From a virus (lineage: Duplodnaviria > Caudoviricetes), in the IMG/VR virus record IMGVR_UViG_3300024255_001563, positions 136,844 to 200,843 of that record: a stretch of DNA of 64,000 bases; one strand, written 5' to 3'. A program made the translations under genes and the position numbers. Positions 1-64,000 of the stretch are shown piece by piece. The notes below the pieces were generated by a model that was not told the origin of the DNA, ran no database searches, and worked only from the letters and a program-made list of their open reading frames with translations. The number at the start of each line of letters is the position of its first letter. Position 1 is the first letter of the stretch.

Positions 1-894
1 ACCGCAGCAAACTTTAACACTCTACAAAATAGAGTTGAAAGACTTTTGGGCGGAGGCAGCGGTCAGTCAGGATATGGGCAGGTTCCTAACAGTTCTCCAG
101 TTCCTCCTCAAAGTGTTGTATACGCCAGCGACTTAAACAAACTATTACTTGATATTAATAGAATATCAATACACCAGACTGGTAGCATAACTGATCTAAG
201 TCCAGTTACACAGAGTTCAAAAATTAGAGCAGATGAAGAAACAGTAGGAGACCGTGACGGCTGGAAGCAATATATTGCAAAAATAGCCGAACTTGAAACA
301 GATCCATTAGTTGTAGACGGAACACAAGTTAGTATTGAAACTATTGCTACAGATTCAAGATTTTCTCCGTGGCAAGGACAACTTTCGCACAGTTTTACAT
401 TAACATTTACTGATACTGATCATAGACGTGCATTTTTTAATAGTGGCGGACAAATTTATATTAGTGCGCAAATTGAATCACCATCTACGCCAAAATCAAA
501 TGACTGGAAAACTATGTTAACAAACATGGGCGTTATTCAATTTAAAGCAAATACTACATCCAAAACTGGATTAGGCGGAACGTTGTTTCCGAACGATGAC
601 GGGCCAGTTGGAAACTTTCAATTAACAGCAGGCTTAGTAACATTATTTGAAAGAACTGGACAATTAGACTCTTATTCAGAAAATAGATATTACATCTTTG
701 GTAAAGAAGTAAGCCAAAGCGCAATCCAATTTACAATTCAATTCCAAGATCAAGATCAAGGTGATCCAACTATTGACGAAGAAATTGCTGGAACTGTAGT
801 AAGTAGAATACAAGCATTACGTCCATCGGGCGAGTATGTTAGTGTTCCGTTGCCAAGTTATTCCGTACAGTCCAGTCTAGAATTAGGAGACTAA
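1..894 (+). CDS. Virion structural, fibre-like protein, 5'-truncated
   Basis: The frame is open from base 1 (TAANFNTLQNRVERLLGGGSGQ...), so the true start lies upstream of the window. G/S/T-rich; shares motifs with the next ORF (GSGQxGYGQ, DHRRxFFNxGG, DWxxMLxN, GNxQLT). Confidence 0.6.
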   Translation, partial: TAANFNTLQNRVERLLGGGSGQSGYGQVPNSSPVPPQSVVYASDLNKLLLDINRISIHQTGSITDLSPVTQSSKIRADEETVGDRDGWKQYIAKIAELETDPLVVDGTQVSIETIATDSRFSPWQGQLSHSFTLTFTDTDHRRAFFNSGGQIYISAQIESPSTPKSNDWKTMLTNMGVIQFKANTTSKTGLGGTLFPNDDGPVGNFQLTAGLVTLFERTGQLDSYSENRYYIFGKEVSQSAIQFTIQFQDQDQGDPTIDEEIAGTVVSRIQALRPSGEYVSVPLPSYSVQSSLELGD

Positions 895-897
895 TAC

Positions 898-1926
898 ATG
901 GTAGCTACGGGTAATACAGTCCAGGCTAGCCATTATACAGGTGCTCTTGGACGAGTACTAACAGTTCTCGGCGATGGTAGTGGACAAAACGGCTATGGAC
1001 AAATTGTTCCTAGTTATGAATCATATCGAAATGTAAGTACAAACGACGAACTTATCGATCATGATCACACTTCTAAATTAGCAGTTGATATTAATACTTG
1101 TGCTAGCCATCAAGGAATTTCCGGAGTTTCATCTTCATTTAATTCTGCAGGCAAAATCATAGGTGCAAATGCTTCAGGTAATTCTCCAACTAGTCTAACT
1201 GACACATCTAGAGGGTTTAATGACTTATTAGCAGGAATAACAAACATTGAAGCTTCTGCTGATAGTTCAGTTGGATTTACTATTGACGATGTAAGAACTC
1301 TTACTTCTAGTACTAGATTTACTGCCTGGGGAGGCGACGGAGATCCTGATGATAACATTTGGAGTGAACTAGATGTTATTTTTGAAGGCGGATATGCAAC
1401 AACAAATACTTCCGGAAGAACCACAGCAACTGCGGCCGATCATCGTAGACATTTTTTTAACGCCGGTGGCGATGTTAGGATAACTTTTTTTGGTAATTCT
1501 AATACTACAAAGGATATTGACTGGAATTCTATGCTTAGTAATGTTACCGTTGTATTTGGTAAAAACAATACAACAGCAAACTCAGGATTAGCTCGTGACG
1601 GGTCAACAGATGTAAATGGTGGCGGCATTGACAGTGCTTTTGGAAATTACCAGTTAACAACATCTTATAATATTATCTTTAGAAAATTTGGATCAGGTGC
1701 ATATTCGACTAACTATGTACAAGTTCGAGCAAAGCGTGTAGGCACCAATGTTATACGTTTTAGAGTTGACTTTAACGACTTTGCAGAAGGCAATCCAAAT
1801 TTTGACGAACGTGTGCTTGTTAGCGGCGGATCAATGGGCGCAGGCCTGCACTTAAAACGTCCAACTGGTGTAGTAACAGTTCCAACTCCGTCAGACGCCG
1901 TCGCGACTGAATTCCAAGATACATAA
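898..1926 (+). CDS. Virion structural, fibre-like protein, paralog of the upstream ORF
   Basis: 342 aa, G/S/T/N-rich; GSGQNGYGQ, DHRRHFFNAGG, DWNSMLSN and GNYQLT are shared with ORF 1..894. Confidence 0.6.
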   Translation: MVATGNTVQASHYTGALGRVLTVLGDGSGQNGYGQIVPSYESYRNVSTNDELIDHDHTSKLAVDINTCASHQGISGVSSSFNSAGKIIGANASGNSPTSLTDTSRGFNDLLAGITNIEASADSSVGFTIDDVRTLTSSTRFTAWGGDGDPDDNIWSELDVIFEGGYATTNTSGRTTATAADHRRHFFNAGGDVRITFFGNSNTTKDIDWNSMLSNVTVVFGKNNTTANSGLARDGSTDVNGGGIDSAFGNYQLTTSYNIIFRKFGSGAYSTNYVQVRAKRVGTNVIRFRVDFNDFAEGNPNFDERVLVSGGSMGAGLHLKRPTGVVTVPTPSDAVATEFQDT

Positions 1927-1933
1927 TCAACTC

Positions 1934-1962
1934 TTGACATAATTATTAACTGAGTATATAAT
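1934..1962 (+). promoter_or_regulatory. Consensus sigma70 promoter
   Basis: TTGACA (1934-1939), 17 nt spacer, TATAAT (1957-1962), followed by GGAG and the ATG at 1987. Confidence 0.85.
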
Positions 1963-1986
1963 TAATAGTATACTTGGAGATTTCGT

Positions 1987-2334
1987 ATGGATGAAAGATT
2001 AGCAAAAGCATTAGAGTTTTCGAATTACATGACAACTCTAAATAATCAAAAACGCATTATAAGAGAACAATTTTTAGAAGATTGTGTTCATTATATTAAT
2101 GGTGGTAAATTTGCAGTTAACAGAGAATTGATTACATTTTGTCAAACACTTGTAAATAATCAACAACCTACTGCGGTACTCATTGATGATAACGAAACGC
2201 CTATTGAAGTAACAGATTTGAAAAAGTTTCTAGACGACATTCTTGATATTTATTTTACTACAACTAATCAGTATTTAGACAAATACAACGAGATAAAAAC
2301 AAATAGGACAATTGAAGGTTTAATTAACATATGA
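1987..2334 (+). CDS. Hypothetical protein
   Basis: 115-aa ORF with a GGAG RBS; first gene of an overlap-coupled operon. Confidence 0.8.
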   Translation: MDERLAKALEFSNYMTTLNNQKRIIREQFLEDCVHYINGGKFAVNRELITFCQTLVNNQQPTAVLIDDNETPIEVTDLKKFLDDILDIYFTTTNQYLDKYNEIKTNRTIEGLINI

Positions 2335-3185
2335 GTCGCGGCGTACTTTTATTTGCGCAAAACAATCATACTATTGACTATATTAAACAAGCACTATTTT
2401 GCGCAAAGAAAATTAAAAAACATTTAGGACTATCAGTAACTATTGCTACAGATACGCCTAAGTACCTTTATGAAAAATATCCATACTATTCTAAATATAT
2501 TGATAATGTAATAAATTTAGATTGGGAAGAATGTTCGCAAAAGCGTGTCTATCAAGACGGTACTATGAGTAACAGAAACTTAGAGTGGAGAAATCACAAT
2601 AGAACAACAGTGTATGACATTACGCCATACGACGAAACTATTGTAATGGACACTGACTTTATAATAGGCAATAATCAGTTGTTGCATACATTTGACACTG
2701 CTGAAGATTTTTTAATTGTTAAAGATATTACAGATGTTAACCCGGAAAGAAATACTTCATTTAATAAAATTAGTGATAGAAGTATTGACATGTACTGGGC
2801 AACATTATTTTATTTTAAAAAAACAGAACAAACAGAATTATTTTTTAATTTAGTTACACACATTAAAGAAAATTGGTTGTATTATAGATTAGTATATCAG
2901 ATACCTGATAAGATGTACAGAAACGATTTTAGTTTTAGTATTGCTATACACCTTATGAATGGAAATCAAAAAACAAACTGGCCAAAACAGCCGCCAGGCA
3001 ATCTTTGGTTTACTACTGATATGGATGTCTTAATAAAAATGGAAGACGAAGATTATGTGTTTCTATTAGACAAAAAAGACTGGAAAGGACATTATATTGC
3101 TGCATCTGTAAAGGATGCTAGTATACATATTATGAACAAGTTTAGTCTTGATAGAGCAATTAGTGAGGTGTTAAAAAATGAGTAA
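2331..3185 (+). CDS. GT-A fold glycosyltransferase (GT8-like)
   Basis: TPYDETIVMDTDF DxD motif, MYWATLFYFKK, RNDFSFSIA, HIMNK; paralog of the next ORF. Confidence 0.7.
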   Translation: MSRGVLLFAQNNHTIDYIKQALFCAKKIKKHLGLSVTIATDTPKYLYEKYPYYSKYIDNVINLDWEECSQKRVYQDGTMSNRNLEWRNHNRTTVYDITPYDETIVMDTDFIIGNNQLLHTFDTAEDFLIVKDITDVNPERNTSFNKISDRSIDMYWATLFYFKKTEQTELFFNLVTHIKENWLYYRLVYQIPDKMYRNDFSFSIAIHLMNGNQKTNWPKQPPGNLWFTTDMDVLIKMEDEDYVFLLDKKDWKGHYIAASVKDASIHIMNKFSLDRAISEVLKNE

Positions 3186-4017
3186 AGGATTTTGTTTACT
3201 TGCACAAAACAATAGCACAACAGATTATGTTCGCCAGGCATATGCTCTCGCCTTAAGTTTACACAAGTACAATCGTAATCAAAAAATTAGTCTTATTACA
3301 AATGACACAATTCCAAAAGAATGGCAAAAAGTGTTTGATCAGATTATTCCGATTCCGTGGACAGATAGTGCAGAAACTAGTAACTGGAAAATAGAAAATC
3401 GTTGGAAAGTTTATCATGCTAGTCCGTACGAGCAAACGATTGTATTGGAAGCAGACATGCTTATACTAAGTGACATAACGCACTGGTGGAAAGAGCTAGA
3501 TAAGTATGAATTGTTTTTTACTAGCAATGTACAAACGTATAGACAAGAAACAGTAACTTCTCGGTATTATAGAAAAACATTTGATGCTAATAACCTTCCT
3601 AATCTATATAGCGCATTACATTATTTTAAAAAAGGCAATACTGCAAAAGAATTCTATACACTACTAGAGATTATAGTTAATAACTGGGAATTATTTTACA
3701 GTAAATATGCAAAAGAGCGTTATCAAAAATGGTGCAGTATCGATTTGTGTGCAGCAATTGCTAGTAAAATTTTAGGCAATGAAAAACAAATAACAAATGC
3801 AGATAGTTATATAACGTTTACCCACATGAAGACGCATACACAAGCTTGGCAATATGTTCCTGAACAATGGACTAATGTAATAGGAAAGTACTATCGAAAT
3901 GATGGAAGTTTAGTGTTAGGTAATTTTGCACAAACCGGAATACTTCATTACGTAGAAGACAATTTTTTAACAGATAAAATAATAGAGAAATTAAAAGATG
4001 CAAAAGTATTATCTTAA
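3178..4017 (+). CDS. GT-A fold glycosyltransferase (GT8-like)
   Basis: SPYEQTIVLEADML (ExD variant of DxD), LYSALHYFKK, GILHY. Confidence 0.68.
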   Translation: MSKGFCLLAQNNSTTDYVRQAYALALSLHKYNRNQKISLITNDTIPKEWQKVFDQIIPIPWTDSAETSNWKIENRWKVYHASPYEQTIVLEADMLILSDITHWWKELDKYELFFTSNVQTYRQETVTSRYYRKTFDANNLPNLYSALHYFKKGNTAKEFYTLLEIIVNNWELFYSKYAKERYQKWCSIDLCAAIASKILGNEKQITNADSYITFTHMKTHTQAWQYVPEQWTNVIGKYYRNDGSLVLGNFAQTGILHYVEDNFLTDKIIEKLKDAKVLS

Positions 4018-4564
4018 CTTTAGAGAAGACGGTACAATTTTAAAAGTTGGCAATGTACTTGACGAGTCTTCCTTATACATAGAAATAGAAAAATATTTAG
4101 TACAAGATTTTGCAAATTGTAAAAAAGAGTTTAAAGACTATCTTGTAGTCCCAAGCGATTCTGCAGATGCAAACTATGTAATGAAATTTAGGCATACATC
4201 ATTAGAAGACTTTGATGTTGACAGAAGTATTTTACAATTGTCTAAAACTCTTATTAGCGAAAGACTAAACTTTATTATTCTACAAGACCCTAGAAACGGA
4301 GTATGGAAAGCAAAATTAACAGACGATTTAAAATCTTTGTTAACAAGCACATCATATTATAAAGATAAATCGCATACACTATTTGTCACAGACGAAGATG
4401 ATCCTAATGTATTACTTGACACACTAGTTGTTGAGTTTTCTGAATTGCTTTATAAAGACGAGTGCATAATAAAAAATACTAATAAAGAGGTTGCTCAGAG
4501 GACTGATGTGAGTGTATACTGTGGTAAGGTCTTTGAAAATTATAGTCATATTATGGAGAACTAA
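3998..4564 (+). CDS. Hypothetical protein
   Basis: 188-aa ORF overlapping both neighbours; no motif recognised. Confidence 0.75.
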   Translation: MQKYYLNFREDGTILKVGNVLDESSLYIEIEKYLVQDFANCKKEFKDYLVVPSDSADANYVMKFRHTSLEDFDVDRSILQLSKTLISERLNFIILQDPRNGVWKAKLTDDLKSLLTSTSYYKDKSHTLFVTDEDDPNVLLDTLVVEFSELLYKDECIIKNTNKEVAQRTDVSVYCGKVFENYSHIMEN

Positions 4565-5463
4565 TGCCTAATAAAATTAAAATAATTGATCAAGATATTA
4601 TCTTTCTTAGTTACGACGAGCCTAACGCAGAAAAAAATTATGCAGACTTGTGTAGTAAAGTACCGTGGGCAAAACGTGTGCATGGTGTACACGGCAGTGA
4701 TGCAGCTCACAAAGCTTGTGCAGATTTAAGTGAAACAGAATACTTTGTTACTGTAGATGCAGATAATATTGTTGATCCAGAGTTTTTAAATCAAGTAGTT
4801 GATTACGAATCGTTAGGGCTGTCAGCAGACCATGTGTTTAGTTGGTGCGGTAAGTTACATGTTAACGGACTAATGTACGGCAACGGCGGATTAAAAATGT
4901 GGACACGTAAGTTTGTACACAATATGAAGACACATGAACATTCAGAAGACGGCGACGAACGCGGCAAAGTAGAATTTTGCTTTGACGACAAGTACTATCA
5001 GTTCAACGAAAACTTTAGTGTATCCTACACAAACGAAACACCTTGGCAAGCCTGGCGAGCTGGATTTAGAGAAGGTGTTAAGATGAGTTTGGATCAAGGT
5101 GCTAAAGTAGAAGACTTGCGTAAAGTATGGTGGCAAAACTATGATAGGCTTTTAATATGGAGTCAAGTAGGTGCTGATGTTAAAAATGGTATATGGAGTA
5201 TACTAGGCGCACGACAAGGTTGTTATCTAACAAACTGTACACCATGGGACTATGCTAACGTGCGTGACTTTGAATGGCTAAACAACTTTTGGGAAACAGA
5301 AGTAAAAGATGTTGATCCAAAAGAAGAAGCAGAACGTTTAGGTTTAGAAATACTTAAAGGTACCGGAGTTGATATTTCTACTAAACCTTTAGACGCAGAA
5401 CAAAGCAAATTTTTTAAACAAGTCTATCAAAATAGTGCAAGGATACTAAGAAGAGCAAAATGA
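4564..5463 (+). CDS. GT-A-like glycosyltransferase
   Basis: IIFLSYDEPNA...RVHGVHG...FVTVDADN (DxD) ...YGNGGLK; paralog of the C-terminal domain of 13755..15689. Confidence 0.65.
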   Translation: MPNKIKIIDQDIIFLSYDEPNAEKNYADLCSKVPWAKRVHGVHGSDAAHKACADLSETEYFVTVDADNIVDPEFLNQVVDYESLGLSADHVFSWCGKLHVNGLMYGNGGLKMWTRKFVHNMKTHEHSEDGDERGKVEFCFDDKYYQFNENFSVSYTNETPWQAWRAGFREGVKMSLDQGAKVEDLRKVWWQNYDRLLIWSQVGADVKNGIWSILGARQGCYLTNCTPWDYANVRDFEWLNNFWETEVKDVDPKEEAERLGLEILKGTGVDISTKPLDAEQSKFFKQVYQNSARILRRAK

Positions 5464-5957
5464 ATTTAAATGTAAAAAAATTTAAAGCGTCAATTGACAA
5501 CTTTTTTGGCTGGGTAAAGAAAACAGAACTAGTAGAGCTAGATGATATTGATGTAACAGAAGATCCAGTACGTCCAGAGCTTGATGTAGAATGGCGTACT
5601 AGTTATGGACGTAAGATATACGGACTAAAGCACGAAAATGAAATTGAAGGTATTATCTGCATTGCATATACTAATGATGTACCTAAAAGTGTAAAAGAGT
5701 TAGACTTAATGAGTCAAAATGCTCATTTTAAAAATGATGTTAATACGGCAGTTGCTTATACAGTATGGAGTCGTAAGCGTGGCGCTGGTAAAGAGATAAT
5801 ACACAAAATAGGCGACTTAATGAAGTCTCGTGATGATATTGAAACACTAGTAACCCTATCACCGTTAACGCCAATGGCAACACACTTTCACATACGTAAT
5901 GGTGCAAAACAAATTGCTATTAGCAATACAACACAGAATTTTAAATATACATTATGA
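5460..5957 (+). CDS. GNAT-fold protein resembling the malonyl-CoA decarboxylase catalytic domain
   Basis: TAVAYTVWS..RGAGKEII...ETLVTLSP resembles the MCD pattern AIFYSIS...G.GN.LIK...F.TLSP. Confidence 0.45.
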   Translation: MNLNVKKFKASIDNFFGWVKKTELVELDDIDVTEDPVRPELDVEWRTSYGRKIYGLKHENEIEGIICIAYTNDVPKSVKELDLMSQNAHFKNDVNTAVAYTVWSRKRGAGKEIIHKIGDLMKSRDDIETLVTLSPLTPMATHFHIRNGAKQIAISNTTQNFKYTL

Positions 5958-7336
5958 GTAATGAACAGCGTATACAAGTACTAGAAGAAAAACGTGAAAA
6001 GATAAACAATGTAAGTTGTTCATTCTGTACGGCTAAATGGTTACAAACTACGCTACTATTACAAAACGGTTACAATCACAGTTGTCATCATCCTGCTCCA
6101 CATAAGATTCCGTTGCACGAAATTGAAGCAAATCCAGCGGCACTACACAACAGTAAGTTTAAAAAAGAACAACGTGCTAAGATGCTTAAAGGTGAGCGTC
6201 CTAAGGAGTGCGGATACTGTTGGAAAATTGAAGACTTAGATAAAAACTATTTTAGTGATAGACATTATAAAACAAGTGACTCTTGGGCCTGGGATAGATT
6301 TGAAGATATTGCTAAAAGCAATCCACAAGACGATGTGTACCCAAGTTACTTAGAAGTATCATTTAGTAATGCTTGTAACTTTGCTTGTGCATACTGTTCA
6401 CCTGAGATTAGTAGCAAGTGGATGGAAGACGTAAAGCAACACGGAGAATATCCAACCAAGCACGGTTCGCATAATCTAGACTATTTAAAAGAGTCTGGTA
6501 AGATGCCAATACCTAATAGAGAACATAATCCTTATGTAGAAGCATTTTGGAAATGGTTTCCTGATGCATTACCGCATTTAAAAGTGTTGCGTATCACAGG
6601 CGGCGAGCCTACTATGTCAAAAGATACCTGGAAGCTTCTAGATTATCTAATAGAAAATCCACGCAAAGGTTTAGACATTTCCATTAATACAAACGGATGT
6701 GTAGAAGATAAACTAATTGACAAACTAATTTTAAAAGTTAACAAACTTGCAAAAGTAGGAGTTAAAGTTGACATATACACTAGTCTTGAAAGCACAGGCC
6801 GCCAGGCGGAATATGCTAGAGACGGATTAGTATACTATGATTGGGTTAAAAACATAGAGCGTTTGCTTTCTGAAACAAAAAGCACAGTTGCAATTATGAC
6901 AACAATTAACATTCTTAGCTTGCCTACATTCGTCGACTTTATTATGACGGTAATGGATTTGCGTAAACTTTATAATACTAGTTTTGAGTGTAATAGAGTG
7001 CCGTTGAGTATTAATATTATGCATTGGCCTCCGCATCTTCAATGTACTTTGCTCGATAAAGAACAACGTGTAAAGACTGCTAACACTATTGAAACACTTT
7101 GCAAAAGTTGGTTAAAATATTATACTAAAGAAAAGTATGCTAGAATATATTTAGAAGAGTTTGATCAAATACAAAGATTTTGTGATTATTTAAGAACCTC
7201 AGAACCAACAGTGGAACACAGAGAAGACTTTGTAAGATACATACAAGCGTACGACAAAAGAAGAAATAAAGATTTTGCAGAAATATTTCCACAGTATACA
7301 CATTTATTAGAGGAATGGAATGCCAAAGAAGACTGA
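5954..7336 (+). CDS. Radical SAM enzyme with N-terminal Cys-rich SPASM/twitch-like domain
   Basis: CNFACAYC, ITGGEP, INTNG; N-terminal FCTAKW..CHH..ECGYCW. Confidence 0.9.
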   Translation: MSNEQRIQVLEEKREKINNVSCSFCTAKWLQTTLLLQNGYNHSCHHPAPHKIPLHEIEANPAALHNSKFKKEQRAKMLKGERPKECGYCWKIEDLDKNYFSDRHYKTSDSWAWDRFEDIAKSNPQDDVYPSYLEVSFSNACNFACAYCSPEISSKWMEDVKQHGEYPTKHGSHNLDYLKESGKMPIPNREHNPYVEAFWKWFPDALPHLKVLRITGGEPTMSKDTWKLLDYLIENPRKGLDISINTNGCVEDKLIDKLILKVNKLAKVGVKVDIYTSLESTGRQAEYARDGLVYYDWVKNIERLLSETKSTVAIMTTINILSLPTFVDFIMTVMDLRKLYNTSFECNRVPLSINIMHWPPHLQCTLLDKEQRVKTANTIETLCKSWLKYYTKEKYARIYLEEFDQIQRFCDYLRTSEPTVEHREDFVRYIQAYDKRRNKDFAEIFPQYTHLLEEWNAKED

Positions 7337-8768
7337 TGAAACGTTACAACAGTATCGTGATAGAGTATTAGACAATAAAAGTAAGAGTTTCTGCGGAGCC
7401 AAGTGGTTTAACGCTACTACCTGGCTTGGTAGTGGTACAACTGCTAGTTGTCATCACCCGCCTGCACATAAAATTCCATTAGTAGAAGTAGAAGCAGACT
7501 ACACTGCTATTCATAATACCAAGCATAAAAAAGAAATGCGCCGCCAAATGCAGACAGGTGAACGCCCAGCTGAGTGCGAGTATTGTTGGAAAATGGAAGA
7601 TATGAAAAAGGATGCTGTCAGTGACAGAACCTTTAAAAGCATTATCTATTCTGATGAAGAGTTACAACGTGCATATGATATGGATCATCATGAGAATGTT
7701 AATCTAAAAACATTTGAGATTGCTTTTGATAGAACGTGTAACTTAGCATGTAGTTATTGCAATGCAAGTTTCTCAACTACGTGGGCTAAAGATATTAAAA
7801 AGAATGGCGAGTACACAAACTTAGTAAGTGATGGCGCTGGTGCATTTAGACAAGACGGCAGTTGGACACAACCTTACAAAGATGATGACGATAATCCTTA
7901 CATTCAAGCGTTTTGGAAATGGTGGGATAATGGTTTAGCAGACAGTTTAGAGGAACTGCGTATCACTGGCGGCGAACCTTTAATGAGCGGAAACACTTGG
8001 AAGTTGTTTGATTGGTTTAATAAGCAAGATTCAGATATGCGTTTTGCAATTAATAGCAATCTAATTGCTAAAGATGCTATTATAGACAAGCTAATTGAGA
8101 AAACACAAGGTATGAATCACTTTGAGTTGTATACTAGTTGTGAAGCAGTAGGTGCTCAAGCAGATTATATTCGTGACGGACTAGATTATGACGAATGGAC
8201 TAAAAATATTAAACGTATACTAACAGAAGCAAATACTAAAGGCGTACACATTATGATGACTATTAACAGTCTTTGCTTGTTTAGTATTACAGAATTCTTA
8301 GATGATGTTTACAAACTAAAAGAGCTCACACAAAGTAGAACGCCAACTGTAAGTTTAAACTTATTACGCTTTCCGAGTTTTCAATCACCGCTGGCATTGC
8401 CTAATCATATTAAGGATCATTGCCATAATAAATTGTCAACATGGTATGAAGCTAACAAAGACAAGCCGGGCTGGAGTGAGTTTGAAAAAGCAAGTATTGA
8501 ACGTTTAATAGATTACTTGGTAACTGTAGATGCTCCGCATAGACGTACAAGTAACCCTACTACACTATGGCGTGATTTTAAAACATTCTATGCACAGTAT
8601 GATGTACGTAGAAACAAAAGCCTAAGTGTATTTCCTAAAATACTAACAGACTGGGTCGATAGTATTCCAGATACTGATGCAAGCATTATGGAACTTGCAG
8701 AAAAAGAAGGTTGGATATTAAAACCTGATAATAAAAACATAGAAATACCTTTGGCAACGTATGACTGA
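7320..8768 (+). CDS. Radical SAM enzyme with N-terminal Cys-rich domain, paralog of 5954..7336
   Basis: CNLACSYC, ITGGEP, INSN; N-terminal FCGAKW..CHH..ECEYCW. Confidence 0.9.
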   Translation: MPKKTDETLQQYRDRVLDNKSKSFCGAKWFNATTWLGSGTTASCHHPPAHKIPLVEVEADYTAIHNTKHKKEMRRQMQTGERPAECEYCWKMEDMKKDAVSDRTFKSIIYSDEELQRAYDMDHHENVNLKTFEIAFDRTCNLACSYCNASFSTTWAKDIKKNGEYTNLVSDGAGAFRQDGSWTQPYKDDDDNPYIQAFWKWWDNGLADSLEELRITGGEPLMSGNTWKLFDWFNKQDSDMRFAINSNLIAKDAIIDKLIEKTQGMNHFELYTSCEAVGAQADYIRDGLDYDEWTKNIKRILTEANTKGVHIMMTINSLCLFSITEFLDDVYKLKELTQSRTPTVSLNLLRFPSFQSPLALPNHIKDHCHNKLSTWYEANKDKPGWSEFEKASIERLIDYLVTVDAPHRRTSNPTTLWRDFKTFYAQYDVRRNKSLSVFPKILTDWVDSIPDTDASIMELAEKEGWILKPDNKNIEIPLATYD

Positions 8769-10071
8769 TAAAATTGGACCTTACTTTTGCACAGCACCCT
8801 GGACACATACTTACGTTAGCCCGCAAGGCGAGCGTAGGTTGTGTTGTGCTAGTAGAGAAGATGCAAGTTTTCAAAAGCAGTATATAGATGCAGGTGATAA
8901 AGACAACACTGAATTTGATCCAATAACACTCGAAGAACATTGGAACAGCGATTATATGAAAGATATTCGTAAGCGTATGTTAGCCGGAGAAAAACTAAGC
9001 CAGTGCGATGTGTGTAATAATCAAGTATTAAATTTACATACATACAAAAACTATTTTACTAATACACTATTTCCGCACAAAGTCGAAGACATAATAGCTA
9101 GTACAAAAGAAGACGGCTACACAACTATGCAACCAATTAGTTTTGATTATCGTATAAGCAATCTTTGTAATTTTAAATGTCGCATGTGCGGTGAACAACT
9201 TAGTTCAAGTTGGGAAACTGAAAAGATTAAACATAATGTAGTTAACTACAAACGTGAAAAATGGATGCAACCAGACACACGAAAGAAGATTGCTACATTT
9301 CAAAAAGAAGTTCTCGAAACAGAACTACAAACAGCAGTTGACAAAGGCATTGTAGAGGAGTTATACTGGGTAGGCGGCGAGCCACTTATGTATGATATAC
9401 ATTGGCGTATTATGCAACAGCTAGTAGACGAAGAAAAAAGCCAAGACGTAGTTGTACGTTATAATACAAACTTGAGCAGAACACACTACAAGAATTATAA
9501 ACTGTACGACATGCTAGATAACTTCAAACGTGTTAACCTTTGTGCTAGTATAGACGGGGTAGGCGAAGTCGGCGAATACATTAGAACAGGACTCAAATGG
9601 GACGAGTGGCTACAAAACTTCAAAGATGGCATGTTTCTTATCAATAAGTATGGAGACGATGCATTAGTATTTGATGTTACACTAACAACTCCGGGATTGT
9701 TTGATTTGAAACGTATGTTTGATGTAGTTACAGAATTAGATGTTAAGAGTTACTTTAAAATTACATTTGCATTTGACCCTAGTGTTCTAATGAGTCCTAT
9801 GTGTTTGCCAAGAGAAGTATTAGATGAGCAAATACACAAACTACTAGACTACATTAAGCCTAGAGTTACACACAAAACTCGTGTGTACCAAGAAACATTA
9901 GAAAACATGCTTGAACGCAAAACGTTTGAAGAAGAATACACTGACTATAAAGATGGTTGGAGACGAGGTAAAAAGAATATAATGTTTATAGAAAGCATCA
10001 GAACGCAAGACGTTACATTTAGAGACACTCTTAGTGACGCAGGTAAAGAATGGTGGGATAGCATTGAGTAA
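8761..10071 (+). CDS. Radical SAM enzyme with N-terminal SPASM/twitch-like domain
   Basis: CNFKCRMC, VGGEP, YNTN, ASIDG; N-terminal FCTAPW..LCC..QCDVC. Confidence 0.9.
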   Translation: MTDKIGPYFCTAPWTHTYVSPQGERRLCCASREDASFQKQYIDAGDKDNTEFDPITLEEHWNSDYMKDIRKRMLAGEKLSQCDVCNNQVLNLHTYKNYFTNTLFPHKVEDIIASTKEDGYTTMQPISFDYRISNLCNFKCRMCGEQLSSSWETEKIKHNVVNYKREKWMQPDTRKKIATFQKEVLETELQTAVDKGIVEELYWVGGEPLMYDIHWRIMQQLVDEEKSQDVVVRYNTNLSRTHYKNYKLYDMLDNFKRVNLCASIDGVGEVGEYIRTGLKWDEWLQNFKDGMFLINKYGDDALVFDVTLTTPGLFDLKRMFDVVTELDVKSYFKITFAFDPSVLMSPMCLPREVLDEQIHKLLDYIKPRVTHKTRVYQETLENMLERKTFEEEYTDYKDGWRRGKKNIMFIESIRTQDVTFRDTLSDAGKEWWDSIE

Positions 10072-11251
10072 TACATTTTGCCCTTTACCGTGGACACACT
10101 TAGCAACACATCCGCACGGTAGTGTTACACTTTGCTGTGAAAGCGATATGACGAATCGTGCAAGCGAATCTCAAAATTTACCACGTGAATTTATCACACT
10201 GCACAACTCAGAGTATGATTTTAAAAAAATAATGAACTCAGACTTGTTTAAACAAGTGCGCAAAGACATGCTAGAAGGTAAACAGCCAGCACCTTGTACA
10301 AAGTGTTACAAACTAGAAACACTAGGCAATCAAAGCAAACGTACCCGAGACACAGAGTTGCTGGACTTTAGCATAGAAGATGCACAGCGTATTACACAAA
10401 CAGACGGCACACTAGATGAAGTTAACTTTGAGTTTATTGAACTGCGACTAGGCAATATTTGCAACCTAGCATGTCGCAGTTGCAATCCACAGAGCAGTTC
10501 AAAATGGAAGAGCGACTGGGAAAAACTAAATGAGCGTAAATTTGATATGCCACAAAGCATGTTTGATTGGCCCTTAGATGAACGCTTTTGGGTAAGTCTA
10601 GCAGAACATTGTAATAACACACGCAAAGTATACATTAACGGCGGCGAACCTCTGCTAGTAGACAAGCACATGCGCTTCTTAGAGTTTTTGATTACCAAAG
10701 ATTTGGCTAAGAATATTACACTAGTATACAGTACCAACAGTACAATCATAAACGACAAGTACGTTAACTTGTGGAACAAGTTTAAGCAGGTTGAGTTTAT
10801 GGTGAGTATTGATTGTTTAGAAGACCGCAATAATTATTTGCGTCATCCTGCTAAGTGGAATAATATAATAGAAGCATTTGATTGGTTACATAGCTTAGGA
10901 CATAAAAGTTATGTGTTACAAACAGTAAGTGTAATGAACATATACTATATCAAAGAGTTTTGGGAGTTCTTTAGAAGCAAGGGTGTTAATGTATCACATA
11001 ATATGGTACATCATCCTAACTATTACAGTGCAGCAAATGCGCCTCAACATGCCAAACAAGCAGTATTAGACAAGATTGTCGGCATGCCGTTCTATGGTAG
11101 TATAAATAATTTTTTAAGTCAAGAATCAAACACACTAGCATTTGAACAGTTCTTCAAAGAGAACGAAAGACTAGATGCTATACGTAAACAGAGTTACGCA
11201 GAGACGTTTAAAGAGTGGCACAACATAATAAAGGCAAACAATGACAGATAA
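10064..11251 (+). CDS. Radical SAM enzyme with N-terminal SPASM/twitch-like domain
   Basis: CNLACRSC, NGGEP, YSTN, VSID; N-terminal FCPLPW..LCC..PCTKC. Start placed at TTG 10064, overlapping the upstream stop, rather than 10034. Confidence 0.88.
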   Translation: MSNTFCPLPWTHLATHPHGSVTLCCESDMTNRASESQNLPREFITLHNSEYDFKKIMNSDLFKQVRKDMLEGKQPAPCTKCYKLETLGNQSKRTRDTELLDFSIEDAQRITQTDGTLDEVNFEFIELRLGNICNLACRSCNPQSSSKWKSDWEKLNERKFDMPQSMFDWPLDERFWVSLAEHCNNTRKVYINGGEPLLVDKHMRFLEFLITKDLAKNITLVYSTNSTIINDKYVNLWNKFKQVEFMVSIDCLEDRNNYLRHPAKWNNIIEAFDWLHSLGHKSYVLQTVSVMNIYYIKEFWEFFRSKGVNVSHNMVHHPNYYSAANAPQHAKQAVLDKIVGMPFYGSINNFLSQESNTLAFEQFFKENERLDAIRKQSYAETFKEWHNIIKANNDR

Positions 11252-12431
11252 ATTATGCGCTGCACCGTGGGTGCATCTACACACATTTCCGAGTGGGCAA
11301 GTTTATCCTTGTTGCCTTACACCTATGGAATTTCCTGTAGGAAATCTAAATAACCAATCCTTAGAAGAAGTTTGGAATAACGAAAAAATACGTAATATTC
11401 GTAAACAAATGATTGCAGGTATAGAGCCAGAAAGCTGTAAACGATGCTTCGAACAAGAAAAACACGGCAAAGATAGCTTTAGAGAGCATATGAATCAAAC
11501 GTTTCCAAATTATGAAAATCTAATACAAACCACCGCTGCTGACGGTTCGTTAGATAATATGGATCTTCGTTATTGGGATTTTAGATTTTCAAACATTTGT
11601 AATATGAAATGCAGAAGCTGCGGACCTCAACTTAGCACCGGTTGGTATGAAGATACTAAAAAGATATGGGGCAGTCTTCCTAACGATATACCTGATAAAA
11701 TTAAGCAATTTGATTTATGGGACCAAATTCTTCCGTTTTTTGATACTGTAGAAGAGATTTATTTTGCAGGCGGCGAGCCTCTTATAATGGAAGAACATTA
11801 TAGAATTTTAAAAAAGTTAGAAGAAATAGATAGGTATGACGTTCGTCTAAAGTATAATACAAATTTTAGTCAGATGAAATACAAAAAGCTAGACGCTTTA
11901 GAAACATGGGCTAAGTTTAAAGATGTCGAAGTAGGTGCTAGTTTTGATGGCTACGGCAAACAAGCAGAATATATCCGAAAAGGAACTGATTGGGATCAAA
12001 TCTATCAAAATAGGTTAAAACAAAAAGAAATAGCGCCTAATGTTAACTTTTTTGTAAACTTTACATTAAGCGTAATGAATAGTTTGCATATTATTGATTT
12101 CCATCATTATGCAGTAGAGTCTAAATTAATAGATACCTACGATAATTTACATATTAACTTTGTACATTCGCCTGAACATATGAGCTTACAAGCATTGCCG
12201 CCAAAGCTAAAAGAAACAGTAAAAGCAGCCTATAAAAAGCATATAAGTTTTTTAAAAGAAAATTTGCAGAATCGCTCCGCTGCTCAGTTTGAAAGTTCTA
12301 TTAGTTTTATGGAATCAGAAGACAAATATATCTTAAATTCTAAATTTAAAGATTATATGAAAACATTAGATGACATACGCAATGAGTCGTTTATAGACAC
12401 GTTCCCGGAATTAAAAGAAATGCTTGAATGA
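11241..12431 (+). CDS. Radical SAM enzyme with N-terminal SPASM/twitch-like domain
   Basis: CNMKCRSC, AGGEP, YNTN, ASFDG; N-terminal LCAAPW..PCC..SCKRC. Confidence 0.9.
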   Translation: MTDKLCAAPWVHLHTFPSGQVYPCCLTPMEFPVGNLNNQSLEEVWNNEKIRNIRKQMIAGIEPESCKRCFEQEKHGKDSFREHMNQTFPNYENLIQTTAADGSLDNMDLRYWDFRFSNICNMKCRSCGPQLSTGWYEDTKKIWGSLPNDIPDKIKQFDLWDQILPFFDTVEEIYFAGGEPLIMEEHYRILKKLEEIDRYDVRLKYNTNFSQMKYKKLDALETWAKFKDVEVGASFDGYGKQAEYIRKGTDWDQIYQNRLKQKEIAPNVNFFVNFTLSVMNSLHIIDFHHYAVESKLIDTYDNLHINFVHSPEHMSLQALPPKLKETVKAAYKKHISFLKENLQNRSAAQFESSISFMESEDKYILNSKFKDYMKTLDDIRNESFIDTFPELKEMLE

Positions 12432-13738
12432 TAAATTTATATTACGATAATATAATTGACGGCGTTCCGGCACCTAACGGTACATTTAATTTTGAAATAT
12501 CTAAAGACGCTCGGAGAATTCCATACGTTAAAGATTATAGAGCAGAGATGCCTATAGCAAAGTTTAATACGTTTTATTTTGTAATGAAAGCAAATAAAAC
12601 AGTAGTAAACCTTGTGTCAGGCAAGCCTAAAAATATTAAAAATTTATATTATCCTATTGAATTAAATTATTCTTATTACGGCTGGAATAGAAACTTAACA
12701 GCACTAATATCCCCTAGAGCTAAAAGTTTAATAAAAAAGGGAAGGTTAAAATTATTAATTTTAGCTCCGAGGCTAGCCGGTAATTCTTTTATTATTGAAC
12801 AGTTAAAGCAAAGAGTTGACGAAATAGTAGAATTACTTGGTATTAAAAAAAGCCAAATATACATTGTGCTAGGAGAATTAAATAATGTATATAGGACGTT
12901 GTTAGACACTAAAAACGTTTTTGGTATAGATTGGTGGCAAATATATATGCAATTAGTTTATAAAGTTCGAAGTGGATTGTCGTCATTATCGTGGATATGT
13001 GAAGATCCATTTTTAAAGATATCAAAAGATTTGACTATTGACCACGAAAATTGGAACCCTAAAAAAGTTTACAATACTTCGTTTACAAATTATTTTCAGA
13101 CAGATGTAACTGTATTTCTTGAGTTGGCTCATAATAACTTACTTGATGACGGGTATGTTAAGTTAAATTCAAGTAACTATAATTTATCTAAAACAATATC
13201 GCCTATGCTAGTTAATCCTAGATCTTCGCAACTTGAAAAAGAATCTAAACAAGGATTATTAAAACATATAGACAATTATTCGCAAGAAGTTAACAATACG
13301 TTAATGAATTACAATATCGAAGAATACCAAGATACAGTATTATCTATATTGTGTGATGACATTGAGATTGATGTTAATACTCAGTATAAACAAGAGGTAG
13401 CATCATTTACGTTAGGACCTAACGTATGGAAACACATATATATCGGACACCCTGCGGCTATTATAGGATGTTCGTCGGTCCATAATTACCTTAATAATCA
13501 AGGATATTTTAGTTGCAATGCATTAATTAATCAACATTATGATACAATGTACGATCCTACAAACCGTGCAGAGCATATTAGAAAAAATATTGAATATCTA
13601 AAAAGTCTTAGTAGTGAAGATATAAGCGAATTAATAGCAGAAGCAATACCGTTTTTAAAAAAGAATCGTGAAATATTTTTAACAAGACGCATGCAGCCTA
13701 AATTTTTATCACTTTTTGTTGACATGAATAACAATTGA
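12428..13738 (+). CDS. Hypothetical protein, possibly a divergent glycosyltransferase
   Basis: 436 aa; C-terminal WKHIYIGHPAAIIG...NNQGYFS...HYD resembles a phage GT-like hypothetical family. Weak. Confidence 0.4.
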   Translation: MINLYYDNIIDGVPAPNGTFNFEISKDARRIPYVKDYRAEMPIAKFNTFYFVMKANKTVVNLVSGKPKNIKNLYYPIELNYSYYGWNRNLTALISPRAKSLIKKGRLKLLILAPRLAGNSFIIEQLKQRVDEIVELLGIKKSQIYIVLGELNNVYRTLLDTKNVFGIDWWQIYMQLVYKVRSGLSSLSWICEDPFLKISKDLTIDHENWNPKKVYNTSFTNYFQTDVTVFLELAHNNLLDDGYVKLNSSNYNLSKTISPMLVNPRSSQLEKESKQGLLKHIDNYSQEVNNTLMNYNIEEYQDTVLSILCDDIEIDVNTQYKQEVASFTLGPNVWKHIYIGHPAAIIGCSSVHNYLNNQGYFSCNALINQHYDTMYDPTNRAEHIRKNIEYLKSLSSEDISELIAEAIPFLKKNREIFLTRRMQPKFLSLFVDMNNN

Positions 13739-13754
13739 GTTTATAATATACATA

Positions 13755-15008
13755 ATGTATGATATCATTTTTATTAATAATAATTCTAAATATGCACAGG
13801 TCTCTTGGAATAAGTTAAAACAACAGTATCCAAGAGCAAAGTCTGCTGATAGTTTTGAGCAAGCTCAAAAAATAGTGTTTACAAAAATGTTTTGGGTTGT
13901 TTGGCCCGATATCGATATTGCAGATGATTTTAAATTTGATTATCGTGCAGACGAATATAGTCAAGAATATGTTCATACATTTTTAAATAGAGATACTTAT
14001 GACGGTGTAATACTTGTACCCAAACGTGCTGAAATATCAGAACGTGAATTGCGCCATAGATTCTTTATAAACAAAAAAGAAGTAGATATTGTAGCAAGTA
14101 CACCTAAGCCGTTTGACTTGTATTACATTGACACTTGGGAAGACTACGAATATGCACTTGAAAATAGTTCAACAGAAATGTTTTGGGCAGTATCGCATAA
14201 CTTAAAATATAGTCTATCATACATAAACAACTTTTATTTTAGTCACCATAACAGTTACGACAGGAAAGAAAATCATGCATTTGTACATGAGGTTGATGGA
14301 AGGAAATTATACAATGGCGTATTCTTATGTTCGCAAAACAAACCTCTCAACAAAAAACAAATAGACTACAGATTCTTAGTAAACGCTAAACAGTGGGACG
14401 ATGTAGTAAGTGGTCCTAGGCAGTATGAGATATATGCAGTAACTAACTATAATGATTATCTAGATATAATAGATCATTGTCCTACAGAGATGTTTTGGAT
14501 GATACCTTCTCATGTTCAAGTACGTGATGATTTTAACTTTGAAATGTACTTTAGTCATGAAAGTGAATACGATAGAAAAATAAATCATGTATTTAAGAAC
14601 GGCGAATACTACGATGGTATTATTCTATGTAGTAAACATGCACCTATTAGCGAGCGAGAATTTAAGTATAAATTTATTACTAATAAAAAAGAACATGACG
14701 TAATTGCAAGCGATGCATTAGAATATGATAAAATTGTAGTCAACACATATGAAGAATTTTGTGAATTAGGACAAAAAGTTAGCACAGACTTCTTTTATGT
14801 AATACCTAATGACGTAGACGTAGACTGGGACTTTAACTATCATATACCTTACTACGAACGTGAAAACATACACGTATTTAAAAACGGCAAGTACCACGAC
14901 GGTGTGTTTCTAATACACAAAGATAAGTCACTTGCACAACGTGAGTTTGATTATAGGTTCTTTGTAAATAAAAAAGAAATTGATATAACTGTTAGTACGC
15001 CTAAACCA
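13755..15008 (+). repeat. Four tandem protein-level domain repeats
   Basis: Repeats span about aa 1-119, 120-223, 224-323 and 324-418, ending STPKP, SGPRQ, SDALE and STPKP. Confidence 0.8.
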
Positions 15009-15689
15009 TATGACATTGTGTTTATTAGTTATAATGAACCTAACGCAGATGATAACTATCGTTTGCTTACAGACCGTTTTCCTAGAGCAAAACGAGTACA
15101 CGGTGTAAAAGGCATTCATCAAGCACACATTGAAGCAGCAAAGCTATGTACAACAAATATGTTTTTTGTTGTAGACGGGGATGCACAAGTATTAGAAGAT
15201 TTTGTGTTTGAACATCAAGTTCCTAAATGGCAAAGAGATCAAGTGTTTGTTTGGCGCAGTCGTAATCCTATTAATGATTTAGAATATGGTTACGGAGGAA
15301 TTAAACTGTTTCCGGTAAGAGAAACACTTAACATGGACGTTACTAAAACTGACATGACTACAAGCATTAGTCCTAAATTTAATGCTATGGAAAGTGTAAG
15401 TAACATCACAACATTTAACACAGACGCCTTTTCAACATGGAAAAGTGCTTTTAGAGAATGCTGTAAATTAGCAAGTAAAACAATCCGTGGACAAGTAGAT
15501 AATGAAACAGAAGAAAGACTTAAACAATGGTGCGAAGTAGGGCACGATGCACTATACGGAAAATATGCTATACATGGTGCATGTAGCGGCCGTAATTGGG
15601 GTAATGACAATAAGCATTATCCGGATAAACTAAATTTAATTAACGACTTTGATTGGTTATATGAAGAATTTTCAAAACATACCTTTTGA
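13755..15689 (+). CDS. Multi-repeat GT-A-like protein: four degenerate domains plus one DxD-bearing domain
   Basis: Four ~95-119 aa repeats with MFW...H.F.N...YDG..L...RFF.NKKE; the C-terminal domain VFISYNEPNA..RVHGVKG..VVDGDA..YGYGGIK matches 4564..5463. Confidence 0.7.
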   Translation: MYDIIFINNNSKYAQVSWNKLKQQYPRAKSADSFEQAQKIVFTKMFWVVWPDIDIADDFKFDYRADEYSQEYVHTFLNRDTYDGVILVPKRAEISERELRHRFFINKKEVDIVASTPKPFDLYYIDTWEDYEYALENSSTEMFWAVSHNLKYSLSYINNFYFSHHNSYDRKENHAFVHEVDGRKLYNGVFLCSQNKPLNKKQIDYRFLVNAKQWDDVVSGPRQYEIYAVTNYNDYLDIIDHCPTEMFWMIPSHVQVRDDFNFEMYFSHESEYDRKINHVFKNGEYYDGIILCSKHAPISEREFKYKFITNKKEHDVIASDALEYDKIVVNTYEEFCELGQKVSTDFFYVIPNDVDVDWDFNYHIPYYERENIHVFKNGKYHDGVFLIHKDKSLAQREFDYRFFVNKKEIDITVSTPKPYDIVFISYNEPNADDNYRLLTDRFPRAKRVHGVKGIHQAHIEAAKLCTTNMFFVVDGDAQVLEDFVFEHQVPKWQRDQVFVWRSRNPINDLEYGYGGIKLFPVRETLNMDVTKTDMTTSISPKFNAMESVSNITTFNTDAFSTWKSAFRECCKLASKTIRGQVDNETEERLKQWCEVGHDALYGKYAIHGACSGRNWGNDNKHYPDKLNLINDFDWLYEEFSKHTF

Positions 15690-16659
15690 CAACATAACAA
15701 AGTTTGGACAAAAAACCTTGTTAGACACTAACTTGTTTACAGTGTCTTGGATCCTTGCGAGATTTTGTAATTACAATTGTAGCTACTGCTGGCCTTATGC
15801 AAGAAGTAGTACACCCGACCATCAAACATTAGAAACATACAAAACTGCATTAACTGAAATAAAGCGACAGGCAAGAGATAACGGATTTACAGACTTCCAT
15901 TTTAGTTTTAGTGGAGGCGAGCCTACGGCATATAAATACTTTGGGGAGCTCATAGAGCATTATTGCAGTGATGCAACACCCGAATACCAAAGTATCCACA
16001 TGACAACAAATCTTAGCCCGGGAAGCAAATGGTGGAACAAGTGGTTAGAAACTACAAGCACTCTGCAACGTAGAAGTATAACAGCGAGCTATCACGCAGA
16101 GTTTGCTAATGAACAAGAATTTGGAGACAAATGTCTTCAACTTATGAAAGAAGGTGTTTATGTTACAATCAATCAAGTTATGGTTCCGGAAATGTTCGAA
16201 GAGCTTTACGGACGCTTGGAGCGATTTGCCGCCAGAGGTATTAATGTCACTCTCAAACCCCAGTCCGATCCTACCGCCAGTAGTGTGGTACATGGTTACA
16301 CAACCAATGAAATCGAAACCATGCAAAAAGGGTTCCCACAAAAAATCCCAGATGAATTTAAAAGAATAATTCCTTTACTGCAAGTTGAATTAGAAGACAG
16401 CACTGGAAAAACGTACTACATAGATCAAGCAGAACGCTTTAATGCATTTGGATTTAATAAGTTTAAAGGATGGGAATGTAATGCAGGCTATCAAGGATGC
16501 GTTATACGTAGTAATGAAGTTAAACGCAGCTACAGTTGCCACGATGAACCCTTAGGCACGTTAGACGGCGGATTTGAGCTGTTTAAAGCACCACGTAAGT
16601 GCGTTACTCCTAGCTGTGTAAGCAGTGCAGATAGTAAACTACCAAAGAGAAAAATATGA
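15661..16659 (+). CDS. Radical SAM enzyme with C-terminal twitch/SPASM-like Cys motif
   Basis: CNYNCSYC, FSGGEP, MTTN; C-terminal WECNAG..SC..CVTPSC. Start placed at ATG 15661. Confidence 0.88.
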   Translation: MKNFQNIPFDNITKFGQKTLLDTNLFTVSWILARFCNYNCSYCWPYARSSTPDHQTLETYKTALTEIKRQARDNGFTDFHFSFSGGEPTAYKYFGELIEHYCSDATPEYQSIHMTTNLSPGSKWWNKWLETTSTLQRRSITASYHAEFANEQEFGDKCLQLMKEGVYVTINQVMVPEMFEELYGRLERFAARGINVTLKPQSDPTASSVVHGYTTNEIETMQKGFPQKIPDEFKRIIPLLQVELEDSTGKTYYIDQAERFNAFGFNKFKGWECNAGYQGCVIRSNEVKRSYSCHDEPLGTLDGGFELFKAPRKCVTPSCVSSADSKLPKRKI

Positions 16660-17261
16660 AAATAGATATACAAGATGTATTATTCTGGATGGATGCAATT
16701 CGCAACAGCGATGACAAATACCGTACACTTGAAAGCTTCTGGAAAGGACAAGTCAACAGCAAGATATGGCTTGCTGACGCACTGCGTGTAAACTACGTTG
16801 ACGATGATGCTCGTATTGTAATATACGGCGGCTGGAATGGTGTGCTTTCTAGTATCTTATTTAATAGCAGTTTAAGCATTGAGCATATTACAAGTGTTGA
16901 CATTGATGAAGATTGCCAAGAAACTGCATACACAGTTAATAAAAACTATGAAATAGCAGGAAGATTTGATGCAGTAACCGCAGACATGTGTACTTACACA
17001 GAACCTGCTGACATTGTTATTAACACAAGCTGCGAACACATTACGCAAGAACAATACGAACAGTGGTTAGACATTCAACCAGACGATGCGCTATTTGTAA
17101 TACAAAGCAATAACTACTTTGAGTTAGACGAGCACATTCGTTGTGCAACTGATCAAGATGACTTTATGCGCATGAGTAAAATCAAACCATACTGGAGAGG
17201 CGAATTTAAAACCCCTAAGTATACTCGTTATATGATTATAGGTAAAAAGAAGAATGTATAA
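16656..17261 (+). CDS. Class I SAM-dependent methyltransferase
   Basis: IVIYGGWNG (motif I), SVDID (motif II), DIVINTSCEH (motif IV). Confidence 0.75.
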   Translation: MKIDIQDVLFWMDAIRNSDDKYRTLESFWKGQVNSKIWLADALRVNYVDDDARIVIYGGWNGVLSSILFNSSLSIEHITSVDIDEDCQETAYTVNKNYEIAGRFDAVTADMCTYTEPADIVINTSCEHITQEQYEQWLDIQPDDALFVIQSNNYFELDEHIRCATDQDDFMRMSKIKPYWRGEFKTPKYTRYMIIGKKKNV

Positions 17262-18072
17262 TAGAATAGTAGCATATGGGTGTAGTATTACTTCAGGATT
17301 TGAACTTGCAGATTACGAACTAATGCCATCTTTAAATTTTGTTGAAATAAATAAAATAAAAGCAAAGGGAGTCGAATTCTGGAGAGACAAAATTGAAAGC
17401 AAATACTCTCTTGAATATATTGACAGTAGAGAACATAATCACGCCTGGCCGCAGCATTTAGCAAACAAACTTAATGTTGACGTAGTTAATAGAGCTTATC
17501 CAGGAAGTAATAGTGAGTCGTCTATATATTTTTTAGAGGAAGATATTAGTAGAGGTTTTATAAAACCTACTGATCTTATAATTGTTGCTCATACAGAAAG
17601 TTCGAGATGGTTCTATCTTGACAAAGAATGCAAAAAACATCATTGTTGTCCAGGCGGCCTACCAAAAGAGTGGAATTCACAGCTATCGCACAGATTAAGA
17701 TGGCCGTCGAAATCGTTTCATAAAGATTATGTTTTACATGTATCTAACGATTTTAACGATATGTTTCGATGGTTTAAAGATATAAAGTATCTAGAAATGC
17801 TATCAAAAAAACATAATATTTTACAAGTTTTTGCATTCACCCCGTTTTTAACTCAGTTACACAATAACATTAACAAGTTTAAAGAATACAATTTATTAAA
17901 TGCATATAACTCAGTTAAAGAATTTAATTCTATATTAGATAACTACTTTTCTTTTAATGATTTAGTTAATTGGGATGATTCTAGTCAATTGCATACATAC
18001 ACGCATCCTAAAGAAGAATATCATATAGAGTACGCAAATTATATATACAAAAAAATAAAAGACAGGCAGTAG
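17254..18072 (+). CDS. SGNH/GDSL hydrolase-fold protein (esterase or acyltransferase)
   Basis: VAYGCSITSG block I, VVNRAYPGSN block II, C-terminal THP. Confidence 0.6.
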   Translation: MYNRIVAYGCSITSGFELADYELMPSLNFVEINKIKAKGVEFWRDKIESKYSLEYIDSREHNHAWPQHLANKLNVDVVNRAYPGSNSESSIYFLEEDISRGFIKPTDLIIVAHTESSRWFYLDKECKKHHCCPGGLPKEWNSQLSHRLRWPSKSFHKDYVLHVSNDFNDMFRWFKDIKYLEMLSKKHNILQVFAFTPFLTQLHNNINKFKEYNLLNAYNSVKEFNSILDNYFSFNDLVNWDDSSQLHTYTHPKEEYHIEYANYIYKKIKDRQ

Positions 18073-19161
18073 ATGTTTAACTTTGAAAATTTAGAAAAGG
18101 CACAAGTCGAAATAACCAATCGTTGCCAAGCTAGCTGTCCAATGTGCTTAAGGAATATTCACGGCGGTATAGAAAATCCTAATCTAACTAGTCATGATTG
18201 GACATTAGAAGATTTTAAAGAAATATTTACACCAAAAATTTTACAACAATTAAAGCGTATAGACTTTTGCGGAGATTTTGGAGAACCTACAGTTAATAAT
18301 GATTTAATTAGCATGTGTGCTTATATTAAACAGCAAAATCCTGAACTAGAAACTGCTATTTTTACTAACGGTAGCACAAGAACACTAGGCTGGTGGAAAC
18401 GCCTAGCACAGGCGCTTACAGTGCGTCACAAGGTAGAATTTGCACTAGATGGACTTAGTGATACGCATAGTTTATATAGAGTCGGAACAGACTATGATAA
18501 GATTACTAAAAATGCACAAGCATTTGCAAAAGCCGGTGGATATGCAGTATGGATGTTTATAAGATTTAAACATAACCAAGAACAAGTAAAAGACGCAGAA
18601 ATTATATCTAGAAAGTTTGGGTTTTCAGAGTTTCATGTTAAAAACAGCAAACGATTTGGAGATACCTTTCCAGTATTAGATAAACAAGGCAATGTAACAC
18701 ATTATTTAGATCAGCCAGATGTTACACCTATCAAGTTCTTTGATAAAAATGATTTGTTATCTTACAAATCTTGGCCTGAAGCAGAAAAAGTTAATTGTAT
18801 GGTGTTACACGATAAAGAAATTTATATAGATGCTAACTTTACAGTATTACCGTGCTGTCTGCTTGGTAGTTTTTTATATGCAAACTATGATGAAGTTTTA
18901 TATAAAAAGTATGATGTATATAAGCATTCATCTATTGTAGATGTAGGAAAAATTGCACAAAAGGAAACTTATAGAATTGTAGAAGAACTTGGCGGATTAC
19001 AAGCATTAGATGCAAAAAAAGGTTTAGAAAATATTGTTAATGATCCTAAATGGCAAACTATTTGGCAAAGAGAATGGAGTAACAAAACATCTCCTGCATG
19101 TATTGTATTATGCGGAAAAAATACTCCATTAACACGGGTCGAAGATCAGGTAGAGCGATAA
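18073..19161 (+). CDS. Radical SAM enzyme with C-terminal SPASM-like Cys
   Basis: CQASCPMC, CGDFGEP, FTNG, FALDG; C-terminal NC..PCC..CIVLC. Confidence 0.88.
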   Translation: MFNFENLEKAQVEITNRCQASCPMCLRNIHGGIENPNLTSHDWTLEDFKEIFTPKILQQLKRIDFCGDFGEPTVNNDLISMCAYIKQQNPELETAIFTNGSTRTLGWWKRLAQALTVRHKVEFALDGLSDTHSLYRVGTDYDKITKNAQAFAKAGGYAVWMFIRFKHNQEQVKDAEIISRKFGFSEFHVKNSKRFGDTFPVLDKQGNVTHYLDQPDVTPIKFFDKNDLLSYKSWPEAEKVNCMVLHDKEIYIDANFTVLPCCLLGSFLYANYDEVLYKKYDVYKHSSIVDVGKIAQKETYRIVEELGGLQALDAKKGLENIVNDPKWQTIWQREWSNKTSPACIVLCGKNTPLTRVEDQVER

Positions 19162-19170
19162 GTAGATATA

Positions 19171-20253
19171 ATGATAAACTTTAATCAACTTAAACAAATC
19201 CATTTAGAAATTACAAATAACTGTCAAGCAAGTTGTCCTATGTGTACTAGAAATATTCACGGAGGACTTAAAAATCCTAATATTAATAAACGTGGATGGA
19301 CACTTGATGACTATAAAAAAATTATATCTCCAGAAGTTATAGAGCAAATTGAAAATGTTTACTTTTGTGGAAACTATGGCGATCCATTATTGAACGACCA
19401 ATTGCTCGAAATGGTCGAGTATACTACTTCTATTAAAAAAGATATCAAAATTACTATACATACTAATGGTAGTTTAAGAAGCAAAGAATGGTGGACAAAC
19501 TTAGCAAAAGTTATGCCTAATAGTCATAGAGTAGTTTTTGCTATAGATGGATTAGAAGATACACAAACAATTTATAGAATTGGTACTAGTTACGAAAAAA
19601 TAATCGAAAATGCAAAAGCATTTATAGATGCCGGCGGCATTGCAGAATGGGCTTATATAAGATTTAAACATAACGAACATCAAGTAGAAGAAGCAAGACA
19701 TCGAGCAATTGATATAGGGTTTGAATACTTTACAATGAAAGATAGTTCGCGGTGGTTAATGGAACCTAAATTTAAAGTCTTGGATAAACAAGGTAATATT
19801 GATTATTATTTAGAACCAAGTCAACATTCAACTATTAAAATTGTTGATACCGATATTATTGGAAATTATAAAAGTATTTTAGAAAAAACAGAAATTAATT
19901 GTTATGCAAAACATGTAAAAGAAGTTTACATAGATTCTTATGGGCATGTATTTCCGTGTTGTTGGCTTGCAATGATTCCGTATCATCCTAAAGATTTGGA
20001 ACACGAATTACATGAAATTCGAGAAGCAATTTATGCAGAATATTTTGACTTAGTTAAATCACTAGGTGGTATAGACGCATTAGACGTAAAGAAAAAACCG
20101 TTGAAGGATATTATTAATTCAGACGAATATCAAAATGTTTGGAATAGTTATTGGACGGATAAAAAATTAATTACTTGCGGCAGAGCTTGCGGAATACAAC
20201 CTGAATTGTTTTCTACGCCGCAGGACCAATTTACAAGTAGGGAAGAGCTATGA
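19171..20253 (+). CDS. Radical SAM enzyme, tandem paralog of 18073..19161
   Basis: CQASCPMC, CGNYGDP, HTNG, FAIDG; C-terminal NC..PCC..CGRAC. Confidence 0.88.
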   Translation: MINFNQLKQIHLEITNNCQASCPMCTRNIHGGLKNPNINKRGWTLDDYKKIISPEVIEQIENVYFCGNYGDPLLNDQLLEMVEYTTSIKKDIKITIHTNGSLRSKEWWTNLAKVMPNSHRVVFAIDGLEDTQTIYRIGTSYEKIIENAKAFIDAGGIAEWAYIRFKHNEHQVEEARHRAIDIGFEYFTMKDSSRWLMEPKFKVLDKQGNIDYYLEPSQHSTIKIVDTDIIGNYKSILEKTEINCYAKHVKEVYIDSYGHVFPCCWLAMIPYHPKDLEHELHEIREAIYAEYFDLVKSLGGIDALDVKKKPLKDIINSDEYQNVWNSYWTDKKLITCGRACGIQPELFSTPQDQFTSREEL

Positions 20254-21662
20254 AAGATTTATATTGGCTACAAGACGAAAATAGTCGAATGGGAAAAGGA
20301 CAGCGAGATGTTTTTGAAAAAACAGGATCTTATACATTTTGCGCACTTCCTTGGATACATATAGCAACAAGACCTAACGGTGATGCTAGACTTTGCTGTG
20401 TAACAAATGCATCAGGTGCTCATACAGGAGATCACGAAGTTGGTCTTGTTAAAATGGAAAATGGTGAGCCTGCAAACTTTGGTAAAGATTCATTAAAAGA
20501 AGCATTTAATAATGACTACATGTGTAGTGTAAGAAAAACAATGATAGAAGGTAAAATACCTGCTAGTTGTACAAAGTGCTTTGAAGAAGAATCAAACGGA
20601 GTTGTAAGTAAACGTCTCTGGGAATTACATGAATGGAACAACGATGGGTTGGATTTTGCACAGCTAATAAAAGATACAAGCGAAGATGGAAAGATTCCGC
20701 ACGAAATACAATATTTTGATTTAAGATTAGGTCATACTTGTAACTTGAAGTGTGTAATGTGTAGTCCGCACGATAGCAGTCGATGGATGGAAGACTACGA
20801 AAAGATTATAGCAACCTCAAACAGTCAAACAGTTATACGACAAATAAGTTGGGATAAAACAAAGTTTAATAATAAATGGTACGAAAAGCCAGAACTTTGG
20901 GAAGAAATTTTTGAACAAATACCACATATTAAACAGTTGTATTTTGCTGGCGGTGAGCCTTTAATGATTAAAGAACATAGAAAATTTTTATTAGAAATAA
21001 TTAAAAGAGGATATGCTAAAAATATATGTTTACGATATAACTCTAATGGTGTCTTTGTAAATCAAGATATGATCGATATTTGGACAGAATTTAAACAAGT
21101 TAGATTTGCATTTAGTTTAGATGCAGTCGACGAACGTAACTATTATATTAGATACCCTACTAAGTGGAAAGATGTAGAGCGTAGTTTAGAGTTAATGGAT
21201 AATACTCCGGATCATATACATTGTCATATTGCCTGTGCAGTACAGGCATTAAATGTAAAACATATTGTTCACTTTGCAAAATGGAAACTTACTAAAGGCT
21301 ATAAGAAAATTAATAAGTTTAAAACAGATATCTATGAAGCAGGTGGCGGAATAATTAATCTACATTTACTGTACATTCCTACATTTTTAAGTGCAAGGAT
21401 ATTACCTGAAAAAGACAAACAAGAAATACGTGAACAGTTTGCAGAGTTTAAACAGTGGCTTTGGGACAATTATACACAAGATGATAACTTTTGGCACGAA
21501 AATCCTTATGGTTGGAAACGTTGGGAAGGTATATTAAGATTTATCGACGCAGAAGATCATTCACACTTATTACCTGACTTTAAAGATTATGTTAATAACC
21601 TTGATAAAATTAGAGGCTTAAATGCAAAAGAAGTATTTCCAGAATTGAAACATTTGCTATGA
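20250..21662 (+). CDS. Radical SAM enzyme with N-terminal SPASM/twitch-like domain
   Basis: CNLKCVMC, AGGEP, YNSNG; N-terminal FCALPW..LCC..SCTKC. Confidence 0.9.
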   Translation: MKDLYWLQDENSRMGKGQRDVFEKTGSYTFCALPWIHIATRPNGDARLCCVTNASGAHTGDHEVGLVKMENGEPANFGKDSLKEAFNNDYMCSVRKTMIEGKIPASCTKCFEEESNGVVSKRLWELHEWNNDGLDFAQLIKDTSEDGKIPHEIQYFDLRLGHTCNLKCVMCSPHDSSRWMEDYEKIIATSNSQTVIRQISWDKTKFNNKWYEKPELWEEIFEQIPHIKQLYFAGGEPLMIKEHRKFLLEIIKRGYAKNICLRYNSNGVFVNQDMIDIWTEFKQVRFAFSLDAVDERNYYIRYPTKWKDVERSLELMDNTPDHIHCHIACAVQALNVKHIVHFAKWKLTKGYKKINKFKTDIYEAGGGIINLHLLYIPTFLSARILPEKDKQEIREQFAEFKQWLWDNYTQDDNFWHENPYGWKRWEGILRFIDAEDHSHLLPDFKDYVNNLDKIRGLNAKEVFPELKHLL

Positions 21663-22696
21663 CAACCCCTATTAAGATAAAATCTACTAGAGAAGACTCT
21701 TATCTAGATATTAGATGGATGCCTAATAACGTTTGTAATTTTAAATGCAGATACTGTTTTCCAGGTAGTAATGACGGGGACTATCCTAGCCCTAAAGATA
21801 TAAATCTTATTATAAAAAACTTCAAACATTTGTTAACTGTTTATAAAGAGCAGTTAGGAAAAACAAAAACACATATTGAAATTATGGGGGGAGAGCCTAC
21901 ACTTTGGAGAGATCTTGATATATTCGTACAAGAAATTAAAAAAGATCACAATGTTTATATTAGTCTTATAACTAATGGGTCACGAACATTGCGGTGGTGG
22001 AAAGAAAAAGGACACCTCGTAGACAATATTCATTTGACACATCATGTTGCTCAGGCAAACTTAGATCACACAATTGGTGTAGCAGATGCTATGTATGATT
22101 TAGGAAAGAAAATTACTGTAAAAGTTTTGATGGATCCTACTTGTTGGGACGATTGTGTAGATGCTGTAGAATATTTAAAAAGGAACAGCAAACACAAATG
22201 GTTTGTTACAGTAGCAGAAGTAATAGAAACGGAATCAACTACGTTAAACGACATTAGAATAATAACCACTGATGATTTAAAGTATACTCCGGAACAGAAA
22301 AAGTATATGAAATGGGGTATAAAACAATTACCTAATTTTAAATGGTTTTGGAATAACAGAAATCTTATAGCAAACGGTGAAATTAGATATACTGAAAGTG
22401 TTGCTACACTAGAAAACAATAAAAAGGTAAGAGCAGAGTCCGGAACTTACATTAATAAAAATTGGAACAATTTTAAAGGATGGAGTTGCAACATTGGCGT
22501 AGATAGTATCTTTATTAATTGGGACGGAACACTTAAAGGATCTTGTGGAGAGTTTCTTTACGGTTTGAATTATTACTACAACATACTTGACAACGACTTC
22601 GAACAAAAATTTGATACGGAAATAAAGCCAACTATATGTTCAAAGTTTAATTGTATTTGTGCTCCTGAAACACATCTAACTAAGAAGAAACTTTAG
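21659..22696 (+). CDS. Radical SAM enzyme with C-terminal twitch-like Cys
   Basis: CNFKCRYC, MGGEP, ITNG; C-terminal WSCNIG..GSC..CSKFNCIC. Confidence 0.88.
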   Translation: MTTPIKIKSTREDSYLDIRWMPNNVCNFKCRYCFPGSNDGDYPSPKDINLIIKNFKHLLTVYKEQLGKTKTHIEIMGGEPTLWRDLDIFVQEIKKDHNVYISLITNGSRTLRWWKEKGHLVDNIHLTHHVAQANLDHTIGVADAMYDLGKKITVKVLMDPTCWDDCVDAVEYLKRNSKHKWFVTVAEVIETESTTLNDIRIITTDDLKYTPEQKKYMKWGIKQLPNFKWFWNNRNLIANGEIRYTESVATLENNKKVRAESGTYINKNWNNFKGWSCNIGVDSIFINWDGTLKGSCGEFLYGLNYYYNILDNDFEQKFDTEIKPTICSKFNCICAPETHLTKKKL

Positions 22697-23585
22697 TTAA
22701 CGGAATATCAGCAGCACAAGTACACCACTTACGTGTACAAGTAATTGGTTCTAAAGGTTGTTTAAACGTACCATTATAAATATTTCCTAGACTACCGCCT
22801 ACTCTACAAGTAGCACGATGAACCTCGCCGTCCCAATTGATCATCAGACTTTCTAAACCTGCATTACAAGTCCAGCCCTCGAATTGATTTAGTTTATGTT
22901 TAATAATATCATTAGCATGTATCATATCTTTTCCGTCTATGACGCAGTTTGCCTTCACAGTTGCAGTTTTACTAAGTATCCATTCTAAGTCTTGTCCGTT
23001 ATACCTCATATCGTCAAACCATTCTCGATCGTCAGCATCAGTCCATCGTATTCGTCTACACACATACGGAATACGATGACTTTCAAGCAATGATGCTACA
23101 TCGCGTACTTGATTCATATATTCATGATGACACATTAAGTTAACTTGAAATAGCGTATCCTTGCCCTCCATGTCTAGTAACTGACTATATCTAATAATAT
23201 TTTCGCCTGCTCTTCGGCTATGTTCGTTGTCAAAGTGCAAACTAAATACCCATTGATCTACAGGTTGTTTAATATACCACTCTGGCGAACGCAATCCGTT
23301 TGTAGTAACACTTAGCCGCTGTAGTCGTTGACTTCCACATTCTAAGATATCATTAATTTTAGGATGTACAGTAGGTTCGCCTCCTGTTAAACTTAGTCGT
23401 ATTGGTTTATTAATCTTTTCCAATTCATAGATTGTGTTAACCATAACATTTAGATCAGTGTGAGGGCTAAAGTTATCGTGTATTTCAGCAGGACAGTAAG
23501 CGCAATCTAAGTTACAGCGTTTGCCAATATTCCATTCGACATGAATACTGGTATGGTGTCCCCAACGATTTTCTATGCTATGCAT
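22680..23585 (-). CDS. Radical SAM enzyme with C-terminal twitch-like Cys
   Basis: CNLDCAYC, TGGEP, TTNG; C-terminal WTCNAG..ATC..CTRKWCTC. Start placed at ATG 23585 (MHSIENRW), coupled to the upstream stop. Confidence 0.88.
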   Translation of the reverse strand: MHSIENRWGHHTSIHVEWNIGKRCNLDCAYCPAEIHDNFSPHTDLNVMVNTIYELEKINKPIRLSLTGGEPTVHPKINDILECGSQRLQRLSVTTNGLRSPEWYIKQPVDQWVFSLHFDNEHSRRAGENIIRYSQLLDMEGKDTLFQVNLMCHHEYMNQVRDVASLLESHRIPYVCRRIRWTDADDREWFDDMRYNGQDLEWILSKTATVKANCVIDGKDMIHANDIIKHKLNQFEGWTCNAGLESLMINWDGEVHRATCRVGGSLGNIYNGTFKQPLEPITCTRKWCTCAADIPLTKVSS

Positions 23586-24843
23586 ATGGTTTAAACTCTG
23601 GTGTAGCATCAAGAAAAGACTGATTACGGCTTGCATCTAATCTTTTATTGTATTCGATAGTGTCTTGCCATAAATTGCTTTGATCGTTTGCTTTTATAAA
23701 ATTAATTATTCCGTCTATTTGACCTAGCGTAATATTTAATAGTATTGGATTTTCTTTTACATAATAAAAGTTAGGAACATCTAATTTTATAGTTTCTAAT
23801 CGTCTAATTGCTTCTAGCTTTAATTCTTCGGGCAATACTTGTGGACATAATACTCTAGGATAATTTACCATGTTTGTGTAAAATACAATTCCTATATTGT
23901 TAAGAAAGTGTTCTATCATTTTATCTAGTATTAATACATTACTAACTTGTACAGCAACAGCACCTACTATTCTTGTAATATTAGGAAAAGTTTTAAAAAC
24001 TTTTATGTTCTCCATAATGTCTTCGAACTTGCCATTGCCTCGTACATATTCGTAACTATCGCCTATACCATCTATACTTACATTAAGTGCGATTGTTTTA
24101 AACTTGGGCCAATAGTCGTGTATAGTACGTCCACCTTTAATACCGGTAGTTGTTCCGTTAGTAGCATACTTTAGTTCAATGTTTTCTCCGTATGGAGCCA
24201 ACATATCGAGTATACGATAATGTTGCGGATCCATTAATGGTTCTCCCCCAGCAAACTCTACACGTCTAAAGTAAGGCAATAACTTTTCAAAACTATTCCA
24301 CCAATTTGGATTGTCATCAAATTTGTCCAAATAAGGTTTTTTCATTAAGTTGAGCTTACGTATTTCCTCAACCATAAAGTTACCTTCTTTCACATAAAAT
24401 TCTTCTACTTCTTTATAGTCATTCCAACTAGTACTATCCATTGGATGACACATACGACATTTTAAATTGCACAAGTTATTGAGCTTAATTTCCATAGTAG
24501 GAATTTCGAAAGGCATGCTATAATCTTCGTCTAATGCGTCTAATGCATCAGGGTATAAGTTGACCCTAGCTTCCGGTATTACTCCTGCTATATGACGCTG
24601 TCGTAAGCTCTCTACCCCCTGATCTTCAAGGTTAAAGCATGGCGCACATTCGCTAGGACGATCATTATTTAAAACTTGTTTTCGAATACGTTTCATAGTA
24701 TCGTTATTCCAAATTTCTTCAAGAGTTTGTTCTTGTATATTACCTACAGGATGACTACGACAGCAAGCCATGACAGCACCGTCACTGCGTGTTGCAAGTC
24801 CTGTAAAAGGATGCATACAGAATGTACATGATTTATTTTGCAT
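23578..24843 (-). CDS. Radical SAM enzyme with N-terminal SPASM/twitch-like domain
   Basis: CNLKCRMC, AGGEP, YATNG, VSIDG; N-terminal FCMHPF..ACC..ECAPC. Confidence 0.9.
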   Translation of the reverse strand: MQNKSCTFCMHPFTGLATRSDGAVMACCRSHPVGNIQEQTLEEIWNNDTMKRIRKQVLNNDRPSECAPCFNLEDQGVESLRQRHIAGVIPEARVNLYPDALDALDEDYSMPFEIPTMEIKLNNLCNLKCRMCHPMDSTSWNDYKEVEEFYVKEGNFMVEEIRKLNLMKKPYLDKFDDNPNWWNSFEKLLPYFRRVEFAGGEPLMDPQHYRILDMLAPYGENIELKYATNGTTTGIKGGRTIHDYWPKFKTIALNVSIDGIGDSYEYVRGNGKFEDIMENIKVFKTFPNITRIVGAVAVQVSNVLILDKMIEHFLNNIGIVFYTNMVNYPRVLCPQVLPEELKLEAIRRLETIKLDVPNFYYVKENPILLNITLGQIDGIINFIKANDQSNLWQDTIEYNKRLDASRNQSFLDATPEFKPYA

Positions 24844-25531
24844 TATCTACTGCCCAATCTCTTTCTTTGCACCAAAAGCACTCATTACAGACAGGAACTA
24901 ATTCGCCTTTTTTATAGTTTCTATAATCTAACCAATCAAACGTTCCTTCACAACTTCTAGTAATATTAAATAAATCTACAATGTCTTCTTGTTTATATTT
25001 TTCAATTAACTTATCTTTGCTAGTAAAACGAAATGGATGAATAGCATATCTTTCCATATGTTCCATTATAAGTAAATGTTTATTTTCTTCTGTAGGTTCA
25101 ATATCTCGTTCTATCATTCCGCCTAAGTTTTCATTTGGATTTTTAGTAACACCATTATAGTAAGCATCAACATTATTTTTAAAGCATACGTATTCTGCAT
25201 ACGATCTTATTTGTATATTATCACCACTTACTATTTTACCGTATTCGTCTTTGATACTAGGTCCTATTTCTCCGTATTCAATATCAGGAGCAATAAAGTT
25301 TTTATGTAGTTTAAAGTTTATTGCTGGAAATCTTTTTCTAATCCATGTTATAACATATTCTGCATCGTGTTCTTGCCAAGGTTTAGTTTTCCAACATCTT
25401 ACATTATTGATAATATGAACTGTCTGACTAGTAACTTCTTTGCATAGTAGATATAATAGTAATGCACTGTCTGCACCGCCGCTAACACTTACAGCAATAT
25501 TATTCCATTTCTTGTCAAAAAATAAATTCAT
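24833..25531 (-). CDS. QueC-like PP-loop ATPase (adenylating or amidating enzyme)
   Basis: VSVSGGADS PP-loop; C-terminal TRSC...CNECFWCKER matches the QueC Zn-binding pattern. Confidence 0.65.
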   Translation of the reverse strand: MNLFFDKKWNNIAVSVSGGADSALLLYLLCKEVTSQTVHIINNVRCWKTKPWQEHDAEYVITWIRKRFPAINFKLHKNFIAPDIEYGEIGPSIKDEYGKIVSGDNIQIRSYAEYVCFKNNVDAYYNGVTKNPNENLGGMIERDIEPTEENKHLLIMEHMERYAIHPFRFTSKDKLIEKYKQEDIVDLFNITRSCEGTFDWLDYRNYKKGELVPVCNECFWCKERDWAVDNAK

Positions 25532-26370
25532 TTTTCTAAGTACCTTAGTAATGGGCTTACTCCTACTGGAGACCCACTACGATCTTTAGCAATATGTATA
25601 CTGTTAGTTTCTTTTAAATTAAAATCTTTACAGATTTTTGAATAGTTTTCTAAATGAGTGCTCCAAAGATGTCCAGGCCTTGTATTTTTTAAAAAATGTA
25701 AACCTACCATTGCAAGCACTCTATTATTCATACGAAAGTCATTCATGATGCTAATTGAATCAGTAGTGTCTTTTGACCAACGCACACCAATTCTGTTCCA
25801 ACCTAGTCCTAATCCTTTGCTTAAACTAATAGCAACGCTTTTTATAGCAGGATGATTAAAATTAAAATTAATATTTCTTGAACAAGTAATCCACGCTCCG
25901 TCTATGTGTACAGGTATACTCATATTATAGCATAAGTCTAATAATTTGTCAACGTCTTGTATAATGTCTCCTGTGCTAGGAAACGGCAATGCAAGTATAA
26001 GAGGAATGTTATCTTTTAATGTGTCTATAGTAACAGGCGTATTTCCTAATCGTTGATGGTATTTATAATCGCCTTTTAGTGTTTGTACATCTCCGACCAT
26101 ATATTGATTGTCTATAAATTGTGTACAACCAATACAGATATCTTTTCGACTGAATGTTTCAAATCCTGTCAAATTGTTTTGTGGCATTAGTTGAATCCAA
26201 GCCTCGCACTCTTTAATAAAATCTTTGTACACTTGATCACTAGTGTCTTTACTAAAGTCATTTTGCATAACTTCTTGTATTAGACGTTCTATAGTTTTAT
26301 CGGTTAATGGCTGCGGCCTATCAGTGTCTAGCCAGTCTTCTGTGTATGTTGTTGCTGTAAGTATATTCAC
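25528..26370 (-). CDS. PLP-dependent fold-type I enzyme (aminotransferase-like)
   Basis: PVHIDGAW (PLP Asp), SLSK (Schiff-base Lys), NRIG. Start placed at GTG 26370; the longer track ORF overlaps a divergent gene. Confidence 0.65.
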   Translation of the reverse strand: MNILTATTYTEDWLDTDRPQPLTDKTIERLIQEVMQNDFSKDTSDQVYKDFIKECEAWIQLMPQNNLTGFETFSRKDICIGCTQFIDNQYMVGDVQTLKGDYKYHQRLGNTPVTIDTLKDNIPLILALPFPSTGDIIQDVDKLLDLCYNMSIPVHIDGAWITCSRNINFNFNHPAIKSVAISLSKGLGLGWNRIGVRWSKDTTDSISIMNDFRMNNRVLAMVGLHFLKNTRPGHLWSTHLENYSKICKDFNLKETNSIHIAKDRSGSPVGVSPLLRYLEK

Positions 26371-26374
26371 ATCG

Positions 26375-26405
26375 TATTTACCTGAGTTAACTGCGCAGAT
26401 AAATA
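26375..26405. promoter_or_regulatory. Back-to-back TAAATA late-promoter-like motifs
   Basis: Minus-strand TAAATA at 26375-26380 lies 4 nt from GTG; plus-strand TAAATA at 26400-26405 lies 5 nt from ATG. Resembles the T4 late promoter TATAAATA. Confidence 0.55.
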
Positions 26406-26410
26406 TTTCT

Positions 26411-27085
26411 ATGTTAACAATGACACAATATAATGTTCCTCCTCTCTTCCTTAAAGACGGGTTAGATTCGATACCTTCTGAATCTTTTAGGACTGCAATT
26501 AACAAACCTACAGGAAATTTTTTCTATGACCCATGGGTTATAGCTGATGAATTTAAAGATACAGTTTGGGAAAGAATTTATAATACTTTGCTGGTAGAAG
26601 ATAAGGGAGAAGCTAGATTAATTAAATTAGAACCTGGCGAGTGTTATCAATCACATGCAGATATTGATGACAGGTATCATCTTAATCTAAGTGGCAATAA
26701 CTGTTTTCTTATTAATTTAGAAACTGAAAAACTAACGCCTTTAAATTTTGATGGTATTTGGTGGGAAATGGATGCAGGAAGTATACACACTGCGGCAAAT
26801 TTTGGCAATCGGACTAGATATCAGTTAGTAATAAGAAAACTACTTGACAAAGTAATACTTGACAAGCCTGTTGAAGTAAGTATTACTATTCCTAAAACAG
26901 TAGATCAAGAAGACTGTAGATATATTTTTGACCAAAGAGTAAGTCCTTGGCTTAACAAAGCAAATAAACTAGGACTTATACAAGACTTCAAATATGCACC
27001 AAGAAACGTTAATTTCAAAACTACAAAAGAGAACATAGAAGATATTCAAGATATACTACCAAGCGAGTTTACTTTAAATGTATGA
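26411..27085 (+). CDS. Fe(II)/2OG dioxygenase, Asp/Asn beta-hydroxylase-like cupin
   Basis: ARLIKLEPG..SHAD..RYHL..IHTAANFG..RYQLVI. Start placed at ATG 26411. Confidence 0.75.
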   Translation: MLTMTQYNVPPLFLKDGLDSIPSESFRTAINKPTGNFFYDPWVIADEFKDTVWERIYNTLLVEDKGEARLIKLEPGECYQSHADIDDRYHLNLSGNNCFLINLETEKLTPLNFDGIWWEMDAGSIHTAANFGNRTRYQLVIRKLLDKVILDKPVEVSITIPKTVDQEDCRYIFDQRVSPWLNKANKLGLIQDFKYAPRNVNFKTTKENIEDIQDILPSEFTLNV

Positions 27086-28277
27086 TACTAAAGACTGGAA
27101 ACACTTTTTAAAAATTGATCCTGAATCATTTGACAGGACAATGAATAATAATTTATATACTCCATTTGTGAGTCCGGATGGAAAAATTTTATGTATGCAC
27201 TGGGATAAAGCCAGTGAATATCAAAAACGAGACGGACAAGGAAGGGTACTTACAAATGATCTAATGGATTTCTTTTTTGAAAGAGAATTAAAATACCTAA
27301 AATTATTTAAAAACTATGCCTGGTGTCCAGAAGTATTGTCTATAGATTATACCAATAAAAAAATTTTTATAGAATGGCATAACGAAACTTGCAATGACAT
27401 TATATACGGTGAAGGTGATATAGACAAACAATTTCCTGATTGGCAAGAACAACTCTTTACTATAATTAATGATATTACAAAAAGTGGACATTATAAAACT
27501 AGTTTGTATCCTCATTGTTTTTTCTTTAATAGTAAAGGACAATTAAAAACATTTGATATGTATGCATGTACACATAAAGATGATCCTTATATTTCCTTTG
27601 AGCAAATAAAAGGTATGATGGGTAAAGAATCTATGGAAAGTGGTAGATTCAAAGAAGCGTCAGAAGGCGATTCTTTAAACTTAGGAAAATTTTTTAAACG
27701 AGCATTAGCCGAACATGTAATATGGCCCCATAATGCATTACAAAGAATATATGAGCGTGTATTTTTTGATTGGAACAATGTTATTGATGACTTAGAAAAA
27801 CAAGACGGTGTAAGTATTACTGCTGATCCAAGTAAATGGAATCTAGATACACCGGGATATACAGACATTTATAAGTTATGGCAAGAAGCAAACTTTAATC
27901 CTAGTGCAATTAAATGGATTAACTATTACCCTAAGACCCACTATTCTAAAAAAATTATAGATGAACTATCTGAAGGGTTGCATATTAAAGTATTGCGATC
28001 TTGGATTAGTAAAATAGAGCCAGGATACTTTGCACCTTGGCACTGGGATGTTGACGATAACGAAGAAGAGTATTTACAAGGTGGCGATATTGTTAGATAT
28101 AGTTGTTTCATTGAACCGCCTGCAATGGGTCATGTGTTTATAATTAACGATGATTATTACTTTAATATGCTACAAGGCAAAATAGTAAAATGGAATAATT
28201 ATAAAGATTGGCATTGTGGAATTAATGGCGGATTAAAATCTAAATATATGTTACATATATTAGGAAATCCTTTATAA
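27078..28277 (+). CDS. Fusion of a kinase-like (pseudokinase) domain and an Fe(II)/2OG dioxygenase domain
   Basis: N-terminal half parallels 32311..32997 (FERELKYL..PEV..IDY..KKI; DWQEQ; KTSLYPHCFF); C-terminal ISKIEPG..WHWD..WHCGING. Confidence 0.65.
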   Translation: MYDTKDWKHFLKIDPESFDRTMNNNLYTPFVSPDGKILCMHWDKASEYQKRDGQGRVLTNDLMDFFFERELKYLKLFKNYAWCPEVLSIDYTNKKIFIEWHNETCNDIIYGEGDIDKQFPDWQEQLFTIINDITKSGHYKTSLYPHCFFFNSKGQLKTFDMYACTHKDDPYISFEQIKGMMGKESMESGRFKEASEGDSLNLGKFFKRALAEHVIWPHNALQRIYERVFFDWNNVIDDLEKQDGVSITADPSKWNLDTPGYTDIYKLWQEANFNPSAIKWINYYPKTHYSKKIIDELSEGLHIKVLRSWISKIEPGYFAPWHWDVDDNEEEYLQGGDIVRYSCFIEPPAMGHVFIINDDYYFNMLQGKIVKWNNYKDWHCGINGGLKSKYMLHILGNPL

Positions 28278-28814
28278 GGATTTTGACAAATCTTTGTAAG
28301 TTGTTATCTGAAAAGTGTATCTAGGTTTAAAACCAATATTAACTGCACCGTGTATACACATCGGGTCACTCCATCTGTATAAATCACCGGCTTTATAGTT
28401 ACTAATCATCTTATCTTCGTATTGATAAATGTGTCCAGGTTGCCAGTCTTGTAAAAATAAAGTGTAACGCTGTGGATCTTCTGCATATACTAATTGTGGG
28501 TCAAAATGCATAGGTTGAAATTGTCCTGGTAGCAATTTTATAAACCACCAATAACTTTCTCTACCTTCTTCTTCGCCTAGCGGAGGAAGCTCAACATTTA
28601 TACCTTTTATATCAGGACTACTATTAGCATATTGATGAAACACATCTCCTCTATCAGCATACCCGCTTCTTGTTTTTTCGCGAGCTTCGTCTAGCATAGG
28701 ATGATCTTTCCACTTATCTGGCTGCCATACTGGAACAACATCACCTGTGCGATTTTCCATAGCATCCATTATTTCGTCTGTAACGAATTCTCTATAGTTA
28801 TCTAAAAATATCAT
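28272..28814 (-). CDS. Fe(II)/2OG dioxygenase-like cupin
   Basis: FIKLLPGQFQPMHFD..IHGAVNIG..RYTFQIT. Confidence 0.72.
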   Translation of the reverse strand: MIFLDNYREFVTDEIMDAMENRTGDVVPVWQPDKWKDHPMLDEAREKTRSGYADRGDVFHQYANSSPDIKGINVELPPLGEEEGRESYWWFIKLLPGQFQPMHFDPQLVYAEDPQRYTLFLQDWQPGHIYQYEDKMISNYKAGDLYRWSDPMCIHGAVNIGFKPRYTFQITTYKDLSKSL

Positions 28815-29320
28815 TTAATTATCCTTTGTGTAATATTTAGGGCAAGTCGAGTAGAAAATCCTATATTACTCGATCCATGTAGCAGATCCGGATCAGTAAA
28901 CATAAACATATCTCCTGCTTTATAGTCGATGGCTAATTCATTATTACAGATTAACAGATGGCCCGGTTGATAATCCAGCATTGACATCCAATATCGTGCT
29001 ACAGTTGTAGTTTCCTCTTCTTCTTGATCAACGTGTAACGGGCTATATTGACCGGGTTTTTGTTTTATGAACCACCAAAGAACAGCATTCTCGACTGGCA
29101 TTTCTATATCAAATGGTAAATCGTTTTTTTCAAAAAAACAACTCCATTCCGTTGTAAGATCATAGCCTGCGTTTTTAAACTTGTTAAAAATATGGTTTTC
29201 AAAATCGTTCTCAGATTCTTTGTTACACGGACGAGGAACACCGTCGTTTTCTAACATATACCTTACCCATTCGGGATTAATCCAGTGAGAATAGTTTCCT
29301 ATATATTTGAGTGATTTCAT
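28811..29320 (-). CDS. Fe(II)/2OG dioxygenase-like cupin, paralog
   Basis: FIKQKPGQYSPLHVD..LHGSSNIG..RLALNIT. Confidence 0.72.
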   Translation of the reverse strand: MKSLKYIGNYSHWINPEWVRYMLENDGVPRPCNKESENDFENHIFNKFKNAGYDLTTEWSCFFEKNDLPFDIEMPVENAVLWWFIKQKPGQYSPLHVDQEEEETTTVARYWMSMLDYQPGHLLICNNELAIDYKAGDMFMFTDPDLLHGSSNIGFSTRLALNITQRIIK

Positions 29321-29844
29321 TTAGCACTCCATGTAGTAAAATTAAACACTAGTCTAGTATAATGTCCCATATTACCTCCAGCATGCCAAGCATCGCTTTT
29401 ATGAAACTTAAACAAATCGCCTTTCTTATAATTGCTTACTTGTTCATTTTCATACCAGAATATATGCCCTTCTTTAAAGTCTTGCATAGGCATCCAATAA
29501 CGATTAACATTTAATCCATCTTCTATTGGCAAGTCTTGATGCACCGGTTGTACTTTTCCAACATTATACTTAACAAACCACCATTCATTATCTGTATAGG
29601 TTTCTTCTATTTCTGGTAGTATAAGTTTAAACGGAAATTGTTCTTGTTTATATGAGTGACAAACTGTATCATTAAAGTCCCATTCTTCTCTACCGTGAAA
29701 ATCATCATTACCTACAAAACAAGTTTGTTCTACTATATCTTTAGGTATTGCTTTAGGCAATCTTTCGCCGTCATTGTTTAAAATGTAATCAACCCATTCG
29801 TCTGAGATCCAGTCTGCATAATTTCCAATATAAATTAAACTCAT
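29317..29844 (-). CDS. Fe(II)/2OG dioxygenase-like cupin, paralog
   Basis: FVKYNVGKVQPVHQD..WHAGGNMG..RLVFNFT. Confidence 0.72.
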   Translation of the reverse strand: MSLIYIGNYADWISDEWVDYILNNDGERLPKAIPKDIVEQTCFVGNDDFHGREEWDFNDTVCHSYKQEQFPFKLILPEIEETYTDNEWWFVKYNVGKVQPVHQDLPIEDGLNVNRYWMPMQDFKEGHIFWYENEQVSNYKKGDLFKFHKSDAWHAGGNMGHYTRLVFNFTTWSAK

Positions 29845-30419
29845 TTAGGATACACCGTTAAGTTAAAGGTTAATCTAGTAGAATGTCCCATATTGCCTCC
29901 GCCGTGCCAGATATCTTCGCCGTCGTGTTTGAACATATCTCCTTTTTTGTAGTCTTTAAGTATTTTATTGTCATAAAGGAACAAATGTCCTCTTTTATAA
30001 TCTTGTAAAGGTATCAAGTATCTTTCAACATTGTTTTTGTTTGACATTGCTACGCCGTCAACATACTCTTTTCCGTAATCTGCATAATCTTGATGTACTG
30101 GTTGTACCATACCTGGGCGTAGTTTCATAAAAAACCATTCGTGTTCATGAGGTATGTCAAATGGCATTTCAACTTTAAAAGGAAGTTCGTGTTGTTTATA
30201 TGTAATACAACAGACCCAATCAGTTCCCCATTCTTCTTTTCCGTCTGCAATTCTAACTCCGCTATTAGGATCCTCGCCTCTTATAGCGGCGTCAACCATA
30301 CCAGGCTCTTCCTCGGCTGTAGCATCTCTTGGAAAACAAGAACCGTCTACAGAAAGAAAGTGTTCTATCCATTCGTCTTTGATCCAGTCTGCATAATTGT
30401 TTACAACCTTTAATGCCAT
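29841..30419 (-). CDS. Fe(II)/2OG dioxygenase-like cupin, paralog
   Basis: FMKLRPGMVQPVHQD..WHGGGNMG..RLTFNLT. Confidence 0.72.
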   Translation of the reverse strand: MALKVVNNYADWIKDEWIEHFLSVDGSCFPRDATAEEEPGMVDAAIRGEDPNSGVRIADGKEEWGTDWVCCITYKQHELPFKVEMPFDIPHEHEWFFMKLRPGMVQPVHQDYADYGKEYVDGVAMSNKNNVERYLIPLQDYKRGHLFLYDNKILKDYKKGDMFKHDGEDIWHGGGNMGHSTRLTFNLTVYPK

Positions 30420-31225
30420 TAATAACTCTCCAAATGATTAATACCTAATTGTGTGCGAAATTCTTCTGTAAATTTGCCGTCAATGCGTAGTGCATAACTA
30501 GGTTCCATTGTCATTTCGCCACCGTGCCAGTCTTGATCATTCCACCAAGCGGCTCTTGTATTTAGATATGTTTTATTCTTCTTTTCCGGATCCCATACAT
30601 AAAACGCTTTTTTAGTGTTAGGTCTAATATGTATAAATTCATTACGATGCGGATATCTTACATCGACACCGTTTTTAGCATCTAAGTCTCTATGTTCAAA
30701 AGGTATTCCTCCTGCTTCAATGCAGAAAAATATGACTCTACCAATATGCTTAAATATACCATTATCGACCATTTGGTTAACCCACTTAACTGCACCTGGA
30801 AAATACGCTGCTTCTGGTGTAGGTTTTCTTTCAGCAGTTCTGTCGTTCCAGTCACCTTCTTCCCAAAGAAAGTAATAAGTGTAAGGATCATATGCACCAA
30901 CTGCCATTTTTAAATAACGTGTAAATAAATTTCTTGTATGATGATCTTTAATGTTATCATACATTTTCATACCTTCTATTTTAATAGGATCGTTGTCGTC
31001 TAATGCCATAAACTTGTCAATAGCATACGGAATAGGTAACCAGTTTAATTTATAGCTACAGTCGTCCCAAGTAAAACCGGGTCGCATCCATGTACCTTCT
31101 TTTGCTAAATCTTTTGCTTCTGCAAATCCTCTTAGTATTTCAGGTTGCAACTTATCAAACGTAGTCATATCTAAAAATGGTTCTAAGTCAAGATATGGCT
31201 TTTTGTCTATACCTTTAAATGACAT
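30419..31225 (-). CDS. Cupin or Asp/Asn hydroxylase-like oxygenase
   Basis: GRVIFF..AGGIPFEHRD..WHGG..YALRID. Confidence 0.6.
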   Translation of the reverse strand: MSFKGIDKKPYLDLEPFLDMTTFDKLQPEILRGFAEAKDLAKEGTWMRPGFTWDDCSYKLNWLPIPYAIDKFMALDDNDPIKIEGMKMYDNIKDHHTRNLFTRYLKMAVGAYDPYTYYFLWEEGDWNDRTAERKPTPEAAYFPGAVKWVNQMVDNGIFKHIGRVIFFCIEAGGIPFEHRDLDAKNGVDVRYPHRNEFIHIRPNTKKAFYVWDPEKKNKTYLNTRAAWWNDQDWHGGEMTMEPSYALRIDGKFTEEFRTQLGINHLESY

Positions 31226-31226
31226 T

Positions 31227-32270
31227 TTATCTCCTATATTTTTCTGGCACTGTGTCGTGCAAAGGCAATCCGTTATTTACTGATGCATCTCTTAGTATTG
31301 CCTGATGAACAAGTGGGCTAATTGGTTTTCCTGGTAAAAAATCTGCCCAAGTCTCTGTTTCCATTTCTTCTAAGTCTATAGTTTTTACATCAGGCCATTG
31401 TATTAGTTTTATAAAAACTCCGTTAATTAAAACAGGATAATGTGCCCTGATGCCTAATTGCGAGTTTGTTTCGTATGTCCAATTATTCTTAACACATAGT
31501 TCTTTTACATAACCTACTAGTTGACTTAGATAAATTTTTTCTTCTTTAGGATTTCTTCCAATGTCTGCACTTACACGTATTCTAAAATGATTGCATATGT
31601 CTTTATTAAAATCTAATATTTCTTTAATGCAATCTTCTGTTTGGAATAAACCTTCTAGAGTAAAACTTACATCTTTTATGTCTAGACCTAAGTCTTTACA
31701 GTTACGCATGCCTTCTTCTTGTTTATGTCTTACAGTGTGACCTTGGTAGTCAGGATGGTTTAACCCTACAGTCCAGCTTACATTATCAAATTCTGTAAAC
31801 TGCTGTGCATATTCTTTTCTTGAAAGATTCACACCGTTTGTTAATATAAAAATATGTCGCGGCTTCATATCAATAGAATTAATTGCTTTTATTATATCAT
31901 ATAAATCTTTTCTTACTGTAGGCTCAGCGCCGGCAAAACAAATATTATATCCATCATCGTCCCAAGACTTTACTTTATCTACATAATATTGCACAGACTC
32001 GTCGATGCTTTTATTATCTGGTATTTGATAACAATGCGGGCATGCTAGATTGCACCTATTTGTAAGTTCTATAAAGTAAGTATCTAGTACACGTCTAGGA
32101 TATTGATAATTTTTGTAAAATTCAGCATTAGGTTCTATCAGGTGCTCGATTTTATCGTGATCCGGACAATGCTTCTCTAGCCAAACTTGTCCGTCACGTT
32201 CTAATTTTATTGCCGGTATGTGTCTATAACAATGTTCGCATAGACTGATAGTGTCAGATATCTTGTTCAT
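31227..32270 (-). CDS. Radical SAM enzyme with an MJ0619/Tes (GDGT-MAS)-type N-terminal metal-binding domain
   Basis: N-terminal TISLCEHC..IPA...GQVWLEKHCPDH; CNLACPHC; FAGAEPT; LTNG. Confidence 0.8.
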   Translation of the reverse strand: MNKISDTISLCEHCYRHIPAIKLERDGQVWLEKHCPDHDKIEHLIEPNAEFYKNYQYPRRVLDTYFIELTNRCNLACPHCYQIPDNKSIDESVQYYVDKVKSWDDDGYNICFAGAEPTVRKDLYDIIKAINSIDMKPRHIFILTNGVNLSRKEYAQQFTEFDNVSWTVGLNHPDYQGHTVRHKQEEGMRNCKDLGLDIKDVSFTLEGLFQTEDCIKEILDFNKDICNHFRIRVSADIGRNPKEEKIYLSQLVGYVKELCVKNNWTYETNSQLGIRAHYPVLINGVFIKLIQWPDVKTIDLEEMETETWADFLPGKPISPLVHQAILRDASVNNGLPLHDTVPEKYRR

Positions 32271-32276
32271 CAATAA

Positions 32277-32291
32277 TATTTATGATAAATT
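32277..32291. promoter_or_regulatory. Divergent late-promoter-like motifs
   Basis: Minus-strand TAAATA at 32277-32282 lies 6 nt before ATG 32270; the plus strand has an imperfect TAAATT at 32286-32291. Confidence 0.4.
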
Positions 32292-32310
32292 ATATTAACG
32301 GCGGACACTT

Positions 32311-32997
32311 ATGAAGTATTACTATTATTACAACGATGTTCCGGGAGAAGGCTTGTCTAGAAATAATCTAATCTATACAAGTTTAATGTCGGAAGATAAC
32401 ACTACATTTGTACAATGGTATCATAATGATACCACGTATCATGCTGGACAAAATCAAGTAATTGATCCTGCACTGATGCAAGAAAAATTTGAAAGAGAAA
32501 TTAAGTATCTAACATTAATGTACAAAAAGTTTCCTCAACATGTTCCGGAAATAAAAGATATTGACTACAACGAAAAGAAAATTTATTTACTTGTAGACGG
32601 AAAAGATTTTTGGAACAGAGCAAACTGTACAACAAAAAATTACGATAGCGTTTTACCTGACTGGCAAGAACAAATTAAAGAAATAGTATCGGCGCACAGA
32701 AGTTTAGGACTATGGAAATACAGTATGCATCCTAGTAGTTTCTTTGTAGTAGGCGAAAAATTAAAAAGTATTAATTACTTCTTTACATACGAAGCAAAAG
32801 AAAGTAATATAAGCATACGCGATGTAGAAAGTCATATTTACAGTACTCGTCAAGAAGAACTTAAAAAATATCTAACTCCATTAGGTATAGATTGGAATAC
32901 CCCGCAGTCTTGGGAAATATTAAACACATTGTGTTGGGAAAGTTTTAGAACTAATTATCCTAACAATTTTATTGAGGATGTTAAATGTATAAATTAG
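32311..32997 (+). CDS. Kinase-like fold protein, probable pseudokinase
   Basis: FEREIKYL..PEIKDIDY..KKIYL; KYSMHPSSFF occupies the HxDxHPxN position; paralog of the 27078 N-domain. Confidence 0.5.
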   Translation: MKYYYYYNDVPGEGLSRNNLIYTSLMSEDNTTFVQWYHNDTTYHAGQNQVIDPALMQEKFEREIKYLTLMYKKFPQHVPEIKDIDYNEKKIYLLVDGKDFWNRANCTTKNYDSVLPDWQEQIKEIVSAHRSLGLWKYSMHPSSFFVVGEKLKSINYFFTYEAKESNISIRDVESHIYSTRQEELKKYLTPLGIDWNTPQSWEILNTLCWESFRTNYPNNFIEDVKCIN

Positions 32998-33548
32998 TAC
33001 CGTTCGATAAAACGCTTGACTTACAAGAGTTTTATAAAGAAGCACAAAAACGAGGCCATTTAAACAACGCCAGTCAGCAAGCAATGGTTGATTGTTTTCG
33101 CAACGAAGAAAAATCTCAAGTATGGATATTATATAAAGACAATCGTGCAATCGGTAGTGTAGCAGCACACACTTTTCCAGAAATGGGACCTAATGCTTAT
33201 AGAATACTAACACGCACTTGTGTGCTTGATGGTGTAATTCCAAACAACGGCAAAGGGCTAGGTACAGGACGTTGGTATATTCAACAGCACCAAAATACTA
33301 CTTGTCAGTTTTATGTTCCAAAAATGATTGAGTGGTGCGGCATTGATAGTAAAATGTATGCTACAAGTAATCAATTAGACGGCGGCAGTCAAAGGAAAGT
33401 ACATAATATCTACTTTCCACTACTTGAAAAACAGGGTGAGTGGGAAAAGTATTCTACTATAGAATACAGAGGGTGTACACAGCAAGTTTGGAAATTTAAT
33501 CCAACTGTGTTTTTAGAAAATTTAAAAAGGTACCCTAAATGGCATTAA
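32985..33548 (+). CDS. GNAT-like protein
   Basis: VWILY..AIGSVAAH..YRILTRTCV..GKGLG pattern. Weak. Confidence 0.4.
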   Translation: MYKLVPFDKTLDLQEFYKEAQKRGHLNNASQQAMVDCFRNEEKSQVWILYKDNRAIGSVAAHTFPEMGPNAYRILTRTCVLDGVIPNNGKGLGTGRWYIQQHQNTTCQFYVPKMIEWCGIDSKMYATSNQLDGGSQRKVHNIYFPLLEKQGEWEKYSTIEYRGCTQQVWKFNPTVFLENLKRYPKWH

Positions 33549-34981
33549 AATTCAAAACATCTCATAACAAGAAAATTGCATGTTGTATTGTAGACAGGCA
33601 CAACGAATTACCATCTACATGGGGAGTATCAATATCAAAAAATATTTCTGATTATATGATACATAGATTTGCTTTGTTTGATTTTGATATCTATATTAGT
33701 ACAGACGAAGACGATTTGTTGCGTACAGTATCTAAAAATGATTTTTATTCTCACGCAGTTGTTGTATCTACAGGTCTTTATTTTGGATTAAGTGATAGAA
33801 TTTTTAATGCTATTGAAGAAAAATGTAAAGAAGATTTTTTTGTAGCAGGACATGTGTTACATAGAGGTTCCGAATCAGGGTTTTTTGCAAATAGTTATTA
33901 TGAGTTACATCATCAGCTATATCTTATAAATTTAAAAGATTATAGAGATATCGGATGTCCGTCTGTAGGACAGCAATCTCTAGACGAAACCCATAAACAA
34001 ATTGAGCCTATTCGAAGTAAGGAATACTTGTTTGATGATCACGAAGTTCCTGTGTGGATAAAACCTGGATCAGTTGAAAAAGAATATAAAGTAAAATTAC
34101 ATGGTTATAATATTATAAGTAAAGGCTTAGAATATGATAAAAAATTTATTGATATAGGTAACAACATTAGAAATAATAAGCAATATTTCTATTATGAATG
34201 GGATCATGTATTTGTAAATCAACTACAGCAAGTTTATTATGATCACTTATTTGTAAACAACTTCTTTGCCAGTTGGAATAGTGATCAGCATAAAACAAAT
34301 TTTAATTTCGAAGGACCTGTTGAGCAATATGTTACAGTAGGTATAGGAGTATACTGGGTTACTAATTTATGCAATTTAGGAATAACAGAAAATACTAAAG
34401 TTATTTTTACTGATATAAACAATAATACATTAGACTTTATGAAAAAGTTAGTCGAAGAATGGGACGGAAATGATTATCATTTATTTTATAAAAATAATCT
34501 TCCTAGACTTCCTGCAGGGTTTGATAAAAACATTGACCAATATATTGATTACACAGAGCAAGAGTGGAATAAGTTTAAAGAACAATACCCAAATTGGTTA
34601 AAACTTTGGAACAAAGTTAAAAACTTAGAGTTTGATTATATTCTAATAGATTATATGGCAAAGTATGATTTAAACTGGCTCGATAATTCTAAAAAGACGT
34701 TTATAAATATAAGTGATGTATTCACACATAGTCCATATACACCTACACAAAGTTTTAAATATCGGGTAGGTTGCGAAAATAGATTAATTAAAAATCTTCA
34801 ACAGTTTAATCCAGATATACATTTACACATGACATCGCGAGCAACTGACGGGTTTGATGATTCGAAACGTATTATGAGCGGTCCTGTTAAGTCGTTTAGT
34901 TTGTCTAACATTAATGATCTATTGCAGCCAACTTGGCATTCAACTACAGACGAATGGCGTGTTCTTAGACCTCTTGTCTAA
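33539..34981 (+). CDS. Hypothetical protein (possible GT-like N-domain and Rossmann/methyltransferase-like C-domain)
   Basis: 480-aa ORF; VIFTDIN and FINISDVF are only suggestive. Confidence 0.5.
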   Translation: MALKFKTSHNKKIACCIVDRHNELPSTWGVSISKNISDYMIHRFALFDFDIYISTDEDDLLRTVSKNDFYSHAVVVSTGLYFGLSDRIFNAIEEKCKEDFFVAGHVLHRGSESGFFANSYYELHHQLYLINLKDYRDIGCPSVGQQSLDETHKQIEPIRSKEYLFDDHEVPVWIKPGSVEKEYKVKLHGYNIISKGLEYDKKFIDIGNNIRNNKQYFYYEWDHVFVNQLQQVYYDHLFVNNFFASWNSDQHKTNFNFEGPVEQYVTVGIGVYWVTNLCNLGITENTKVIFTDINNNTLDFMKKLVEEWDGNDYHLFYKNNLPRLPAGFDKNIDQYIDYTEQEWNKFKEQYPNWLKLWNKVKNLEFDYILIDYMAKYDLNWLDNSKKTFINISDVFTHSPYTPTQSFKYRVGCENRLIKNLQQFNPDIHLHMTSRATDGFDDSKRIMSGPVKSFSLSNINDLLQPTWHSTTDEWRVLRPLV

Positions 34982-35634
34982 ACTCTTATTTCGTGAGTTT
35001 CGTAATGTCCTGTGGTTCCTGTTAATAATGCAGCAGTGTTAATAGCTTCTTTCCATTCATTAGTACTGTCGTGTCTAGCAACAATTAAATGATATCTATC
35101 TTCGTCGCTATGATTATATACAGCATGTTCGTAACTAATGTTCATTGCATAGACTCCACCAGGCTCCATATAAAAAGTTTGCCCATCTCCCCAATGCCAT
35201 AAACATTCCTTTGGATTATTTAACGGTATATTAATATTTTCTAATATTTTGTAATTAGTATCGCTGTGTAATCCAATGAACCCACCAGCTTCGACAAGCA
35301 TAAGTCTTACTCTGCCAAATCTATTACTAGGAAATTTATTCTGTAGCCAATTAATAATTGTCGGACATTCTGTAGCCGCCTTTGTCCAAACAAAATCTTT
35401 TGCGGCTTCGACAGCATTAGTATAACCGTAATCTTGCCAACTTTCGTGACGGTCTTCTGATAATCCGTACAGTGCTAAACTTTTCCAACCTGCATGAGTT
35501 TCGTCATCTCTATGGCTAGTAAACCTATTCTTAAGAGCAACAGCTTCTTTATGCATTTTCTCGTACGGAACAGGTATATCTAGTTTCAAATATTTTGCTT
35601 CTGAAAAATAATAATCTTTATATAAATGTTGCAT
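34978..35634 (-). CDS. Asp/Asn beta-hydroxylase-like Fe(II)/2OG dioxygenase
   Basis: GRVRLMLVEAGGFIGLHSD..NIPL..EHAVYN.SDEDRYHLIV. Start placed at ATG 35634. Confidence 0.78.
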   Translation of the reverse strand: MQHLYKDYYFSEAKYLKLDIPVPYEKMHKEAVALKNRFTSHRDDETHAGWKSLALYGLSEDRHESWQDYGYTNAVEAAKDFVWTKAATECPTIINWLQNKFPSNRFGRVRLMLVEAGGFIGLHSDTNYKILENINIPLNNPKECLWHWGDGQTFYMEPGGVYAMNISYEHAVYNHSDEDRYHLIVARHDSTNEWKEAINTAALLTGTTGHYETHEIRV

Positions 35635-36697
35635 CTGGTAACTTAAAGTTGTTAATCTCAGCAGTTCGAACAAAATCTGTAATTTCTTCAACATATTTTT
35701 GTGCATATTCTTTTTGAAAATAAGGTTGATATGCGCAGTCCTGTAACGTTGAATAGTCATGTTGTACTCGATGACATAGACGATCTTTAATGTCGCCTAG
35801 TCGTCTGTGTAGTGTAATAGAGTTATCAAACAGTAAAAAGTCACCGTCGTTTTTATACCAGTGATCGTATTGATATTTCTCTACAAACAGACCTTTATTA
35901 ATTTCGTCAAATACTTTATTGCTATCTTCTTTGCTCAGTCCTTTAATTCTATGCACAGTATTAATTGAATAATGTAATCCTTTAATGCCACCGGGACTTT
36001 GAATAACCATCGGTATTTCAACATCGTCTTCTGGACACATATTAGCATGCATAACTTCGTCTTGTTCCATCCGTAGTCCAGGATTAATTTTCCCCGGTGT
36101 AAATCTATGCATAAGAATCATTTCGTCTAGTTCGCTTCTAAAACTTTCAGAAACATTTTCATAATAGTCAGTAGTAGTTAAGAACCCAGTAGAACTGCCT
36201 ACAGTATTTTCGCTTGCAAGTAACGCAACACCAGGAGTAAAGGTAAGTGTACCACTTTCGTTTGAATGCCAAAGCAGCTCGCCTTCTGCAAACATGCCTA
36301 AAGGATTTCCGTTTTCGTCACGCTTACCAGTAACCCGCATTACATTTTTCCCGTCAACGCTTGTTTCTTGCATACGTGCAATATTAGTTAAACGTACTTT
36401 ATCAATATCGTCAACTGACGAATCATTAGCAAAAGCCATTCTAATAACTTGACTAAATGTTTTACCTGGATATTTTTTAAGGATGTTATAGCGAATGTTA
36501 TAACGTGTGTCGCCCCACTTAGTACACCAGTCGGACTGATCTTCCCACTTTAAGTTACAATCTCTAATGATAGTAACAAGATTTTGCATATGAATTTTTC
36601 CAATTTCGAGCCATTCTTCATCTGTTAAATTCTCAAAATTAACGCCGTCAATGAACACTCCGTAGTTTCCAAGGCCTGGAATTTTTGATATTTTCAT
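35618..36697 (-). CDS. TauD/TfdA-family dioxygenase
   Basis: LVTIIRD, WHSNES, STGFLT, HWYKNDGDFLLFDN..TLHRR. Start placed at MKISK (36697) after GGAGA. Confidence 0.8.
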   Translation of the reverse strand: MKISKIPGLGNYGVFIDGVNFENLTDEEWLEIGKIHMQNLVTIIRDCNLKWEDQSDWCTKWGDTRYNIRYNILKKYPGKTFSQVIRMAFANDSSVDDIDKVRLTNIARMQETSVDGKNVMRVTGKRDENGNPLGMFAEGELLWHSNESGTLTFTPGVALLASENTVGSSTGFLTTTDYYENVSESFRSELDEMILMHRFTPGKINPGLRMEQDEVMHANMCPEDDVEIPMVIQSPGGIKGLHYSINTVHRIKGLSKEDSNKVFDEINKGLFVEKYQYDHWYKNDGDFLLFDNSITLHRRLGDIKDRLCHRVQHDYSTLQDCAYQPYFQKEYAQKYVEEITDFVRTAEINNFKLPDATFI

Positions 36698-36728
36698 TTT
36701 ATCTCCATTCATTATAAGTCATTCTATA

Positions 36729-36746
36729 TATTTATTAAGGTAAATA
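36729..36746. promoter_or_regulatory. Back-to-back TAAATA late-promoter-like motifs
   Basis: Minus-strand TAAATA at 36729-36734; plus-strand TAAATA at 36741-36746, 5 nt before ATG 36752. Confidence 0.55.
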
Positions 36747-36751
36747 TTTGT

Positions 36752-37618
36752 ATGGACAATCTTGAAATTTATCAACGTAACAAATATCAAATTGCATATA
36801 GACTTTTACTTGTATTCGGTATGATAGGTGCTGGAGCATTCGTTTTTTATAGCATACTTTTAGATTTTTCTAACCAATGGTATTGGTTAATTATTGCGTT
36901 AGTTTATGCAATAACTGTAGAAGAAACTTTTGCACATAGAATATGTGCTCATAATGTTTTTAAAATAAACACTAAATCTTGGACATATAAAACTTTAACA
37001 TGGTTGAATAGTGTAAATCAGTCACACGGGCCTGTAAGATATCTCTGTATGTGGCACCCTGCACATCATATGTATTCTGATCAAGGGAAAGCAGATAATG
37101 TAAACTGGAAAGAATTCTGGTACGGTTCTGCAAGTACATTACCTTTAGAATTTTTATGTGACTTCCAAATACCTAAGCCAGAAAAAGTTATTGATAACGG
37201 ATACAGACAGTGCTCTAATATTATCGATGATCCTTTTACAAGATTTTGCGAAAAGTATTCTTTAATAATTAGTACATGCACTATAGCAGTTCTTATTTTA
37301 GTTGCACCTATAATATTATTTAACGTAATATTTTTAGGAAGATTTATTATGATGTTAGGAATGATGGCAGCTGGAATAGCACATTTAAAAGACTTTCCTT
37401 TAACTTACCGCTTAAAAGATACCAATGACGATTCTAACAACAATTTAATATTACATTATTTGTTCTTAGGAGTGTTCAGTGGCTTACTACAAAATAATCA
37501 TCACAGTTCGCCTAAAGCAATAAATTTAGGTTTTAAATGGTGGGAAGTTGACACTAGCGCACCAATAGCATATATCCTTAAATTTTTAATGGAAGACCGA
37601 CAACCTTCAAACGCATAA
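36752..37618 (+). CDS. Membrane fatty-acid (delta-9-like) desaturase family protein
   Basis: Hydrophobic helices; His boxes HRICAH, HPAHH..SD and QNNHH; terminal KWWEVD. Confidence 0.8.
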   Translation: MDNLEIYQRNKYQIAYRLLLVFGMIGAGAFVFYSILLDFSNQWYWLIIALVYAITVEETFAHRICAHNVFKINTKSWTYKTLTWLNSVNQSHGPVRYLCMWHPAHHMYSDQGKADNVNWKEFWYGSASTLPLEFLCDFQIPKPEKVIDNGYRQCSNIIDDPFTRFCEKYSLIISTCTIAVLILVAPIILFNVIFLGRFIMMLGMMAAGIAHLKDFPLTYRLKDTNDDSNNNLILHYLFLGVFSGLLQNNHHSSPKAINLGFKWWEVDTSAPIAYILKFLMEDRQPSNA

Positions 37619-37645
37619 ATACAATATAAAATTTGGAGTACTCAT

Positions 37646-38569
37646 ATGAAACTTTTAGACACTATTAAAAAACTAATTTATCTTGCACCATGCAGATGCG
37701 GCAGAACTTATTATCATTGTAATATTCAACCTTCAGCTGATAATATAAAATTAACATTTACACCAACTAACAAATATCTTTTTATTGATCCTAGAAGAGA
37801 AGATGAAGAATTTATGCCTGAAAGATTTCATGCATTTGAAAAGGCAGAACATATTGGTATTGCTATAGGTCAAATAGAATTTTTCTTAAAAAGCAAAGGA
37901 ATCGAGTACAGTGTCGACGGAGATTCAGTTGTTGAGTTAGTAATTAATAGTGCTAATATAGATTCAAATGACGATCTAAGCGTATATGCAACACACAAAC
38001 ATGCACATCGAAGCTTTGACATGGATCAAAAAGTTGATGCTAATACACTAGATGTTCTTGAAAACAAGATTGATACATTCCTTAGTTCTTATAACGGACA
38101 TAAAATACTTGTAGACGATCCTGCTGTTGTTAAAAAATTAAGAGCGTTAGCAGTATATTGGGAGTCTTCGGGCGATATGTGCGACGGTGCACCACAAATG
38201 AAAGCTCCACTAATACTAAGTGTTCCTCCAAAAGAATACGATTTAATACATTATTTACATATGGGTAGATTATATGCTGATATTGCTCTTACAGCAATTA
38301 GTGCAGGTTACCAATTTGCATACAGCAATACATTTAATTATCCTGATCCAAGAGTAAAAAGAGTACAAGAACATTTATTTCTCGACTACGATGCATACAC
38401 AGTCGATACAGTTGTACCTAGATCTTTCATGTGTATAGGCAAAGCATTAGATCCTAATAAGCCATATAACTGGGTAGCAGAAGAAAACATATATAACGAC
38501 GACATTCAACCTAGTTGCATACTTGTAACTAAAGAATTTGTACAAGTTAAGGAACTTGAGGTTGTTTGA
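37646..38569 (+). CDS. Nitroreductase-like flavoprotein, tentative
   Basis: HRSFD..KVD..TL and MGRLYADIALTAISAGYQFAY resemble the nitroreductase RRS.R.F and ..L.A...G... segments. TAAATA at 37616-37621 lies upstream. Confidence 0.45.
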   Translation: MKLLDTIKKLIYLAPCRCGRTYYHCNIQPSADNIKLTFTPTNKYLFIDPRREDEEFMPERFHAFEKAEHIGIAIGQIEFFLKSKGIEYSVDGDSVVELVINSANIDSNDDLSVYATHKHAHRSFDMDQKVDANTLDVLENKIDTFLSSYNGHKILVDDPAVVKKLRALAVYWESSGDMCDGAPQMKAPLILSVPPKEYDLIHYLHMGRLYADIALTAISAGYQFAYSNTFNYPDPRVKRVQEHLFLDYDAYTVDTVVPRSFMCIGKALDPNKPYNWVAEENIYNDDIQPSCILVTKEFVQVKELEVV

Positions 38570-38894
38570 AGTAAAAGTTAAATTTCAACGGAACTCTACT
38601 GATCAACGTTGGTGGCACAGTGACGAAGATATTTTTGATTACATCCAAGAAGAATATGTTGACACAGGAAAAATTTTAGAGCAATCGATTATAATATCAG
38701 AAGATATGTATAAAAAGGAACATACTATTGTTTTTGATTGCGAAGAGTCTTTTAACGAATGGCTTACTGACGAAGTCTTAGTGTACGAAAGACAACGTAT
38801 GCGCAGATATCATAATATAAGTAGGATAGCACATTCTATAAACGCTTATGATGTAAAAGTTACGAAAGACTTGTATTCAGTATACGAGCATTAA
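38538..38894 (+). CDS. Hypothetical protein
   Basis: About 110-118 aa acidic ORF; the true start may be a downstream TTG near the upstream stop. Confidence 0.6.
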   Translation: MYKLRNLRLFEVKVKFQRNSTDQRWWHSDEDIFDYIQEEYVDTGKILEQSIIISEDMYKKEHTIVFDCEESFNEWLTDEVLVYERQRMRRYHNISRIAHSINAYDVKVTKDLYSVYEH

Positions 38895-38900
38895 TATACA

Positions 38901-39443
38901 TTATTTTTTAGCAAGCCAATACTTTTTTAATTCTTCTGAAGTATTATCTATGTATAGATACGGAATTTCAACTTTACTTTCTATAAGCCACTTAATAGTA
39001 GTTACTACATCTACAGGGTCTAAGCGCATATAATCTTTATTTGTACTTTTTAAACCTCCCACAGTTATGTGTGTAGTTTTTAAAGTTTCTGAATTTAATA
39101 GTAAACTTAAATCTTTAAGTTCTTTTTTAATCTTGGCCGCCGGCGGATCAATCCAACTCCATTGGTCAAATTCTAATATACTTCCGATATTAAAAATTTT
39201 TCCCTTACTAAGTTTGTTTGCAGCAATCTTTAGTAGTGTAAGTTGTCCGTCTGGTATTAACTGTGAATGATTTATAAACACATCAAACGTGTGAATAATG
39301 GAAGAAAATTTTTCTAAGCCTTCAGGTGATAATAAATCATAACCTGAAGATCTAGAAATAAACTTTGTGTTTGGATAAACTTCTTTAAATTCTTTTGCTA
39401 TACCGTTATCATTAGGATTGCCGGTACACAGTATCCTAAGCAT
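38901..39443 (-). CDS. Short-chain dehydrogenase/reductase-like protein, truncated type
   Basis: ILCTGN..GIAK, DVFINHS, KIFNIGS; the YxxxK motif is not evident. Confidence 0.6.
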   Translation of the reverse strand: MLRILCTGNPNDNGIAKEFKEVYPNTKFISRSSGYDLLSPEGLEKFSSIIHTFDVFINHSQLIPDGQLTLLKIAANKLSKGKIFNIGSILEFDQWSWIDPPAAKIKKELKDLSLLLNSETLKTTHITVGGLKSTNKDYMRLDPVDVVTTIKWLIESKVEIPYLYIDNTSEELKKYWLAKK

Positions 39444-39446
39444 CTA

Positions 39447-40853
39447 TTAGCCTAGTACTACCCAGCTTGTTCCGTTCCACCCTTTAAATTCGTTTGTAGT
39501 GCTATCAAACACAATCGAACCTGGACCTACATCGGCACCGGTTGGAATATCTCCTGTAGCGTAAGAACCTGATTTTAGCACCGGAGCAGTAAAAGTTCCT
39601 AGCCCGCCGTCCATTATAAACTGTGTTGGAAATGTACTGTTATTGCTACCTACAAAATATGTTAGTGAAGCGCCTGGAAAGCCTTCGTTAAAATCAGCAT
39701 CTGATTTCCATGCTGCCAATGCGTTAACAGCATTAACATATCCAGTAGTTCTATAACCGTCAATAGCAAAGCCGCCTAGAACATCGCCAGCAGTTGTATC
39801 TGCTTTATTATCTAAATCAGTTCCCTTATATGCTCTAAAAGGAACAACAGAAAGACGATTAAAAGTACCATCTGTTATGCCTTCAAACGTGATGCGTTCT
39901 TGTTCTGTGTCATTAAAAGCAAGTCTAGTAGTATTATCACTAAATCCAGTACCATCTCTAGAAGTTATTTCATTTATTCTTGCCAAATTAGCAGTAACAT
40001 TTTGATTAATACCGTCAATTATTACACTACTGTCATCACTAAACACACTACCAGTAAGATCGCCAGTAACTTGGCCTCTAACATTTCCGAGTAAGTCGCC
40101 TTCTATGTTACCAACAAATCCAGTAAATGATTCAATTCTGTTAGCACTAATATCTTGTCTTGGAATGAGATTGTCCTGGCCAATTGCGACACCGTCTATT
40201 GAACCACCTGTAATCGTTACAGTTCCGATTGTAGCAGTACCAAGATTTGATACACCTAAAGATGTAATGTTGCCGGTTACATTACCGGTTACATTGCCAG
40301 TTAAAGCACCAGTTATATCAGTAGCATTAACAGTTCCTACAGTCAGCACATTGGATAAGTTATTATAAATTACAGTACTATCACTTCCGATAATATTAGT
40401 AACTGCAATACTGTCTGCAGATAGTTGTCCAGTTATTTCTGCACCTTCTGCGTGTAATGTATTCCATCTACGTAACCCTGTACCTAAGTCATAACCGCCG
40501 TCGATAGCAGGTTTAAGAGACGAATTAATTACACCGTTAACATTAATAATGTCTGATGCATCGTCGCCTAAGCCAATATTTCCAGTTGCATTTATTGTGC
40601 CGTCAATATTAATATTGCCGATGCCTGTAATATTATTATTATTGAGATCTAAGTCTCCACCTAGTTGCGGAGTAGTATCTCCTACTAGTTCAGTAAATTG
40701 ATCTGCTGCTGTAGGTCCTACTAAGACCCCTCCTGCTGTAGAACCATCTCCAACGTATAATTTTTTGGTATCGGTAGCATATACTAACTCGCCCTGAAGC
40801 GGAGTTATTATTTGTCTTTCTGCATCTGTACCACGTCTTAATCGTAAAGCCAT
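39447..40853 (-). CDS. Tail fibre or virion fibre protein with an Mtd N-terminal-like domain
   Basis: MALRLRRGTDAERQ..QGELVYATDTKKLYVGDG; GDTTPQLGGDLDLN; TGNV repeats; C-terminal FKGWNGTSW. Confidence 0.7.
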   Translation of the reverse strand: MALRLRRGTDAERQIITPLQGELVYATDTKKLYVGDGSTAGGVLVGPTAADQFTELVGDTTPQLGGDLDLNNNNITGIGNINIDGTINATGNIGLGDDASDIINVNGVINSSLKPAIDGGYDLGTGLRRWNTLHAEGAEITGQLSADSIAVTNIIGSDSTVIYNNLSNVLTVGTVNATDITGALTGNVTGNVTGNITSLGVSNLGTATIGTVTITGGSIDGVAIGQDNLIPRQDISANRIESFTGFVGNIEGDLLGNVRGQVTGDLTGSVFSDDSSVIIDGINQNVTANLARINEITSRDGTGFSDNTTRLAFNDTEQERITFEGITDGTFNRLSVVPFRAYKGTDLDNKADTTAGDVLGGFAIDGYRTTGYVNAVNALAAWKSDADFNEGFPGASLTYFVGSNNSTFPTQFIMDGGLGTFTAPVLKSGSYATGDIPTGADVGPGSIVFDSTTNEFKGWNGTSWVVLG

Positions 40854-40884
40854 GTATGAAAACTCCTAGAATAACTGTTATATG

Positions 40885-40890
40885 TATTTA
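40885..40890 (-). promoter_or_regulatory. TAAATA late-promoter-like motif
   Basis: ATAAATACAT upstream of the fibre gene RBS (GGAG). Confidence 0.5.
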
Positions 40891-40900
40891 TGTCTATCTA

Positions 40901-41221
40901 TTACTTTCTTTTCTTTAAGAAGTATTTTGTTCTTTTAGTAATATCTTCTTTAAGTTTAACAGTGTTTAGTCTAAAATCAACATTTATAATGTAGTCATCG
41001 TACTCTTCAAATAAAGCTTCTAACGTGTCTTCTAAAGAGTCGGCACCGTTCTTTTCCATTGACTTTTCTAAGTCAATGTCCCAAACTTTTCCGTCTTCAA
41101 AGTAAACACGTATAGAATCTAAATACTCTAACGGCACAACTTTAACATCGAGATCGCCGAATATTTCAGGCCAATGTTCTACAACTTCCGGCGGTAACTG
41201 ATTATCAGATTTTTTACCCAC
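40901..41221 (-). CDS. Hypothetical protein
   Basis: 106-aa ORF coupled to the upstream gene. Confidence 0.7.
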   Translation of the reverse strand: MGKKSDNQLPPEVVEHWPEIFGDLDVKVVPLEYLDSIRVYFEDGKVWDIDLEKSMEKNGADSLEDTLEALFEEYDDYIINVDFRLNTVKLKEDITKRTKYFLKKRK

Positions 41222-41819
41222 TTACTTCGGACTTCGTTTTAGCTTTCTTTTTAGTCGGAACAAGTTCCTCAGCTTGCTTACGGAGCGATTGTGCTTCTTT
41301 AAACAATGCATCTGCTTGCGAACGATATTGTGCCGCTAATGATTCGTCAGTTAACACATCGTCAGTTGCAGGCTCTATATATGCATCAGCAGGGTTTTGT
41401 GTTGTCTGAGTCTCAGGCGTCTGTCTGCCGCCTTCAGGCTGAAGAGCTAAATCTTCTACTGTAACTCCCTTTTGTTGTGCAATAATTTTATTAAGTTCCG
41501 CAAGATTAATAGTTGTCTTATTATCAGGTTGCATTTCAACTTCACTAGATGCAACTTTTAATAGCTTTCCTGTGGTATGAAATCCTGCAAGCATATTACG
41601 ACCGTCTGGTAGTTGTGTTCTAGACATTGCTTCTGCTAATTCATAAGCACTTTGTCCAGCATCGGACTCGACTAATTTAATTAAAGAATCGTGTTCGTCT
41701 GCCATTAAGTTTTCTGTTGTTACTATTAGTGCATTATCTGCTTCTCCAGGAACTACTCTATATGCAACAATTACTTTTCGTTGATTTCTTACTAATCGAC
41801 CTACATGTTTAATAGCCAT
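41214..41819 (-). CDS. Hypothetical protein
   Basis: 201-aa ORF with a C-terminal coiled coil. Confidence 0.75.
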   Translation of the reverse strand: MAIKHVGRLVRNQRKVIVAYRVVPGEADNALIVTTENLMADEHDSLIKLVESDAGQSAYELAEAMSRTQLPDGRNMLAGFHTTGKLLKVASSEVEMQPDNKTTINLAELNKIIAQQKGVTVEDLALQPEGGRQTPETQTTQNPADAYIEPATDDVLTDESLAAQYRSQADALFKEAQSLRKQAEELVPTKKKAKTKSEVSG

Positions 41820-41820
41820 A

Positions 41821-42048
41821 TTATGCTCCTTGCTCTGCCTCAGCAGACTGCTGAACTGCGGTTAAAAACGCTTCTAATTTTGAATACGTTTGTCCAACAG
41901 TTACCATTTCGTTTGGTTTAAATGCTCCGCGTTGGCTAGCAACGTCGATAATTTGTTTAAGTGCTGATAAGTCTTGAACAGTTAAATCGACTGGGTTTGC
42001 TTGGGCTTCTGCAGGCTGCTCAGTTGGTTGAGTATTTTCTTCGCTCAT
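41821..42048 (-). CDS. Small hypothetical protein
   Basis: 75 aa, GGAG RBS, TAAATA at 42083-42088 upstream. Confidence 0.7.
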   Translation of the reverse strand: MSEENTQPTEQPAEAQANPVDLTVQDLSALKQIIDVASQRGAFKPNEMVTVGQTYSKLEAFLTAVQQSAEAEQGA

Positions 42049-42085
42049 TTTAATCTCCTGTTATGAATGTGCATTGTTAATGTAT

Positions 42086-42367
42086 TTACGTATATTTTAA
42101 ATACGGGCATGCCAAAGTGAAATAAGAACTTTCCTTTGGATCTTCAAAACCTACTAGTACATATGGTGCAAGTAAGTTTGAAGAATCTGTTTTGATAGAT
42201 TTGCCTAAGTAAAATCTACCTTTAAGATTAGTTTCAATCCATTTAACTATGGAATCTTCGATATTATATCGTAAAGGAACATCAACATATTCGAAATGTT
42301 TTGGAGGGAACTCAATACGTCTAATATTAAAAAAGTTTAATGGATTAGGATGTTTATTTTTTATCAT
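42086..42367 (-). CDS. Hypothetical protein
   Basis: 93-aa ORF overlapping the VWA gene stop. Confidence 0.65.
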   Translation of the reverse strand: MIKNKHPNPLNFFNIRRIEFPPKHFEYVDVPLRYNIEDSIVKWIETNLKGRFYLGKSIKTDSSNLLAPYVLVGFEDPKESSYFTLACPYLKYT

Positions 42368-43710
42368 TTGAACTCGTAATGTGCTGTCTGTCCAAACGGT
42401 GCTTGTACATTCTTATCGTGGTGGCTGTGAATAACAAATACTGTGTCACAGTAGTCTTCTTCGCCCCAGCTATCCCAAGCATAGCCGTCTGTAAACATAA
42501 TAAACTTCTTAGGAACATATCCGGTCTCTTTCATATATGTCCAGTTAACCATAAAGTCAGTGCCGCCACCGCCCATAATTTCATAGTCTAGCAAGTCATC
42601 ACCGCCGTCTGAACTATAGTCTTGTTCGTTATAAACCTTAGTATCAAAGCACCACAACTTAATGTTATAATCTTGATATTCGTCCATAATGCCTTTAATT
42701 TCGCTAAGAAAGTCACGAGCTTGTTCATTGCCAATTGAGCCGCTCATATCAAGAGCTACTGCAATATCAATAGTATCTTGGTAATTCATTCCTGGCAAAA
42801 TAGCACCGCTCATTTGTCCTTTGCGTGATGGACGACTAAATGTATAATCGCTTTTAATAGTACTTTGGATTTGTTGCCGAAGAAGTTCACGCCAGTTCAT
42901 CTTAGGTTCAGTAAGCTCTTTAATCATACGCTGTACTGCCGCAGGAGTATTACCAGCACCCGCAGCTTGTGCGGCATTAATCATTGACTCTTTGACTTCG
43001 TCTTTGATCTGCTTCATTTCCTCTTTAGAGTACTTTGCAGGCTTTTTACTTATACTGTTGCCTTTTCCGTCTTTGCCTTCTTCGCCCGCTTCACCATCTT
43101 CACCATCTTCACCTTCGTTGTCAAGGTGCTCGTCTAGCATTTCGCCAAGTTGCTGTAATGCTTCTTCGCCGTTCTTTTTAGCTTGTTCGAACAAGTCGTC
43201 ATAAACTTCTTCTGACATCCATCCTTCGTATTTAAAGTCTTGAAAGCAGTTTACAATACTAGGAGATGTTCCAATACGATCACGCACAAGAATGTTGTTT
43301 ACAATATAATCGGCAGCAATATTGTATAGCATAGGATTACGTTCTTCACGCCGTCCTAAGTGATCAAATACCATGTGCAGAATTTCGTGTGCAACAACAA
43401 ACTCAATTTCTTTATTGTTCATTGCGTTAAAGAATTGCGTGTTAAAATACAAGTTGCGCCCGTCTACAGCCGCAGTAGGCAACCAGTCATCTGCTGCCAA
43501 AATGCGCAGGCGTGTAGCCATGTTACCAAAGAAAGGGTGACGCAGTAGCAATCCTACCCGTGCAACAATAATGCGATCGAGTACTTCTACACGCATTTCT
43601 TCTAGTTGCTCGGGTGTAATATTAGGGTCAGGTTGCCAGTTTTTTAGTTTGCTTGCTGTCTTTTCTGTAGACATTTGCATTGCTACATGCTGTGGTAAAA
43701 AATCTAACAT
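42364..43710 (-). CDS. HExxH metallopeptidase-like domain plus VWA domain protein (DUF2201-like), MoxR partner
   Basis: AVDGRNLYFN, AHEILH, acidic Gly-rich linker, VWA MIDAS DMSGS, GGGGTDF, MFTDG. Confidence 0.85.
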   Translation of the reverse strand: MLDFLPQHVAMQMSTEKTASKLKNWQPDPNITPEQLEEMRVEVLDRIIVARVGLLLRHPFFGNMATRLRILAADDWLPTAAVDGRNLYFNTQFFNAMNNKEIEFVVAHEILHMVFDHLGRREERNPMLYNIAADYIVNNILVRDRIGTSPSIVNCFQDFKYEGWMSEEVYDDLFEQAKKNGEEALQQLGEMLDEHLDNEGEDGEDGEAGEEGKDGKGNSISKKPAKYSKEEMKQIKDEVKESMINAAQAAGAGNTPAAVQRMIKELTEPKMNWRELLRQQIQSTIKSDYTFSRPSRKGQMSGAILPGMNYQDTIDIAVALDMSGSIGNEQARDFLSEIKGIMDEYQDYNIKLWCFDTKVYNEQDYSSDGGDDLLDYEIMGGGGTDFMVNWTYMKETGYVPKKFIMFTDGYAWDSWGEEDYCDTVFVIHSHHDKNVQAPFGQTAHYEFK

Positions 43711-43743
43711 ATCGCGCCTCTCATTGTTTTAACTTATGTATAT

Positions 43744-43771
43744 ATTATAACACATTTACACTAGGTGTCAA
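43744..43771 (-). promoter_or_regulatory. Sigma70 promoter with extended -10
   Basis: TTGACA (43771-43766), 16 nt spacer ending TGT, TATAAT (43749-43744). Confidence 0.75.
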
Positions 43772-43774
43772 GAG

Positions 43775-43802
43775 AAAAGTGAGCTCTTTGGAGCTCACTT
43801 TT
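43775..43802 (-). terminator. Intrinsic terminator, potentially bidirectional
   Basis: Perfect 12-bp inverted repeat AAAAGTGAGCTC / GAGCTCACTTTT with a 4-nt loop, directly after the MoxR stop. Confidence 0.8.
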
Positions 43803-43808
43803 GGATCA

Positions 43809-44894
43809 TTATGCAGACTGTGCAGCCTTAATATACTTACCATAACGCTCATGGAATTCATCAAAGCATGCTACTTCGTCCGGATCAATTGGCAATGAAT
43901 ACTGTGTTAGTGCAAGCTTAATGCCCATAACAACTAGTTCGGTATCAAAGTTATCCATTGAAAAGCGTAGGAAGTTATTAACTTTGTCATCAAACTTCTT
44001 GTCGCCTGCGTCACTTGCTTCTTTAAGTTCGTAGCACAAAGACACAGTTAAAGAGTACATTGCACTAATTTCTTTAGTCTTCATCTCTTTTACTTTGCCT
44101 GCTAGAATATCAGTTGGGTTAGGCATGCTAGCCGCAACTTTACGGTGTGCCATAAACTTAACAGCCAAGCCTTCACCTACTGCACCACTAACTAAGTCAG
44201 TAGTAGTGTTTTCATCTAATTCATCTTCTATCAATTCTGAAACAAACGACCATGAACGAGGTGTTGCGAACGAACGACTCGGTGATTTAGGATCAAAGTC
44301 ATACAAGTCTTTCTTGCTGAAAGTAAGATAACCAACAACATCGTTATGTACTTTATTGTCAACTGCCCATTGGAACCAGTCATCAAAGTTAACAGCAAGT
44401 TCTAAGTGGATAAAGCGGTTAGCTAACGGAGCAGGCATACGATACGTAACACCTTTGTCAGCTTCACGGTTACCAGCCGCAACAATCATAACATTGTCTG
44501 GCAACTTGTAAGTACCTACTTTGCGGTTAAGAATCAATTGGTATGCTGCCGCTTGTACACTAGGCGCTGCCGAGTTCATCTCGTCTAAGAACAATACAAT
44601 GTTGTCATACTGTGCCGCAAATTCTTCGCTTGGAAGTTCGCTAGGCGCACCCCACACCATAGTACCTGAGTTGCTATCGAAGTAAGGAATACCTTTAATA
44701 TCTGTAGGCTCCCAAAGCGACAAGCGAATGTCAATTAGATGTGAGTTTGTAAATCCATCTGTAATTTGTTTAACAATATCAGACTTACCAATGCCTGGAG
44801 GTCCCCAAAGAAAGATAGGACGTTTTTTTGTAAGTGCATGCTTGATGCTTGCTTTTGCGCCATTTGGGCTAACTGTACGTGTTGCTGTATCCAT
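43809..44894 (-). CDS. MoxR-like AAA+ ATPase
   Basis: Walker A GPPGIGKS, Walker B VLFLDEMN, AAGN, PLANRF. Confidence 0.9.
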   Translation of the reverse strand: MDTATRTVSPNGAKASIKHALTKKRPIFLWGPPGIGKSDIVKQITDGFTNSHLIDIRLSLWEPTDIKGIPYFDSNSGTMVWGAPSELPSEEFAAQYDNIVLFLDEMNSAAPSVQAAAYQLILNRKVGTYKLPDNVMIVAAGNREADKGVTYRMPAPLANRFIHLELAVNFDDWFQWAVDNKVHNDVVGYLTFSKKDLYDFDPKSPSRSFATPRSWSFVSELIEDELDENTTTDLVSGAVGEGLAVKFMAHRKVAASMPNPTDILAGKVKEMKTKEISAMYSLTVSLCYELKEASDAGDKKFDDKVNNFLRFSMDNFDTELVVMGIKLALTQYSLPIDPDEVACFDEFHERYGKYIKAAQSA

Positions 44895-44933
44895 TGTGTA
44901 GTACCCTCTGTGTTTTATTTAAACTATACATAT

Positions 44934-44961
44934 ATAATAACATCATTGTACGATATGTCAA
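44934..44961 (-). promoter_or_regulatory. Sigma70 promoter with extended -10
   Basis: TTGACA (44961-44956), 16 nt spacer ending TGT, TATTAT (44939-44934). Confidence 0.65.
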
Positions 44962-45188
44962 GTCTTTTTTTTCAACTTTATACTAAAACTTCCAGGATTA
45001 TGTTTGGTTTGAACACATTCTCTAATGCGTGGATGATTGCTTGCCCACGTATATATTTCACGCATCATAGCACCTTGGCCGGTAACTACATGACATTTTT
45101 TGTATCCGCTAAGATATGCTTCTTCTATTTGTTGATTAAAGTGCCGCCAGCCGTTGTGTATATGCAAGCCGTGTAGATCAATTCTCAT
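44958..45188 (-). CDS. Stand-alone Smr-domain protein
   Basis: IDLHGL...CHVVTGQG...NPGSF, 76 aa. Confidence 0.8.
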   Translation of the reverse strand: MRIDLHGLHIHNGWRHFNQQIEEAYLSGYKKCHVVTGQGAMMREIYTWASNHPRIRECVQTKHNPGSFSIKLKKKT

Positions 45189-45564
45189 GTTTACTTCTGT
45201 TCATGGCCTTTGTTAGGCCATATTTTCGTACATCACCACTAAAAAGGGTAAGTTCGACAGCTTTCTTTTGATCTGTAACAATAATACTACGATTTGTAAG
45301 ATAATAAGGACAAGATATAAATTGATCTAAGAATATAATTACTTGCGTAGTTAGTGGCATATCGCGAGGATACGGAATATCGTATATTTCAACATCGATT
45401 TGATTTAGTATTTCAAAGCCTGCATCTGTTAATCTAAGGCCGCCTACTAATTTATTTCTAGTATTTTTCCACCACAATGGCATGTATTGCTTAACTGTAG
45501 TACTATCTGTACTTTTGTTAAGTTGTTTTAAAAACACCTTTGTGTATGTATCTTTCCAGTTCAT
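45178..45564 (-). CDS. Hypothetical protein
   Basis: 128-aa ORF overlap-coupled on both sides. Confidence 0.75.
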   Translation of the reverse strand: MNWKDTYTKVFLKQLNKSTDSTTVKQYMPLWWKNTRNKLVGGLRLTDAGFEILNQIDVEIYDIPYPRDMPLTTQVIIFLDQFISCPYYLTNRSIIVTDQKKAVELTLFSGDVRKYGLTKAMNRSKHEN

Positions 45565-45851
45565 TCTTCTTCGACAATTTCGCCTGTAGTCATTCTTACT
45601 ACTACAAACTCGTCACTACTAAACATTTCGTTTAATTTTTTAGCAAGATTGTGTGCATGTCCAGGATTGGAGAAGCTAGTTTTTTTATATTTTGGTCCAG
45701 GATAATTTGTTAGTACATTAAAACTTTTCAAATTAAAAGGCTCGTTTTGATAAAAAACTGCCCAAATTGCGTCGGCTTTTAAGACTTGCTCACTTTTGTA
45801 AGTTTTTTTATCTATGCTTTCGAGAATAATTGTTGGTTTTGGTCTGCTCAT
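45561..45851 (-). CDS. Hypothetical protein
   Basis: 96 aa; AAGGA RBS; TAAATA at 45881-45886. Confidence 0.75.
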   Translation of the reverse strand: MSRPKPTIILESIDKKTYKSEQVLKADAIWAVFYQNEPFNLKSFNVLTNYPGPKYKKTSFSNPGHAHNLAKKLNEMFSSDEFVVVRMTTGEIVEEE

Positions 45852-45904
45852 ACACGCATTTCCTTAGTTATATACGCATATATTTATCTTTTTTAATAGG
45901 TTAT

Positions 45905-46030
45905 CTACGCAGTTTATAGCGCCAGACGTAGTATACTAACACATAGACGGGATATGGCACGGGGATGCTGTGACAGCGAATTCCGCGCACTACTAAGATG
46001 TACCATATCCAAGATTTTCCTATATGTGTA
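45905..46030 (-). ncRNA. Candidate structured non-coding RNA
   Basis: A ~200-nt gap in a packed genome. 11-bp stem GGAUAUGGUAC/GUGCCAUAUCC (46010-46000 with 45960-45950) carries a G-U pair on the minus strand; there is an outer ACACAU..AG/CUAUGUGU stem and a second hairpin CUACG/CGUAG. Confidence 0.35.
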
Positions 46031-46053
46031 AAGCCAACAATTGCCACATATAC

Positions 46054-46299
46054 CTACTTCCAGTTTGCATCGGAACTTCCGAGTTGCACTACAATATTTT
46101 CTTTGGCAGTTGAAGATGCAGATAAGATTTTTTCTAGATCGCCTTCTAATCGAGACATTACTTCTCCTAATGTAAAAGCAAGACGCTTTGCAGTATTAAT
46201 ATCTAATTTTACTTCTCTTGCTTTACTAGAATCTGCTGATTTTACTGTAGATATAAATTGTTGTATTGGTAACGTGTTTAATGGTTCGTTAATTGGCAC
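46054..46299 (-). CDS. Hypothetical protein
   Basis: 81-aa ORF overlapping the upstream gene stop. Confidence 0.7.
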   Translation of the reverse strand: MPINEPLNTLPIQQFISTVKSADSSKAREVKLDINTAKRLAFTLGEVMSRLEGDLEKILSASSTAKENIVVQLGSSDANWK

Positions 46300-46759
46300 G
46301 ACTAAGTTCCTGTTTCATTTCAAATTCTGTTTTATATGGGCCTTTAGTTTTGTAACGTTCTACTGTAATTAACTTTGGACAAAAACTTTTAACCCAGCCT
46401 TTGTCAAACTTAATAATAAAATATCCTGCACAATACAAACTTTTACTTTTGACACTTTTTGTAAATAAGGGCAGTTTCTTTTTTACATCATACATGGGAT
46501 TATAAGGTGCGCAACTAGTTGGATAGTTGTGTACTTCTTTATCTAATGTTTTAATATTAGATTCTGTCGAAGTCCACGATATTTCAGTACCTAATTTATT
46601 TTTAAGTTGCTTAATATTTTTAAAGAATTTAGTACCATCATCGTTAGTATACATATATTGATGTTCCTCACCAACACTCAAGGTACCGACACGATCTCCT
46701 TGTTCGGACTCTACAATCCAAAACTTGTTTTTTAATATTTCTTTTGCTTTAAATGCCAT
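46289..46759 (-). CDS. Hypothetical protein
   Basis: Start placed at MAFKAKEIL (46759), next to the RNase H stop. Confidence 0.75.
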   Translation of the reverse strand: MAFKAKEILKNKFWIVESEQGDRVGTLSVGEEHQYMYTNDDGTKFFKNIKQLKNKLGTEISWTSTESNIKTLDKEVHNYPTSCAPYNPMYDVKKKLPLFTKSVKSKSLYCAGYFIIKFDKGWVKSFCPKLITVERYKTKGPYKTEFEMKQELSRAN

Positions 46760-47741
46760 TATCATACCTCGCTTGTAATGGTGGTGCATAATATTGCGCC
46801 TGGTCAGCAACACGTTGCATATCCCACTTAGCACAAAACTTCATAAGACGCATACCTACTTGTGTAATGTCTTTAGGTTCTACGTTTGCAATAGTTGTAT
46901 CAATAATCTCTCTAATGTCTGCAGGTTGTGCAGTCAAGTCACACAATACAACATTGCGATTGTAATCATCTAGTACACGATGTTCTACACCTTCATGATC
47001 AGTCCAGCGTTGTAGCATCATGTTATTCCAGTTGTAGCCTTTTGTACTCTTGTCTTCGTATGCTTCAATAAGACCTACTTTGTTCTTAGTGCCTTTCTTA
47101 CGTACACCAGGGTAAGCACTAAACACGTTGTCACTTGTGTCGCCACGCATACACTTCTCAAACAACATAAAGTCAGGCTGCGGTGCAGGCTTTGCTTCTT
47201 TAGTCTTCTTGTCAATAACAGGCTCTAACTTCTTGTCGTCAAAGTAACCTTCATGTGTAATAATAGTATTACTTACACCATTGTATTGCTTTACATTAGG
47301 TGCAATAAGTTGTGCAAAGTCACCGTCAGTACTAATAATAACATGCTCGTCATTAGGGTGTGCTTGCACCCAGCCAGCAATAAGATCATCTGCTTCTAGT
47401 TGCTTGTGTTGAATAACAGTGCAGTTAGTCTTGTCTGTCATAAAGTTCTTAAACTCATCAAAGATTTCCCAAAACGCTGTATCTTCTTCACTCTCAGTTA
47501 CAGTCATTTTATCACGAGCAACTTTTCTATTACGCTTGTAAGGTTCGTAATAGTCCTTGCGCCAGCTACGACCTTCTAAGCAGATCACAACATGCGAACC
47601 GTCAAAGTCTTGCCAAGCCTTCTTAATGCTGTTAAGAGTAATGTGTAGTGCCATACCTACTTTAGTGTCAATGTCGCCACGTACAACGTGCCGAGCTCTA
47701 AAGAAAGTGTTTGCTGTGTCTACAAGAATGTAAGTAGCCAT
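46749..47741 (-). CDS. rnh: T4 RNase H-like 5'-3' exonuclease (FEN/PIN fold)
   Basis: ILVDTAN, LEGRSWRK..Y..YK.NR, LEADD, ISTDGDF.QL, GDTSDNV. Start placed at MATYILVD. Confidence 0.88.
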   Translation of the reverse strand: MATYILVDTANTFFRARHVVRGDIDTKVGMALHITLNSIKKAWQDFDGSHVVICLEGRSWRKDYYEPYKRNRKVARDKMTVTESEEDTAFWEIFDEFKNFMTDKTNCTVIQHKQLEADDLIAGWVQAHPNDEHVIISTDGDFAQLIAPNVKQYNGVSNTIITHEGYFDDKKLEPVIDKKTKEAKPAPQPDFMLFEKCMRGDTSDNVFSAYPGVRKKGTKNKVGLIEAYEDKSTKGYNWNNMMLQRWTDHEGVEHRVLDDYNRNVVLCDLTAQPADIREIIDTTIANVEPKDITQVGMRLMKFCAKWDMQRVADQAQYYAPPLQARYDNGI

Positions 47742-47742
47742 A

Positions 47743-47829
47743 TTATGAACACCCTGATACACATAATGAGAAGATGTCGCCATTCTGTACGAATGCAACA
47801 AGTATTGTAATGCCTAAAATTTCTAACAT
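47743..47829 (-). CDS. 28-aa hydrophobic small protein, not in the ORF track
   Basis: MLEILGITILVAFVQNGDIFSLCVSGCS; first ORF after a consensus promoter; its stop abuts the rnh start. Confidence 0.5.
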   Translation of the reverse strand: MLEILGITILVAFVQNGDIFSLCVSGCS

Positions 47830-47858
47830 AGTTCTGCCTTTATATAATTTATAGTACT

Positions 47859-47887
47859 ATTGTAACACCAGATCTGGCTGTTGTCAA
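47859..47887 (-). promoter_or_regulatory. Sigma70 promoter with extended -10
   Basis: TTGACA (47887-47882), 17 nt spacer ending TGT, TACAAT (47864-47859). Confidence 0.75.
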
Positions 47888-48283
47888 TCATCCTATTGAA
47901 CTTTTTCCTTTGTCGATTGGTACTACATTGACATAGCCCATTTCTCTATCAGTCGATTGTCCTTCTTCATCTAACATCTGCATTACAATAGTTCTAAACC
48001 ATGCATCAACAATTTGTTCATTAGACTCACCTTTGTACCCAACATCAAGTAATTGTTCGATAAATTCGTTGTTCCAATCGAGCTCAAAGAATCCGTTACG
48101 AATGTTTTCAGGATTAATTTGTGTGTCGAGTACAGCAACCCACGGTTCGCCTGCTTTAGTAGCAGCTTGTTTTTCTGCTTCTAACGCTTCTCGACGTAAG
48201 TCTTCTGAAGTTTTTTCAACTTCAGACTCTTCAATTTTCTTTTTATCACCTGCGTCTCTTGCCAGTTTATTCCACCAACCCAT
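47888..48283 (-). CDS. Hypothetical protein
   Basis: 131 aa; GEPWVAV..NG.FELDWN..F motif; TAATG-coupled. Confidence 0.75.
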   Translation of the reverse strand: MGWWNKLARDAGDKKKIEESEVEKTSEDLRREALEAEKQAATKAGEPWVAVLDTQINPENIRNGFFELDWNNEFIEQLLDVGYKGESNEQIVDAWFRTIVMQMLDEEGQSTDREMGYVNVVPIDKGKSSIG

Positions 48284-48390
48284 TATATTAATCCTTTTTC
48301 TCTAAGTTCTGCATCTAAGTTTTTACGTATTGGAGCCTTCATTGCTTTATCAAGTTTTTCTTGTTGCACTTGATCAAGTGCCCCATGCAT
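48283..48390 (-). CDS. 35-aa small ORF overlapping the end of queE
   Basis: MHGALDQVQQEKLDKAMKAPIRKNLDAELREKGLI; fills the gap and ends in a TAATG junction with the next gene. Confidence 0.4.
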   Translation of the reverse strand: MHGALDQVQQEKLDKAMKAPIRKNLDAELREKGLI

Positions 48391-49333
48391 TTCCGAATAA
48401 GGATATGTGGAGTCTGGGCGTGAATCGCCATCCTTTTTCCATACAGACCTGCGCAACCTCTTGAACGTTGAGGACATACTCTTCCGAGCGTCCCCCAAGC
48501 GGCATACAATATACTGGACACTCAACGCCGACATCACGATATGCTTGCACAGCTCTGCCAGCTTCTTCAATATCTGCACGATCAGCAACAACAAATTTAA
48601 GATAAACATCACTGCCAGCAACAGTGGAATAATTAAGAGCGACACTAGGACGTATAGCGTCCTCCCAAGATTCTCCGCTAACGGATAGCTTTGGCGAACA
48701 CGACCATGTGACTGTAATTCTGTCGCTATCGTTGAGATAGTTGTATAAGTCGTCGTGTAGAACTTGTGTAGTGTTTGTTTCAAATGTGACATTTTTTAAA
48801 TCCTTCATGCGGGGATGTTCGAACAGCTCTACGTAAAGACGTTGCCACGCTAACAACGGTTCACCACCTGTCATAATAAGATGGATATCTTGACCGTTAT
48901 CCATTGTCCACTTACCTTCTGGAGTAAGCGATAGCAAATGTTCAACTACTTCGTCAACTTCTGCAAGTTTGTTAAAGTCTTTAAACTCGGGATAGATACT
49001 TGCATAAGTGTCACACCCTGTATGAATGATAGGCAAGTCTGTAAACTTTTCAGTCTTTTCAACAATGCCATCATCTAGTAAGTCTTTTACTTCTTGATTG
49101 TATCGTTGTCCTGCTTCATGCTTCTCTGCACGACTAGGTTCGTCTTTCCCAAGTCCAAAGTTCATACAACGAAAGTTACAACCGAATGTGCGTAGGAATA
49201 CACTAGGTACTCCTACAAACTTACCTTCGCCTTGTACTGAATAAAATGCTTCTGAATATCTAAGTTTCATAGCTGGCTTTCTGTTAACTGCTTCATAAGA
49301 GGGATAACCTTTTTCAAATACTGGTGCTATCAT
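48374..49333 (-). CDS. queE: 7-carboxy-7-deazaguanine synthase (radical SAM)
   Basis: FYSVQGEG..G.PSVFLR..GCNFRC...CDT, TGGEPL, FETN, SPKL, RFTPRLH. Start probably ATG 49333. Confidence 0.9.
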   Translation of the reverse strand: MIAPVFEKGYPSYEAVNRKPAMKLRYSEAFYSVQGEGKFVGVPSVFLRTFGCNFRCMNFGLGKDEPSRAEKHEAGQRYNQEVKDLLDDGIVEKTEKFTDLPIIHTGCDTYASIYPEFKDFNKLAEVDEVVEHLLSLTPEGKWTMDNGQDIHLIMTGGEPLLAWQRLYVELFEHPRMKDLKNVTFETNTTQVLHDDLYNYLNDSDRITVTWSCSPKLSVSGESWEDAIRPSVALNYSTVAGSDVYLKFVVADRADIEEAGRAVQAYRDVGVECPVYCMPLGGRSEEYVLNVQEVAQVCMEKGWRFTPRLHISLFGNAWGT

Positions 49334-49464
49334 TTGTTTAGCATCCTTGCACAAGTTAGGAATGAATTCTCTTCAAGGCAATCAGTCCATATATGATTTA
49401 AATAAAATCCTATGCCTACAATAAAAATAACTGCGGCAGCACCGTAAATTAATTTCTCAATCAT
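49330..49464 (-). CDS. 44-aa small membrane protein, not in the ORF track
   Basis: MIEKLIYGAAAVIFIVGIGFYLNHIWTDCLEENSFLTCARMLNK; TAATG and ATGA coupling to folE and queE. Confidence 0.6.
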   Translation of the reverse strand: MIEKLIYGAAAVIFIVGIGFYLNHIWTDCLEENSFLTCARMLNK

Positions 49465-50147
49465 TAGCAACTAAACTCCTGTTGTAGTTTAATGTTATCA
49501 AAGAACTCTTTCTTTGTACCTGCGTCATCTTTAAATGCACCACGTAGTACTGTAGTTTGTGTTAAACTACTGTGTGCCATAATGCCACGATTCTCACAAC
49601 AACCATGTGTTGCTTGAATATAAACACCTAAATGTTCTGCATCAGTTGCCGCCTGAATCTCTCTAGCAATATCATTTGCAAGTTCTTCTTGTAGTGTTCC
49701 ACGTCTAGCACACCATTGTGCAATACGTGTGTACTTGCTTAGACCAATTAATTTGTCTGCGGCAATAATACCAATGTATGCAATACCTGCTACTGGCTGG
49801 TGATGATGCGAACACATACTCTTTAGTTCCGAACGCACTACTAACATACCTTCATAACGATCATCGCTGTCGTTTGGAAATGCTGTTGCAGTTGGAGCAG
49901 GGTCATAACGTCCTGCCATAATTTCATTGTAGTACATTTTAGCAAGACGTTTTGCTGTACCTTTAGAGTTAGGATCTTGATATCTATCAATTACAAGTGC
50001 ATCTAGTACACTTTCAAATGCTGTAGTTGCTTCGTCGATAAGTGCTTCTTTGTCACCTTCTTGCAATACTGCACTAATATTGTCGCCAGCCCAGTAACGA
50101 CTCTTTGCCTGTACTAGGCGGGCTTTAATTTCTTCACTTTTACTCAT
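49464..50147 (-). CDS. folE: GTP cyclohydrolase I
   Basis: SMCSHH, IGLSKYTRI..ARR..LQE, HGCCENRG, TTVLRGAF. Confidence 0.95.
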   Translation of the reverse strand: MSKSEEIKARLVQAKSRYWAGDNISAVLQEGDKEALIDEATTAFESVLDALVIDRYQDPNSKGTAKRLAKMYYNEIMAGRYDPAPTATAFPNDSDDRYEGMLVVRSELKSMCSHHHQPVAGIAYIGIIAADKLIGLSKYTRIAQWCARRGTLQEELANDIAREIQAATDAEHLGVYIQATHGCCENRGIMAHSSLTQTTVLRGAFKDDAGTKKEFFDNIKLQQEFSC

Positions 50148-50153
50148 GTGTTT

Positions 50154-50181
50154 CTCCGATGTTTAGGCAGTGGATTGCCGG
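50154..50181 (-). promoter_or_regulatory. Candidate cis-regulatory RNA in the folE leader
   Basis: GGCA-AUCCAC-UGCC hairpin followed by UAAACAUCGGAG; loop UCC is complementary to the SD GGA. Confidence 0.3.
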
Positions 50182-50209
50182 TAGTAATACAATGCACAAT
50201 ATAACTTAT

Positions 50210-50238
50210 ATTATACATTGTATTTAGGTTTTTGTCAA
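50210..50238 (-). promoter_or_regulatory. Consensus sigma70 promoter with an embedded TAAATA
   Basis: TTGACA (50238-50233), 17 nt spacer containing TAAATA (50226-50221), TATAAT (50215-50210). Confidence 0.85.
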
Positions 50239-50444
50239 GCACTAAAATATTTTGTTAACATTTCCATGCGATCGTTAGCAGCAGCCATTTTATCAAGTTC
50301 TTCTTGAATAGCTTCTACAATGTCACTGTGTTCACCAATACCTGTGGCATTGTTCATGTATACCATGATGTTAGTCTTTGCTCTTTCGAGCTCTCCTTCG
50401 GCATGCATACGTGCGGCTTTTACTAATTGTTCTTTCAAAATCAT
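50235..50444 (-). CDS. Small hypothetical protein
   Basis: 69 aa, GGA RBS. Confidence 0.7.
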   Translation of the reverse strand: MILKEQLVKAARMHAEGELERAKTNIMVYMNNATGIGEHSDIVEAIQEELDKMAAANDRMEMLTKYFSA

Positions 50445-50463
50445 TTCCTTTCCTTTATATGAT

Positions 50464-51015
50464 TTAATATTCAGCTACGTTTTCCCAAGGGTAAACTAGC
50501 CAAACATCTTCTTCTGTTTTGTTAATTTCGTGACAAGTGTAACGTACATTGTCAAACTCACTTGCATCGTTGTTTGTTAGAGTAGCAAATCGAACATTGT
50601 TAGCCCAAACACTTGCCCAAGCATTGTCTTCTTGTGGTAAGCAACTTGATTCCCAATCTTGTTTAATCCAGTTAAACGTAGCACCAGTATCGTTAATATC
50701 ATCTACAACAAGAATGTTTTTACGTTTTTTATTATCCCAACGACAGGTTTCTTGTTCTTCTAGTGGAACATATCCAAACGCATCTTCTGACATCCACAAG
50801 TTACTTTCAGGACCCATTTCGTCATCACGTAAACTTACTTTAAGTGCTTCGCAACGAATGCCAGTCATATTACTAATAATAGTAGCAGGTACATTGCCAC
50901 CGCGTGTAAGACCTACAATGTAATCAGGACGCCAGTTGTCAGTGTACATTTGATTAACAATGCTTACGCACATGCGTTCAACATCAGTCCAGCTGTAATA
51001 ATGTTTCTTAATCAT
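50464..51015 (-). CDS. Type I phosphoribosyltransferase (purine PRT-like)
   Basis: IVGLTRGG, PRPP loop ILVVDDINDTGAT, C-terminal WLVYPWE. Confidence 0.85.
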   Translation of the reverse strand: MIKKHYYSWTDVERMCVSIVNQMYTDNWRPDYIVGLTRGGNVPATIISNMTGIRCEALKVSLRDDEMGPESNLWMSEDAFGYVPLEEQETCRWDNKKRKNILVVDDINDTGATFNWIKQDWESSCLPQEDNAWASVWANNVRFATLTNNDASEFDNVRYTCHEINKTEEDVWLVYPWENVAEY

Positions 51016-51200
51016 TTGCCTTCCTTTGAAGATTTTTCTGCTTTAGATAGTTTGTTGTTCCAGGTGTTGTTACTAATGCCTAGTTCGCTTGGCATAGGCT
51101 TTGTTTTGCCTTTAGTAATTTCACCGCCCTTAGCAAGGAACTCTGCCTTCATGCGTTCTAGTTCTTCGTCTTTGGGTTTTGCATCGTGGTTCATGCTCAT
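51012..51200 (-). CDS. Small hypothetical protein
   Basis: 62 aa; EFLAKGGEITK motif; ATGA-coupled. Confidence 0.65.
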   Translation of the reverse strand: MSMNHDAKPKDEELERMKAEFLAKGGEITKGKTKPMPSELGISNNTWNNKLSKAEKSSKEGK

Positions 51201-51218
51201 AGGTAGATTCCTTTATTG

Positions 51219-51611
51219 TTAGAATGGGAAGTCGTTATCAAGCTCCCCTGCTTTTCGTTTGCCTTCATAATCTTGTTTAACCATATCGTATACGCTTTTA
51301 AAGTTGCGCCATACTTTAGACAGCGCTGGATATTCTTTGCACATATTGTCAACTTCTTCTGGGTCAATCATATTATCTAAAACATTAGTATAAGGATATG
51401 TGCTGTTGTTATCTATAGTAATAGTTGAAGACGAAGTGTCTGTGCCACTAATAGTAATATCACTAAGACTAAGTCCACCATCGGTAATGCTATACGTACC
51501 TGTATTACTGCTAATACTATCTAAGTTAATAGTAATATCATCGTCGAGACTAATAGTAAATGTTTCGTTTTCATTCGCCATCTGCAATCGCCTCATATAA
51601 TGCTGCACCAC
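51219..51611 (-). CDS. Hypothetical protein
   Basis: S/T/D-rich N-terminus, C-terminal CKEYPAL..W..FKSVY. Confidence 0.65.
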   Translation of the reverse strand: MVQHYMRRLQMANENETFTISLDDDITINLDSISSNTGTYSITDGGLSLSDITISGTDTSSSTITIDNNSTYPYTNVLDNMIDPEEVDNMCKEYPALSKVWRNFKSVYDMVKQDYEGKRKAGELDNDFPF

Positions 51612-52632
51612 TAAAGAATTCTTTGTTAAGTTTTGTACGTTGCTTTTCTAAACTTACTTGTAAGTCATCAAAGTTTTCCATGTAGTTTACAATTTGTGCA
51701 ACTACTTTATCTCTGTTGTGTAAATATGCATCAAAGTTCTCAGTCCATTCACTTGGATATTTAAACTCAGGCAGTGCCATTTCACCGTAGCTGAGTCTGT
51801 CTGGCACCATAGGAATAGCATCTACTAGAGCACCTTCATACCAACTAATACCTAGTGTTTCTTGTAGGTTAGCACTAAACACAAGTTTAGCTTCACCTAG
51901 TAAGTTATGGTATTCGTTCTTGCTTAATTCCTGTTCTTGGCACACAACAAATTCATATTGTGGTAAACGTTCTTTAAGATCTCTAAAGATATCAACTTGT
52001 TTCTCAGGAGCAACACGATGTGGAAACAAGATCAAATCTCGCTTTTCCATACCCTTGTAGCTAGTTAAACTGTCCTTTAGATATTCCATAGGCCAGCCCA
52101 CACGTTTAATTTTGTCCCAATCAATTACGTAGTCTTCGTCGAATACATCAGTAAACATATCAATATGGAAGTCACTTGCAAAGAAGTTATCATCATAACA
52201 TTCAAACATTGCCATTTCAGCATGTCTTACCCAAGGCTTATCACCTATAAGTCTTCCTAAAAAATCTTGCGGATCATAACTACCTGCATGCCACAAACCA
52301 CCAATGCTAATGTCAACACCCAGTAATTCTGCCATATAGCGTAGTTGAATAACTGTAGGGTTCCAGGCATCGGTATAGAGAAAATAGTCACCGTCTTTAA
52401 CAGTTCCATTGCAGAACATTTCTCCTATCTGTTCGAGTTGTTTTGATTTGTACACATTTGTACCACCAAAGTTAAGGAAAGCCCCAGGCGTTGTAGCCTG
52501 AGGCGTTTCCCCACCGCTAATAACTACAACATCTTCATTTGTAGCTCGTCGCAGTTGCTTTGGAAGATATTCCTTCCATTGCTTAGTATAGCGTGTATCT
52601 ACTGCTTCAATGTCTACAATATGAATAGTCAT
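51571..52632 (-). CDS. GT-B fold glycosyltransferase (GT4-like), candidate DNA-base glycosyltransferase
   Basis: C-domain ILFPHRVAPEKQ and QETLGISWYEG..AIPMV match GT4 motifs; N-domain LNFGG..YFLYTD. Confidence 0.75.
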   Translation of the reverse strand: MTIHIVDIEAVDTRYTKQWKEYLPKQLRRATNEDVVVISGGETPQATTPGAFLNFGGTNVYKSKQLEQIGEMFCNGTVKDGDYFLYTDAWNPTVIQLRYMAELLGVDISIGGLWHAGSYDPQDFLGRLIGDKPWVRHAEMAMFECYDDNFFASDFHIDMFTDVFDEDYVIDWDKIKRVGWPMEYLKDSLTSYKGMEKRDLILFPHRVAPEKQVDIFRDLKERLPQYEFVVCQEQELSKNEYHNLLGEAKLVFSANLQETLGISWYEGALVDAIPMVPDRLSYGEMALPEFKYPSEWTENFDAYLHNRDKVVAQIVNYMENFDDLQVSLEKQRTKLNKEFFSGAALYEAIADGE

Positions 52633-52637
52633 AATTA

Positions 52638-52862
52638 TTATCCTTTGTTGTACTGCTTGCGAGGACGTTGTACAAAGTCTCGCCCGCCGTTACGGGCCTT
52701 TGCTCGTAGCCAACCTTGATACTTTTGATAGGCAATCCAAATCGGTGCATCCTTTTTATACAAGTCTGCCTCGTTAAATACTTTACCTTCAAAGCGACAA
52801 TAGTCACGGTATTGATCAAGATCGTTAAACACTTTATTCACTGCTGGATTAGCAATTGTCAT
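52638..52862 (-). CDS. Small hypothetical protein
   Basis: 74 aa, GAGGA RBS. Confidence 0.7.
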   Translation of the reverse strand: MTIANPAVNKVFNDLDQYRDYCRFEGKVFNEADLYKKDAPIWIAYQKYQGWLRAKARNGGRDFVQRPRKQYNKG

Positions 52863-52877
52863 AATATATTCCTCTTG

Positions 52878-53348
52878 TTATGACTTGGGATAAAAAATAG
52901 AACAGCCATTTTCATTGTCTTCAGCTACGCTGATCTCTACAAAGCGGCCAGGGTACTTTGTAGCGATTTCTTCATACAAGTCATCTGCGATCATTTCGCA
53001 GCTCTTGTGATCCAGCTGTAGTACAGATGTAGAGCTATCTACTTCAGCGTACAACCGTTCCATCCAGCGTTTAAACTGAATGAATTCAATATCGCGATCG
53101 TTGTGAAACACTTCGATGCGAACTTTAAAGTGGAAGATATGACGATGCGGAATGCCTAAGAATGATACATCATCCCAATCGCCGGTTGCTAGTTTAGGAT
53201 CAGTATCTGCGCCTGGGTACATATGTACCCCCTCTTTATTAAAGGTTACCCAAATACTGCGTTCTGCTTTGTTTAGCATGTTTGCTTGTGACATTTTGTC
53301 TTCTTCTCTCATTCTACGTAACATGTACTCATAATAGCGTTCTTGCAT
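52878..53348 (-). CDS. queD: QueD/PTPS-like T-fold protein (6-carboxytetrahydropterin synthase-like)
   Basis: HRHIFHFKVRIEV, SCEMIA, VAEDNENG; lies in a folE/queE context. Confidence 0.65.
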   Translation of the reverse strand: MQERYYEYMLRRMREEDKMSQANMLNKAERSIWVTFNKEGVHMYPGADTDPKLATGDWDDVSFLGIPHRHIFHFKVRIEVFHNDRDIEFIQFKRWMERLYAEVDSSTSVLQLDHKSCEMIADDLYEEIATKYPGRFVEISVAEDNENGCSIFYPKS

Positions 53349-53355
53349 TGTATTA

Positions 53356-53384
53356 AGTATACTTTCACTTTAGAACTTTGTCAA
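53356..53384 (-). promoter_or_regulatory. Sigma70 promoter
   Basis: TTGACA (53384-53379), 17 nt spacer, TATACT (53361-53356). Confidence 0.8.
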
Positions 53385-53886
53385 GGCCATATTTGCTCCA
53401 GTCCGTAAATTTATTACGGTCCATCAAGTCATGCAGGCTATGGCACCAAACGCCTGGATTACTTGCTTTAAAATCTTTGTCGTCGATTTTAATCATTGTA
53501 TTATAATTCCATTGTGCAACATACGGAACTACAACACGAAGTTGCGGAATAAAGTTATCACTTTCAACAAGTCCACCGTCTAAAAACCATTCAAGGTTAA
53601 TAGTGCTTGGAATGTCTAAACTACAAAGGATACCTTGATCCGTAAACGCACGAATCATTAGATCCCAATCTTCAAACTCATCTGCTGACACAGGATGATA
53701 ACTGTGATTAGCACCAAAGAAGATATGTTCGCATTGTTGATATGTGTAATGCATCATAATTTCATTATAGTCTTGAACACCAGTAACAAACAGTGTCTTC
53801 ATTCCAAACGCAGGAGTCTTTTCAACTTCTACGCCTGTAAAGAATATTGGAGTATCGCTTACGCCACTTTCATAATTACGTTTCAT
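53365..53886 (-). CDS. Hypothetical protein in the deazaguanine module
   Basis: 173 aa; HIFFGANHS, KIDD.DF..SNPGVWCH motif; function unrecognised. Confidence 0.75.
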   Translation of the reverse strand: MKRNYESGVSDTPIFFTGVEVEKTPAFGMKTLFVTGVQDYNEIMMHYTYQQCEHIFFGANHSYHPVSADEFEDWDLMIRAFTDQGILCSLDIPSTINLEWFLDGGLVESDNFIPQLRVVVPYVAQWNYNTMIKIDDKDFKASNPGVWCHSLHDLMDRNKFTDWSKYGLDKVLK

Positions 53887-54425
53887 TAAAATGCTCCAAA
53901 GAGATCGTTTAACTGCTTGCGTGAACTAGACATGCCAAATAAGTTTTCTGCCTTATTAAATTTTACACGCAACTTCCAACTGTTACTTTTAACTTTTTCT
54001 AATATTAAATGTTCAGACTTAGGAGCATTTGTGCCATTCGACAATTGATCTGAAAGTTCGGCTAGTTCTTCTTCAATAACATCTTGAATTGGTCCAAAGT
54101 CAATCTTTCTTACTTCTTTAAGAACGCCGCCTTCGTGAATATGAAGATTCCATTTTTTAAACTTGTCTAAAAATATGCTACCATCAGTAGCATATATGTT
54201 ATCAAATGTACTCGAAGCAACACTAATGTGTCCTTTCTTAGTTTTGTCCCAACTTTTAATTTCAAGATCTAGATCAGGAATATCATTTCCAGGACCGTAG
54301 TTAGTTTCTATACCCCGTTCATCATAGGCTCTTTGTATAGCCACTCCGTAACCACCGTCACCAAACCCGCTCGCCGGTGACACATAACCAGATTCTATTA
54401 TAGGAATTACTCGATTTACTTGCAT
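53886..54425 (-). CDS. PD-(D/E)xK restriction endonuclease-like protein, tentative
   Basis: G..IQRAY..GIETNY...IPDLDLEIKSW fits PD-Xn-E-X-K. Confidence 0.45.
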   Translation of the reverse strand: MQVNRVIPIIESGYVSPASGFGDGGYGVAIQRAYDERGIETNYGPGNDIPDLDLEIKSWDKTKKGHISVASSTFDNIYATDGSIFLDKFKKWNLHIHEGGVLKEVRKIDFGPIQDVIEEELAELSDQLSNGTNAPKSEHLILEKVKSNSWKLRVKFNKAENLFGMSSSRKQLNDLFGAF

Positions 54426-54640
54426 TATTCTAAACCTTTTTGTACCAAATATGCATTGATACGATGCATTTCATCTTTTAGATAAAGTTTCATAGTTTTC
54501 ATTCTACGAACTTCGTCTGTTATTGTCATATTATTATACTTGGTTTCGAGCTCTGTGTCAAGCTCTCTATGTTTCCGTTGTAGTTCGTTGTAGTGTGCAA
54601 GAAGTTTATCTCTTTCATCTTCATAGTTGCTCATCTTCAA
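54425..54640 (-). CDS. Small coiled-coil protein (DUF465/YdcH-like)
   Basis: L...HRELD.E....RMK..KL.LKDE pattern. Confidence 0.55.
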   Translation of the reverse strand: MKMSNYEDERDKLLAHYNELQRKHRELDTELETKYNNMTITDEVRRMKTMKLYLKDEMHRINAYLVQKGLE

Positions 54641-56243
54641 GTTCCTCTAATTTAGTCTCGTCTAGTTCTTCAACAGGTTCAATAGGTTCTTCTACATCAA
54701 ACAGTGCATCAAAGAATGTCGAACTGTTTACTGTCTTTTTACCAATTGCGCCACGTGTTCCAGGAATAGCCATCCAAAACTTTGAATATTTCTCGATTGT
54801 TTCTAATGACTCTTCTCGAGTTGTCTTTGAAAAGATTTCGTCTATGACATCTCTAACTAGTACTCTGTCAAATCGTTCTTGTACAAGCATCTTAGGTATA
54901 ACACCTGCATCATACTGTCTGTTAGCTTCTTGTACAGCATTGATGTGCGTCCATACGTTATGACCCATTTGAATAGCATAGCTAAATGAATCCCAGCTTG
55001 TTGAGTCTTTCTTGCGTACAATAGGATTACCTTCAGTATCTAATACAGGTTGATCATGTTTGTCTAGTTCAACTTCGCCTGCACTTACTTTAGGTACGCC
55101 AATCTTGTTGCGATCGCCTTTTTTGTATGTGCAAATATCACTTACTAGCAATCCATCAGTTAATGGAGAGTCTTCAAATACTTTAAAAATACCATCTTGC
55201 GTAGTAGCATCTTTGAATGTACGTGTGTCAGTAGCATACTTTAGTTCGTCTACACTAGGCAACATTCGATATGTCCACTTGCCTCGATCTGGTGTTTCAT
55301 TAGAAGTGTATACTTGTCCATTAGCTGTTGCAAGGAACGGACTAGCACAGTCAAAGGTAACCATAAATGTTGGGTTGTAGTACTTGCGTACAGCTCGTTG
55401 TACGTCTGTTAGCAGTGTAGCCCACTCTAGTTTACTTGTACCTAGAAAGTGCATTACATCGTGTAAGCCGCTTTGTAAGAGCCCATCGTAGTGAAGTGCA
55501 ACAATGCGTTTGAGTAACAAATGCACATCGCACATATTCTGTCCACCCATTGACCATCCTTCAAAAGGACGTTCGTACTTGGTAGGATCGCAGTAATCTT
55601 TCATCTGCTCGTACCAGTCATCTGCGTCTGCGTGATTCTCACCTTGTAGAACGTTAAGGAACTTACATGCTCCTGTCCTATGTTTCATCCAGTAATCGTT
55701 GTTGATGCGTGTTGCTGCCACTGCTTCGTCATATGTACTAATACCAGTAGCTTTGGCACCTGCAGGTGAACGTGCCACCCAAGCCGGAATATCAAGGATC
55801 ATACCATAGTCCATGTAAGCATCCATCCAACGCAATACACCATCACGCTTTTTCTGTGCTTTAGGACAGTTAGGATCTTTCCAGTCACCTTCCCAAACAC
55901 CCTTACCAATCTGGAAACCGCCACTATCACCTAGTAACCAAGTGTTCTCTTTATCTCTATTACGCACCATATCTTCTTTAGGTACGTGTTTAGTTGTATC
56001 TAAATCAGCGTGTCCTGCAGAATAGAGCGTCCACTTGTATGTGAACGCTCCTTCTTTGGAGTTTAAGTAATTAAGACTTTCTACATTGTTTTGAAAGTTT
56101 GCCGGAATACGATCGTCAGGAACATAAGGACCATTAACAGGGTCAGGATAGCGTTGCTTGCCCACGTAAGTAGCATAGAAGCCACTCAGTGCGGGCAAGA
56201 AGTGTGCATAATCTTGTTGTGCTTCTGTAAGGTCTTTGTTCAT
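54621..56243 (-). CDS. TGT-fold guanine transglycosylase (DpdA or queuine tRNA-ribosyltransferase-like)
   Basis: GDSGGFQI, ILDIP, VLQG, GWSMGG, MHFLG, TFDCASP. Start placed at MNKDL (56243). Confidence 0.8.
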   Translation of the reverse strand: MNKDLTEAQQDYAHFLPALSGFYATYVGKQRYPDPVNGPYVPDDRIPANFQNNVESLNYLNSKEGAFTYKWTLYSAGHADLDTTKHVPKEDMVRNRDKENTWLLGDSGGFQIGKGVWEGDWKDPNCPKAQKKRDGVLRWMDAYMDYGMILDIPAWVARSPAGAKATGISTYDEAVAATRINNDYWMKHRTGACKFLNVLQGENHADADDWYEQMKDYCDPTKYERPFEGWSMGGQNMCDVHLLLKRIVALHYDGLLQSGLHDVMHFLGTSKLEWATLLTDVQRAVRKYYNPTFMVTFDCASPFLATANGQVYTSNETPDRGKWTYRMLPSVDELKYATDTRTFKDATTQDGIFKVFEDSPLTDGLLVSDICTYKKGDRNKIGVPKVSAGEVELDKHDQPVLDTEGNPIVRKKDSTSWDSFSYAIQMGHNVWTHINAVQEANRQYDAGVIPKMLVQERFDRVLVRDVIDEIFSKTTREESLETIEKYSKFWMAIPGTRGAIGKKTVNSSTFFDALFDVEEPIEPVEELDETKLEELEDEQL

Positions 56244-56244
56244 A

Positions 56245-56985
56245 TTACTTGCTCTGAGCTGGAAGAATATAATCGTATTTTGCCATGCCCGAATCAACAC
56301 TAATCATCATAGCACCTTGATCTGAAATACTCATAGTTAAGTCACCGCTTAAATTAAGAACTGCTTGCACTTGTGCTACAGGCCAACTCCACGTGTGTTG
56401 TAAGCTACCTTCTACTGCATTTTGGAATACAAACTCGCCTGCGTGTGTACTAGCATCACCAAAGCTAAACACTAGATCAGTTACACCGCCTGTTGCTTCA
56501 GTACTTACGTTAAACGTAGGCTCTTCGTTGTGTGCAGCACTCATTAGTTTCATACGTGCAATAGCTGCCATTGAAGGTTGAAACTCTACATTCCAACTTG
56601 CGCCTTTGAACTTTACAGTCTTTAGCTTTTCTTCGATAATTGCTTTATTCATAAAGCGGTAATCATTTTGGAAGTCGCCTGCGGCATTTTCAAAGTGAAT
56701 GTGTGTTGGAATAGTTTCACCGTTACGCTCTGCTTCTACAACTTCAATCTTAGCATCTTTTTGATACTCGGGATTTTTAAGATGCAAGCTAAGTTTGTCT
56801 AGATTAGGCATACCAAATGTACCTTTAAACTCTGTAACAGAGTTATGTGTTTCAGCTGACAAGATTACACTACGGTCCTCTGCCATTGAATCAATTTGTG
56901 TGCCTTCATCGTTGCTTACTTTTACAAGCGACAAAAAGCCTAGTGCGTGAGTATGTGCTACTACGTCTTGTAAGATGTCTTTCAT
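56245..56985 (-). CDS. Sliding clamp, T4 gp45-like, putative
   Basis: 246 aa near polB; two-domain beta-rich pattern with FGMPNL..L..HL and C-terminal YDYILPA. Called from context and size. Confidence 0.6.
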   Translation of the reverse strand: MKDILQDVVAHTHALGFLSLVKVSNDEGTQIDSMAEDRSVILSAETHNSVTEFKGTFGMPNLDKLSLHLKNPEYQKDAKIEVVEAERNGETIPTHIHFENAAGDFQNDYRFMNKAIIEEKLKTVKFKGASWNVEFQPSMAAIARMKLMSAAHNEEPTFNVSTEATGGVTDLVFSFGDASTHAGEFVFQNAVEGSLQHTWSWPVAQVQAVLNLSGDLTMSISDQGAMMISVDSGMAKYDYILPAQSK

Positions 56986-57749
56986 ACGTTTTCTCCTGTT
57001 ATAATGTTTATTATATTACTATTTTCTTGATTTGTCAAGAACTTTTCTACTGTGTATTTAGGTTTGAAGCCAAGTGCCTTCATTTTTTCCATATTAGCAC
57101 AAGTCCAGTTCCGCTCTCCTGGGGTATTTAGACGAACCGGTGCTAACGGTGCCAAGTCTTGGATCCTAACTGGATGCCCCGTACCAATATCGATTGTACC
57201 ATTGATATGTGTTTTCTTGATTAATATCTCAATTGCATCTAGTACGTCCTCTAGATGAATAAAATCTCTATAATGCCTAGTTGCATATTCTAGTGTACCA
57301 TTGCGTAGTTTATTAAAGAACATGTTCTCTCTAGGACAATTATCGCTGTACACTGTATGAAAACGCATACCTAGTGTGTCTGGATACCGTCCTGCTAGTT
57401 CTTCCATGATGTACTTACTCGCCGCATAAGGGTTCAAATCGGGCTCGTAAGCACTCGAACTGCTTGCATATAGTATACGTGTGTCTTGGTAGCGATCAAA
57501 CAGTCTACGTGTTGCTTCTACGTTGTTGTTCCAATAACCTGCAGGGTCTTTTAAACTTTCACGTACACCGCTTTTACCTGCTAAGTGAATAACAAGATCG
57601 ATGTTGTCTTGCCATATATTATATGTAAGCAAATCAAACTGAGGGCCATTCTTTAGATCAACACCGAATACAGTATGTCCGTGTTTTACAAGTCTAGCAT
57701 ATAGTGCTGAGCCTATAAACCCGTGACTACCTGTTAATAAAATTTTCAT
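56982..57749 (-). CDS. NAD-dependent epimerase/dehydratase (extended SDR)
   Basis: ILLTGSHGFIG, VIHLAG, YASSSS, YAASK. Confidence 0.9.
   Translation of the reverse strand: MKILLTGSHGFIGSALYARLVKHGHTVFGVDLKNGPQFDLLTYNIWQDNIDLVIHLAGKSGVRESLKDPAGYWNNNVEATRRLFDRYQDTRILYASSSSAYEPDLNPYAASKYIMEELAGRYPDTLGMRFHTVYSDNCPRENMFFNKLRNGTLEYATRHYRDFIHLEDVLDAIEILIKKTHINGTIDIGTGHPVRIQDLAPLAPVRLNTPGERNWTCANMEKMKALGFKPKYTVEKFLTNQENSNIINIITGENV
57010..57038 (-). promoter_or_regulatory. Consensus sigma70 promoter
   Basis: TTGACA (57038-57033), 17 nt spacer, TATAAT (57015-57010), inside the 3' end of the epimerase gene. Confidence 0.8.
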
Positions 57750-58456
57750 ACTGCTTTTCCACTGTCTTGGAATACTTCTAAGTATTCTTTAGTCTGTGCC
57801 CATCCAGTAACTTTTCTATGATTCTTTACTACTTTGGCTAACGGATAGTCATTGCCGCCTTCGTAAATAGCATCACCAAAGAACCACAATTGATCTCTTA
57901 CTGTATTAAAGTCTTCAATGATTTGACTCTTGTCTGAACCTCTAGGTGAAATATCAATTCCTGTTTCGCCACCTACTTTTGCTGATAAGTCTGGAAACAT
58001 TATATTAAACGCATTTGCAATATTATTACGTTCTTTCTCTTTAGTGTCATACTCTACATACAACTTGCGTTCGCCTAATGTTGCATTGCGTCCTACAATA
58101 CTAAAGTTCACCATACCCGGGCGTTCCTCAATATGATTGCCAGTGCGTAAAGGAAACTGACTTTCATACTCACAACTGATTAAAAATGTTCTTGCTAAGT
58201 CCGGTAGTGTCCATTCATTTGTTCGAATGTTTTCTTCGCCTTTCCAAACATCATTTCCGTTGCATTGATATACACGGCTACATCTGTTGTATATTTTCTC
58301 ACCTATCTGTTCTACAGTTTTAGATTTGTCACTACCAGTAACTAAGTATACTTCATTACCTAAACAGAAATTGTAAAAGAACTCTTTAAATTCCTCATTA
58401 ATAGGTTGTCTACTAGGTGTTAGTGTACCATCTACATCAAATATAAACTTATTCAT
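57746..58456 (-). CDS. HAD-IIB phosphomannomutase-like enzyme (eukaryote PMM type)
   Basis: FDVDGTLT, LVTGSD, IEERPGMVNFSIVGR, VGGETGIDISP, FFGD....GGNDY. Confidence 0.85.
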   Translation of the reverse strand: MNKFIFDVDGTLTPSRQPINEEFKEFFYNFCLGNEVYLVTGSDKSKTVEQIGEKIYNRCSRVYQCNGNDVWKGEENIRTNEWTLPDLARTFLISCEYESQFPLRTGNHIEERPGMVNFSIVGRNATLGERKLYVEYDTKEKERNNIANAFNIMFPDLSAKVGGETGIDISPRGSDKSQIIEDFNTVRDQLWFFGDAIYEGGNDYPLAKVVKNHRKVTGWAQTKEYLEVFQDSGKAV

Positions 58457-58863
58457 TTATTCTCCGACACTCTTTTGCGCAAATCACTTGAACTAAATCT
58501 GTGGTCACGCTTGTTAAAATGTAAGTCTATATCTCGTCGTCTACAGATATCTTTACCTGTAAAGTCTTTGTCGCGATACTCCTCTCCTAATATTCTAACA
58601 TCAATATTATACATTGTCAAGATATCTTCTAGGTCTGCTTCTGTACCATAAGGAATAATCTCATCAACATACTTAACTGCTTTGAGTTGAGTGTAACGCT
58701 CCACAACAGTTTGTATAGGAGCGTTCTTTTCTGCACGATCAACGCTTGGATCAACCTGTAATCCACAAATTAAATAATCGCATTGATCCTTTGCTTCACG
58801 TAACATTTGTACATGTCCGGAATGCAAAAGGTCAAACGTACTACATGTAAATCCTACGTTCAT
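58453..58863 (-). CDS. Cytidylyltransferase (TagD, glycerol-3-phosphate cytidylyltransferase-like)
   Basis: FDLLHSGH (HxGH), ICGLQ.D, YVDEII, R.HRFSSS.LR. Confidence 0.88.
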   Translation of the reverse strand: MNVGFTCSTFDLLHSGHVQMLREAKDQCDYLICGLQVDPSVDRAEKNAPIQTVVERYTQLKAVKYVDEIIPYGTEADLEDILTMYNIDVRILGEEYRDKDFTGKDICRRRDIDLHFNKRDHRFSSSDLRKRVSENK

Positions 58864-58982
58864 TCCTCATCCTCATAGTAGAGCTGATCTTTTAGTTGTT
58901 TTAACTTTTCAATAACTTCTTCAATAGTATTTAGGTCTTGCTCGTTTTCTGTATCAATTTCTATTTCTAATTTCACTTTCAT
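58860..58982 (-). CDS. 40-aa acidic small protein, not in the ORF track
   Basis: MKVKLEIEIDTENEQDLNTIEEVIEKLKQLKDQLYYEDEE; ATGA-coupled to the cytidylyltransferase. Confidence 0.6.
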   Translation of the reverse strand: MKVKLEIEIDTENEQDLNTIEEVIEKLKQLKDQLYYEDEE

Positions 58983-58987
58983 ATATT

Positions 58988-61657
58988 TTAGTCTCCGAAT
59001 TCAAACAAACTACCAAATGTTGTATGCGACTTAGTATCTTCTAGTGGATAGTTAAGCACACCAATCAAGTTGTCTAGTTTGTTATCAATAATTGTTTCTG
59101 CCATAGCCGCATCATCAAACGGTAGTTCTTTGAACCATTCTGGAATACGTAGCTCGTCTGTTGGGTATGCAACACTTGTATAACCCAAAGGATTTTGTTT
59201 AAGTTTGCAAACAATAACTTTCATACCATCAACAATCTCTTCACTGTACTTGTCGCCGTTCATACGCTTTAGTGTATTCCAGTTAAGACTTGCACGAACG
59301 TGCCCGGGCATGTTTGCTTTGCCTTGTTTTTCTTCTAAGCGTCTGTAGTGTCCAACTTTGTTTGCACGTTTCGGACTACCTTTCTCCCAACCAGGGCGTT
59401 CACTAAACTCCTTGCGGAATTCTGTAATACGATCTAGTACTTGTTTTTGTGGAATGTCTGTAAGTACCATTAGTAGTAGTTCACTTAGGAATTGTTGCAT
59501 AAACACAGGCGTATCTGATCTACGCAAGTCTAGGCCCATTGCTTTTACTTTGCCTGGCTTACCGTCACCGTCTGTTCTAAAGCCTTCGTTATCAGTTACT
59601 AGTGCCGCATAACGCTTCTTAGTAATATATAAGCCACTACGTGCTACAATCTCTCTACCTGCTGCAATAACATCACTACGTGACTTTGGACAGTGAAATG
59701 CTTCTGCCATAAACTTAGGGAAAGTTGTGTTTGCTTGCTCGCAGATTTGATCATAAAGTGCAATTGCCTTCTCAGGTGTCCATTCTAGCTTACCTGATTC
59801 TACGTCATCTTTTAACAACGGCCAAGCACTAAAGTAACAAGAGTCAGTATCGCCATAAATCATTGCTTTACCAACATGATCATATTCGCCTGCAATACAG
59901 TTGTTTACTTCTGCTGACATATGCTTAACAATCTGTCTACCTGTTAGTGTAGTAGATTGTCCGATACGCTTATCAAAGAATCTACAACCAGGATTAAGAA
60001 TAGCACCATACAAACTGTTCAAGTTAATCTTCTTAACTAGCTGTCGTTTATCCCAGTATTCAATCTCTGCTTTGTTTTCTGCATCCTTTGCTTTCTTCAA
60101 CATCTTCTGCATATCTTTACGTTCAGCATACCAACGCTTTAGAATACCTGGAATAACACCTTCGAACTCTTGTGTAAAGATGGTGCCATTAGCACTAAGC
60201 ATCCACGGCATTTGACTGTCAAAGATTAGTTTGTAAACTTCTGCACCGCTCAATACATCACTACGTCCGTCTTCCCAGTCAACAGTTAGTGCAATGTCTT
60301 TGCGTTTCTCTATGACTGCTTCGTACTCTTCTGTACTAAAGCGTCCTTCCCAACTACCTGCAAATGACTTCTTCTTCAACGTCATATCTTCATGTACACG
60401 GGCATCTGAAATTTCAGGACGAATCTGTCCTACAACAGTTTCAGGAGCCATATTCAATGCACGAATTACTGATGGATACAGTGAGTTCAAATCCATCGAT
60501 GCAATCCACTTATGCAATCCCTTCTTTGGAAACGCAACATATGCACCAGCCGCTTGTGTATTCTCATCATCACGTTTTTTACGATTAGGTACTTGAAGTC
60601 CTCGATTGTGTGCTTCGTTAATGATACCTTGTTCAGTAACAGCAACAGCACCCATTGTAGTCTGTAGTAGAACAGTGTTTTCGTGTGCAACTGTGTTACT
60701 CAAATCAATAAAGCGTAGCTTCTTATCTAGTTTGTCAAGTAGTGCAGTATCCTGAATGTTATATTCAATAAACTTTCGGAAGTCATTGTTGTATAATTGA
60801 TCCAGTGTACCTTCATATGCAACTTTATTTTCGCCTACTTCAATCTCACCAATTGCATCTAGACGATAACTGTGTCGTTCTTCGTATGTATACTTACGAT
60901 ACAAGTTCAAACTATCCAAGTGTACACGTCCGACTAAGTCAAATGTTTGGCTCATTTTGCCAAACTTCTCATATTCACGTTTCTTAGGAAGTTGACCCCA
61001 CAAACAGAATCTACGTGTGTCATCTTTGCTTAGTACACGGCTAGTTCTGTTTACTGTGTAGGGAATATCATAACCTTCGCTGTTCCAGCCTGATAAGATA
61101 TCACTATCTTCAATCAGTGTCAAGAAAGTGTCAATCATATCACCTTCTTTTTCAAACAGTATTACATTGTCGATGCCTTCTAGTTCTTTTTCAGCTTGTT
61201 CCATTGTAAGTGTCTTGGGCGGAACTGCTAAACATACCATTGTATCTAACCATTGTAAGTATACTGAGATACTTGTAATAGGCATAAACGGATCACTTGG
61301 ATCAGCAAAGCCGCGCTCTGGATCAAAGTCTGTCTCAATATCGAAGAAAGCAATGTTTAGTTTAGGAGCATCTTGATTAAGATAGTTTTCGCTCAAACAC
61401 TGAAAGATAGGGTTTACGTCACTCTCAAAAAGTTCTTTGTCTCTGTTGATTGCAACTTCTTTGCGAAAGTCTTTTGTGTTCTTACTTACAATACGACTTA
61501 ACGGATCACCGTACACACTCTTGTACTTGCCCTTAGGATCCTTATAATAAAAAGTATACTTTGCAGAATACTCTGTAAAAATTCTTTTGCTATCGCGTCT
61601 TTCAACAACACGTATAATATCTTGATCGCGATCGAACATCGCGTCTACGTATGGCAT
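58988..61657 (-). CDS. polB: Family B DNA polymerase
   Basis: ExoI FDIET, ExoII GWNS..YD, ExoIII YN..D; motif A DLNSLYPS, motif B KINLNSLYG, motif C YGDTDS, KKRY. Confidence 0.97.
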   Translation of the reverse strand: MPYVDAMFDRDQDIIRVVERRDSKRIFTEYSAKYTFYYKDPKGKYKSVYGDPLSRIVSKNTKDFRKEVAINRDKELFESDVNPIFQCLSENYLNQDAPKLNIAFFDIETDFDPERGFADPSDPFMPITSISVYLQWLDTMVCLAVPPKTLTMEQAEKELEGIDNVILFEKEGDMIDTFLTLIEDSDILSGWNSEGYDIPYTVNRTSRVLSKDDTRRFCLWGQLPKKREYEKFGKMSQTFDLVGRVHLDSLNLYRKYTYEERHSYRLDAIGEIEVGENKVAYEGTLDQLYNNDFRKFIEYNIQDTALLDKLDKKLRFIDLSNTVAHENTVLLQTTMGAVAVTEQGIINEAHNRGLQVPNRKKRDDENTQAAGAYVAFPKKGLHKWIASMDLNSLYPSVIRALNMAPETVVGQIRPEISDARVHEDMTLKKKSFAGSWEGRFSTEEYEAVIEKRKDIALTVDWEDGRSDVLSGAEVYKLIFDSQMPWMLSANGTIFTQEFEGVIPGILKRWYAERKDMQKMLKKAKDAENKAEIEYWDKRQLVKKINLNSLYGAILNPGCRFFDKRIGQSTTLTGRQIVKHMSAEVNNCIAGEYDHVGKAMIYGDTDSCYFSAWPLLKDDVESGKLEWTPEKAIALYDQICEQANTTFPKFMAEAFHCPKSRSDVIAAGREIVARSGLYITKKRYAALVTDNEGFRTDGDGKPGKVKAMGLDLRRSDTPVFMQQFLSELLLMVLTDIPQKQVLDRITEFRKEFSERPGWEKGSPKRANKVGHYRRLEEKQGKANMPGHVRASLNWNTLKRMNGDKYSEEIVDGMKVIVCKLKQNPLGYTSVAYPTDELRIPEWFKELPFDDAAMAETIIDNKLDNLIGVLNYPLEDTKSHTTFGSLFEFGD

Positions 61658-61670
61658 TCATTTCTCCTTC

Positions 61671-61692
61671 GTTGCTTATGGCCAACTTAACC
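61671..61692 (-). promoter_or_regulatory. Candidate translational operator (hairpin or pseudoknot) just before the polB RBS
   Basis: GGUUAAGUUGGCCAUAAGCAAC directly 5' of GAAGGAG; GUUG/CAAC and GGUU/GGCC pairings are possible. Confidence 0.3.
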
Positions 61693-61733
61693 TTCTACAT
61701 GCACACATTTCTGCTTGTGCGTACTAATATATA

Positions 61734-61952
61734 TCAGAGCAACAAGCCTGCAACGTAAATTACGGTTAAGCCTGTGTTCATAACAATTAAACTTTTTTCT
61801 TTCCATAGAATACCTATAAGTATCCATAGACTGTTACTAATAATAAATGCCCAGATGTACAAAGGGTAAACATTAAATGCGGCTAGTATAGCGGCTGTCA
61901 GTAAACATACTGTAGCCAACCACGCTAACCATTGATAGGGCTTTACCACCAT
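61734..61952 (-). CDS. Small multi-pass membrane protein
   Basis: Three hydrophobic segments. Start placed at MVVKPYQW (61952). Confidence 0.65.
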   Translation of the reverse strand: MVVKPYQWLAWLATVCLLTAAILAAFNVYPLYIWAFIISNSLWILIGILWKEKSLIVMNTGLTVIYVAGLLL

Positions 61953-62224
61953 AGTGAAGCAACTCCAAATCCAAATACATTTACTATAGCAAAGTATCCA
62001 GTTAGTAGCATTACCCAGGCTGCACCACGTCTGTAAGCGGCATAGCACTGTGTAACACTACCTATAAAGAAACCTGGATATACAAGTAGCATATTTGGGT
62101 TATCAGCATTAAGCGCAAGTGTTAAACTTGCATATACAGTGAATATAAAACTTGTTAATTCAAAGAAAAATGCTGTTTTATCACTGGTATAACTATCTAC
62201 CCAAAATGACTTAATCTTTTGCAT
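61943..62224 (-). CDS. Small multi-pass membrane protein
   Basis: 93 aa, three hydrophobic segments, TAATG-coupled. Confidence 0.7.
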   Translation of the reverse strand: MQKIKSFWVDSYTSDKTAFFFELTSFIFTVYASLTLALNADNPNMLLVYPGFFIGSVTQCYAAYRRGAAWVMLLTGYFAIVNVFGFGVASLWW

Positions 62225-62484
62225 TATTTGTCAACACCAACTGTAGTAACAAGTGTTTCTAAATCGTCAAACGCATCATAGTGTTTGTCCCAATCACGTT
62301 TTTGTGCAATCTTAATTGCTTTGTTAATTAAGCTAGGCTTAATGTCAAGTTCTTCTGCTACTGCTTTAACAGTGTCTTTAAGTCCGCCTTGTAAATCTTC
62401 AATCTCTTGCAACACTGTTACGCCTTCTTGGACTAGCCGCTCAAGTTTTGCTTTCTCTTCAGCACCATAGGTACGATCGCTCAT
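62224..62484 (-). CDS. GapR/DsbA-like dsDNA-binding protein
   Basis: L.RLVQE...LQEIEDL...LKD.VK..AEEL.I.PS.INKAIK pattern; GGAG RBS. Confidence 0.6.
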   Translation of the reverse strand: MSDRTYGAEEKAKLERLVQEGVTVLQEIEDLQGGLKDTVKAVAEELDIKPSLINKAIKIAQKRDWDKHYDAFDDLETLVTTVGVDK

Positions 62485-62518
62485 AGATATCTCCTTGTTG
62501 AGTTAAGTTGTTAAGTTA

Positions 62519-62547
62519 ATTATATAATAGATTTAGATGTTTGTCAA
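62519..62547 (-). promoter_or_regulatory. Consensus sigma70 promoter
   Basis: TTGACA (62547-62542), 17 nt spacer, TATAAT (62524-62519). Confidence 0.85.
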
Positions 62548-62551
62548 GTGT

Positions 62552-63184
62552 TTAAAACACTTTTTTATTATCAAAAGCACGTTCCCATCCAAAGAACTGT
62601 GCCTTATAGTCCGAATGGTCGTCACTTGACAAGTTGATCCATTCGTCTTTGCGCTGCCATAATTTTATAGCACCTTCATACCAGTCGGTATTGTCAATAA
62701 TACTTTCTAAACGTTCTTTAGCAGCGTATGCTTCGTCGACATTGTCAAAGTCTTGTTCGATGTGTATTACTTCCATCACAAGATCGTGTGTAACAAAATC
62801 CAAGCTAAAGTCAATCCCCCATTTGGGTTTGATGTTTAGTAGTTTTTGTAGAATAGGACGCTGCTTACAAACTTCTTCTATTTGCTCTCGTGCTTCACCG
62901 TCAAACGCATAGCGTGTTAGCAGCATACAATGATCTAAAACCAAATTAACTTCGCTTTGATCTATATCAGTATACCATTCTTGTACAGGAGCAATATGGT
63001 ATTGTATTTCTCTATTAAGTTCTATACCGTTTGCTTCATAATGTAGATGTTCTAAAGGTGTCGGAACTTCATATCCATCTTTGTCAAAGTCTTTGAACGG
63101 AAGTGTTTCCACTAAGCGTCGTTCTATTGGATTGGTTAAGTATGGTGAAGAAGTAAATAATGGATTTAAATTAATTAGATCCAT
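62552..63184 (-). CDS. Hypothetical protein
   Basis: 210-aa ORF; no motif recognised. Confidence 0.75.
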   Translation of the reverse strand: MDLINLNPLFTSSPYLTNPIERRLVETLPFKDFDKDGYEVPTPLEHLHYEANGIELNREIQYHIAPVQEWYTDIDQSEVNLVLDHCMLLTRYAFDGEAREQIEEVCKQRPILQKLLNIKPKWGIDFSLDFVTHDLVMEVIHIEQDFDNVDEAYAAKERLESIIDNTDWYEGAIKLWQRKDEWINLSSDDHSDYKAQFFGWERAFDNKKVF

Positions 63185-63905
63185 CTGACTGATTTTCTTG
63201 GTAATTCTCCCAGGCCAGATCAGTCGAAGTTAGCCAGCCATAAAGCATACGAACAATTTCATCTTTGCTAATACTACCGTTGTCTCTAACGTGCTCTTCA
63301 ATAGTATCTCCGATAGTAACAAGTCGATCTTTGTAAATATTATCGTTGCCACCTTCAGTTTGGCCGCCAAGCCAGTCATGCCACTCAGGAGGCCGATGTT
63401 CGTGCAAAGCACCTAGAGCCCAAGGTTTTAAAAACTCGGCTTTTGCTGCTTGATAATCAGTCCATTCTGTTGTAGTAGTATTGACCCAATTTGATATTTC
63501 ATTTCTAGTTTCTCTGGTATTGTCAATATCGCCCCTGTCAACACTTGATCCTCGTACATCAAAGTTTTCTGGCATCGGCGCATCGGCCCAAGGTTTTAGG
63601 TGATTATAAATAGCATTCCATGAAAGTAAGCCGCCGCCTTTATAATCCATGCCGTATCTTGCTGCAACAGTGTTCCACTGACCGGTTGTTTGTACAACCA
63701 TATTTTTGCCTATCTGTCTATTAATTCTTCCCATGAGCGAAATAATTTGATCGTTATTTTCGCCCATTGACCCTTTCCATCTTGGTGGTGCGGCTGGCCC
63801 GTCTGTAATAAAATAGTTTGCTATTCTCAACCACTGTTCAGAATTAAATGCATCACGTAACTCAACTGAGTTATTAACATTTTCAAATAATAAATGTAAT
63901 CTCAT
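63171..63905 (-). CDS. Hypothetical protein, possibly virion-associated
   Basis: 244 aa with a GGAG RBS; the N-terminal MRLHLLFE resembles leaders of internal head proteins. Weak. Confidence 0.6.
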   Translation of the reverse strand: MRLHLLFENVNNSVELRDAFNSEQWLRIANYFITDGPAAPPRWKGSMGENNDQIISLMGRINRQIGKNMVVQTTGQWNTVAARYGMDYKGGGLLSWNAIYNHLKPWADAPMPENFDVRGSSVDRGDIDNTRETRNEISNWVNTTTTEWTDYQAAKAEFLKPWALGALHEHRPPEWHDWLGGQTEGGNDNIYKDRLVTIGDTIEEHVRDNGSISKDEIVRMLYGWLTSTDLAWENYQENQSDGSN

Positions 63906-63906
63906 A

Positions 63907-63999
63907 TTAATCTTCTCCTGTCACTAAGTCTCGCCAGTATTGCATAGTACCTCTGTGTGTTGCTGTAGGACTACCATCTTTTACTTCAGGTTCTGCGTT
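63907..63999 (-). CDS. 3' end of an ORF that starts beyond the window
   Basis: Open frame NAEPEVKDGSPTATHRGTMQYWRDLVTGED, then a stop just before the next ATG. Confidence 0.45.
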   Translation of the reverse strand, partial: NAEPEVKDGSPTATHRGTMQYWRDLVTGED

Positions 64000-64000
64000 A

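Follow-up and report, generated by a model that had tools for sequence, protein, structure and literature searches.

Twitch-type radical SAM enzymes have precedents in aminoglycoside and nucleoside antibiotic pathways (BtrN, AprD4, and BlsE). LpxO and OlsC, which hydroxylate lipid A and ornithine lipids, are members of the AspH family of oxygenases, and known pathways of thymidine hypermodification include PP-loop, PLP, and radical SAM enzymes. The glycosyltransferases (GTs) of pelagimyophages were read as altering the host envelope (Zaragoza-Solas et al. 2020; PMC7029224), and a DegT, amidinotransferase, and radical SAM trio in a cultured cyanophage was named "antibiotic synthesis genes" (PMC12801897). 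Published accounts of such cassettes are descriptive only.

The locus described here belongs to a large uncultured marine phage and lies in a window (the whole stretch analyzed) of 64,000 nucleotides from a 200,843-bp record. Matches to T4-like PolB, baseplate, adaptor, and fibre families established the phage origin proposed in an earlier sequence-only reading, and the phage is a T4-like marine jumbo phage with a genome of about 350 kb. An enzyme block of ~37 kb (39 kb in the comparison with relatives) adjoins the tail-fibre genes (Table 1). It is AT-richer DNA between late fibre genes, with a GC content of 0.33–0.34 vs. 0.39 in the flanks; it has six strand switches, intergenic gaps of at most 60 nt, and the overlapping starts and stops noted previously.

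Table 1. Coordinates of the fibre loci, promoter motifs, and island genes
Position	Strand	Feature	Basis or remark
1..1926	+	Two paralogous fibre-module proteins, 1-894 (cut at window start) and 898-1926	Late class
1934..1962	+	Perfect sigma-70 consensus TTGACA-N17-TATAAT	25 nt ahead of first island gene
1987..2334	+	115-aa first island gene, conserved	Same position in L005, G002, G001
2331..4017	+	Two paralogous GT8-like (GT-A) glycosyltransferases, 2331-3185 and 3178-4017	Profile
3998..4564	+	188-aa protein	Orthologue in L005 only
4564..5463	+	GT-A fold, GT2-like glycosyltransferase, VDADN motif	Predicted structure
5460..5957	+	GNAT-fold protein, malonyl-CoA decarboxylase C-terminal domain family	PF05292, E 2.5e-5
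5954..12431	+	Five tandem N-twitch radical SAMs: 5954-7336, 7320-8768, 8761-10071, 10034-11251, 11241-12431	NF033640
12428..13738	+	436-aa virus-only protein, possibly GT-B-like	Weak GT10 lead
13719..13747	+	Second perfect sigma-70 consensus	8 nt ahead of 13755 ATG
13755..15689	+	644-aa protein, three GT2-like repeats	Weak PF00535 match
15649..22696	+	Five radical SAM genes and two small enzymes	Motif/profile searches
15649-16659	+	Radical SAM	
16656-17261	+	Methyltransferase-like, marginal	E 0.0085, sub-threshold
17254-18072	+	SGNH-like, marginal	E 0.09, sub-threshold
18073-19161, 19171-20253	+	Radical SAM pair, 19171 with C-terminal SPASM	
20250-21662	+	N-twitch radical SAM	
21659-22696	+	Radical SAM	
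22680..26298	-	Leftward unit: two radical SAMs, PP-loop ATPase, PLP-fold protein	Promoter class ambiguous
22680-23636	-	Radical SAM	
23578-24843	-	N-twitch radical SAM	
24833-25531	-	PP-loop ATPase	
25528-26298	-	PLP-fold protein, start uncertain	
25952-25924	-	Third perfect sigma-70 site	Inside PLP-like gene, about 390 nt ahead of PP-loop gene
26411-27085	+	Late unit: AspH-like oxygenase	Weak PF05118 match
27078-28277	+	Late unit: two-domain protein, C-terminal cupin/AspH-like domain	HxD...H motif in alignment A2
28272-30419	-	Late unit: four AspH/cupin paralogues of ~175 aa (28272, 28811, 29317, 29841)	
30419-31225	-	AspH-like oxygenase	"EAGG..x..HxD ... WHGG" motif as in 34978, by eye
31227-32270	-	Radical SAM with HMPTM-type Zn ribbon	PF23545 and PF04055
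32311..34981	+	228-aa protein (paralogue of 27078 N-terminus), 187-aa GNAT-like protein, 480-aa protein	
34978-35760	-	Late unit: Asp/Asn beta-hydroxylase-family oxygenase	PF05118, E 5e-16
35618-36712	-	Late unit: TauD-family Fe/2OG oxygenase	PF02668, E 8e-16
36752-37618	+	Membrane di-iron desaturase/hydroxylase-like	Three His boxes, three hydrophobic segments
37646-38569	+	Nitroreductase-fold protein	Atlas structure TM 0.62-0.65 to Acg/nitroreductase clusters
38538-38894	+	118-aa ORF	
38901-39443	-	Rossmann-like 180-aa protein	SDR call marginal
39447..40853	-	Tail-fibre protein with Mtd_N N-terminus, right island border	Late promoter; PF18454, E 5e-11

The fibre-like brackets were confirmed on both sides. 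The left pair, 28% identical to each other and without a family match of their own in family searches, comes after a 515-aa protein with tail-fibre PHROG matches, and its orthologues in one relative (L005) sit behind a Collar-domain fibre. The right-hand fibre has a conserved N-terminus and a divergent C-terminus in three relatives (L029–L031), and its gene has the highest RNA-contig depth within the stretch examined.

All 13 radical SAM ORFs recognized earlier contain CX3CX2C and match PF04055, 11 above the cut-off and two (7320 and 11241) slightly below it. GGEP is literal in ten, with variants in the 18073/19171 pair and in 31227. Every radical SAM match in the 200,843-bp record (13/13) falls within the island. 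Seven exceed the cut-off for NF033640, an uncharacterized family with an N-terminal twitch domain. The five tandem enzymes score 305–410 bits against a cut-off of 170; the four twitch cysteines, CX3CX2C, and GGEP are invariant among them, and their dN/dS vs. L005 is 0.06–0.08. Side-matches of the radical SAMs in NCBIfam are to peptide maturases, and those of 31227, to Tes/TrsS-type models, are far under the cut-offs. The nearest solved structures of an N-twitch enzyme tie, at Z 10.8–12.1, between the peptide-modifying anSME, SkfB, CteB, and SuiB and the nucleoside-sugar or nucleotide enzymes BlsE, viperin, and MoaA, and because of this tie the fold does not favor sugars. In a Bdellovibrionales MAG, a 38%-identical homologue lies directly behind a canonical GT2 gene.

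The nine oxygenase domains counted before (2-His-1-carboxylate; AspH, cupin, and TauD types) were also found, in 34978, 35618, 26411, 30419, the C-terminus of 27078, and the four ~175-aa paralogues. The paralogues and the 27078 C-terminus have the HxD...H motif in common and belong with viral AspH/cupin clusters. The remaining enzyme calls fared unevenly: the PP-loop, PLP, GNAT, desaturase, and nitroreductase assignments held up as leads or weak matches, whereas SGNH, methyltransferase, and SDR were marginal only. The PF05292 match of the GNAT-fold protein is slightly above the cut-off; the DesA match of 36752, the island's sole membrane protein, has an E-value of 2.6e-5.

At least four GT-A-like proteins had been noted before, and 2331, 3178, 4564, and 13755 fit that description. 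The profile of the GT8-like pair (A4) matches glycogenin-1/2 (E 3e-5), and the second Asp of DxD (D109), D199, and H266 are invariant. The predicted structure of 4564 (AF2 pLDDT 91.1) matched RmlT, PBCV-1 A64R, ThuS/SunS, TarP, PgaC, and BcsA with a Foldseek probability of 1.0, at TM scores of only 0.3–0.4; the protein has >8000 metagenomic homologues. In 13755, DxD is retained in the C-terminal repeat only. Homologues of 12428 in other phages (Atlas) are fused to methyltransferase or epimerase/dehydratase domains, and the 188-aa protein had no family match.

Islands of 18–19 kb, vs. 39 kb here, occupy the same site in relatives, with cassettes exchanged. Their shared order is fibres, the 115-aa gene (45–68% identity in L005, G002, and G001; dN/dS 0.10), two GT8 genes, the GT2-like gene, and radical SAMs of the 5954 and 7320 types; the GT8-like pair was kept in 4/4 relatives, and the GNAT-fold gene 5460 is missing in L005. 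This core order persists across phages whose fibres are only 33–48% identical. Orthologues are 45–87% and paralogues 20–37% identical, and dN/dS values of 0.04–0.17 indicate purifying selection. Even close relatives lack the late half or carry it in rearranged form; in L029, homologues of the 228- and 187-aa genes lie directly beside the fibre gene. The earlier expectation of a variable cassette between fixed fibre genes therefore held for the site by the fibre module and not for the right border, which in more distant relatives is not a fibre gene.

The island itself contains no clear gene for nucleotide-sugar synthesis; other parts of the genome or the islands of relatives have such genes. 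Nucleotide-sugar enzymes were encoded in each of four additional islands that were sampled for their NF033640-type genes, namely, UDP-glucose/GDP-mannose dehydrogenase family (PF03721/PF00984), NAD-dependent epimerase/dehydratase, DegT aminotransferase, GFO_IDH oxidoreductase, and TobZ/NodU-family carbamoyltransferase. Because of the GT8 and GT2-like genes, their place in the core of relatives, and the nucleotide-sugar enzymes there, a cytoplasmic sugar or glycan pathway is the best-supported reading.

Two promoter motifs divide the island. Perfect TTGACA-N16-18-TATAAT sites occur 13 times in the record vs. 0.34 expected. The site at 1934 is perfect in L005, matches at 10/12 positions in G002, and is not conserved in G001, where the first island gene is preceded by a late-type motif; the 13719 site has near-consensus counterparts at the same place in L005 and G002. 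Other perfect sites precede FolE and replication-region genes, and the class is also found upstream of replication and 7-deazaguanine genes. Of the 49 ATAAATA copies, 23 are found no more than 60 nt ahead of a gene start (about 1.4 expected). Seven of ten genes tested behind it match virion structural PHROG families; the others are a terminase small-subunit family member (weak), a tryptophan halogenase, and one gene without a match. The motif lies 33 nt ahead of the first gene of the left fibre pair, 38 nt upstream of the right fibre gene, and, within the island, ahead of 26411 (12 nt), 31227 (13 nt), 35618 (23 nt), and 37646 (31 nt). Judged from these motifs only, the island would consist of two differently timed modules, A and B, the left half (1987–22696) being of early type and the right half (26411–39443) of late type. 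The glycan interpretation is supported by the GT genes and the relatives' enzymes, whereas the single dedicated pathway of the sequence-only reading was not borne out, given the two promoter-motif halves and the loss or reshuffling of the late one. Near-identical contigs (at least 99% identity) are present in three seawater metatranscriptomes, with uneven depth in RNA and flat depth in a DNA run; because contig depth measures poorly and DNA carry-over is possible, these are weak evidence, of candidate transcription only.

Early-type promoters would be less expected for a virion target than for DNA modification, a host-surface change, or a small molecule. Remodeling of the host envelope, in which LPS, capsule, or membrane lipids are altered, for example against superinfection or adsorption of progeny to the debris of lysed cells, is unlikely. 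GT8 is a typical LPS-type family and the GT and radical SAM half lies behind early-type promoters, but the island is without a flippase, polymerase, ABC exporter, or lipid-carrier transferase and has one membrane protein. The lipid-type candidates, desaturase/hydroxylase-like 36752 and Tes/HMPTM-type 31227, are in the late-promoter half, too late for useful exclusion, and their DesA and Tes matches are far under family cut-offs.

A free small molecule, that is, a soluble pseudo-oligosaccharide or aminoglycoside-like product tailored by radical SAM enzymes and directed, for example, against competing phages or microbes, is rather improbable. It would agree with the cytoplasmic enzymes, the early-type promoters, the lack of an evident acceptor, carrier, or exporter gene in the island, BlsE among the tied structural matches, and the relatives' DegT and TobZ/NodU-family genes beside radical SAM genes. 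It leaves the fixed fibre-adjacent position unaccounted for, however, and no sugar-phosphate cyclase or other scaffold synthase and no resistance or export function was recognized in the island.

Two further explanations are each quite improbable. Protein or peptide chemistry without sugars (cross-linking, epimerizing, or hydroxylating phage structural proteins or a RiPP-like peptide) would leave four or more GT genes and the relatives' nucleotide-sugar genes unexplained. Peptide enzymes are among the top structural neighbors and side-matches, AspH-family enzymes hydroxylate protein Asp/Asn, and the late oxygenases have the promoter type of the fibres; yet the short gaps hold no precursor-like small ORF, family searches of the island found no RRE/PqqD domain, and thioether or formylglycine chemistry on the fibres is unlikely because these proteins have 0–1 Cys. 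The alternative of no single product, with independent accessory cassettes collecting in a recombination-permissive region, draws on the two promoter classes, strand switches, GC difference, and cassette turnover between close relatives, and is opposed by the conserved core order across divergent fibres, the extreme skew to one enzyme superfamily, and the strong purifying selection.

DNA hypermodification, with the early module decorating a modified base by glycosylation and further tailoring, is very improbable: it has in its favor the promoter class of the replication and 7-deazaguanine genes and a FolE (GTP cyclohydrolase I) gene only about 10 kb away (in a candidate 7-deazaguanine module at 48374–58863), but the island is in the fibre module apart from nucleotide-metabolism genes, a search of 57% of the genome revealed no thymidylate-synthase-like hydroxymethylase, PP-loop protein 24833 is not QueC-like, and, to our knowledge, known DNA glucosyltransferases have folds different from the GT-A/GT8 found here.

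We tentatively favor, at a little under an even chance, a sugar decoration that is built by one module and finished by the other. Module A, probably including 22680–26298, would be transcribed from host-type sigma-70 promoters and would supply cytoplasmic GT8 and GT2-like GTs, twelve SPASM/twitch radical SAMs (seven NF033640), and small acyl-, methyl-, adenylyl-, and PLP-type enzymes. Nucleotide-activated sugars would be transferred to an acceptor and then edited at unactivated carbons via H-atom abstraction (oxidation, epimerization, dehydration, or C–C chemistry), with one step per ancient radical SAM paralogue and the fully Cys-ligated twitch cluster relaying electrons in the manner of BtrN-type dehydrogenases. 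Module B would be transcribed with the fibre genes from late ATAAATA promoters; its nine oxygenases, Zn-ribbon radical SAM, membrane di-iron hydroxylase-like protein, and nitroreductase-fold protein would most likely hydroxylate or finish the same conjugate or its acceptor at virion assembly. The two modules may be functionally unrelated, since relatives lack module B or have its genes rearranged. The sugar substrate, step order, timing, and target in this scheme are what we infer.

The best explanation for the region is that it forms the enzyme-rich part of a hypervariable accessory ("host-recognition") region after the tail-fibre module. Its probable product is a sugar decoration of an unusual and extensively edited kind, and the target that we favor, weakly, is a protein of the virion surface, for example a fibre.

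The window forms the final 64 kb of a linear 200,843-bp IMG/VR virus record that CheckV rated as 57% complete, and for this reason the full genome is probably about 350 kb. The best matches of the family-B DNA polymerase (PolB) were the enzymes of Atu_ph07-type jumbo phages, at 45-49% identity, and genes 5′ of the window matched PHROGs for baseplate, head-tail adaptor, virion-structural, and tail-fibre proteins; based on these similarities, we take the DNA to be that of a T4-like phage. When 48 kb of the window was compared by megablast with 50,697 phage records, no match was obtained. Relatives among isolates appear to be distant and recognizable at the protein level only. The positions of the features discussed here are collected in the table.

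Features of the window and of the upstream part of the record (gene starts or ranges in window coordinates; G000:C1 marks coordinates of the whole record)
Feature	Position	Basis or remark
Tryptophan-halogenase-family gene	G000:C1:52861-54390	phrog_2928, E 9e-98
5266-aa open reading frame	G000:C1:114709-130509	22-6 kb before window
Left fibre flank	1-1926
Island, left half	1987-22696	glycosyltransferases, radical SAMs
GT8-like pair	2331, 3178	profile of both (A4)
GT-A fold protein	4564	fold
Three GT2-like repeats in one protein	13755
Radical SAM, NF033640 group, N-terminal twitch (n=7)	5954, 7320, 8761, 10034, 11241, 20250, 23578	NCBIfam
Radical SAM trio with Cys-rich C-termini	15649, 21659, 22680
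Radical SAM pair, 41% mutual identity, C-terminal SPASM-type Cys	18073, 19171	Pfam SPASM match on 19171
Single radical SAM with HMPTM-type zinc ribbon	31227
Island, right half	26411-39443	oxygenase-rich
AspH oxygenase	34978	PF05118
TauD oxygenase	35618	PF02668
Mtd_N fibre	39447-40853 (-)
AAA (MoxR-like) ATPase and DUF2201 metallopeptidase/VWA protein	42364-44894 (-)
Putative 7-deazaguanine DNA-modification module	48374-58863
GTP cyclohydrolase I (FolE)	49464-50147	phrog_2197, E 3e-45
Family-B DNA polymerase	58988-61657
Perfect sigma-70 sites in window	1934, 13719, 25952(-), 43771(-), 50238(-), 54561(-), 57038(-), 62547(-)
-10 box to start of triple-GT gene	13741-13757	16578-16592 in relative L005
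Island genes preceded by ATAAATA	26411, 31227(-), 35618(-), 37646	also both fibre flanks

The sequence-only reading had proposed comparing related contigs to see whether the island is a variable cassette always lying between the same fibre genes. The comparison showed that the site is fixed and its content variable, apart from a conserved core. A common layout was found in the IMG/VR fragments G001-G003, in L005 (an NCBI contig of 165 kb), and in other metagenomic contigs: the giant protein (5266 aa here), several fibres, the island, homologues of 41214, 41821, and 42086, the AAA/VWA pair, a 5′-3′ exonuclease, and the FolE region. In G001 and G003 the island measured only 18-19 kb and did not include the right half. 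The core kept everywhere consisted of a 115-aa gene, the two GT8-like genes, a GT2-like gene, and representatives of three N-twitch radical SAM types (5954, 7320, and 11241). Identity was 45-87% between orthologues and only 20-37% between paralogues, and dN/dS values against L005 were 0.04-0.17, with dS saturated. These values indicate that the paralogues are old, distinct, and under selection. The GC-content of the island was 0.33-0.34, compared with 0.39 in the flanks. Homologues of the 5266-aa open reading frame, which lies upstream of the fibre genes where pelagimyophages have VrlC, formed the left synteny anchor in G002 and G003. The AAA/VWA pair was kept, at 52-89% identity, in all sampled relatives reaching that region.

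In three close relatives (L029-L031, with 60-90% identity in the flanks), the Mtd_N fibre at the right boundary was retained and its neighbouring genes were different. The N-terminal ~200 residues of this fibre were 62-63% identical in L029 and L030 and 38% identical in L031; the C-terminal part was divergent or replaced. A conserved N-terminus with a variable C-terminus is the usual pattern of a receptor-binding tip. The Mtd_N domain was the sole match of the protein. The window contained no direct repeat of at least 40 nt involving this gene and no repeat pair of a diversity-generating retroelement, and the locus was not classed as such an element.

All 13 open reading frames originally counted as radical SAM genes contained CX3CX2C and matched PF04055 (11 over the Pfam cut-off and two just under it), and 10 had a literal GGEP; the whole record held no further match outside the island. 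Their placement by HMM, which had also been proposed, yielded four groups. Members of the NF033640 (N_Twi_rSAM) group scored 305-410 bits over model positions ~1-397, compared with the curated cut-off of 170, and the other six proteins, at 18-37 bits, were non-members. The seven have the permuted order of this family, an N-terminal four-Cys twitch followed by CX3CX2C and GGEP. The twitch cysteines C6, C25, C66, and C69 precede C120/C124/C127 and were invariant in the seven paralogues and in 30 sequences; a Pfam SPASM match fell on the N-terminal ~110 residues (e.g., 6-69 in 11241 and 31-110 in 20250). In BtrN-type enzymes a fully ligated auxiliary cluster goes with an electron-transfer role, and by that precedent the four invariant cysteines would fit oxidative or redox-neutral editing following H-atom abstraction. 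NF033640 has thousands of metagenomic members and is present in seawater samples of many studies. It has no characterised member, substrate, or reaction, and a literature search found no paper citing the accession; here, seven ancient paralogues occur in one phage. Many of the metagenomic homologues (P0001-P0044) were fusions of two N-twitch modules, ~816 aa long, suggesting that these enzymes may work in pairs.

Searches with an AF2 model of an N-twitch enzyme (pLDDT 91) gave anSME and BlsE as the best structural matches, both with Z 12.1; SkfB, CteB, SuiB, viperin, and MoaA were within ~1 Z unit of the top. Because enzymes acting on sugars and on peptides scored alike, the fold was rejected as a discriminator between the two kinds of substrate. 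BtrN and BlsE, twitch-type enzymes that act on aminocyclitol or nucleoside sugars, likewise have one auxiliary cluster bound by four cysteines and a neighbourhood of sugar enzymes, and the BlsE match has an rmsd of 3.4 over 216 residues. However, their twitch is C-terminal rather than N-terminal, sequence identity is just ~16%, and anSME and RiPP maturases match as well as BlsE does. BtrN was absent among the structural matches listed.

The original count of at least four GT-A-like proteins was supported by the GT8-like pair, 4564, and 13755. The profile of the GT8-like pair, which had no Pfam GT8 match, aligned with glycogenin residues ~5-117 (E 3e-5), an alignment covering the N-terminal half only; D109, D199, and H266 were invariant. 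For 4564, with a GT-A fold (AF2 pLDDT 91) and a VDADN motif, activity is predicted from the fold. Foldseek probabilities against GT2 structures were 0.9-1.0 with TM values of just 0.3-0.4, and the low-TM matches included RmlT, PBCV-1 A64R, SunS/ThuS, and TarP; at the sequence level, the profile of the 4564 family matched nothing in the PDB, so that the fold search was required.

Nine oxygenase domains were again counted and were assigned to the 2-His-1-carboxylate class (AspH, TauD, or cupin). The two in the table were firm, exceeding Pfam cut-offs, and seven were putative, based on a shared HxD...H motif, paralogy, and Atlas features. A viral-contig scan with the small oxygenase 29317 gave no confirmed relative. 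Among the other enzymes first named, PP-loop, PLP-fold, GNAT-fold, desaturase-like, and nitroreductase-fold proteins were retained as weak matches or leads; SGNH, methyltransferase, and SDR assignments were marginal. For 3998, 30419, 32985, 33539, 38538, and 38901, relaxed Pfam/NCBIfam searches did not yield a usable match. Nishimura et al. (PMC5332604) linked Fe-S assembly factors to radical-SAM-rich phages; an Fe-S A-type carrier and IscU were not found in the 200,843-bp record (~57% of the genome).

Two classes of promoter motif were present. The record contained 13 perfect TTGACA-N16-18-TATAAT sites, mostly with a 17-nt spacer, compared with an expectation of 0.34 in 200 first-order Markov simulations (maximum, 2 sites). 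Eight of the 13 were intergenic, with a co-oriented gene starting 8-214 nt downstream. Sites outside the island stand before FolE and further genes in the replication/7-deazaguanine region; as a class, the perfect sites look like early promoters. Within it, the site at 1934 precedes the first gene, that at 13719 precedes the triple-GT gene, and that at 25952(-) is intragenic, upstream of the PP-loop gene. The 1934 and 13719 promoters were retained in L005, with near-consensus versions in G002; in G001 a late-type box precedes the first island gene instead. The putative 7-deazaguanine module shares this promoter class and lies apart from the island. Both here and in L005, the triple-GT promoter has a -10 box that ends only 6-8 nt before the ATG, so that the mRNA would be leaderless or the real start codon would lie further downstream.

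The heptamer ATAAATA occurred in 49 copies on both strands; 23 of them, in the sense orientation, preceded a gene start by no more than 60 nt, compared with ~1.4 expected. This shorter motif was enriched, whereas the literal T4 late box TATAAATA was not (6 found and 10.8 expected). Ten genes preceded by ATAAATA were tested: seven belonged to virion structural PHROG families, one had a weak terminase small-subunit match, one was a tryptophan halogenase, and one had no match. By these motif classes, and by analogy with the early and late promoters of T4, the glycosyltransferase/radical SAM half would be expressed early and the oxygenase-rich half late, with the virion genes. The halogenase gene, with its late box, is part of another enzyme island within the fibre region, which suggests that late-expressed tailoring enzymes may be a recurrent theme of this phage.

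At least half of the sampled words from 1900-11800 were present in 19 seawater metagenome runs from 19 listed studies; one of the runs may be the source of the record. Parts of this stretch were also found in three seawater metatranscriptomes. The depth of metatranscriptome contigs, a poor measure and one possibly affected by DNA carry-over, was uneven (~22 on the fibre, ~12 at 37.3-38.7 kb, and 0-7 elsewhere), and the depth of the DNA run was flat at 41 over the stretch where RNA contig depth varied. Such unevenness is compatible with transcription at differing levels; bins without RNA contigs (e.g., 24668-25334 in X20) do not indicate silence.

Our leading reading, held tentatively and at somewhat under even chances, is that the island encodes a two-module system for tailoring sugars or glycans. 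Sugar chemistry is suggested by the four glycosyltransferase genes of the conserved core, by the nucleotide-sugar enzymes in all four further NF033640-type islands sampled (UDP-glucose/GDP-mannose dehydrogenase family, epimerase/dehydratase, DegT aminotransferase, GFO_IDH oxidoreductase, and carbamoyltransferase), and by a Bdellovibrionales homologue directly behind a canonical GT2 gene. The product would be assembled in the cytoplasm, because the island encodes one membrane protein, the desaturase-like 36752, and no flippase, polymerase, ABC exporter, or initiating transferase among the Pfam families searched. Within the sugar-tailoring reading we weakly prefer a virion target: a virion protein is suggested by the position beside the fibre genes and by the late oxygenases, and the early promoters would better suit DNA, the host surface, or a free compound.

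Remodelling of the host envelope, one of the targets to which the early promoters point, is unlikely; the island does not have the composition of a bacterial surface-polysaccharide locus of the Wzx/Wzy or ABC type. The early promoters would also suit a free, radical-SAM-tailored, aminoglycoside-like pseudo-oligosaccharide, made by the early half inside the infected cell and used, for example, to exclude competing phages or microbes. We consider this rather improbable; if true, phages would for the first time be seen to encode a pathway to a complex secondary metabolite, one centred on the N-terminal-twitch radical SAM family. Protein or peptide chemistry without sugars, with which the RiPP-maturase fold matches agree, seems improbable: no gap between island genes exceeds 60 nt or contains a small precursor-like open reading frame, and no PqqD/RRE match was obtained. 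Thus, the adjacent genes do not form a RiPP cluster of precursor plus RRE or leader-binding domain; a substrate encoded farther away might exist. We give an equally low chance to an unrelated collection of cassettes; neighbouring genes do vary between close relatives, and the core is kept everywhere. DNA hypermodification, also a possible target of early genes, is given the lowest chance of these readings; the record (~57% of the genome) has no PF00303 match, and the island PP-loop protein is not QueC.

Sugar tailoring directed at the virion has partial precedents. Mycobacteriophage capsids and tails are reportedly glycosylated (Freeman et al. 2023), and to our knowledge no glycosylated virion protein has been described for the present phage group. 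As here, chlorovirus PBCV-1 and mycobacteriophages use their own cytoplasmic GT-A enzymes encoded beside structural genes, and the best fold matches of 4564 included PBCV-1 A64R; however, those systems are not known to involve radical SAM enzymes, and the glycosyltransferase half here, unlike theirs, has early-type promoters. Among cultured phages, Vibrio phage K566 has 3-4 clustered distant N-twitch homologues (E 1e-10 to 1e-27 against island members), and KVP40-type phages have a single copy. The radical SAM clusters of K566/K567 are not beside fibre genes, are 22-26% identical to the island proteins, and share no other island gene.

Two papers mention comparable islands. A T4-like marine EVG with 12 radical SAM genes was listed by Nishimura et al. 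2017 (PMC5332604), and a hypervariable 'host recognition cluster' of pelagimyophages, with glycosyltransferases and radical SAM cassettes, was described by Zaragoza-Solas et al. 2020 (PMC7029224). That cluster in marine T4-like phages is likewise a large non-syntenic island in the structural region, after a giant protein and fibres, with fibres, glycosyltransferases, and radical SAM cassettes varying between close relatives; the cultured pelagimyophage, however, is not a close relative of this phage, judged by PolB. Both papers only list genes and assign no substrate, and the radical SAM family, conserved core, and two promoter classes are not described there; the NCBI model for the N-twitch family also has no assigned substrate. 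We therefore regard the island as one more variant, of unusual size, of a recurring system that is known from descriptions and has uncharacterised biochemistry. Our additions are the promoter-based division into two modules, the distinction of a conserved core from mobile cassettes, the evidence for selection, and the island contigs in seawater RNA libraries.

Thirteen radical SAM enzymes in one phage represent an extreme outlay on oxygen-sensitive, cofactor-hungry chemistry. Should the product decorate fibres, host range in abundant ocean phages would be determined at a new, additional level; should it instead be a free compound or modify DNA or the envelope, the biochemistry would be new either way. 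The proposed early/late split makes a concrete, testable prediction, and it suggests which genes to co-express.

What the first reader, a model, noticed from the sequence alone, without database searches (positions are those of the whole stretch)
48374..58863. 7-deazaguanine DNA-modification module interleaved with a glycosyltransferase, PRTase, nuclease and sugar-activation genes: possible new hypermodified base
Seen: one minus-strand run downstream of polB: cytidylyltransferase, PMM-like, epimerase, clamp, TGT/DpdA-like, DUF465-like, PD-(D/E)xK-like, hypothetical, QueD-like, GT-B, PRTase, FolE, QueE. No QueC, QueF or Gat-QueC lies inside it. Established: FolE, QueD and QueE make CDG from GTP, and phage DpdA proteins exchange deazaguanines into DNA to block restriction. 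Inference: the inserted base (CDG or a derivative) is further decorated with a sugar or polyol by the GT-B enzyme. I know of no characterised glycosylated deazaguanine in phage DNA.
Basis: partly seen in the sequence, partly recalled or inferred. Interest (0 to 1): 0.82.

Follow-up and report, generated by a model that had tools for sequence, protein, structure and literature searches.

The report
Glycosyltransferase-linked deazaguanine DNA-modification module
An uncultured marine jumbo phage carries the genes that swap guanine in its DNA for a 7-deazaguanine. A sugar-transferring enzyme sits among them and travels with the base-swapping enzyme in many unrelated phages and bacteria, so the final base may carry a sugar, which I found no report of.

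Summary
The minus-strand gene run is real, with four corrections. The "QueD-like" gene is a DpdL, carrying the LxxxHRHxF signature of the proposed CDG decarboxylase. A true QueD is absent from the 200-kb contig, though close relatives carry one about 60 kb from the module. The "nuclease" is an unverified ORF and a strain-specific insertion. The "clamp" call is unverified.

The 540-559-aa protein is a TGT-superfamily enzyme with the catalytic motifs. It represents a long DpdA subfamily distinct from phiST DpdA3. The 353-aa protein is a GT-B, GT4-like glycosyltransferase with donor-binding residues intact.

The GT lies within 4 kb of the DpdA-like gene in the window clade, PA5oct-like phages, ACP17, X1 and eight of ten sampled metagenomic lineages. 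The same holds for 27 of 28 bacterial-genome loci with enough flank. Each of those 28 loci also has DpdL or a YhhQ-like queuosine-precursor importer.

PA5oct DNA is reported to resist G-containing restriction sites, and its base is unidentified.

The sugar-nucleotide trio is specific to this clade and variable within it.

I read this as a QueC-less deazaguanine DNA module whose product is probably glycosylated. The chemistry is untested.

This scan has reported the same pairing on other genomes.

The parts
58453..58863 (-). Cytidylyltransferase-family nucleotidyltransferase (136 aa). First gene of a clade-specific sugar or polyol activation trio.
   Evidence: PF01467 E 1.5e-15. Best solved relatives are ethanolamine-phosphate cytidylyltransferase (E 2.5e-23) and TagD (E 1.3e-13). 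Weak NCBIfam hits to rfaE domain II and TagD, far below cut-off. Present in 49 of 82 related loci; absent from PA5oct.
57746..58456 (-). Eukaryote-type (HAD-IIB) phosphomannomutase-like enzyme (236 aa).
   Evidence: PF03332 E 1.7e-25. Solved phosphomannomutases match at E 2e-29. Missing in some close relatives.
56982..57749 (-). Short extended-SDR NDP-sugar epimerase/dehydratase-like enzyme (255 aa).
   Evidence: PF01370 E 3.7e-24. Best solved relatives are dTDP-glucose 4,6-dehydratase and GalE. Variant contigs in seawater runs skip 56985->58079.
56245..56985 (-). 246-aa conserved protein between polB and the DpdA-like gene. Possibly a sliding clamp; not verified.
   Evidence: phrog_12062, unknown function, E 6e-31. 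Homologues hold the same position in PA5oct ('structural protein') and Phosso ('sliding clamp beta'). No sequence match to solved structures.
54621..56243 (-). DpdA-like DNA-guanine transglycosylase of the TGT superfamily, long subfamily. 540 aa from the ATG; the ORF is open to 56300.
   Evidence: Invariant D-S-G-G-x-Q, LD.IP Asp, GG, HxLG and a FD(C/S) Asp in alignment A2. The family profile hits solved TGTs at E 3e-5. Atlas neighbours are viral TGT-like and DpdA clusters. 35% identical to the PA5oct homologue. Only weakly related to phiST DpdA3 (hhalign probability 39%).
54425..54640 (-). DUF465 small protein; conserved in the clade; role unknown.
   Evidence: PF04325 E 4e-8. Found in 67 of 82 related loci.
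53886..54425 (-). 179-aa ORF of no known family. A strain-specific insertion, not a module component.
   Evidence: 0 of 82 related loci. No Pfam, PHROG, NCBIfam or phage tblastn hit. Only weak Atlas leads (0.83-0.87) to viral restriction-endonuclease-like clusters. A contig in run X4 joins 53845 to 54427 with 39 other bases in between.
53365..53886 (-). 173-aa protein of unknown function. Conserved in the clade and in ACP17 only.
   Evidence: 74 of 82 related loci, plus the ACP17 161-aa ORF next to its DpdA. No family or fold assignment.
52878..53348 (-). DpdL: a QueD-like T-fold protein, the proposed 7-carboxy-7-deazaguanine decarboxylase.
   Evidence: LGIPHRHIF matches the published DpdL signature LxxxHRHxF. 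Invariant H42, H68, H70, H82, D84-R85, S-C-E-M and E143-D144 in A3. phrog_17812. Weak profile hit to the PTPS homologue PH0634. 30.6% identical to the phiST DpdL region.
52638..52862 (-). 74-aa ORF between DpdL and the GT; conserved in the clade; unknown.
   Evidence: 76 of 82 related loci. No family hit.
51571..52632 (-). GT-B (GT4-like) glycosyltransferase. The component that sets this module apart.
   Evidence: AF2 model pLDDT 95.7. Z 26.5 to sucrose-phosphate synthase and 25-26 to BshA and MshA. 34 of 45 family members hit PF00534. R206 and E266 invariant, K211 and E258 at 90% or more in A1, with E258 and E266 spaced as EX7E. Gene-neighbourhood evidence.
50464..51015 (-). 6-oxopurine phosphoribosyltransferase (183 aa).
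   Evidence: PF00156 E 2.9e-8. Xanthine PRT NCBIfam E 2.8e-10. Best solved relatives are yeast HGPRT (E 2.7e-8) and archaeal purine PRTs. A homologue lies in the module of PA5oct, L088/89, L094-96 and L111.
49464..50147 (-). FolE, GTP cyclohydrolase I.
   Evidence: PF01227 E 1.4e-38.
48374..49354 (-). QueE, the radical-SAM CDG synthase. The true start is probably the ATG near 49270.
   Evidence: phrog_2076 E 5e-50. Five NCBIfam QueE models, below cut-off. The overlapping ORF 48283-48792 lies in another frame and has no hits.
50210..50238 (-). Perfect sigma-70 consensus (TTGACA-17-TATAAT) just upstream of folE. Similar sites lie at 57010-57038 and 54533-54561 (both 12/12) and at 53356-53384 (11/12, upstream of dpdL).
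   Evidence: The total number of promoter-like sites is not above shuffles. The three perfect matches all lie on the coding strand.

Best explanation
The region is a QueC-less, DpdL-type 7-deazaguanine DNA-modification module in the replication gene block of an uncultured marine jumbo phage. The phage shares polB...RNaseH synteny with Pseudomonas phage PA5oct.

Proposed pathway:
1. FolE, a QueD encoded elsewhere in the genome and QueE turn GTP into 7-carboxy-7-deazaguanine (CDG). The enzyme identities are shown by homology.
2. DpdL converts CDG, probably by decarboxylation to 7-deazaguanine (taken from the literature, where it is itself unproven).
3. The long DpdA-like transglycosylase exchanges guanine in double-stranded phage DNA for the deazaguanine (inferred from family, motifs and context).
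4. The GT4-like glycosyltransferase is an integral part of this system. It most likely adds a sugar to the deazaguanine, either to the free base before insertion or to the base already in DNA (inferred from gene linkage only).
5. The 6-oxopurine PRTase most likely salvages the released guanine to GMP, feeding GTP back to FolE (inference).
6. In this clade a PMM-like enzyme, a cytidylyltransferase-family enzyme and an SDR may supply the sugar donor (inference).

The biological role is protection of phage DNA from restriction.
For: Gene identities.

GT fold and intact donor-site residues.

Linkage of the GT with the DpdA-like gene:
- The window clade, 80 loci.
- PA5oct-like phages, ordered DpdA-GT-DpdL...PRT-QueE.
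- ACP17, ordered QueD-FolE-p173-DpdA-GT-DpdL-QueE.
- X1.
- Eight of ten sampled metagenomic lineages at 27-45% identity.
- 27 of 28 bacterial-genome loci with at least 2.5 kb on both sides of the GT.

Phosso has both genes, but about 170 kb apart; there the GT lies next to DpdL.

Each of those 28 loci also has DpdL (17) or a YhhQ-like queuosine-precursor importer directly upstream of the GT (all 11 without DpdL).

Among the five DpdL-encoding isolate phages searched whole, GT and the long DpdA-like gene are present together in X1. Both are absent from RHph_I1_18, phiST, Bakedbeans and Ahp1.

Experimental background:
- dpdL plus dpdA of ACP17, expressed without the GT, gave no dDG in E. coli. 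The authors suggested that other unknown enzymes are needed (PMC10516641).

No ThyA-family hydroxymethylase candidate is in this contig or in ACP17.
Against: No chemistry is shown. 7-Deazaguanine has no hydroxyl, amino-alkyl or carboxyl handle at C7, so a DpdL step followed by O- or N-glycosylation is chemically awkward.

phiST replaces all its G with plain dDG without any such GT.

The closest structural relatives of the GT act on small molecules, not DNA. The GT is strongly acidic (pI 4.65), though the DpdA-like protein is acidic too.

One GT-family lineage (L109/L110) has no deazaguanine gene within 8 kb. Vibrio phage 2.275.O has the long DpdA-like gene with QueF, a queuosine-biosynthesis gene and an amidotransferase-like gene, but no GT.

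QueD is missing from this incomplete contig (CheckV estimate 57%).
Confidence: 0.55

Rival explanations
1. The DNA carries plain 2'-deoxy-7-deazaguanosine as in phiST. The GT serves another acceptor (a protein, a host glycan or another base), or it is a non-glycosylating partner of this DpdA subfamily, in the way DpdB assists bacterial DpdA.
For: phiST makes dDG with DpdL and no GT. 7-Deazaguanine lacks an obvious acceptor group. The structural neighbours of the GT are small-molecule GT4 enzymes.
Against: A GT with an unrelated acceptor would not be expected to stay within 4 kb of the DpdA-like gene across about 11 phage lineages and 27 of 28 bacterial loci. The donor-binding R/K and EX7E residues are conserved, which argues for a working transferase. 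No hydroxymethyl-pyrimidine pathway travels with it.
Confidence: 0.2
2. The sugar is transient. The GT glycosylates a free deazaguanine intermediate (for solubility, for recognition by the DpdA-like enzyme, or as a leaving group), and the sugar is not present in mature DNA.
For: The best structural matches (sucrose-phosphate synthase, BshA, MshA) act on small acidic or phosphorylated acceptors. In bacterial loci the GT is coupled to a base importer.
Against: No hydrolase that would remove the sugar is conserved in the module. This is pure inference.
Confidence: 0.1
3. Nucleotide route. The PRTase converts CDG or 7-deazaguanine to a ribonucleotide, as purine PRTases do in toyocamycin and tubercidin biosynthesis (own knowledge). 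The base then enters DNA through dNTP synthesis and the polymerase, and the DpdA-like enzyme is secondary.
For: A 6-oxopurine PRTase recurs inside the module in at least five lineages.
Against: The PRTase is missing from ACP17, X1, Phosso and most bacterial loci, while the DpdA-like gene is nearly always present. Cui et al. argue that all known phage deazaguanines are inserted after replication. Guanine salvage explains the PRTase more simply.
Confidence: 0.07
4. The TGT-like enzyme modifies tRNA or a protein, as the TGT-family Cap10 does in type IV CBASS deazaguanylation (bioRxiv 10.1101/2025.04.06.647259, seen), and not DNA.
For: The TGT superfamily includes tRNA and protein-modifying members. 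The substrate was not tested here.
Against: The gene sits between polB/clamp-like and RNaseH genes in several phage families. The ACP17 member is treated as a DpdA by Cui et al.. PA5oct DNA resists G-site restriction enzymes. The window protein lacks the CxCxxC zinc motif that only two family members retain.
Confidence: 0.05

Closest known systems
DpdL/DpdA3 system of Cellulophaga phage phiST (dDG replaces all dG; Cui, Hutinet et al., NAR 2023, PMC10516641)
   Same: FolE, QueD and QueE without QueC. A DpdL with the LxxxHRHxF signature. A TGT-superfamily enzyme next to replication genes.
   Different: phiST has a short (259-aa) DpdA3 that is only marginally related to the long DpdA-like family here (hhalign probability 39%). 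It carries MazG and an ATPase. It has no GT and no PRTase.
Pseudomonas phage PA5oct / MIJ3 (Wroclawvirus) DNA modification
   Same: The same synteny: polB, clamp-like, DpdA-like (35% identity), GT (44%), DpdL (62%), PRTase, QueE, RNaseH. Its DNA is reported to resist G-site restriction enzymes.
   Different: PA5oct lacks the sugar-nucleotide trio, p173 and p179. Its FolE is not within the 19-kb stretch read, and its two PTPS-family genes lie about 50 kb away. The modified base of PA5oct has not been identified in the papers I could read.
Phage DpdA1/DpdA2 systems inserting dPreQ0, dADG, dG+ or dPreQ1 (phages 9g, iggy and others)
   Same: Post-replicative exchange of guanine for a 7-deazaguanine made from GTP; an anti-restriction role.
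   Different: Those use QueC and often QueF or Gat-QueC. This module has none of them and adds DpdL and a GT.
T4 alpha/beta-glucosyltransferases acting on 5-hydroxymethylcytosine DNA
   Same: Phage-encoded glycosyltransferases. Beta-GT has the GT-B fold (own knowledge). They add a sugar to a modified base after replication.
   Different: No sequence match to any DNA-GT Pfam family. T4 GTs are not among the 50 best structural matches shown. No hydroxymethylase partner is present. The base concerned would be a purine analogue.
Bacterial Dpd system (DpdA/DpdB/DpdC plus restriction genes; PMC10164549)
   Same: Chromosomal islands with a DpdA-type transglycosylase that uses cellular deazaguanine precursors.
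   Different: The bacterial loci found here pair the long DpdA-like gene with the GT and a YhhQ-like importer, plus an unassigned 600-850-aa protein. No match to PADLOC models.

Membership tests
Phage 7-deazaguanine DNA-modification (Dpd) systems | TGT-superfamily transglycosylase with the catalytic Asp residues and the deazaguanine pocket (DSGG, LD, QG, GG, FD motifs) | tested here: met
   Invariant D125-S-G-G-x-Q130, D170, G248, H284, G287 and D317 in A2. The profile aligns these to solved TGTs at E 3e-5.
Phage 7-deazaguanine DNA-modification (Dpd) systems | GTP-to-CDG enzymes FolE, QueD and QueE | tested here: inconclusive
   FolE and QueE are present. QueD is absent from the 200-kb contig. 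It is present about 60 kb from the module in two close relatives, and the contig is about 57% complete.
Phage 7-deazaguanine DNA-modification (Dpd) systems | A 7-deazaguanine derivative is present in virion DNA | not testable with these tools
   Only indirect evidence: restriction resistance of the related PA5oct (PMC12191111).
DpdL-type (phiST-like) dDG pathway | DpdL with LxxxHRHxF replacing the QueD motif CxxxHGH | tested here: met
   LGIPHRHIF in the 156-aa protein. H68 and H70 invariant, R69 in at least 90% of rows in A3.
DpdL-type (phiST-like) dDG pathway | No QueC, QueF or Gat-QueC | tested here: met
   No PF06508 match in the 200 kb, and none in the module by Pfam. The genome is incomplete.
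DpdL-type (phiST-like) dDG pathway | Transglycosylase of the DpdA3 subfamility (phiST CGPG_00065 type) | tested here: not met
   hhalign of A2 against phiST gp042: probability 39%, and DSGGFQ is not conserved there. The family HMM and profile find nothing in the phiST genome.
GT-B / GT4-like glycosyltransferases | Two Rossmann-like domains (GT-B fold) | tested here: met
   Model pLDDT 95.7. Z 22-26.5 over 290-320 residues to GT4, GT5 and GT20 structures.
GT-B / GT4-like glycosyltransferases | Donor-site residues: Arg/Lys for the diphosphate and the EX7E motif | tested here: met
   R206 and E266 invariant, K211 and E258 in at least 90% of rows, in A1 and A5. Their roles are assigned by analogy with GT4 enzymes (own knowledge).
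GT-B / GT4-like glycosyltransferases | Pfam Glycos_transf_1 match above the curated cut-off | tested here: inconclusive
   The window protein has no hit. 34 of 45 family members match at E up to 0.1, best 6.5e-7.
T4-type DNA glucosyltransferases | Sequence or closest-fold likeness to T4 alpha- or beta-GT, and a hydroxymethyl-pyrimidine-forming partner | tested here: inconclusive
   No Pfam hit. Not among the 50 rows shown. No ThyA-family gene in this contig or in ACP17.
tRNA-guanine transglycosylase (tRNA-modifying TGT) | C-terminal zinc site (CxCxxC...H) and a match to PF01702 | tested here: not met
   No Pfam hit. The window protein has no CxCxxC; only L088 and L093 relatives keep such a motif.
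6-oxopurine phosphoribosyltransferases | PRTase fold with a PRPP loop; closest relatives are HGPRT or XPRT | tested here: met
   PF00156. Yeast HGPRT E 2.7e-8, with the VVDD.ndT loop aligned.

The most novel reading that the evidence does not exclude
Phages of this type, and a set of alphaproteobacterial genomic islands, place a sugar-bearing 7-deazaguanine in DNA. The sugar could be a C-glycoside at the nucleophilic C7 left free by DpdL, or a glycoside on another position shared by all deazaguanines. The long DpdA subfamily and its GT partner would be the minimal machinery. This would be the first naturally glycosylated purine analogue described in DNA.
Probability: 0.45. Interest if true: 0.85.

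Novelty: new variant of a known kind. Interest (0 to 1): 0.7.

Why it matters
The natural DNA glycosylations I know of sit on hydroxymethylated pyrimidines. A sugar on a guanine substitute would add a new chemical class of DNA hypermodification. It would also bring a new substrate class for type IV restriction and glycosylase defences, and new enzymes for DNA labelling.

The phage group is very abundant in seawater. More than 8000 near-identical GT proteins were found, and the stretch was found in 24 seawater or marine sequencing runs. The same gene set is present in phages already in culture (PA5oct, ACP17, X1), so the prediction can be tested at once.

PA5oct has been studied as a candidate phage against P. 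aeruginosa (PMC13282480), and its DNA modification is still unidentified.

The bacterial loci suggest a so far undescribed host-side DNA-modification system built from the same pair.

Tried and rejected
- Megablast of the region against isolate phages: no match.
- AF2 of the GT from a single sequence: pLDDT 37, unusable. Repeated with an alignment.
- Complex prediction of GT with DpdL: no verdict; not used as evidence.
- Nanopore runs holding the stretch, to look for G-specific basecalling errors: none was listed. All runs listed are Illumina contigs.
- RNA-library contigs (X4) match the strain exactly, but contigs cannot show transcription.
- p173: no Pfam, PHROG or NCBIfam hit. Atlas leads of 0.84 or less to glycoside-hydrolase fragments were rejected as noise. 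The Phosso 'glycosylase', L091:43-546 and L094:559-1089 are not homologues.
- p179: only weak Atlas leads to restriction-endonuclease clusters. The nuclease call stays unproven.
- Clamp-like protein: no sequence hit to solved structures.
- Rfam on 44000-64000: nothing, so no known preQ1 riboswitch upstream of folE.
- Net charge of the GT as a test for DNA binding: not discriminating, because the DpdA-like protein and polB are acidic too.
Repeated with 10 rows.
- Whole-contig check of the L109 exception: the record is not held.
- Supplementary tables of Cui et al.: not held.
- PADLOC: no known defence-system model fits the bacterial or the phage proteins.
- Literature searches for a glycosylated deazaguanine found none. 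The library is incomplete.

Full report
WHAT IS THERE

The window is the last 64 kb of a 200,843-bp IMG/VR virus contig that CheckV rates about 57% complete. From polB (58988-61657) down to a 5'-3' exonuclease/RNaseH gene (46749-47801), all genes lie on the minus strand.

- a cytidylyltransferase-family enzyme
- a eukaryote-type HAD phosphomannomutase-like enzyme
- an extended SDR
- DUF465
- a PRTase
- FolE
- QueE

Four genes had no family hit and needed other evidence: the 559-aa 'TGT-like' protein, the 353-aa 'GT-B', the 156-aa 'QueD-like' protein and the 179-aa 'nuclease'.

THE TRANSGLYCOSYLASE

An alignment of the 559-aa protein with seven relatives (15-36% identity) has 15 invariant columns. 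They include D-S-G-G-x-Q, the Asp of an LD.IP motif, a GG, an HxLG and an Asp in FD(C/S).

A profile of this alignment finds solved tRNA-guanine transglycosylases at E 3e-5. DSGGfQ, LnvlQG and GwavGG align to the TGT catalytic and base-binding motifs. Atlas neighbours are viral TGT-like and DpdA clusters.

The gene probably starts at the ATG at 56243. Two relatives keep a CxCxxC zinc motif that the window protein has lost.

The family is only marginally related to the short DpdA3 of phiST (hhalign probability 39%). Vibrio phage 2.275.O has a member of the same long family in the same polB/clamp-like position. There it sits with QueF, a queuosine-biosynthesis gene, an amidotransferase-like gene and a YhhQ-type transporter. 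This supports a DNA-deazaguanine role for the family as a whole.

THE 'QueD-LIKE' GENE IS DpdL

The 156-aa protein contains LGIPHRHIF. Cui, Hutinet et al. (PMC10516641) define DpdL, their proposed CDG decarboxylase, by the change of the QueD motif CxxxHGH to LxxxHRHxF.

Twenty-one homologues keep the three His residues, D-R, S-C-E-M and E-D invariant. The family profile weakly matches the PTPS homologue PH0634.

No true QueD or QueC is in the 200 kb. Two close relatives carry a PTPS gene about 60 kb from their module, and PA5oct has two.

THE GLYCOSYLTRANSFERASE

With a 45-sequence alignment, AlphaFold gives a model of pLDDT 95.7. It is a GT-B fold. The best matches are sucrose-phosphate synthase (Z 26.5), BshA (25-26), MshA, GlgM and PglA.

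Thirty-four of 45 family members match Pfam Glycos_transf_1. R206 and E266 are invariant, and K211 and E258 are kept in at least 90% of rows. These positions correspond to the diphosphate-binding pair and the EX7E motif of GT4 enzymes (roles assigned from own knowledge).

So it looks like a working NDP-sugar transferase. Its acceptor cannot be read from the fold.

LINKAGE, THE CENTRAL RESULT

The GT family is large. It has 1168 representatives at the 50%-identity cluster level with E up to 1e-3, and more than 8000 near-identical environmental copies.

Wherever I could read context, with one exception, the GT sat beside the long DpdA-like gene, or the contig ended first. The cases are:
- 80 loci of the window clade
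- PA5oct-like phages
- ACP17
- X1
- eight of ten metagenomic lineages at 27-45% identity

Of the other two metagenomic lineages, L111 is a 3-kb contig that ends beside the GT. The exception is L109/L110, with no deazaguanine gene within 8 kb.

Phosso has both genes, but about 170 kb apart; there the GT lies next to DpdL. In BUDD and BCSR5 the GT lies 1.5-3 kb from DpdL by tblastn coordinates, and their DpdA-like gene was not examined.

A scan of species-representative bacterial and archaeal genomes gave 42 loci. Of the 28 with at least 2.5 kb on both sides of the GT, 27 have the DpdA-like gene within 4 kb and 17 have DpdL. Only five have FolE or QueE nearby.

Sixteen alphaproteobacterial chromosomal loci have a small membrane-protein gene directly upstream of the GT. 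The genera include Ochrobactrum, Pelagibacterium, Devosia, Azospirillum, Methylobacterium, Aurantimonas, Shimia and Sulfitobacter. The gene matches Vut_1 and the queuosine-precursor transporter model, at weak scores near or below the cut-offs. All 11 loci without DpdL have it.

Hence every well-flanked bacterial locus combines the GT with a source of deazaguanine (DpdL or an importer), and all but one also have the DpdA-like gene.

The converse does not hold. DpdL occurs without the GT in phiST, RHph_I1_18, Bakedbeans and Ahp1, and these four also lack the long DpdA-like gene.

The tightest pair is therefore GT plus long DpdA-like, not GT plus DpdL.

EXPERIMENTAL BACKGROUND FROM PAPERS

[quoted passage not shown] The authors infer a modified G. 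PA5oct is also targeted by END nucleases, which they propose sense hypermodified DNA. The base itself was not identified (PMC12191111).
- Cui et al. expressed ACP17 dpdL and dpdA in E. coli and found no dDG. [quoted passage not shown] The GT lies between those two ACP17 genes.
- I found no paper describing a glycosylated deazaguanine.

ACCESSORY GENES

PRTase. It is a 6-oxopurine type, closest to yeast HGPRT and archaeal purine PRTs. It recurs in the module in PA5oct, L088/89, L094-96, L111 and several phage contigs binned into MAGs. It is absent from ACP17, X1, Phosso and the chromosomal bacterial loci. I read it as salvage of the guanine freed by base exchange, back to GMP and GTP, which is the FolE substrate. 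A role in making a deazapurine nucleotide is the rival reading.

Sugar trio. It consists of the PMM-like enzyme, the cytidylyltransferase-family enzyme (closest solved relatives: ethanolamine-phosphate and glycerol-3-phosphate cytidylyltransferases) and the SDR. It is present only in this clade. Some relatives and co-occurring variants lack parts of it. It may supply a donor, but it is not a core part.

p179. It has no homologue in 82 related loci. A variant contig replaces exactly this ORF with 39 bases. It is a strain-specific insertion of unknown function.

p173. It is shared only with ACP17.

MECHANISM

Shown by homology: FolE, QueE, DpdL, a TGT-type transglycosylase, a GT4-like transferase and a purine PRTase.

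Inferred: GTP goes to CDG; DpdL removes the carboxyl group; the DpdA-like enzyme swaps G in DNA for the product; the GT adds a sugar before or after insertion.

The bacterial loci pair the GT and the DpdA-like gene with an importer and no DpdL. The acceptor position is therefore probably one shared by several deazaguanines, not the C7 side chain alone. A C-glycoside at the electron-rich C7 of 7-deazaguanine is a chemically conceivable option for the DpdL-containing systems. This is speculation.

The small-molecule bias of the structural neighbours slightly favours glycosylation of the free base followed by insertion.

VERDICT

It is a deazaguanine DNA module, and the GT belongs to it. Whether a sugar ends up on the base in DNA is untested.
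- It is a new variant of a known kind of system.
- Earlier follow-ups in this scan reached the same reading on other genomes. I repeated the linkage test independently.
- What this report adds: coupling to the DpdA subfamily rather than to DpdL; the importer-linked bacterial form; and the p179 and sugar-trio polymorphisms.

Noticed in passing
window 53845-54427: The 179-aa ORF is an insertion/deletion polymorphism in the natural population. A contig from run X4 joins 53845 to 54427 with 39 other bases, and contigs of run X1 diverge exactly at 54427.
   Followed up: partly
window 56985-58085: Seawater contigs skip 56985->58079 and 56748->58085, which covers the SDR and part of the PMM-like gene. 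Some related loci lack the PMM-like gene or the SDR. The sugar-nucleotide trio is therefore variable within the clade.
   Followed up: partly
window 57010-57038, 54533-54561, 50210-50238 (minus strand): Three perfect TTGACA-17-TATAAT sigma-70 consensus sites on the coding strand, plus 11/12 sites at 53356-53384, 58592-58620 and 47859-47887. They suggest host-polymerase (early) transcription of the module.
   Followed up: no
L120-L144 (bacterial genome contigs, e.g. L121 Ochrobactrum sp. MYb379, L138 Shimia ponticola): Chromosomal islands with DpdA-like, YhhQ-like importer and GT genes, with or without DpdL. An unassigned 600-850-aa protein has homologues in 13 of these loci. Neighbours include GmrSD, an integrase and an ABC-3C component. 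No PADLOC model fits. This may be an undescribed bacterial DNA-modification system.
   Followed up: partly
L106 (Vibrio phage 2.275.O, MG592671.1 330216-332006): A 596-aa member of the same long DpdA-like family, after polB-like and clamp-like genes. It sits with QueF, a queuosine-biosynthesis gene, an amidotransferase-like gene, FolE and a vitamin-uptake-type transporter, and has no GT or DpdL.
   Followed up: partly
L088 6094-9153, L093 2132-3431: In two GT-carrying lineages a radical-SAM/SPASM protein sits inside the module between FolE and DpdL. In L088 a PrmA-like methyltransferase and a 373-aa unknown protein sit there too. This hints at further tailoring.
   Followed up: no
L103 7215-8396 (Vibrio phage Bakedbeans gp176): Here DpdL is the C-terminal part of a protein of about 390 aa whose N-terminal half gives a second, partial DpdL-like match. 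It may be a tandem T-fold form.
   Followed up: no
L090 3335-3730: This GT-linked DpdL homologue has LAQEHGHTF, that is HGH and not HRH. The Arg of the published signature is therefore not universal.
   Followed up: no
L113 (PBPT01000016.1, 335,231 bp, labelled a Neomarinimicrobiota MAG contig): It has the same clamp-like, DpdA, p173, DpdL, GT, PRT, FolE, QueE order at 77% GT identity. It is probably a near-complete genome of a related jumbo phage binned into a MAG. Contigs labelled Legionellales, Methanobacteriota and Pacearchaeota look the same, so these labels give no host.
   Followed up: no
G001 190177-191037, G002 110858-111718 (close relatives): Both relatives and PA5oct have a ThyA-family gene with a very strong match (258-337 bits). 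The own contig has none at E 0.01 or better.
   Followed up: no
window 48283-48792 (minus strand): A 169-aa ORF overlaps queE in another frame and has no family hit. It is probably not a gene.
   Followed up: partly
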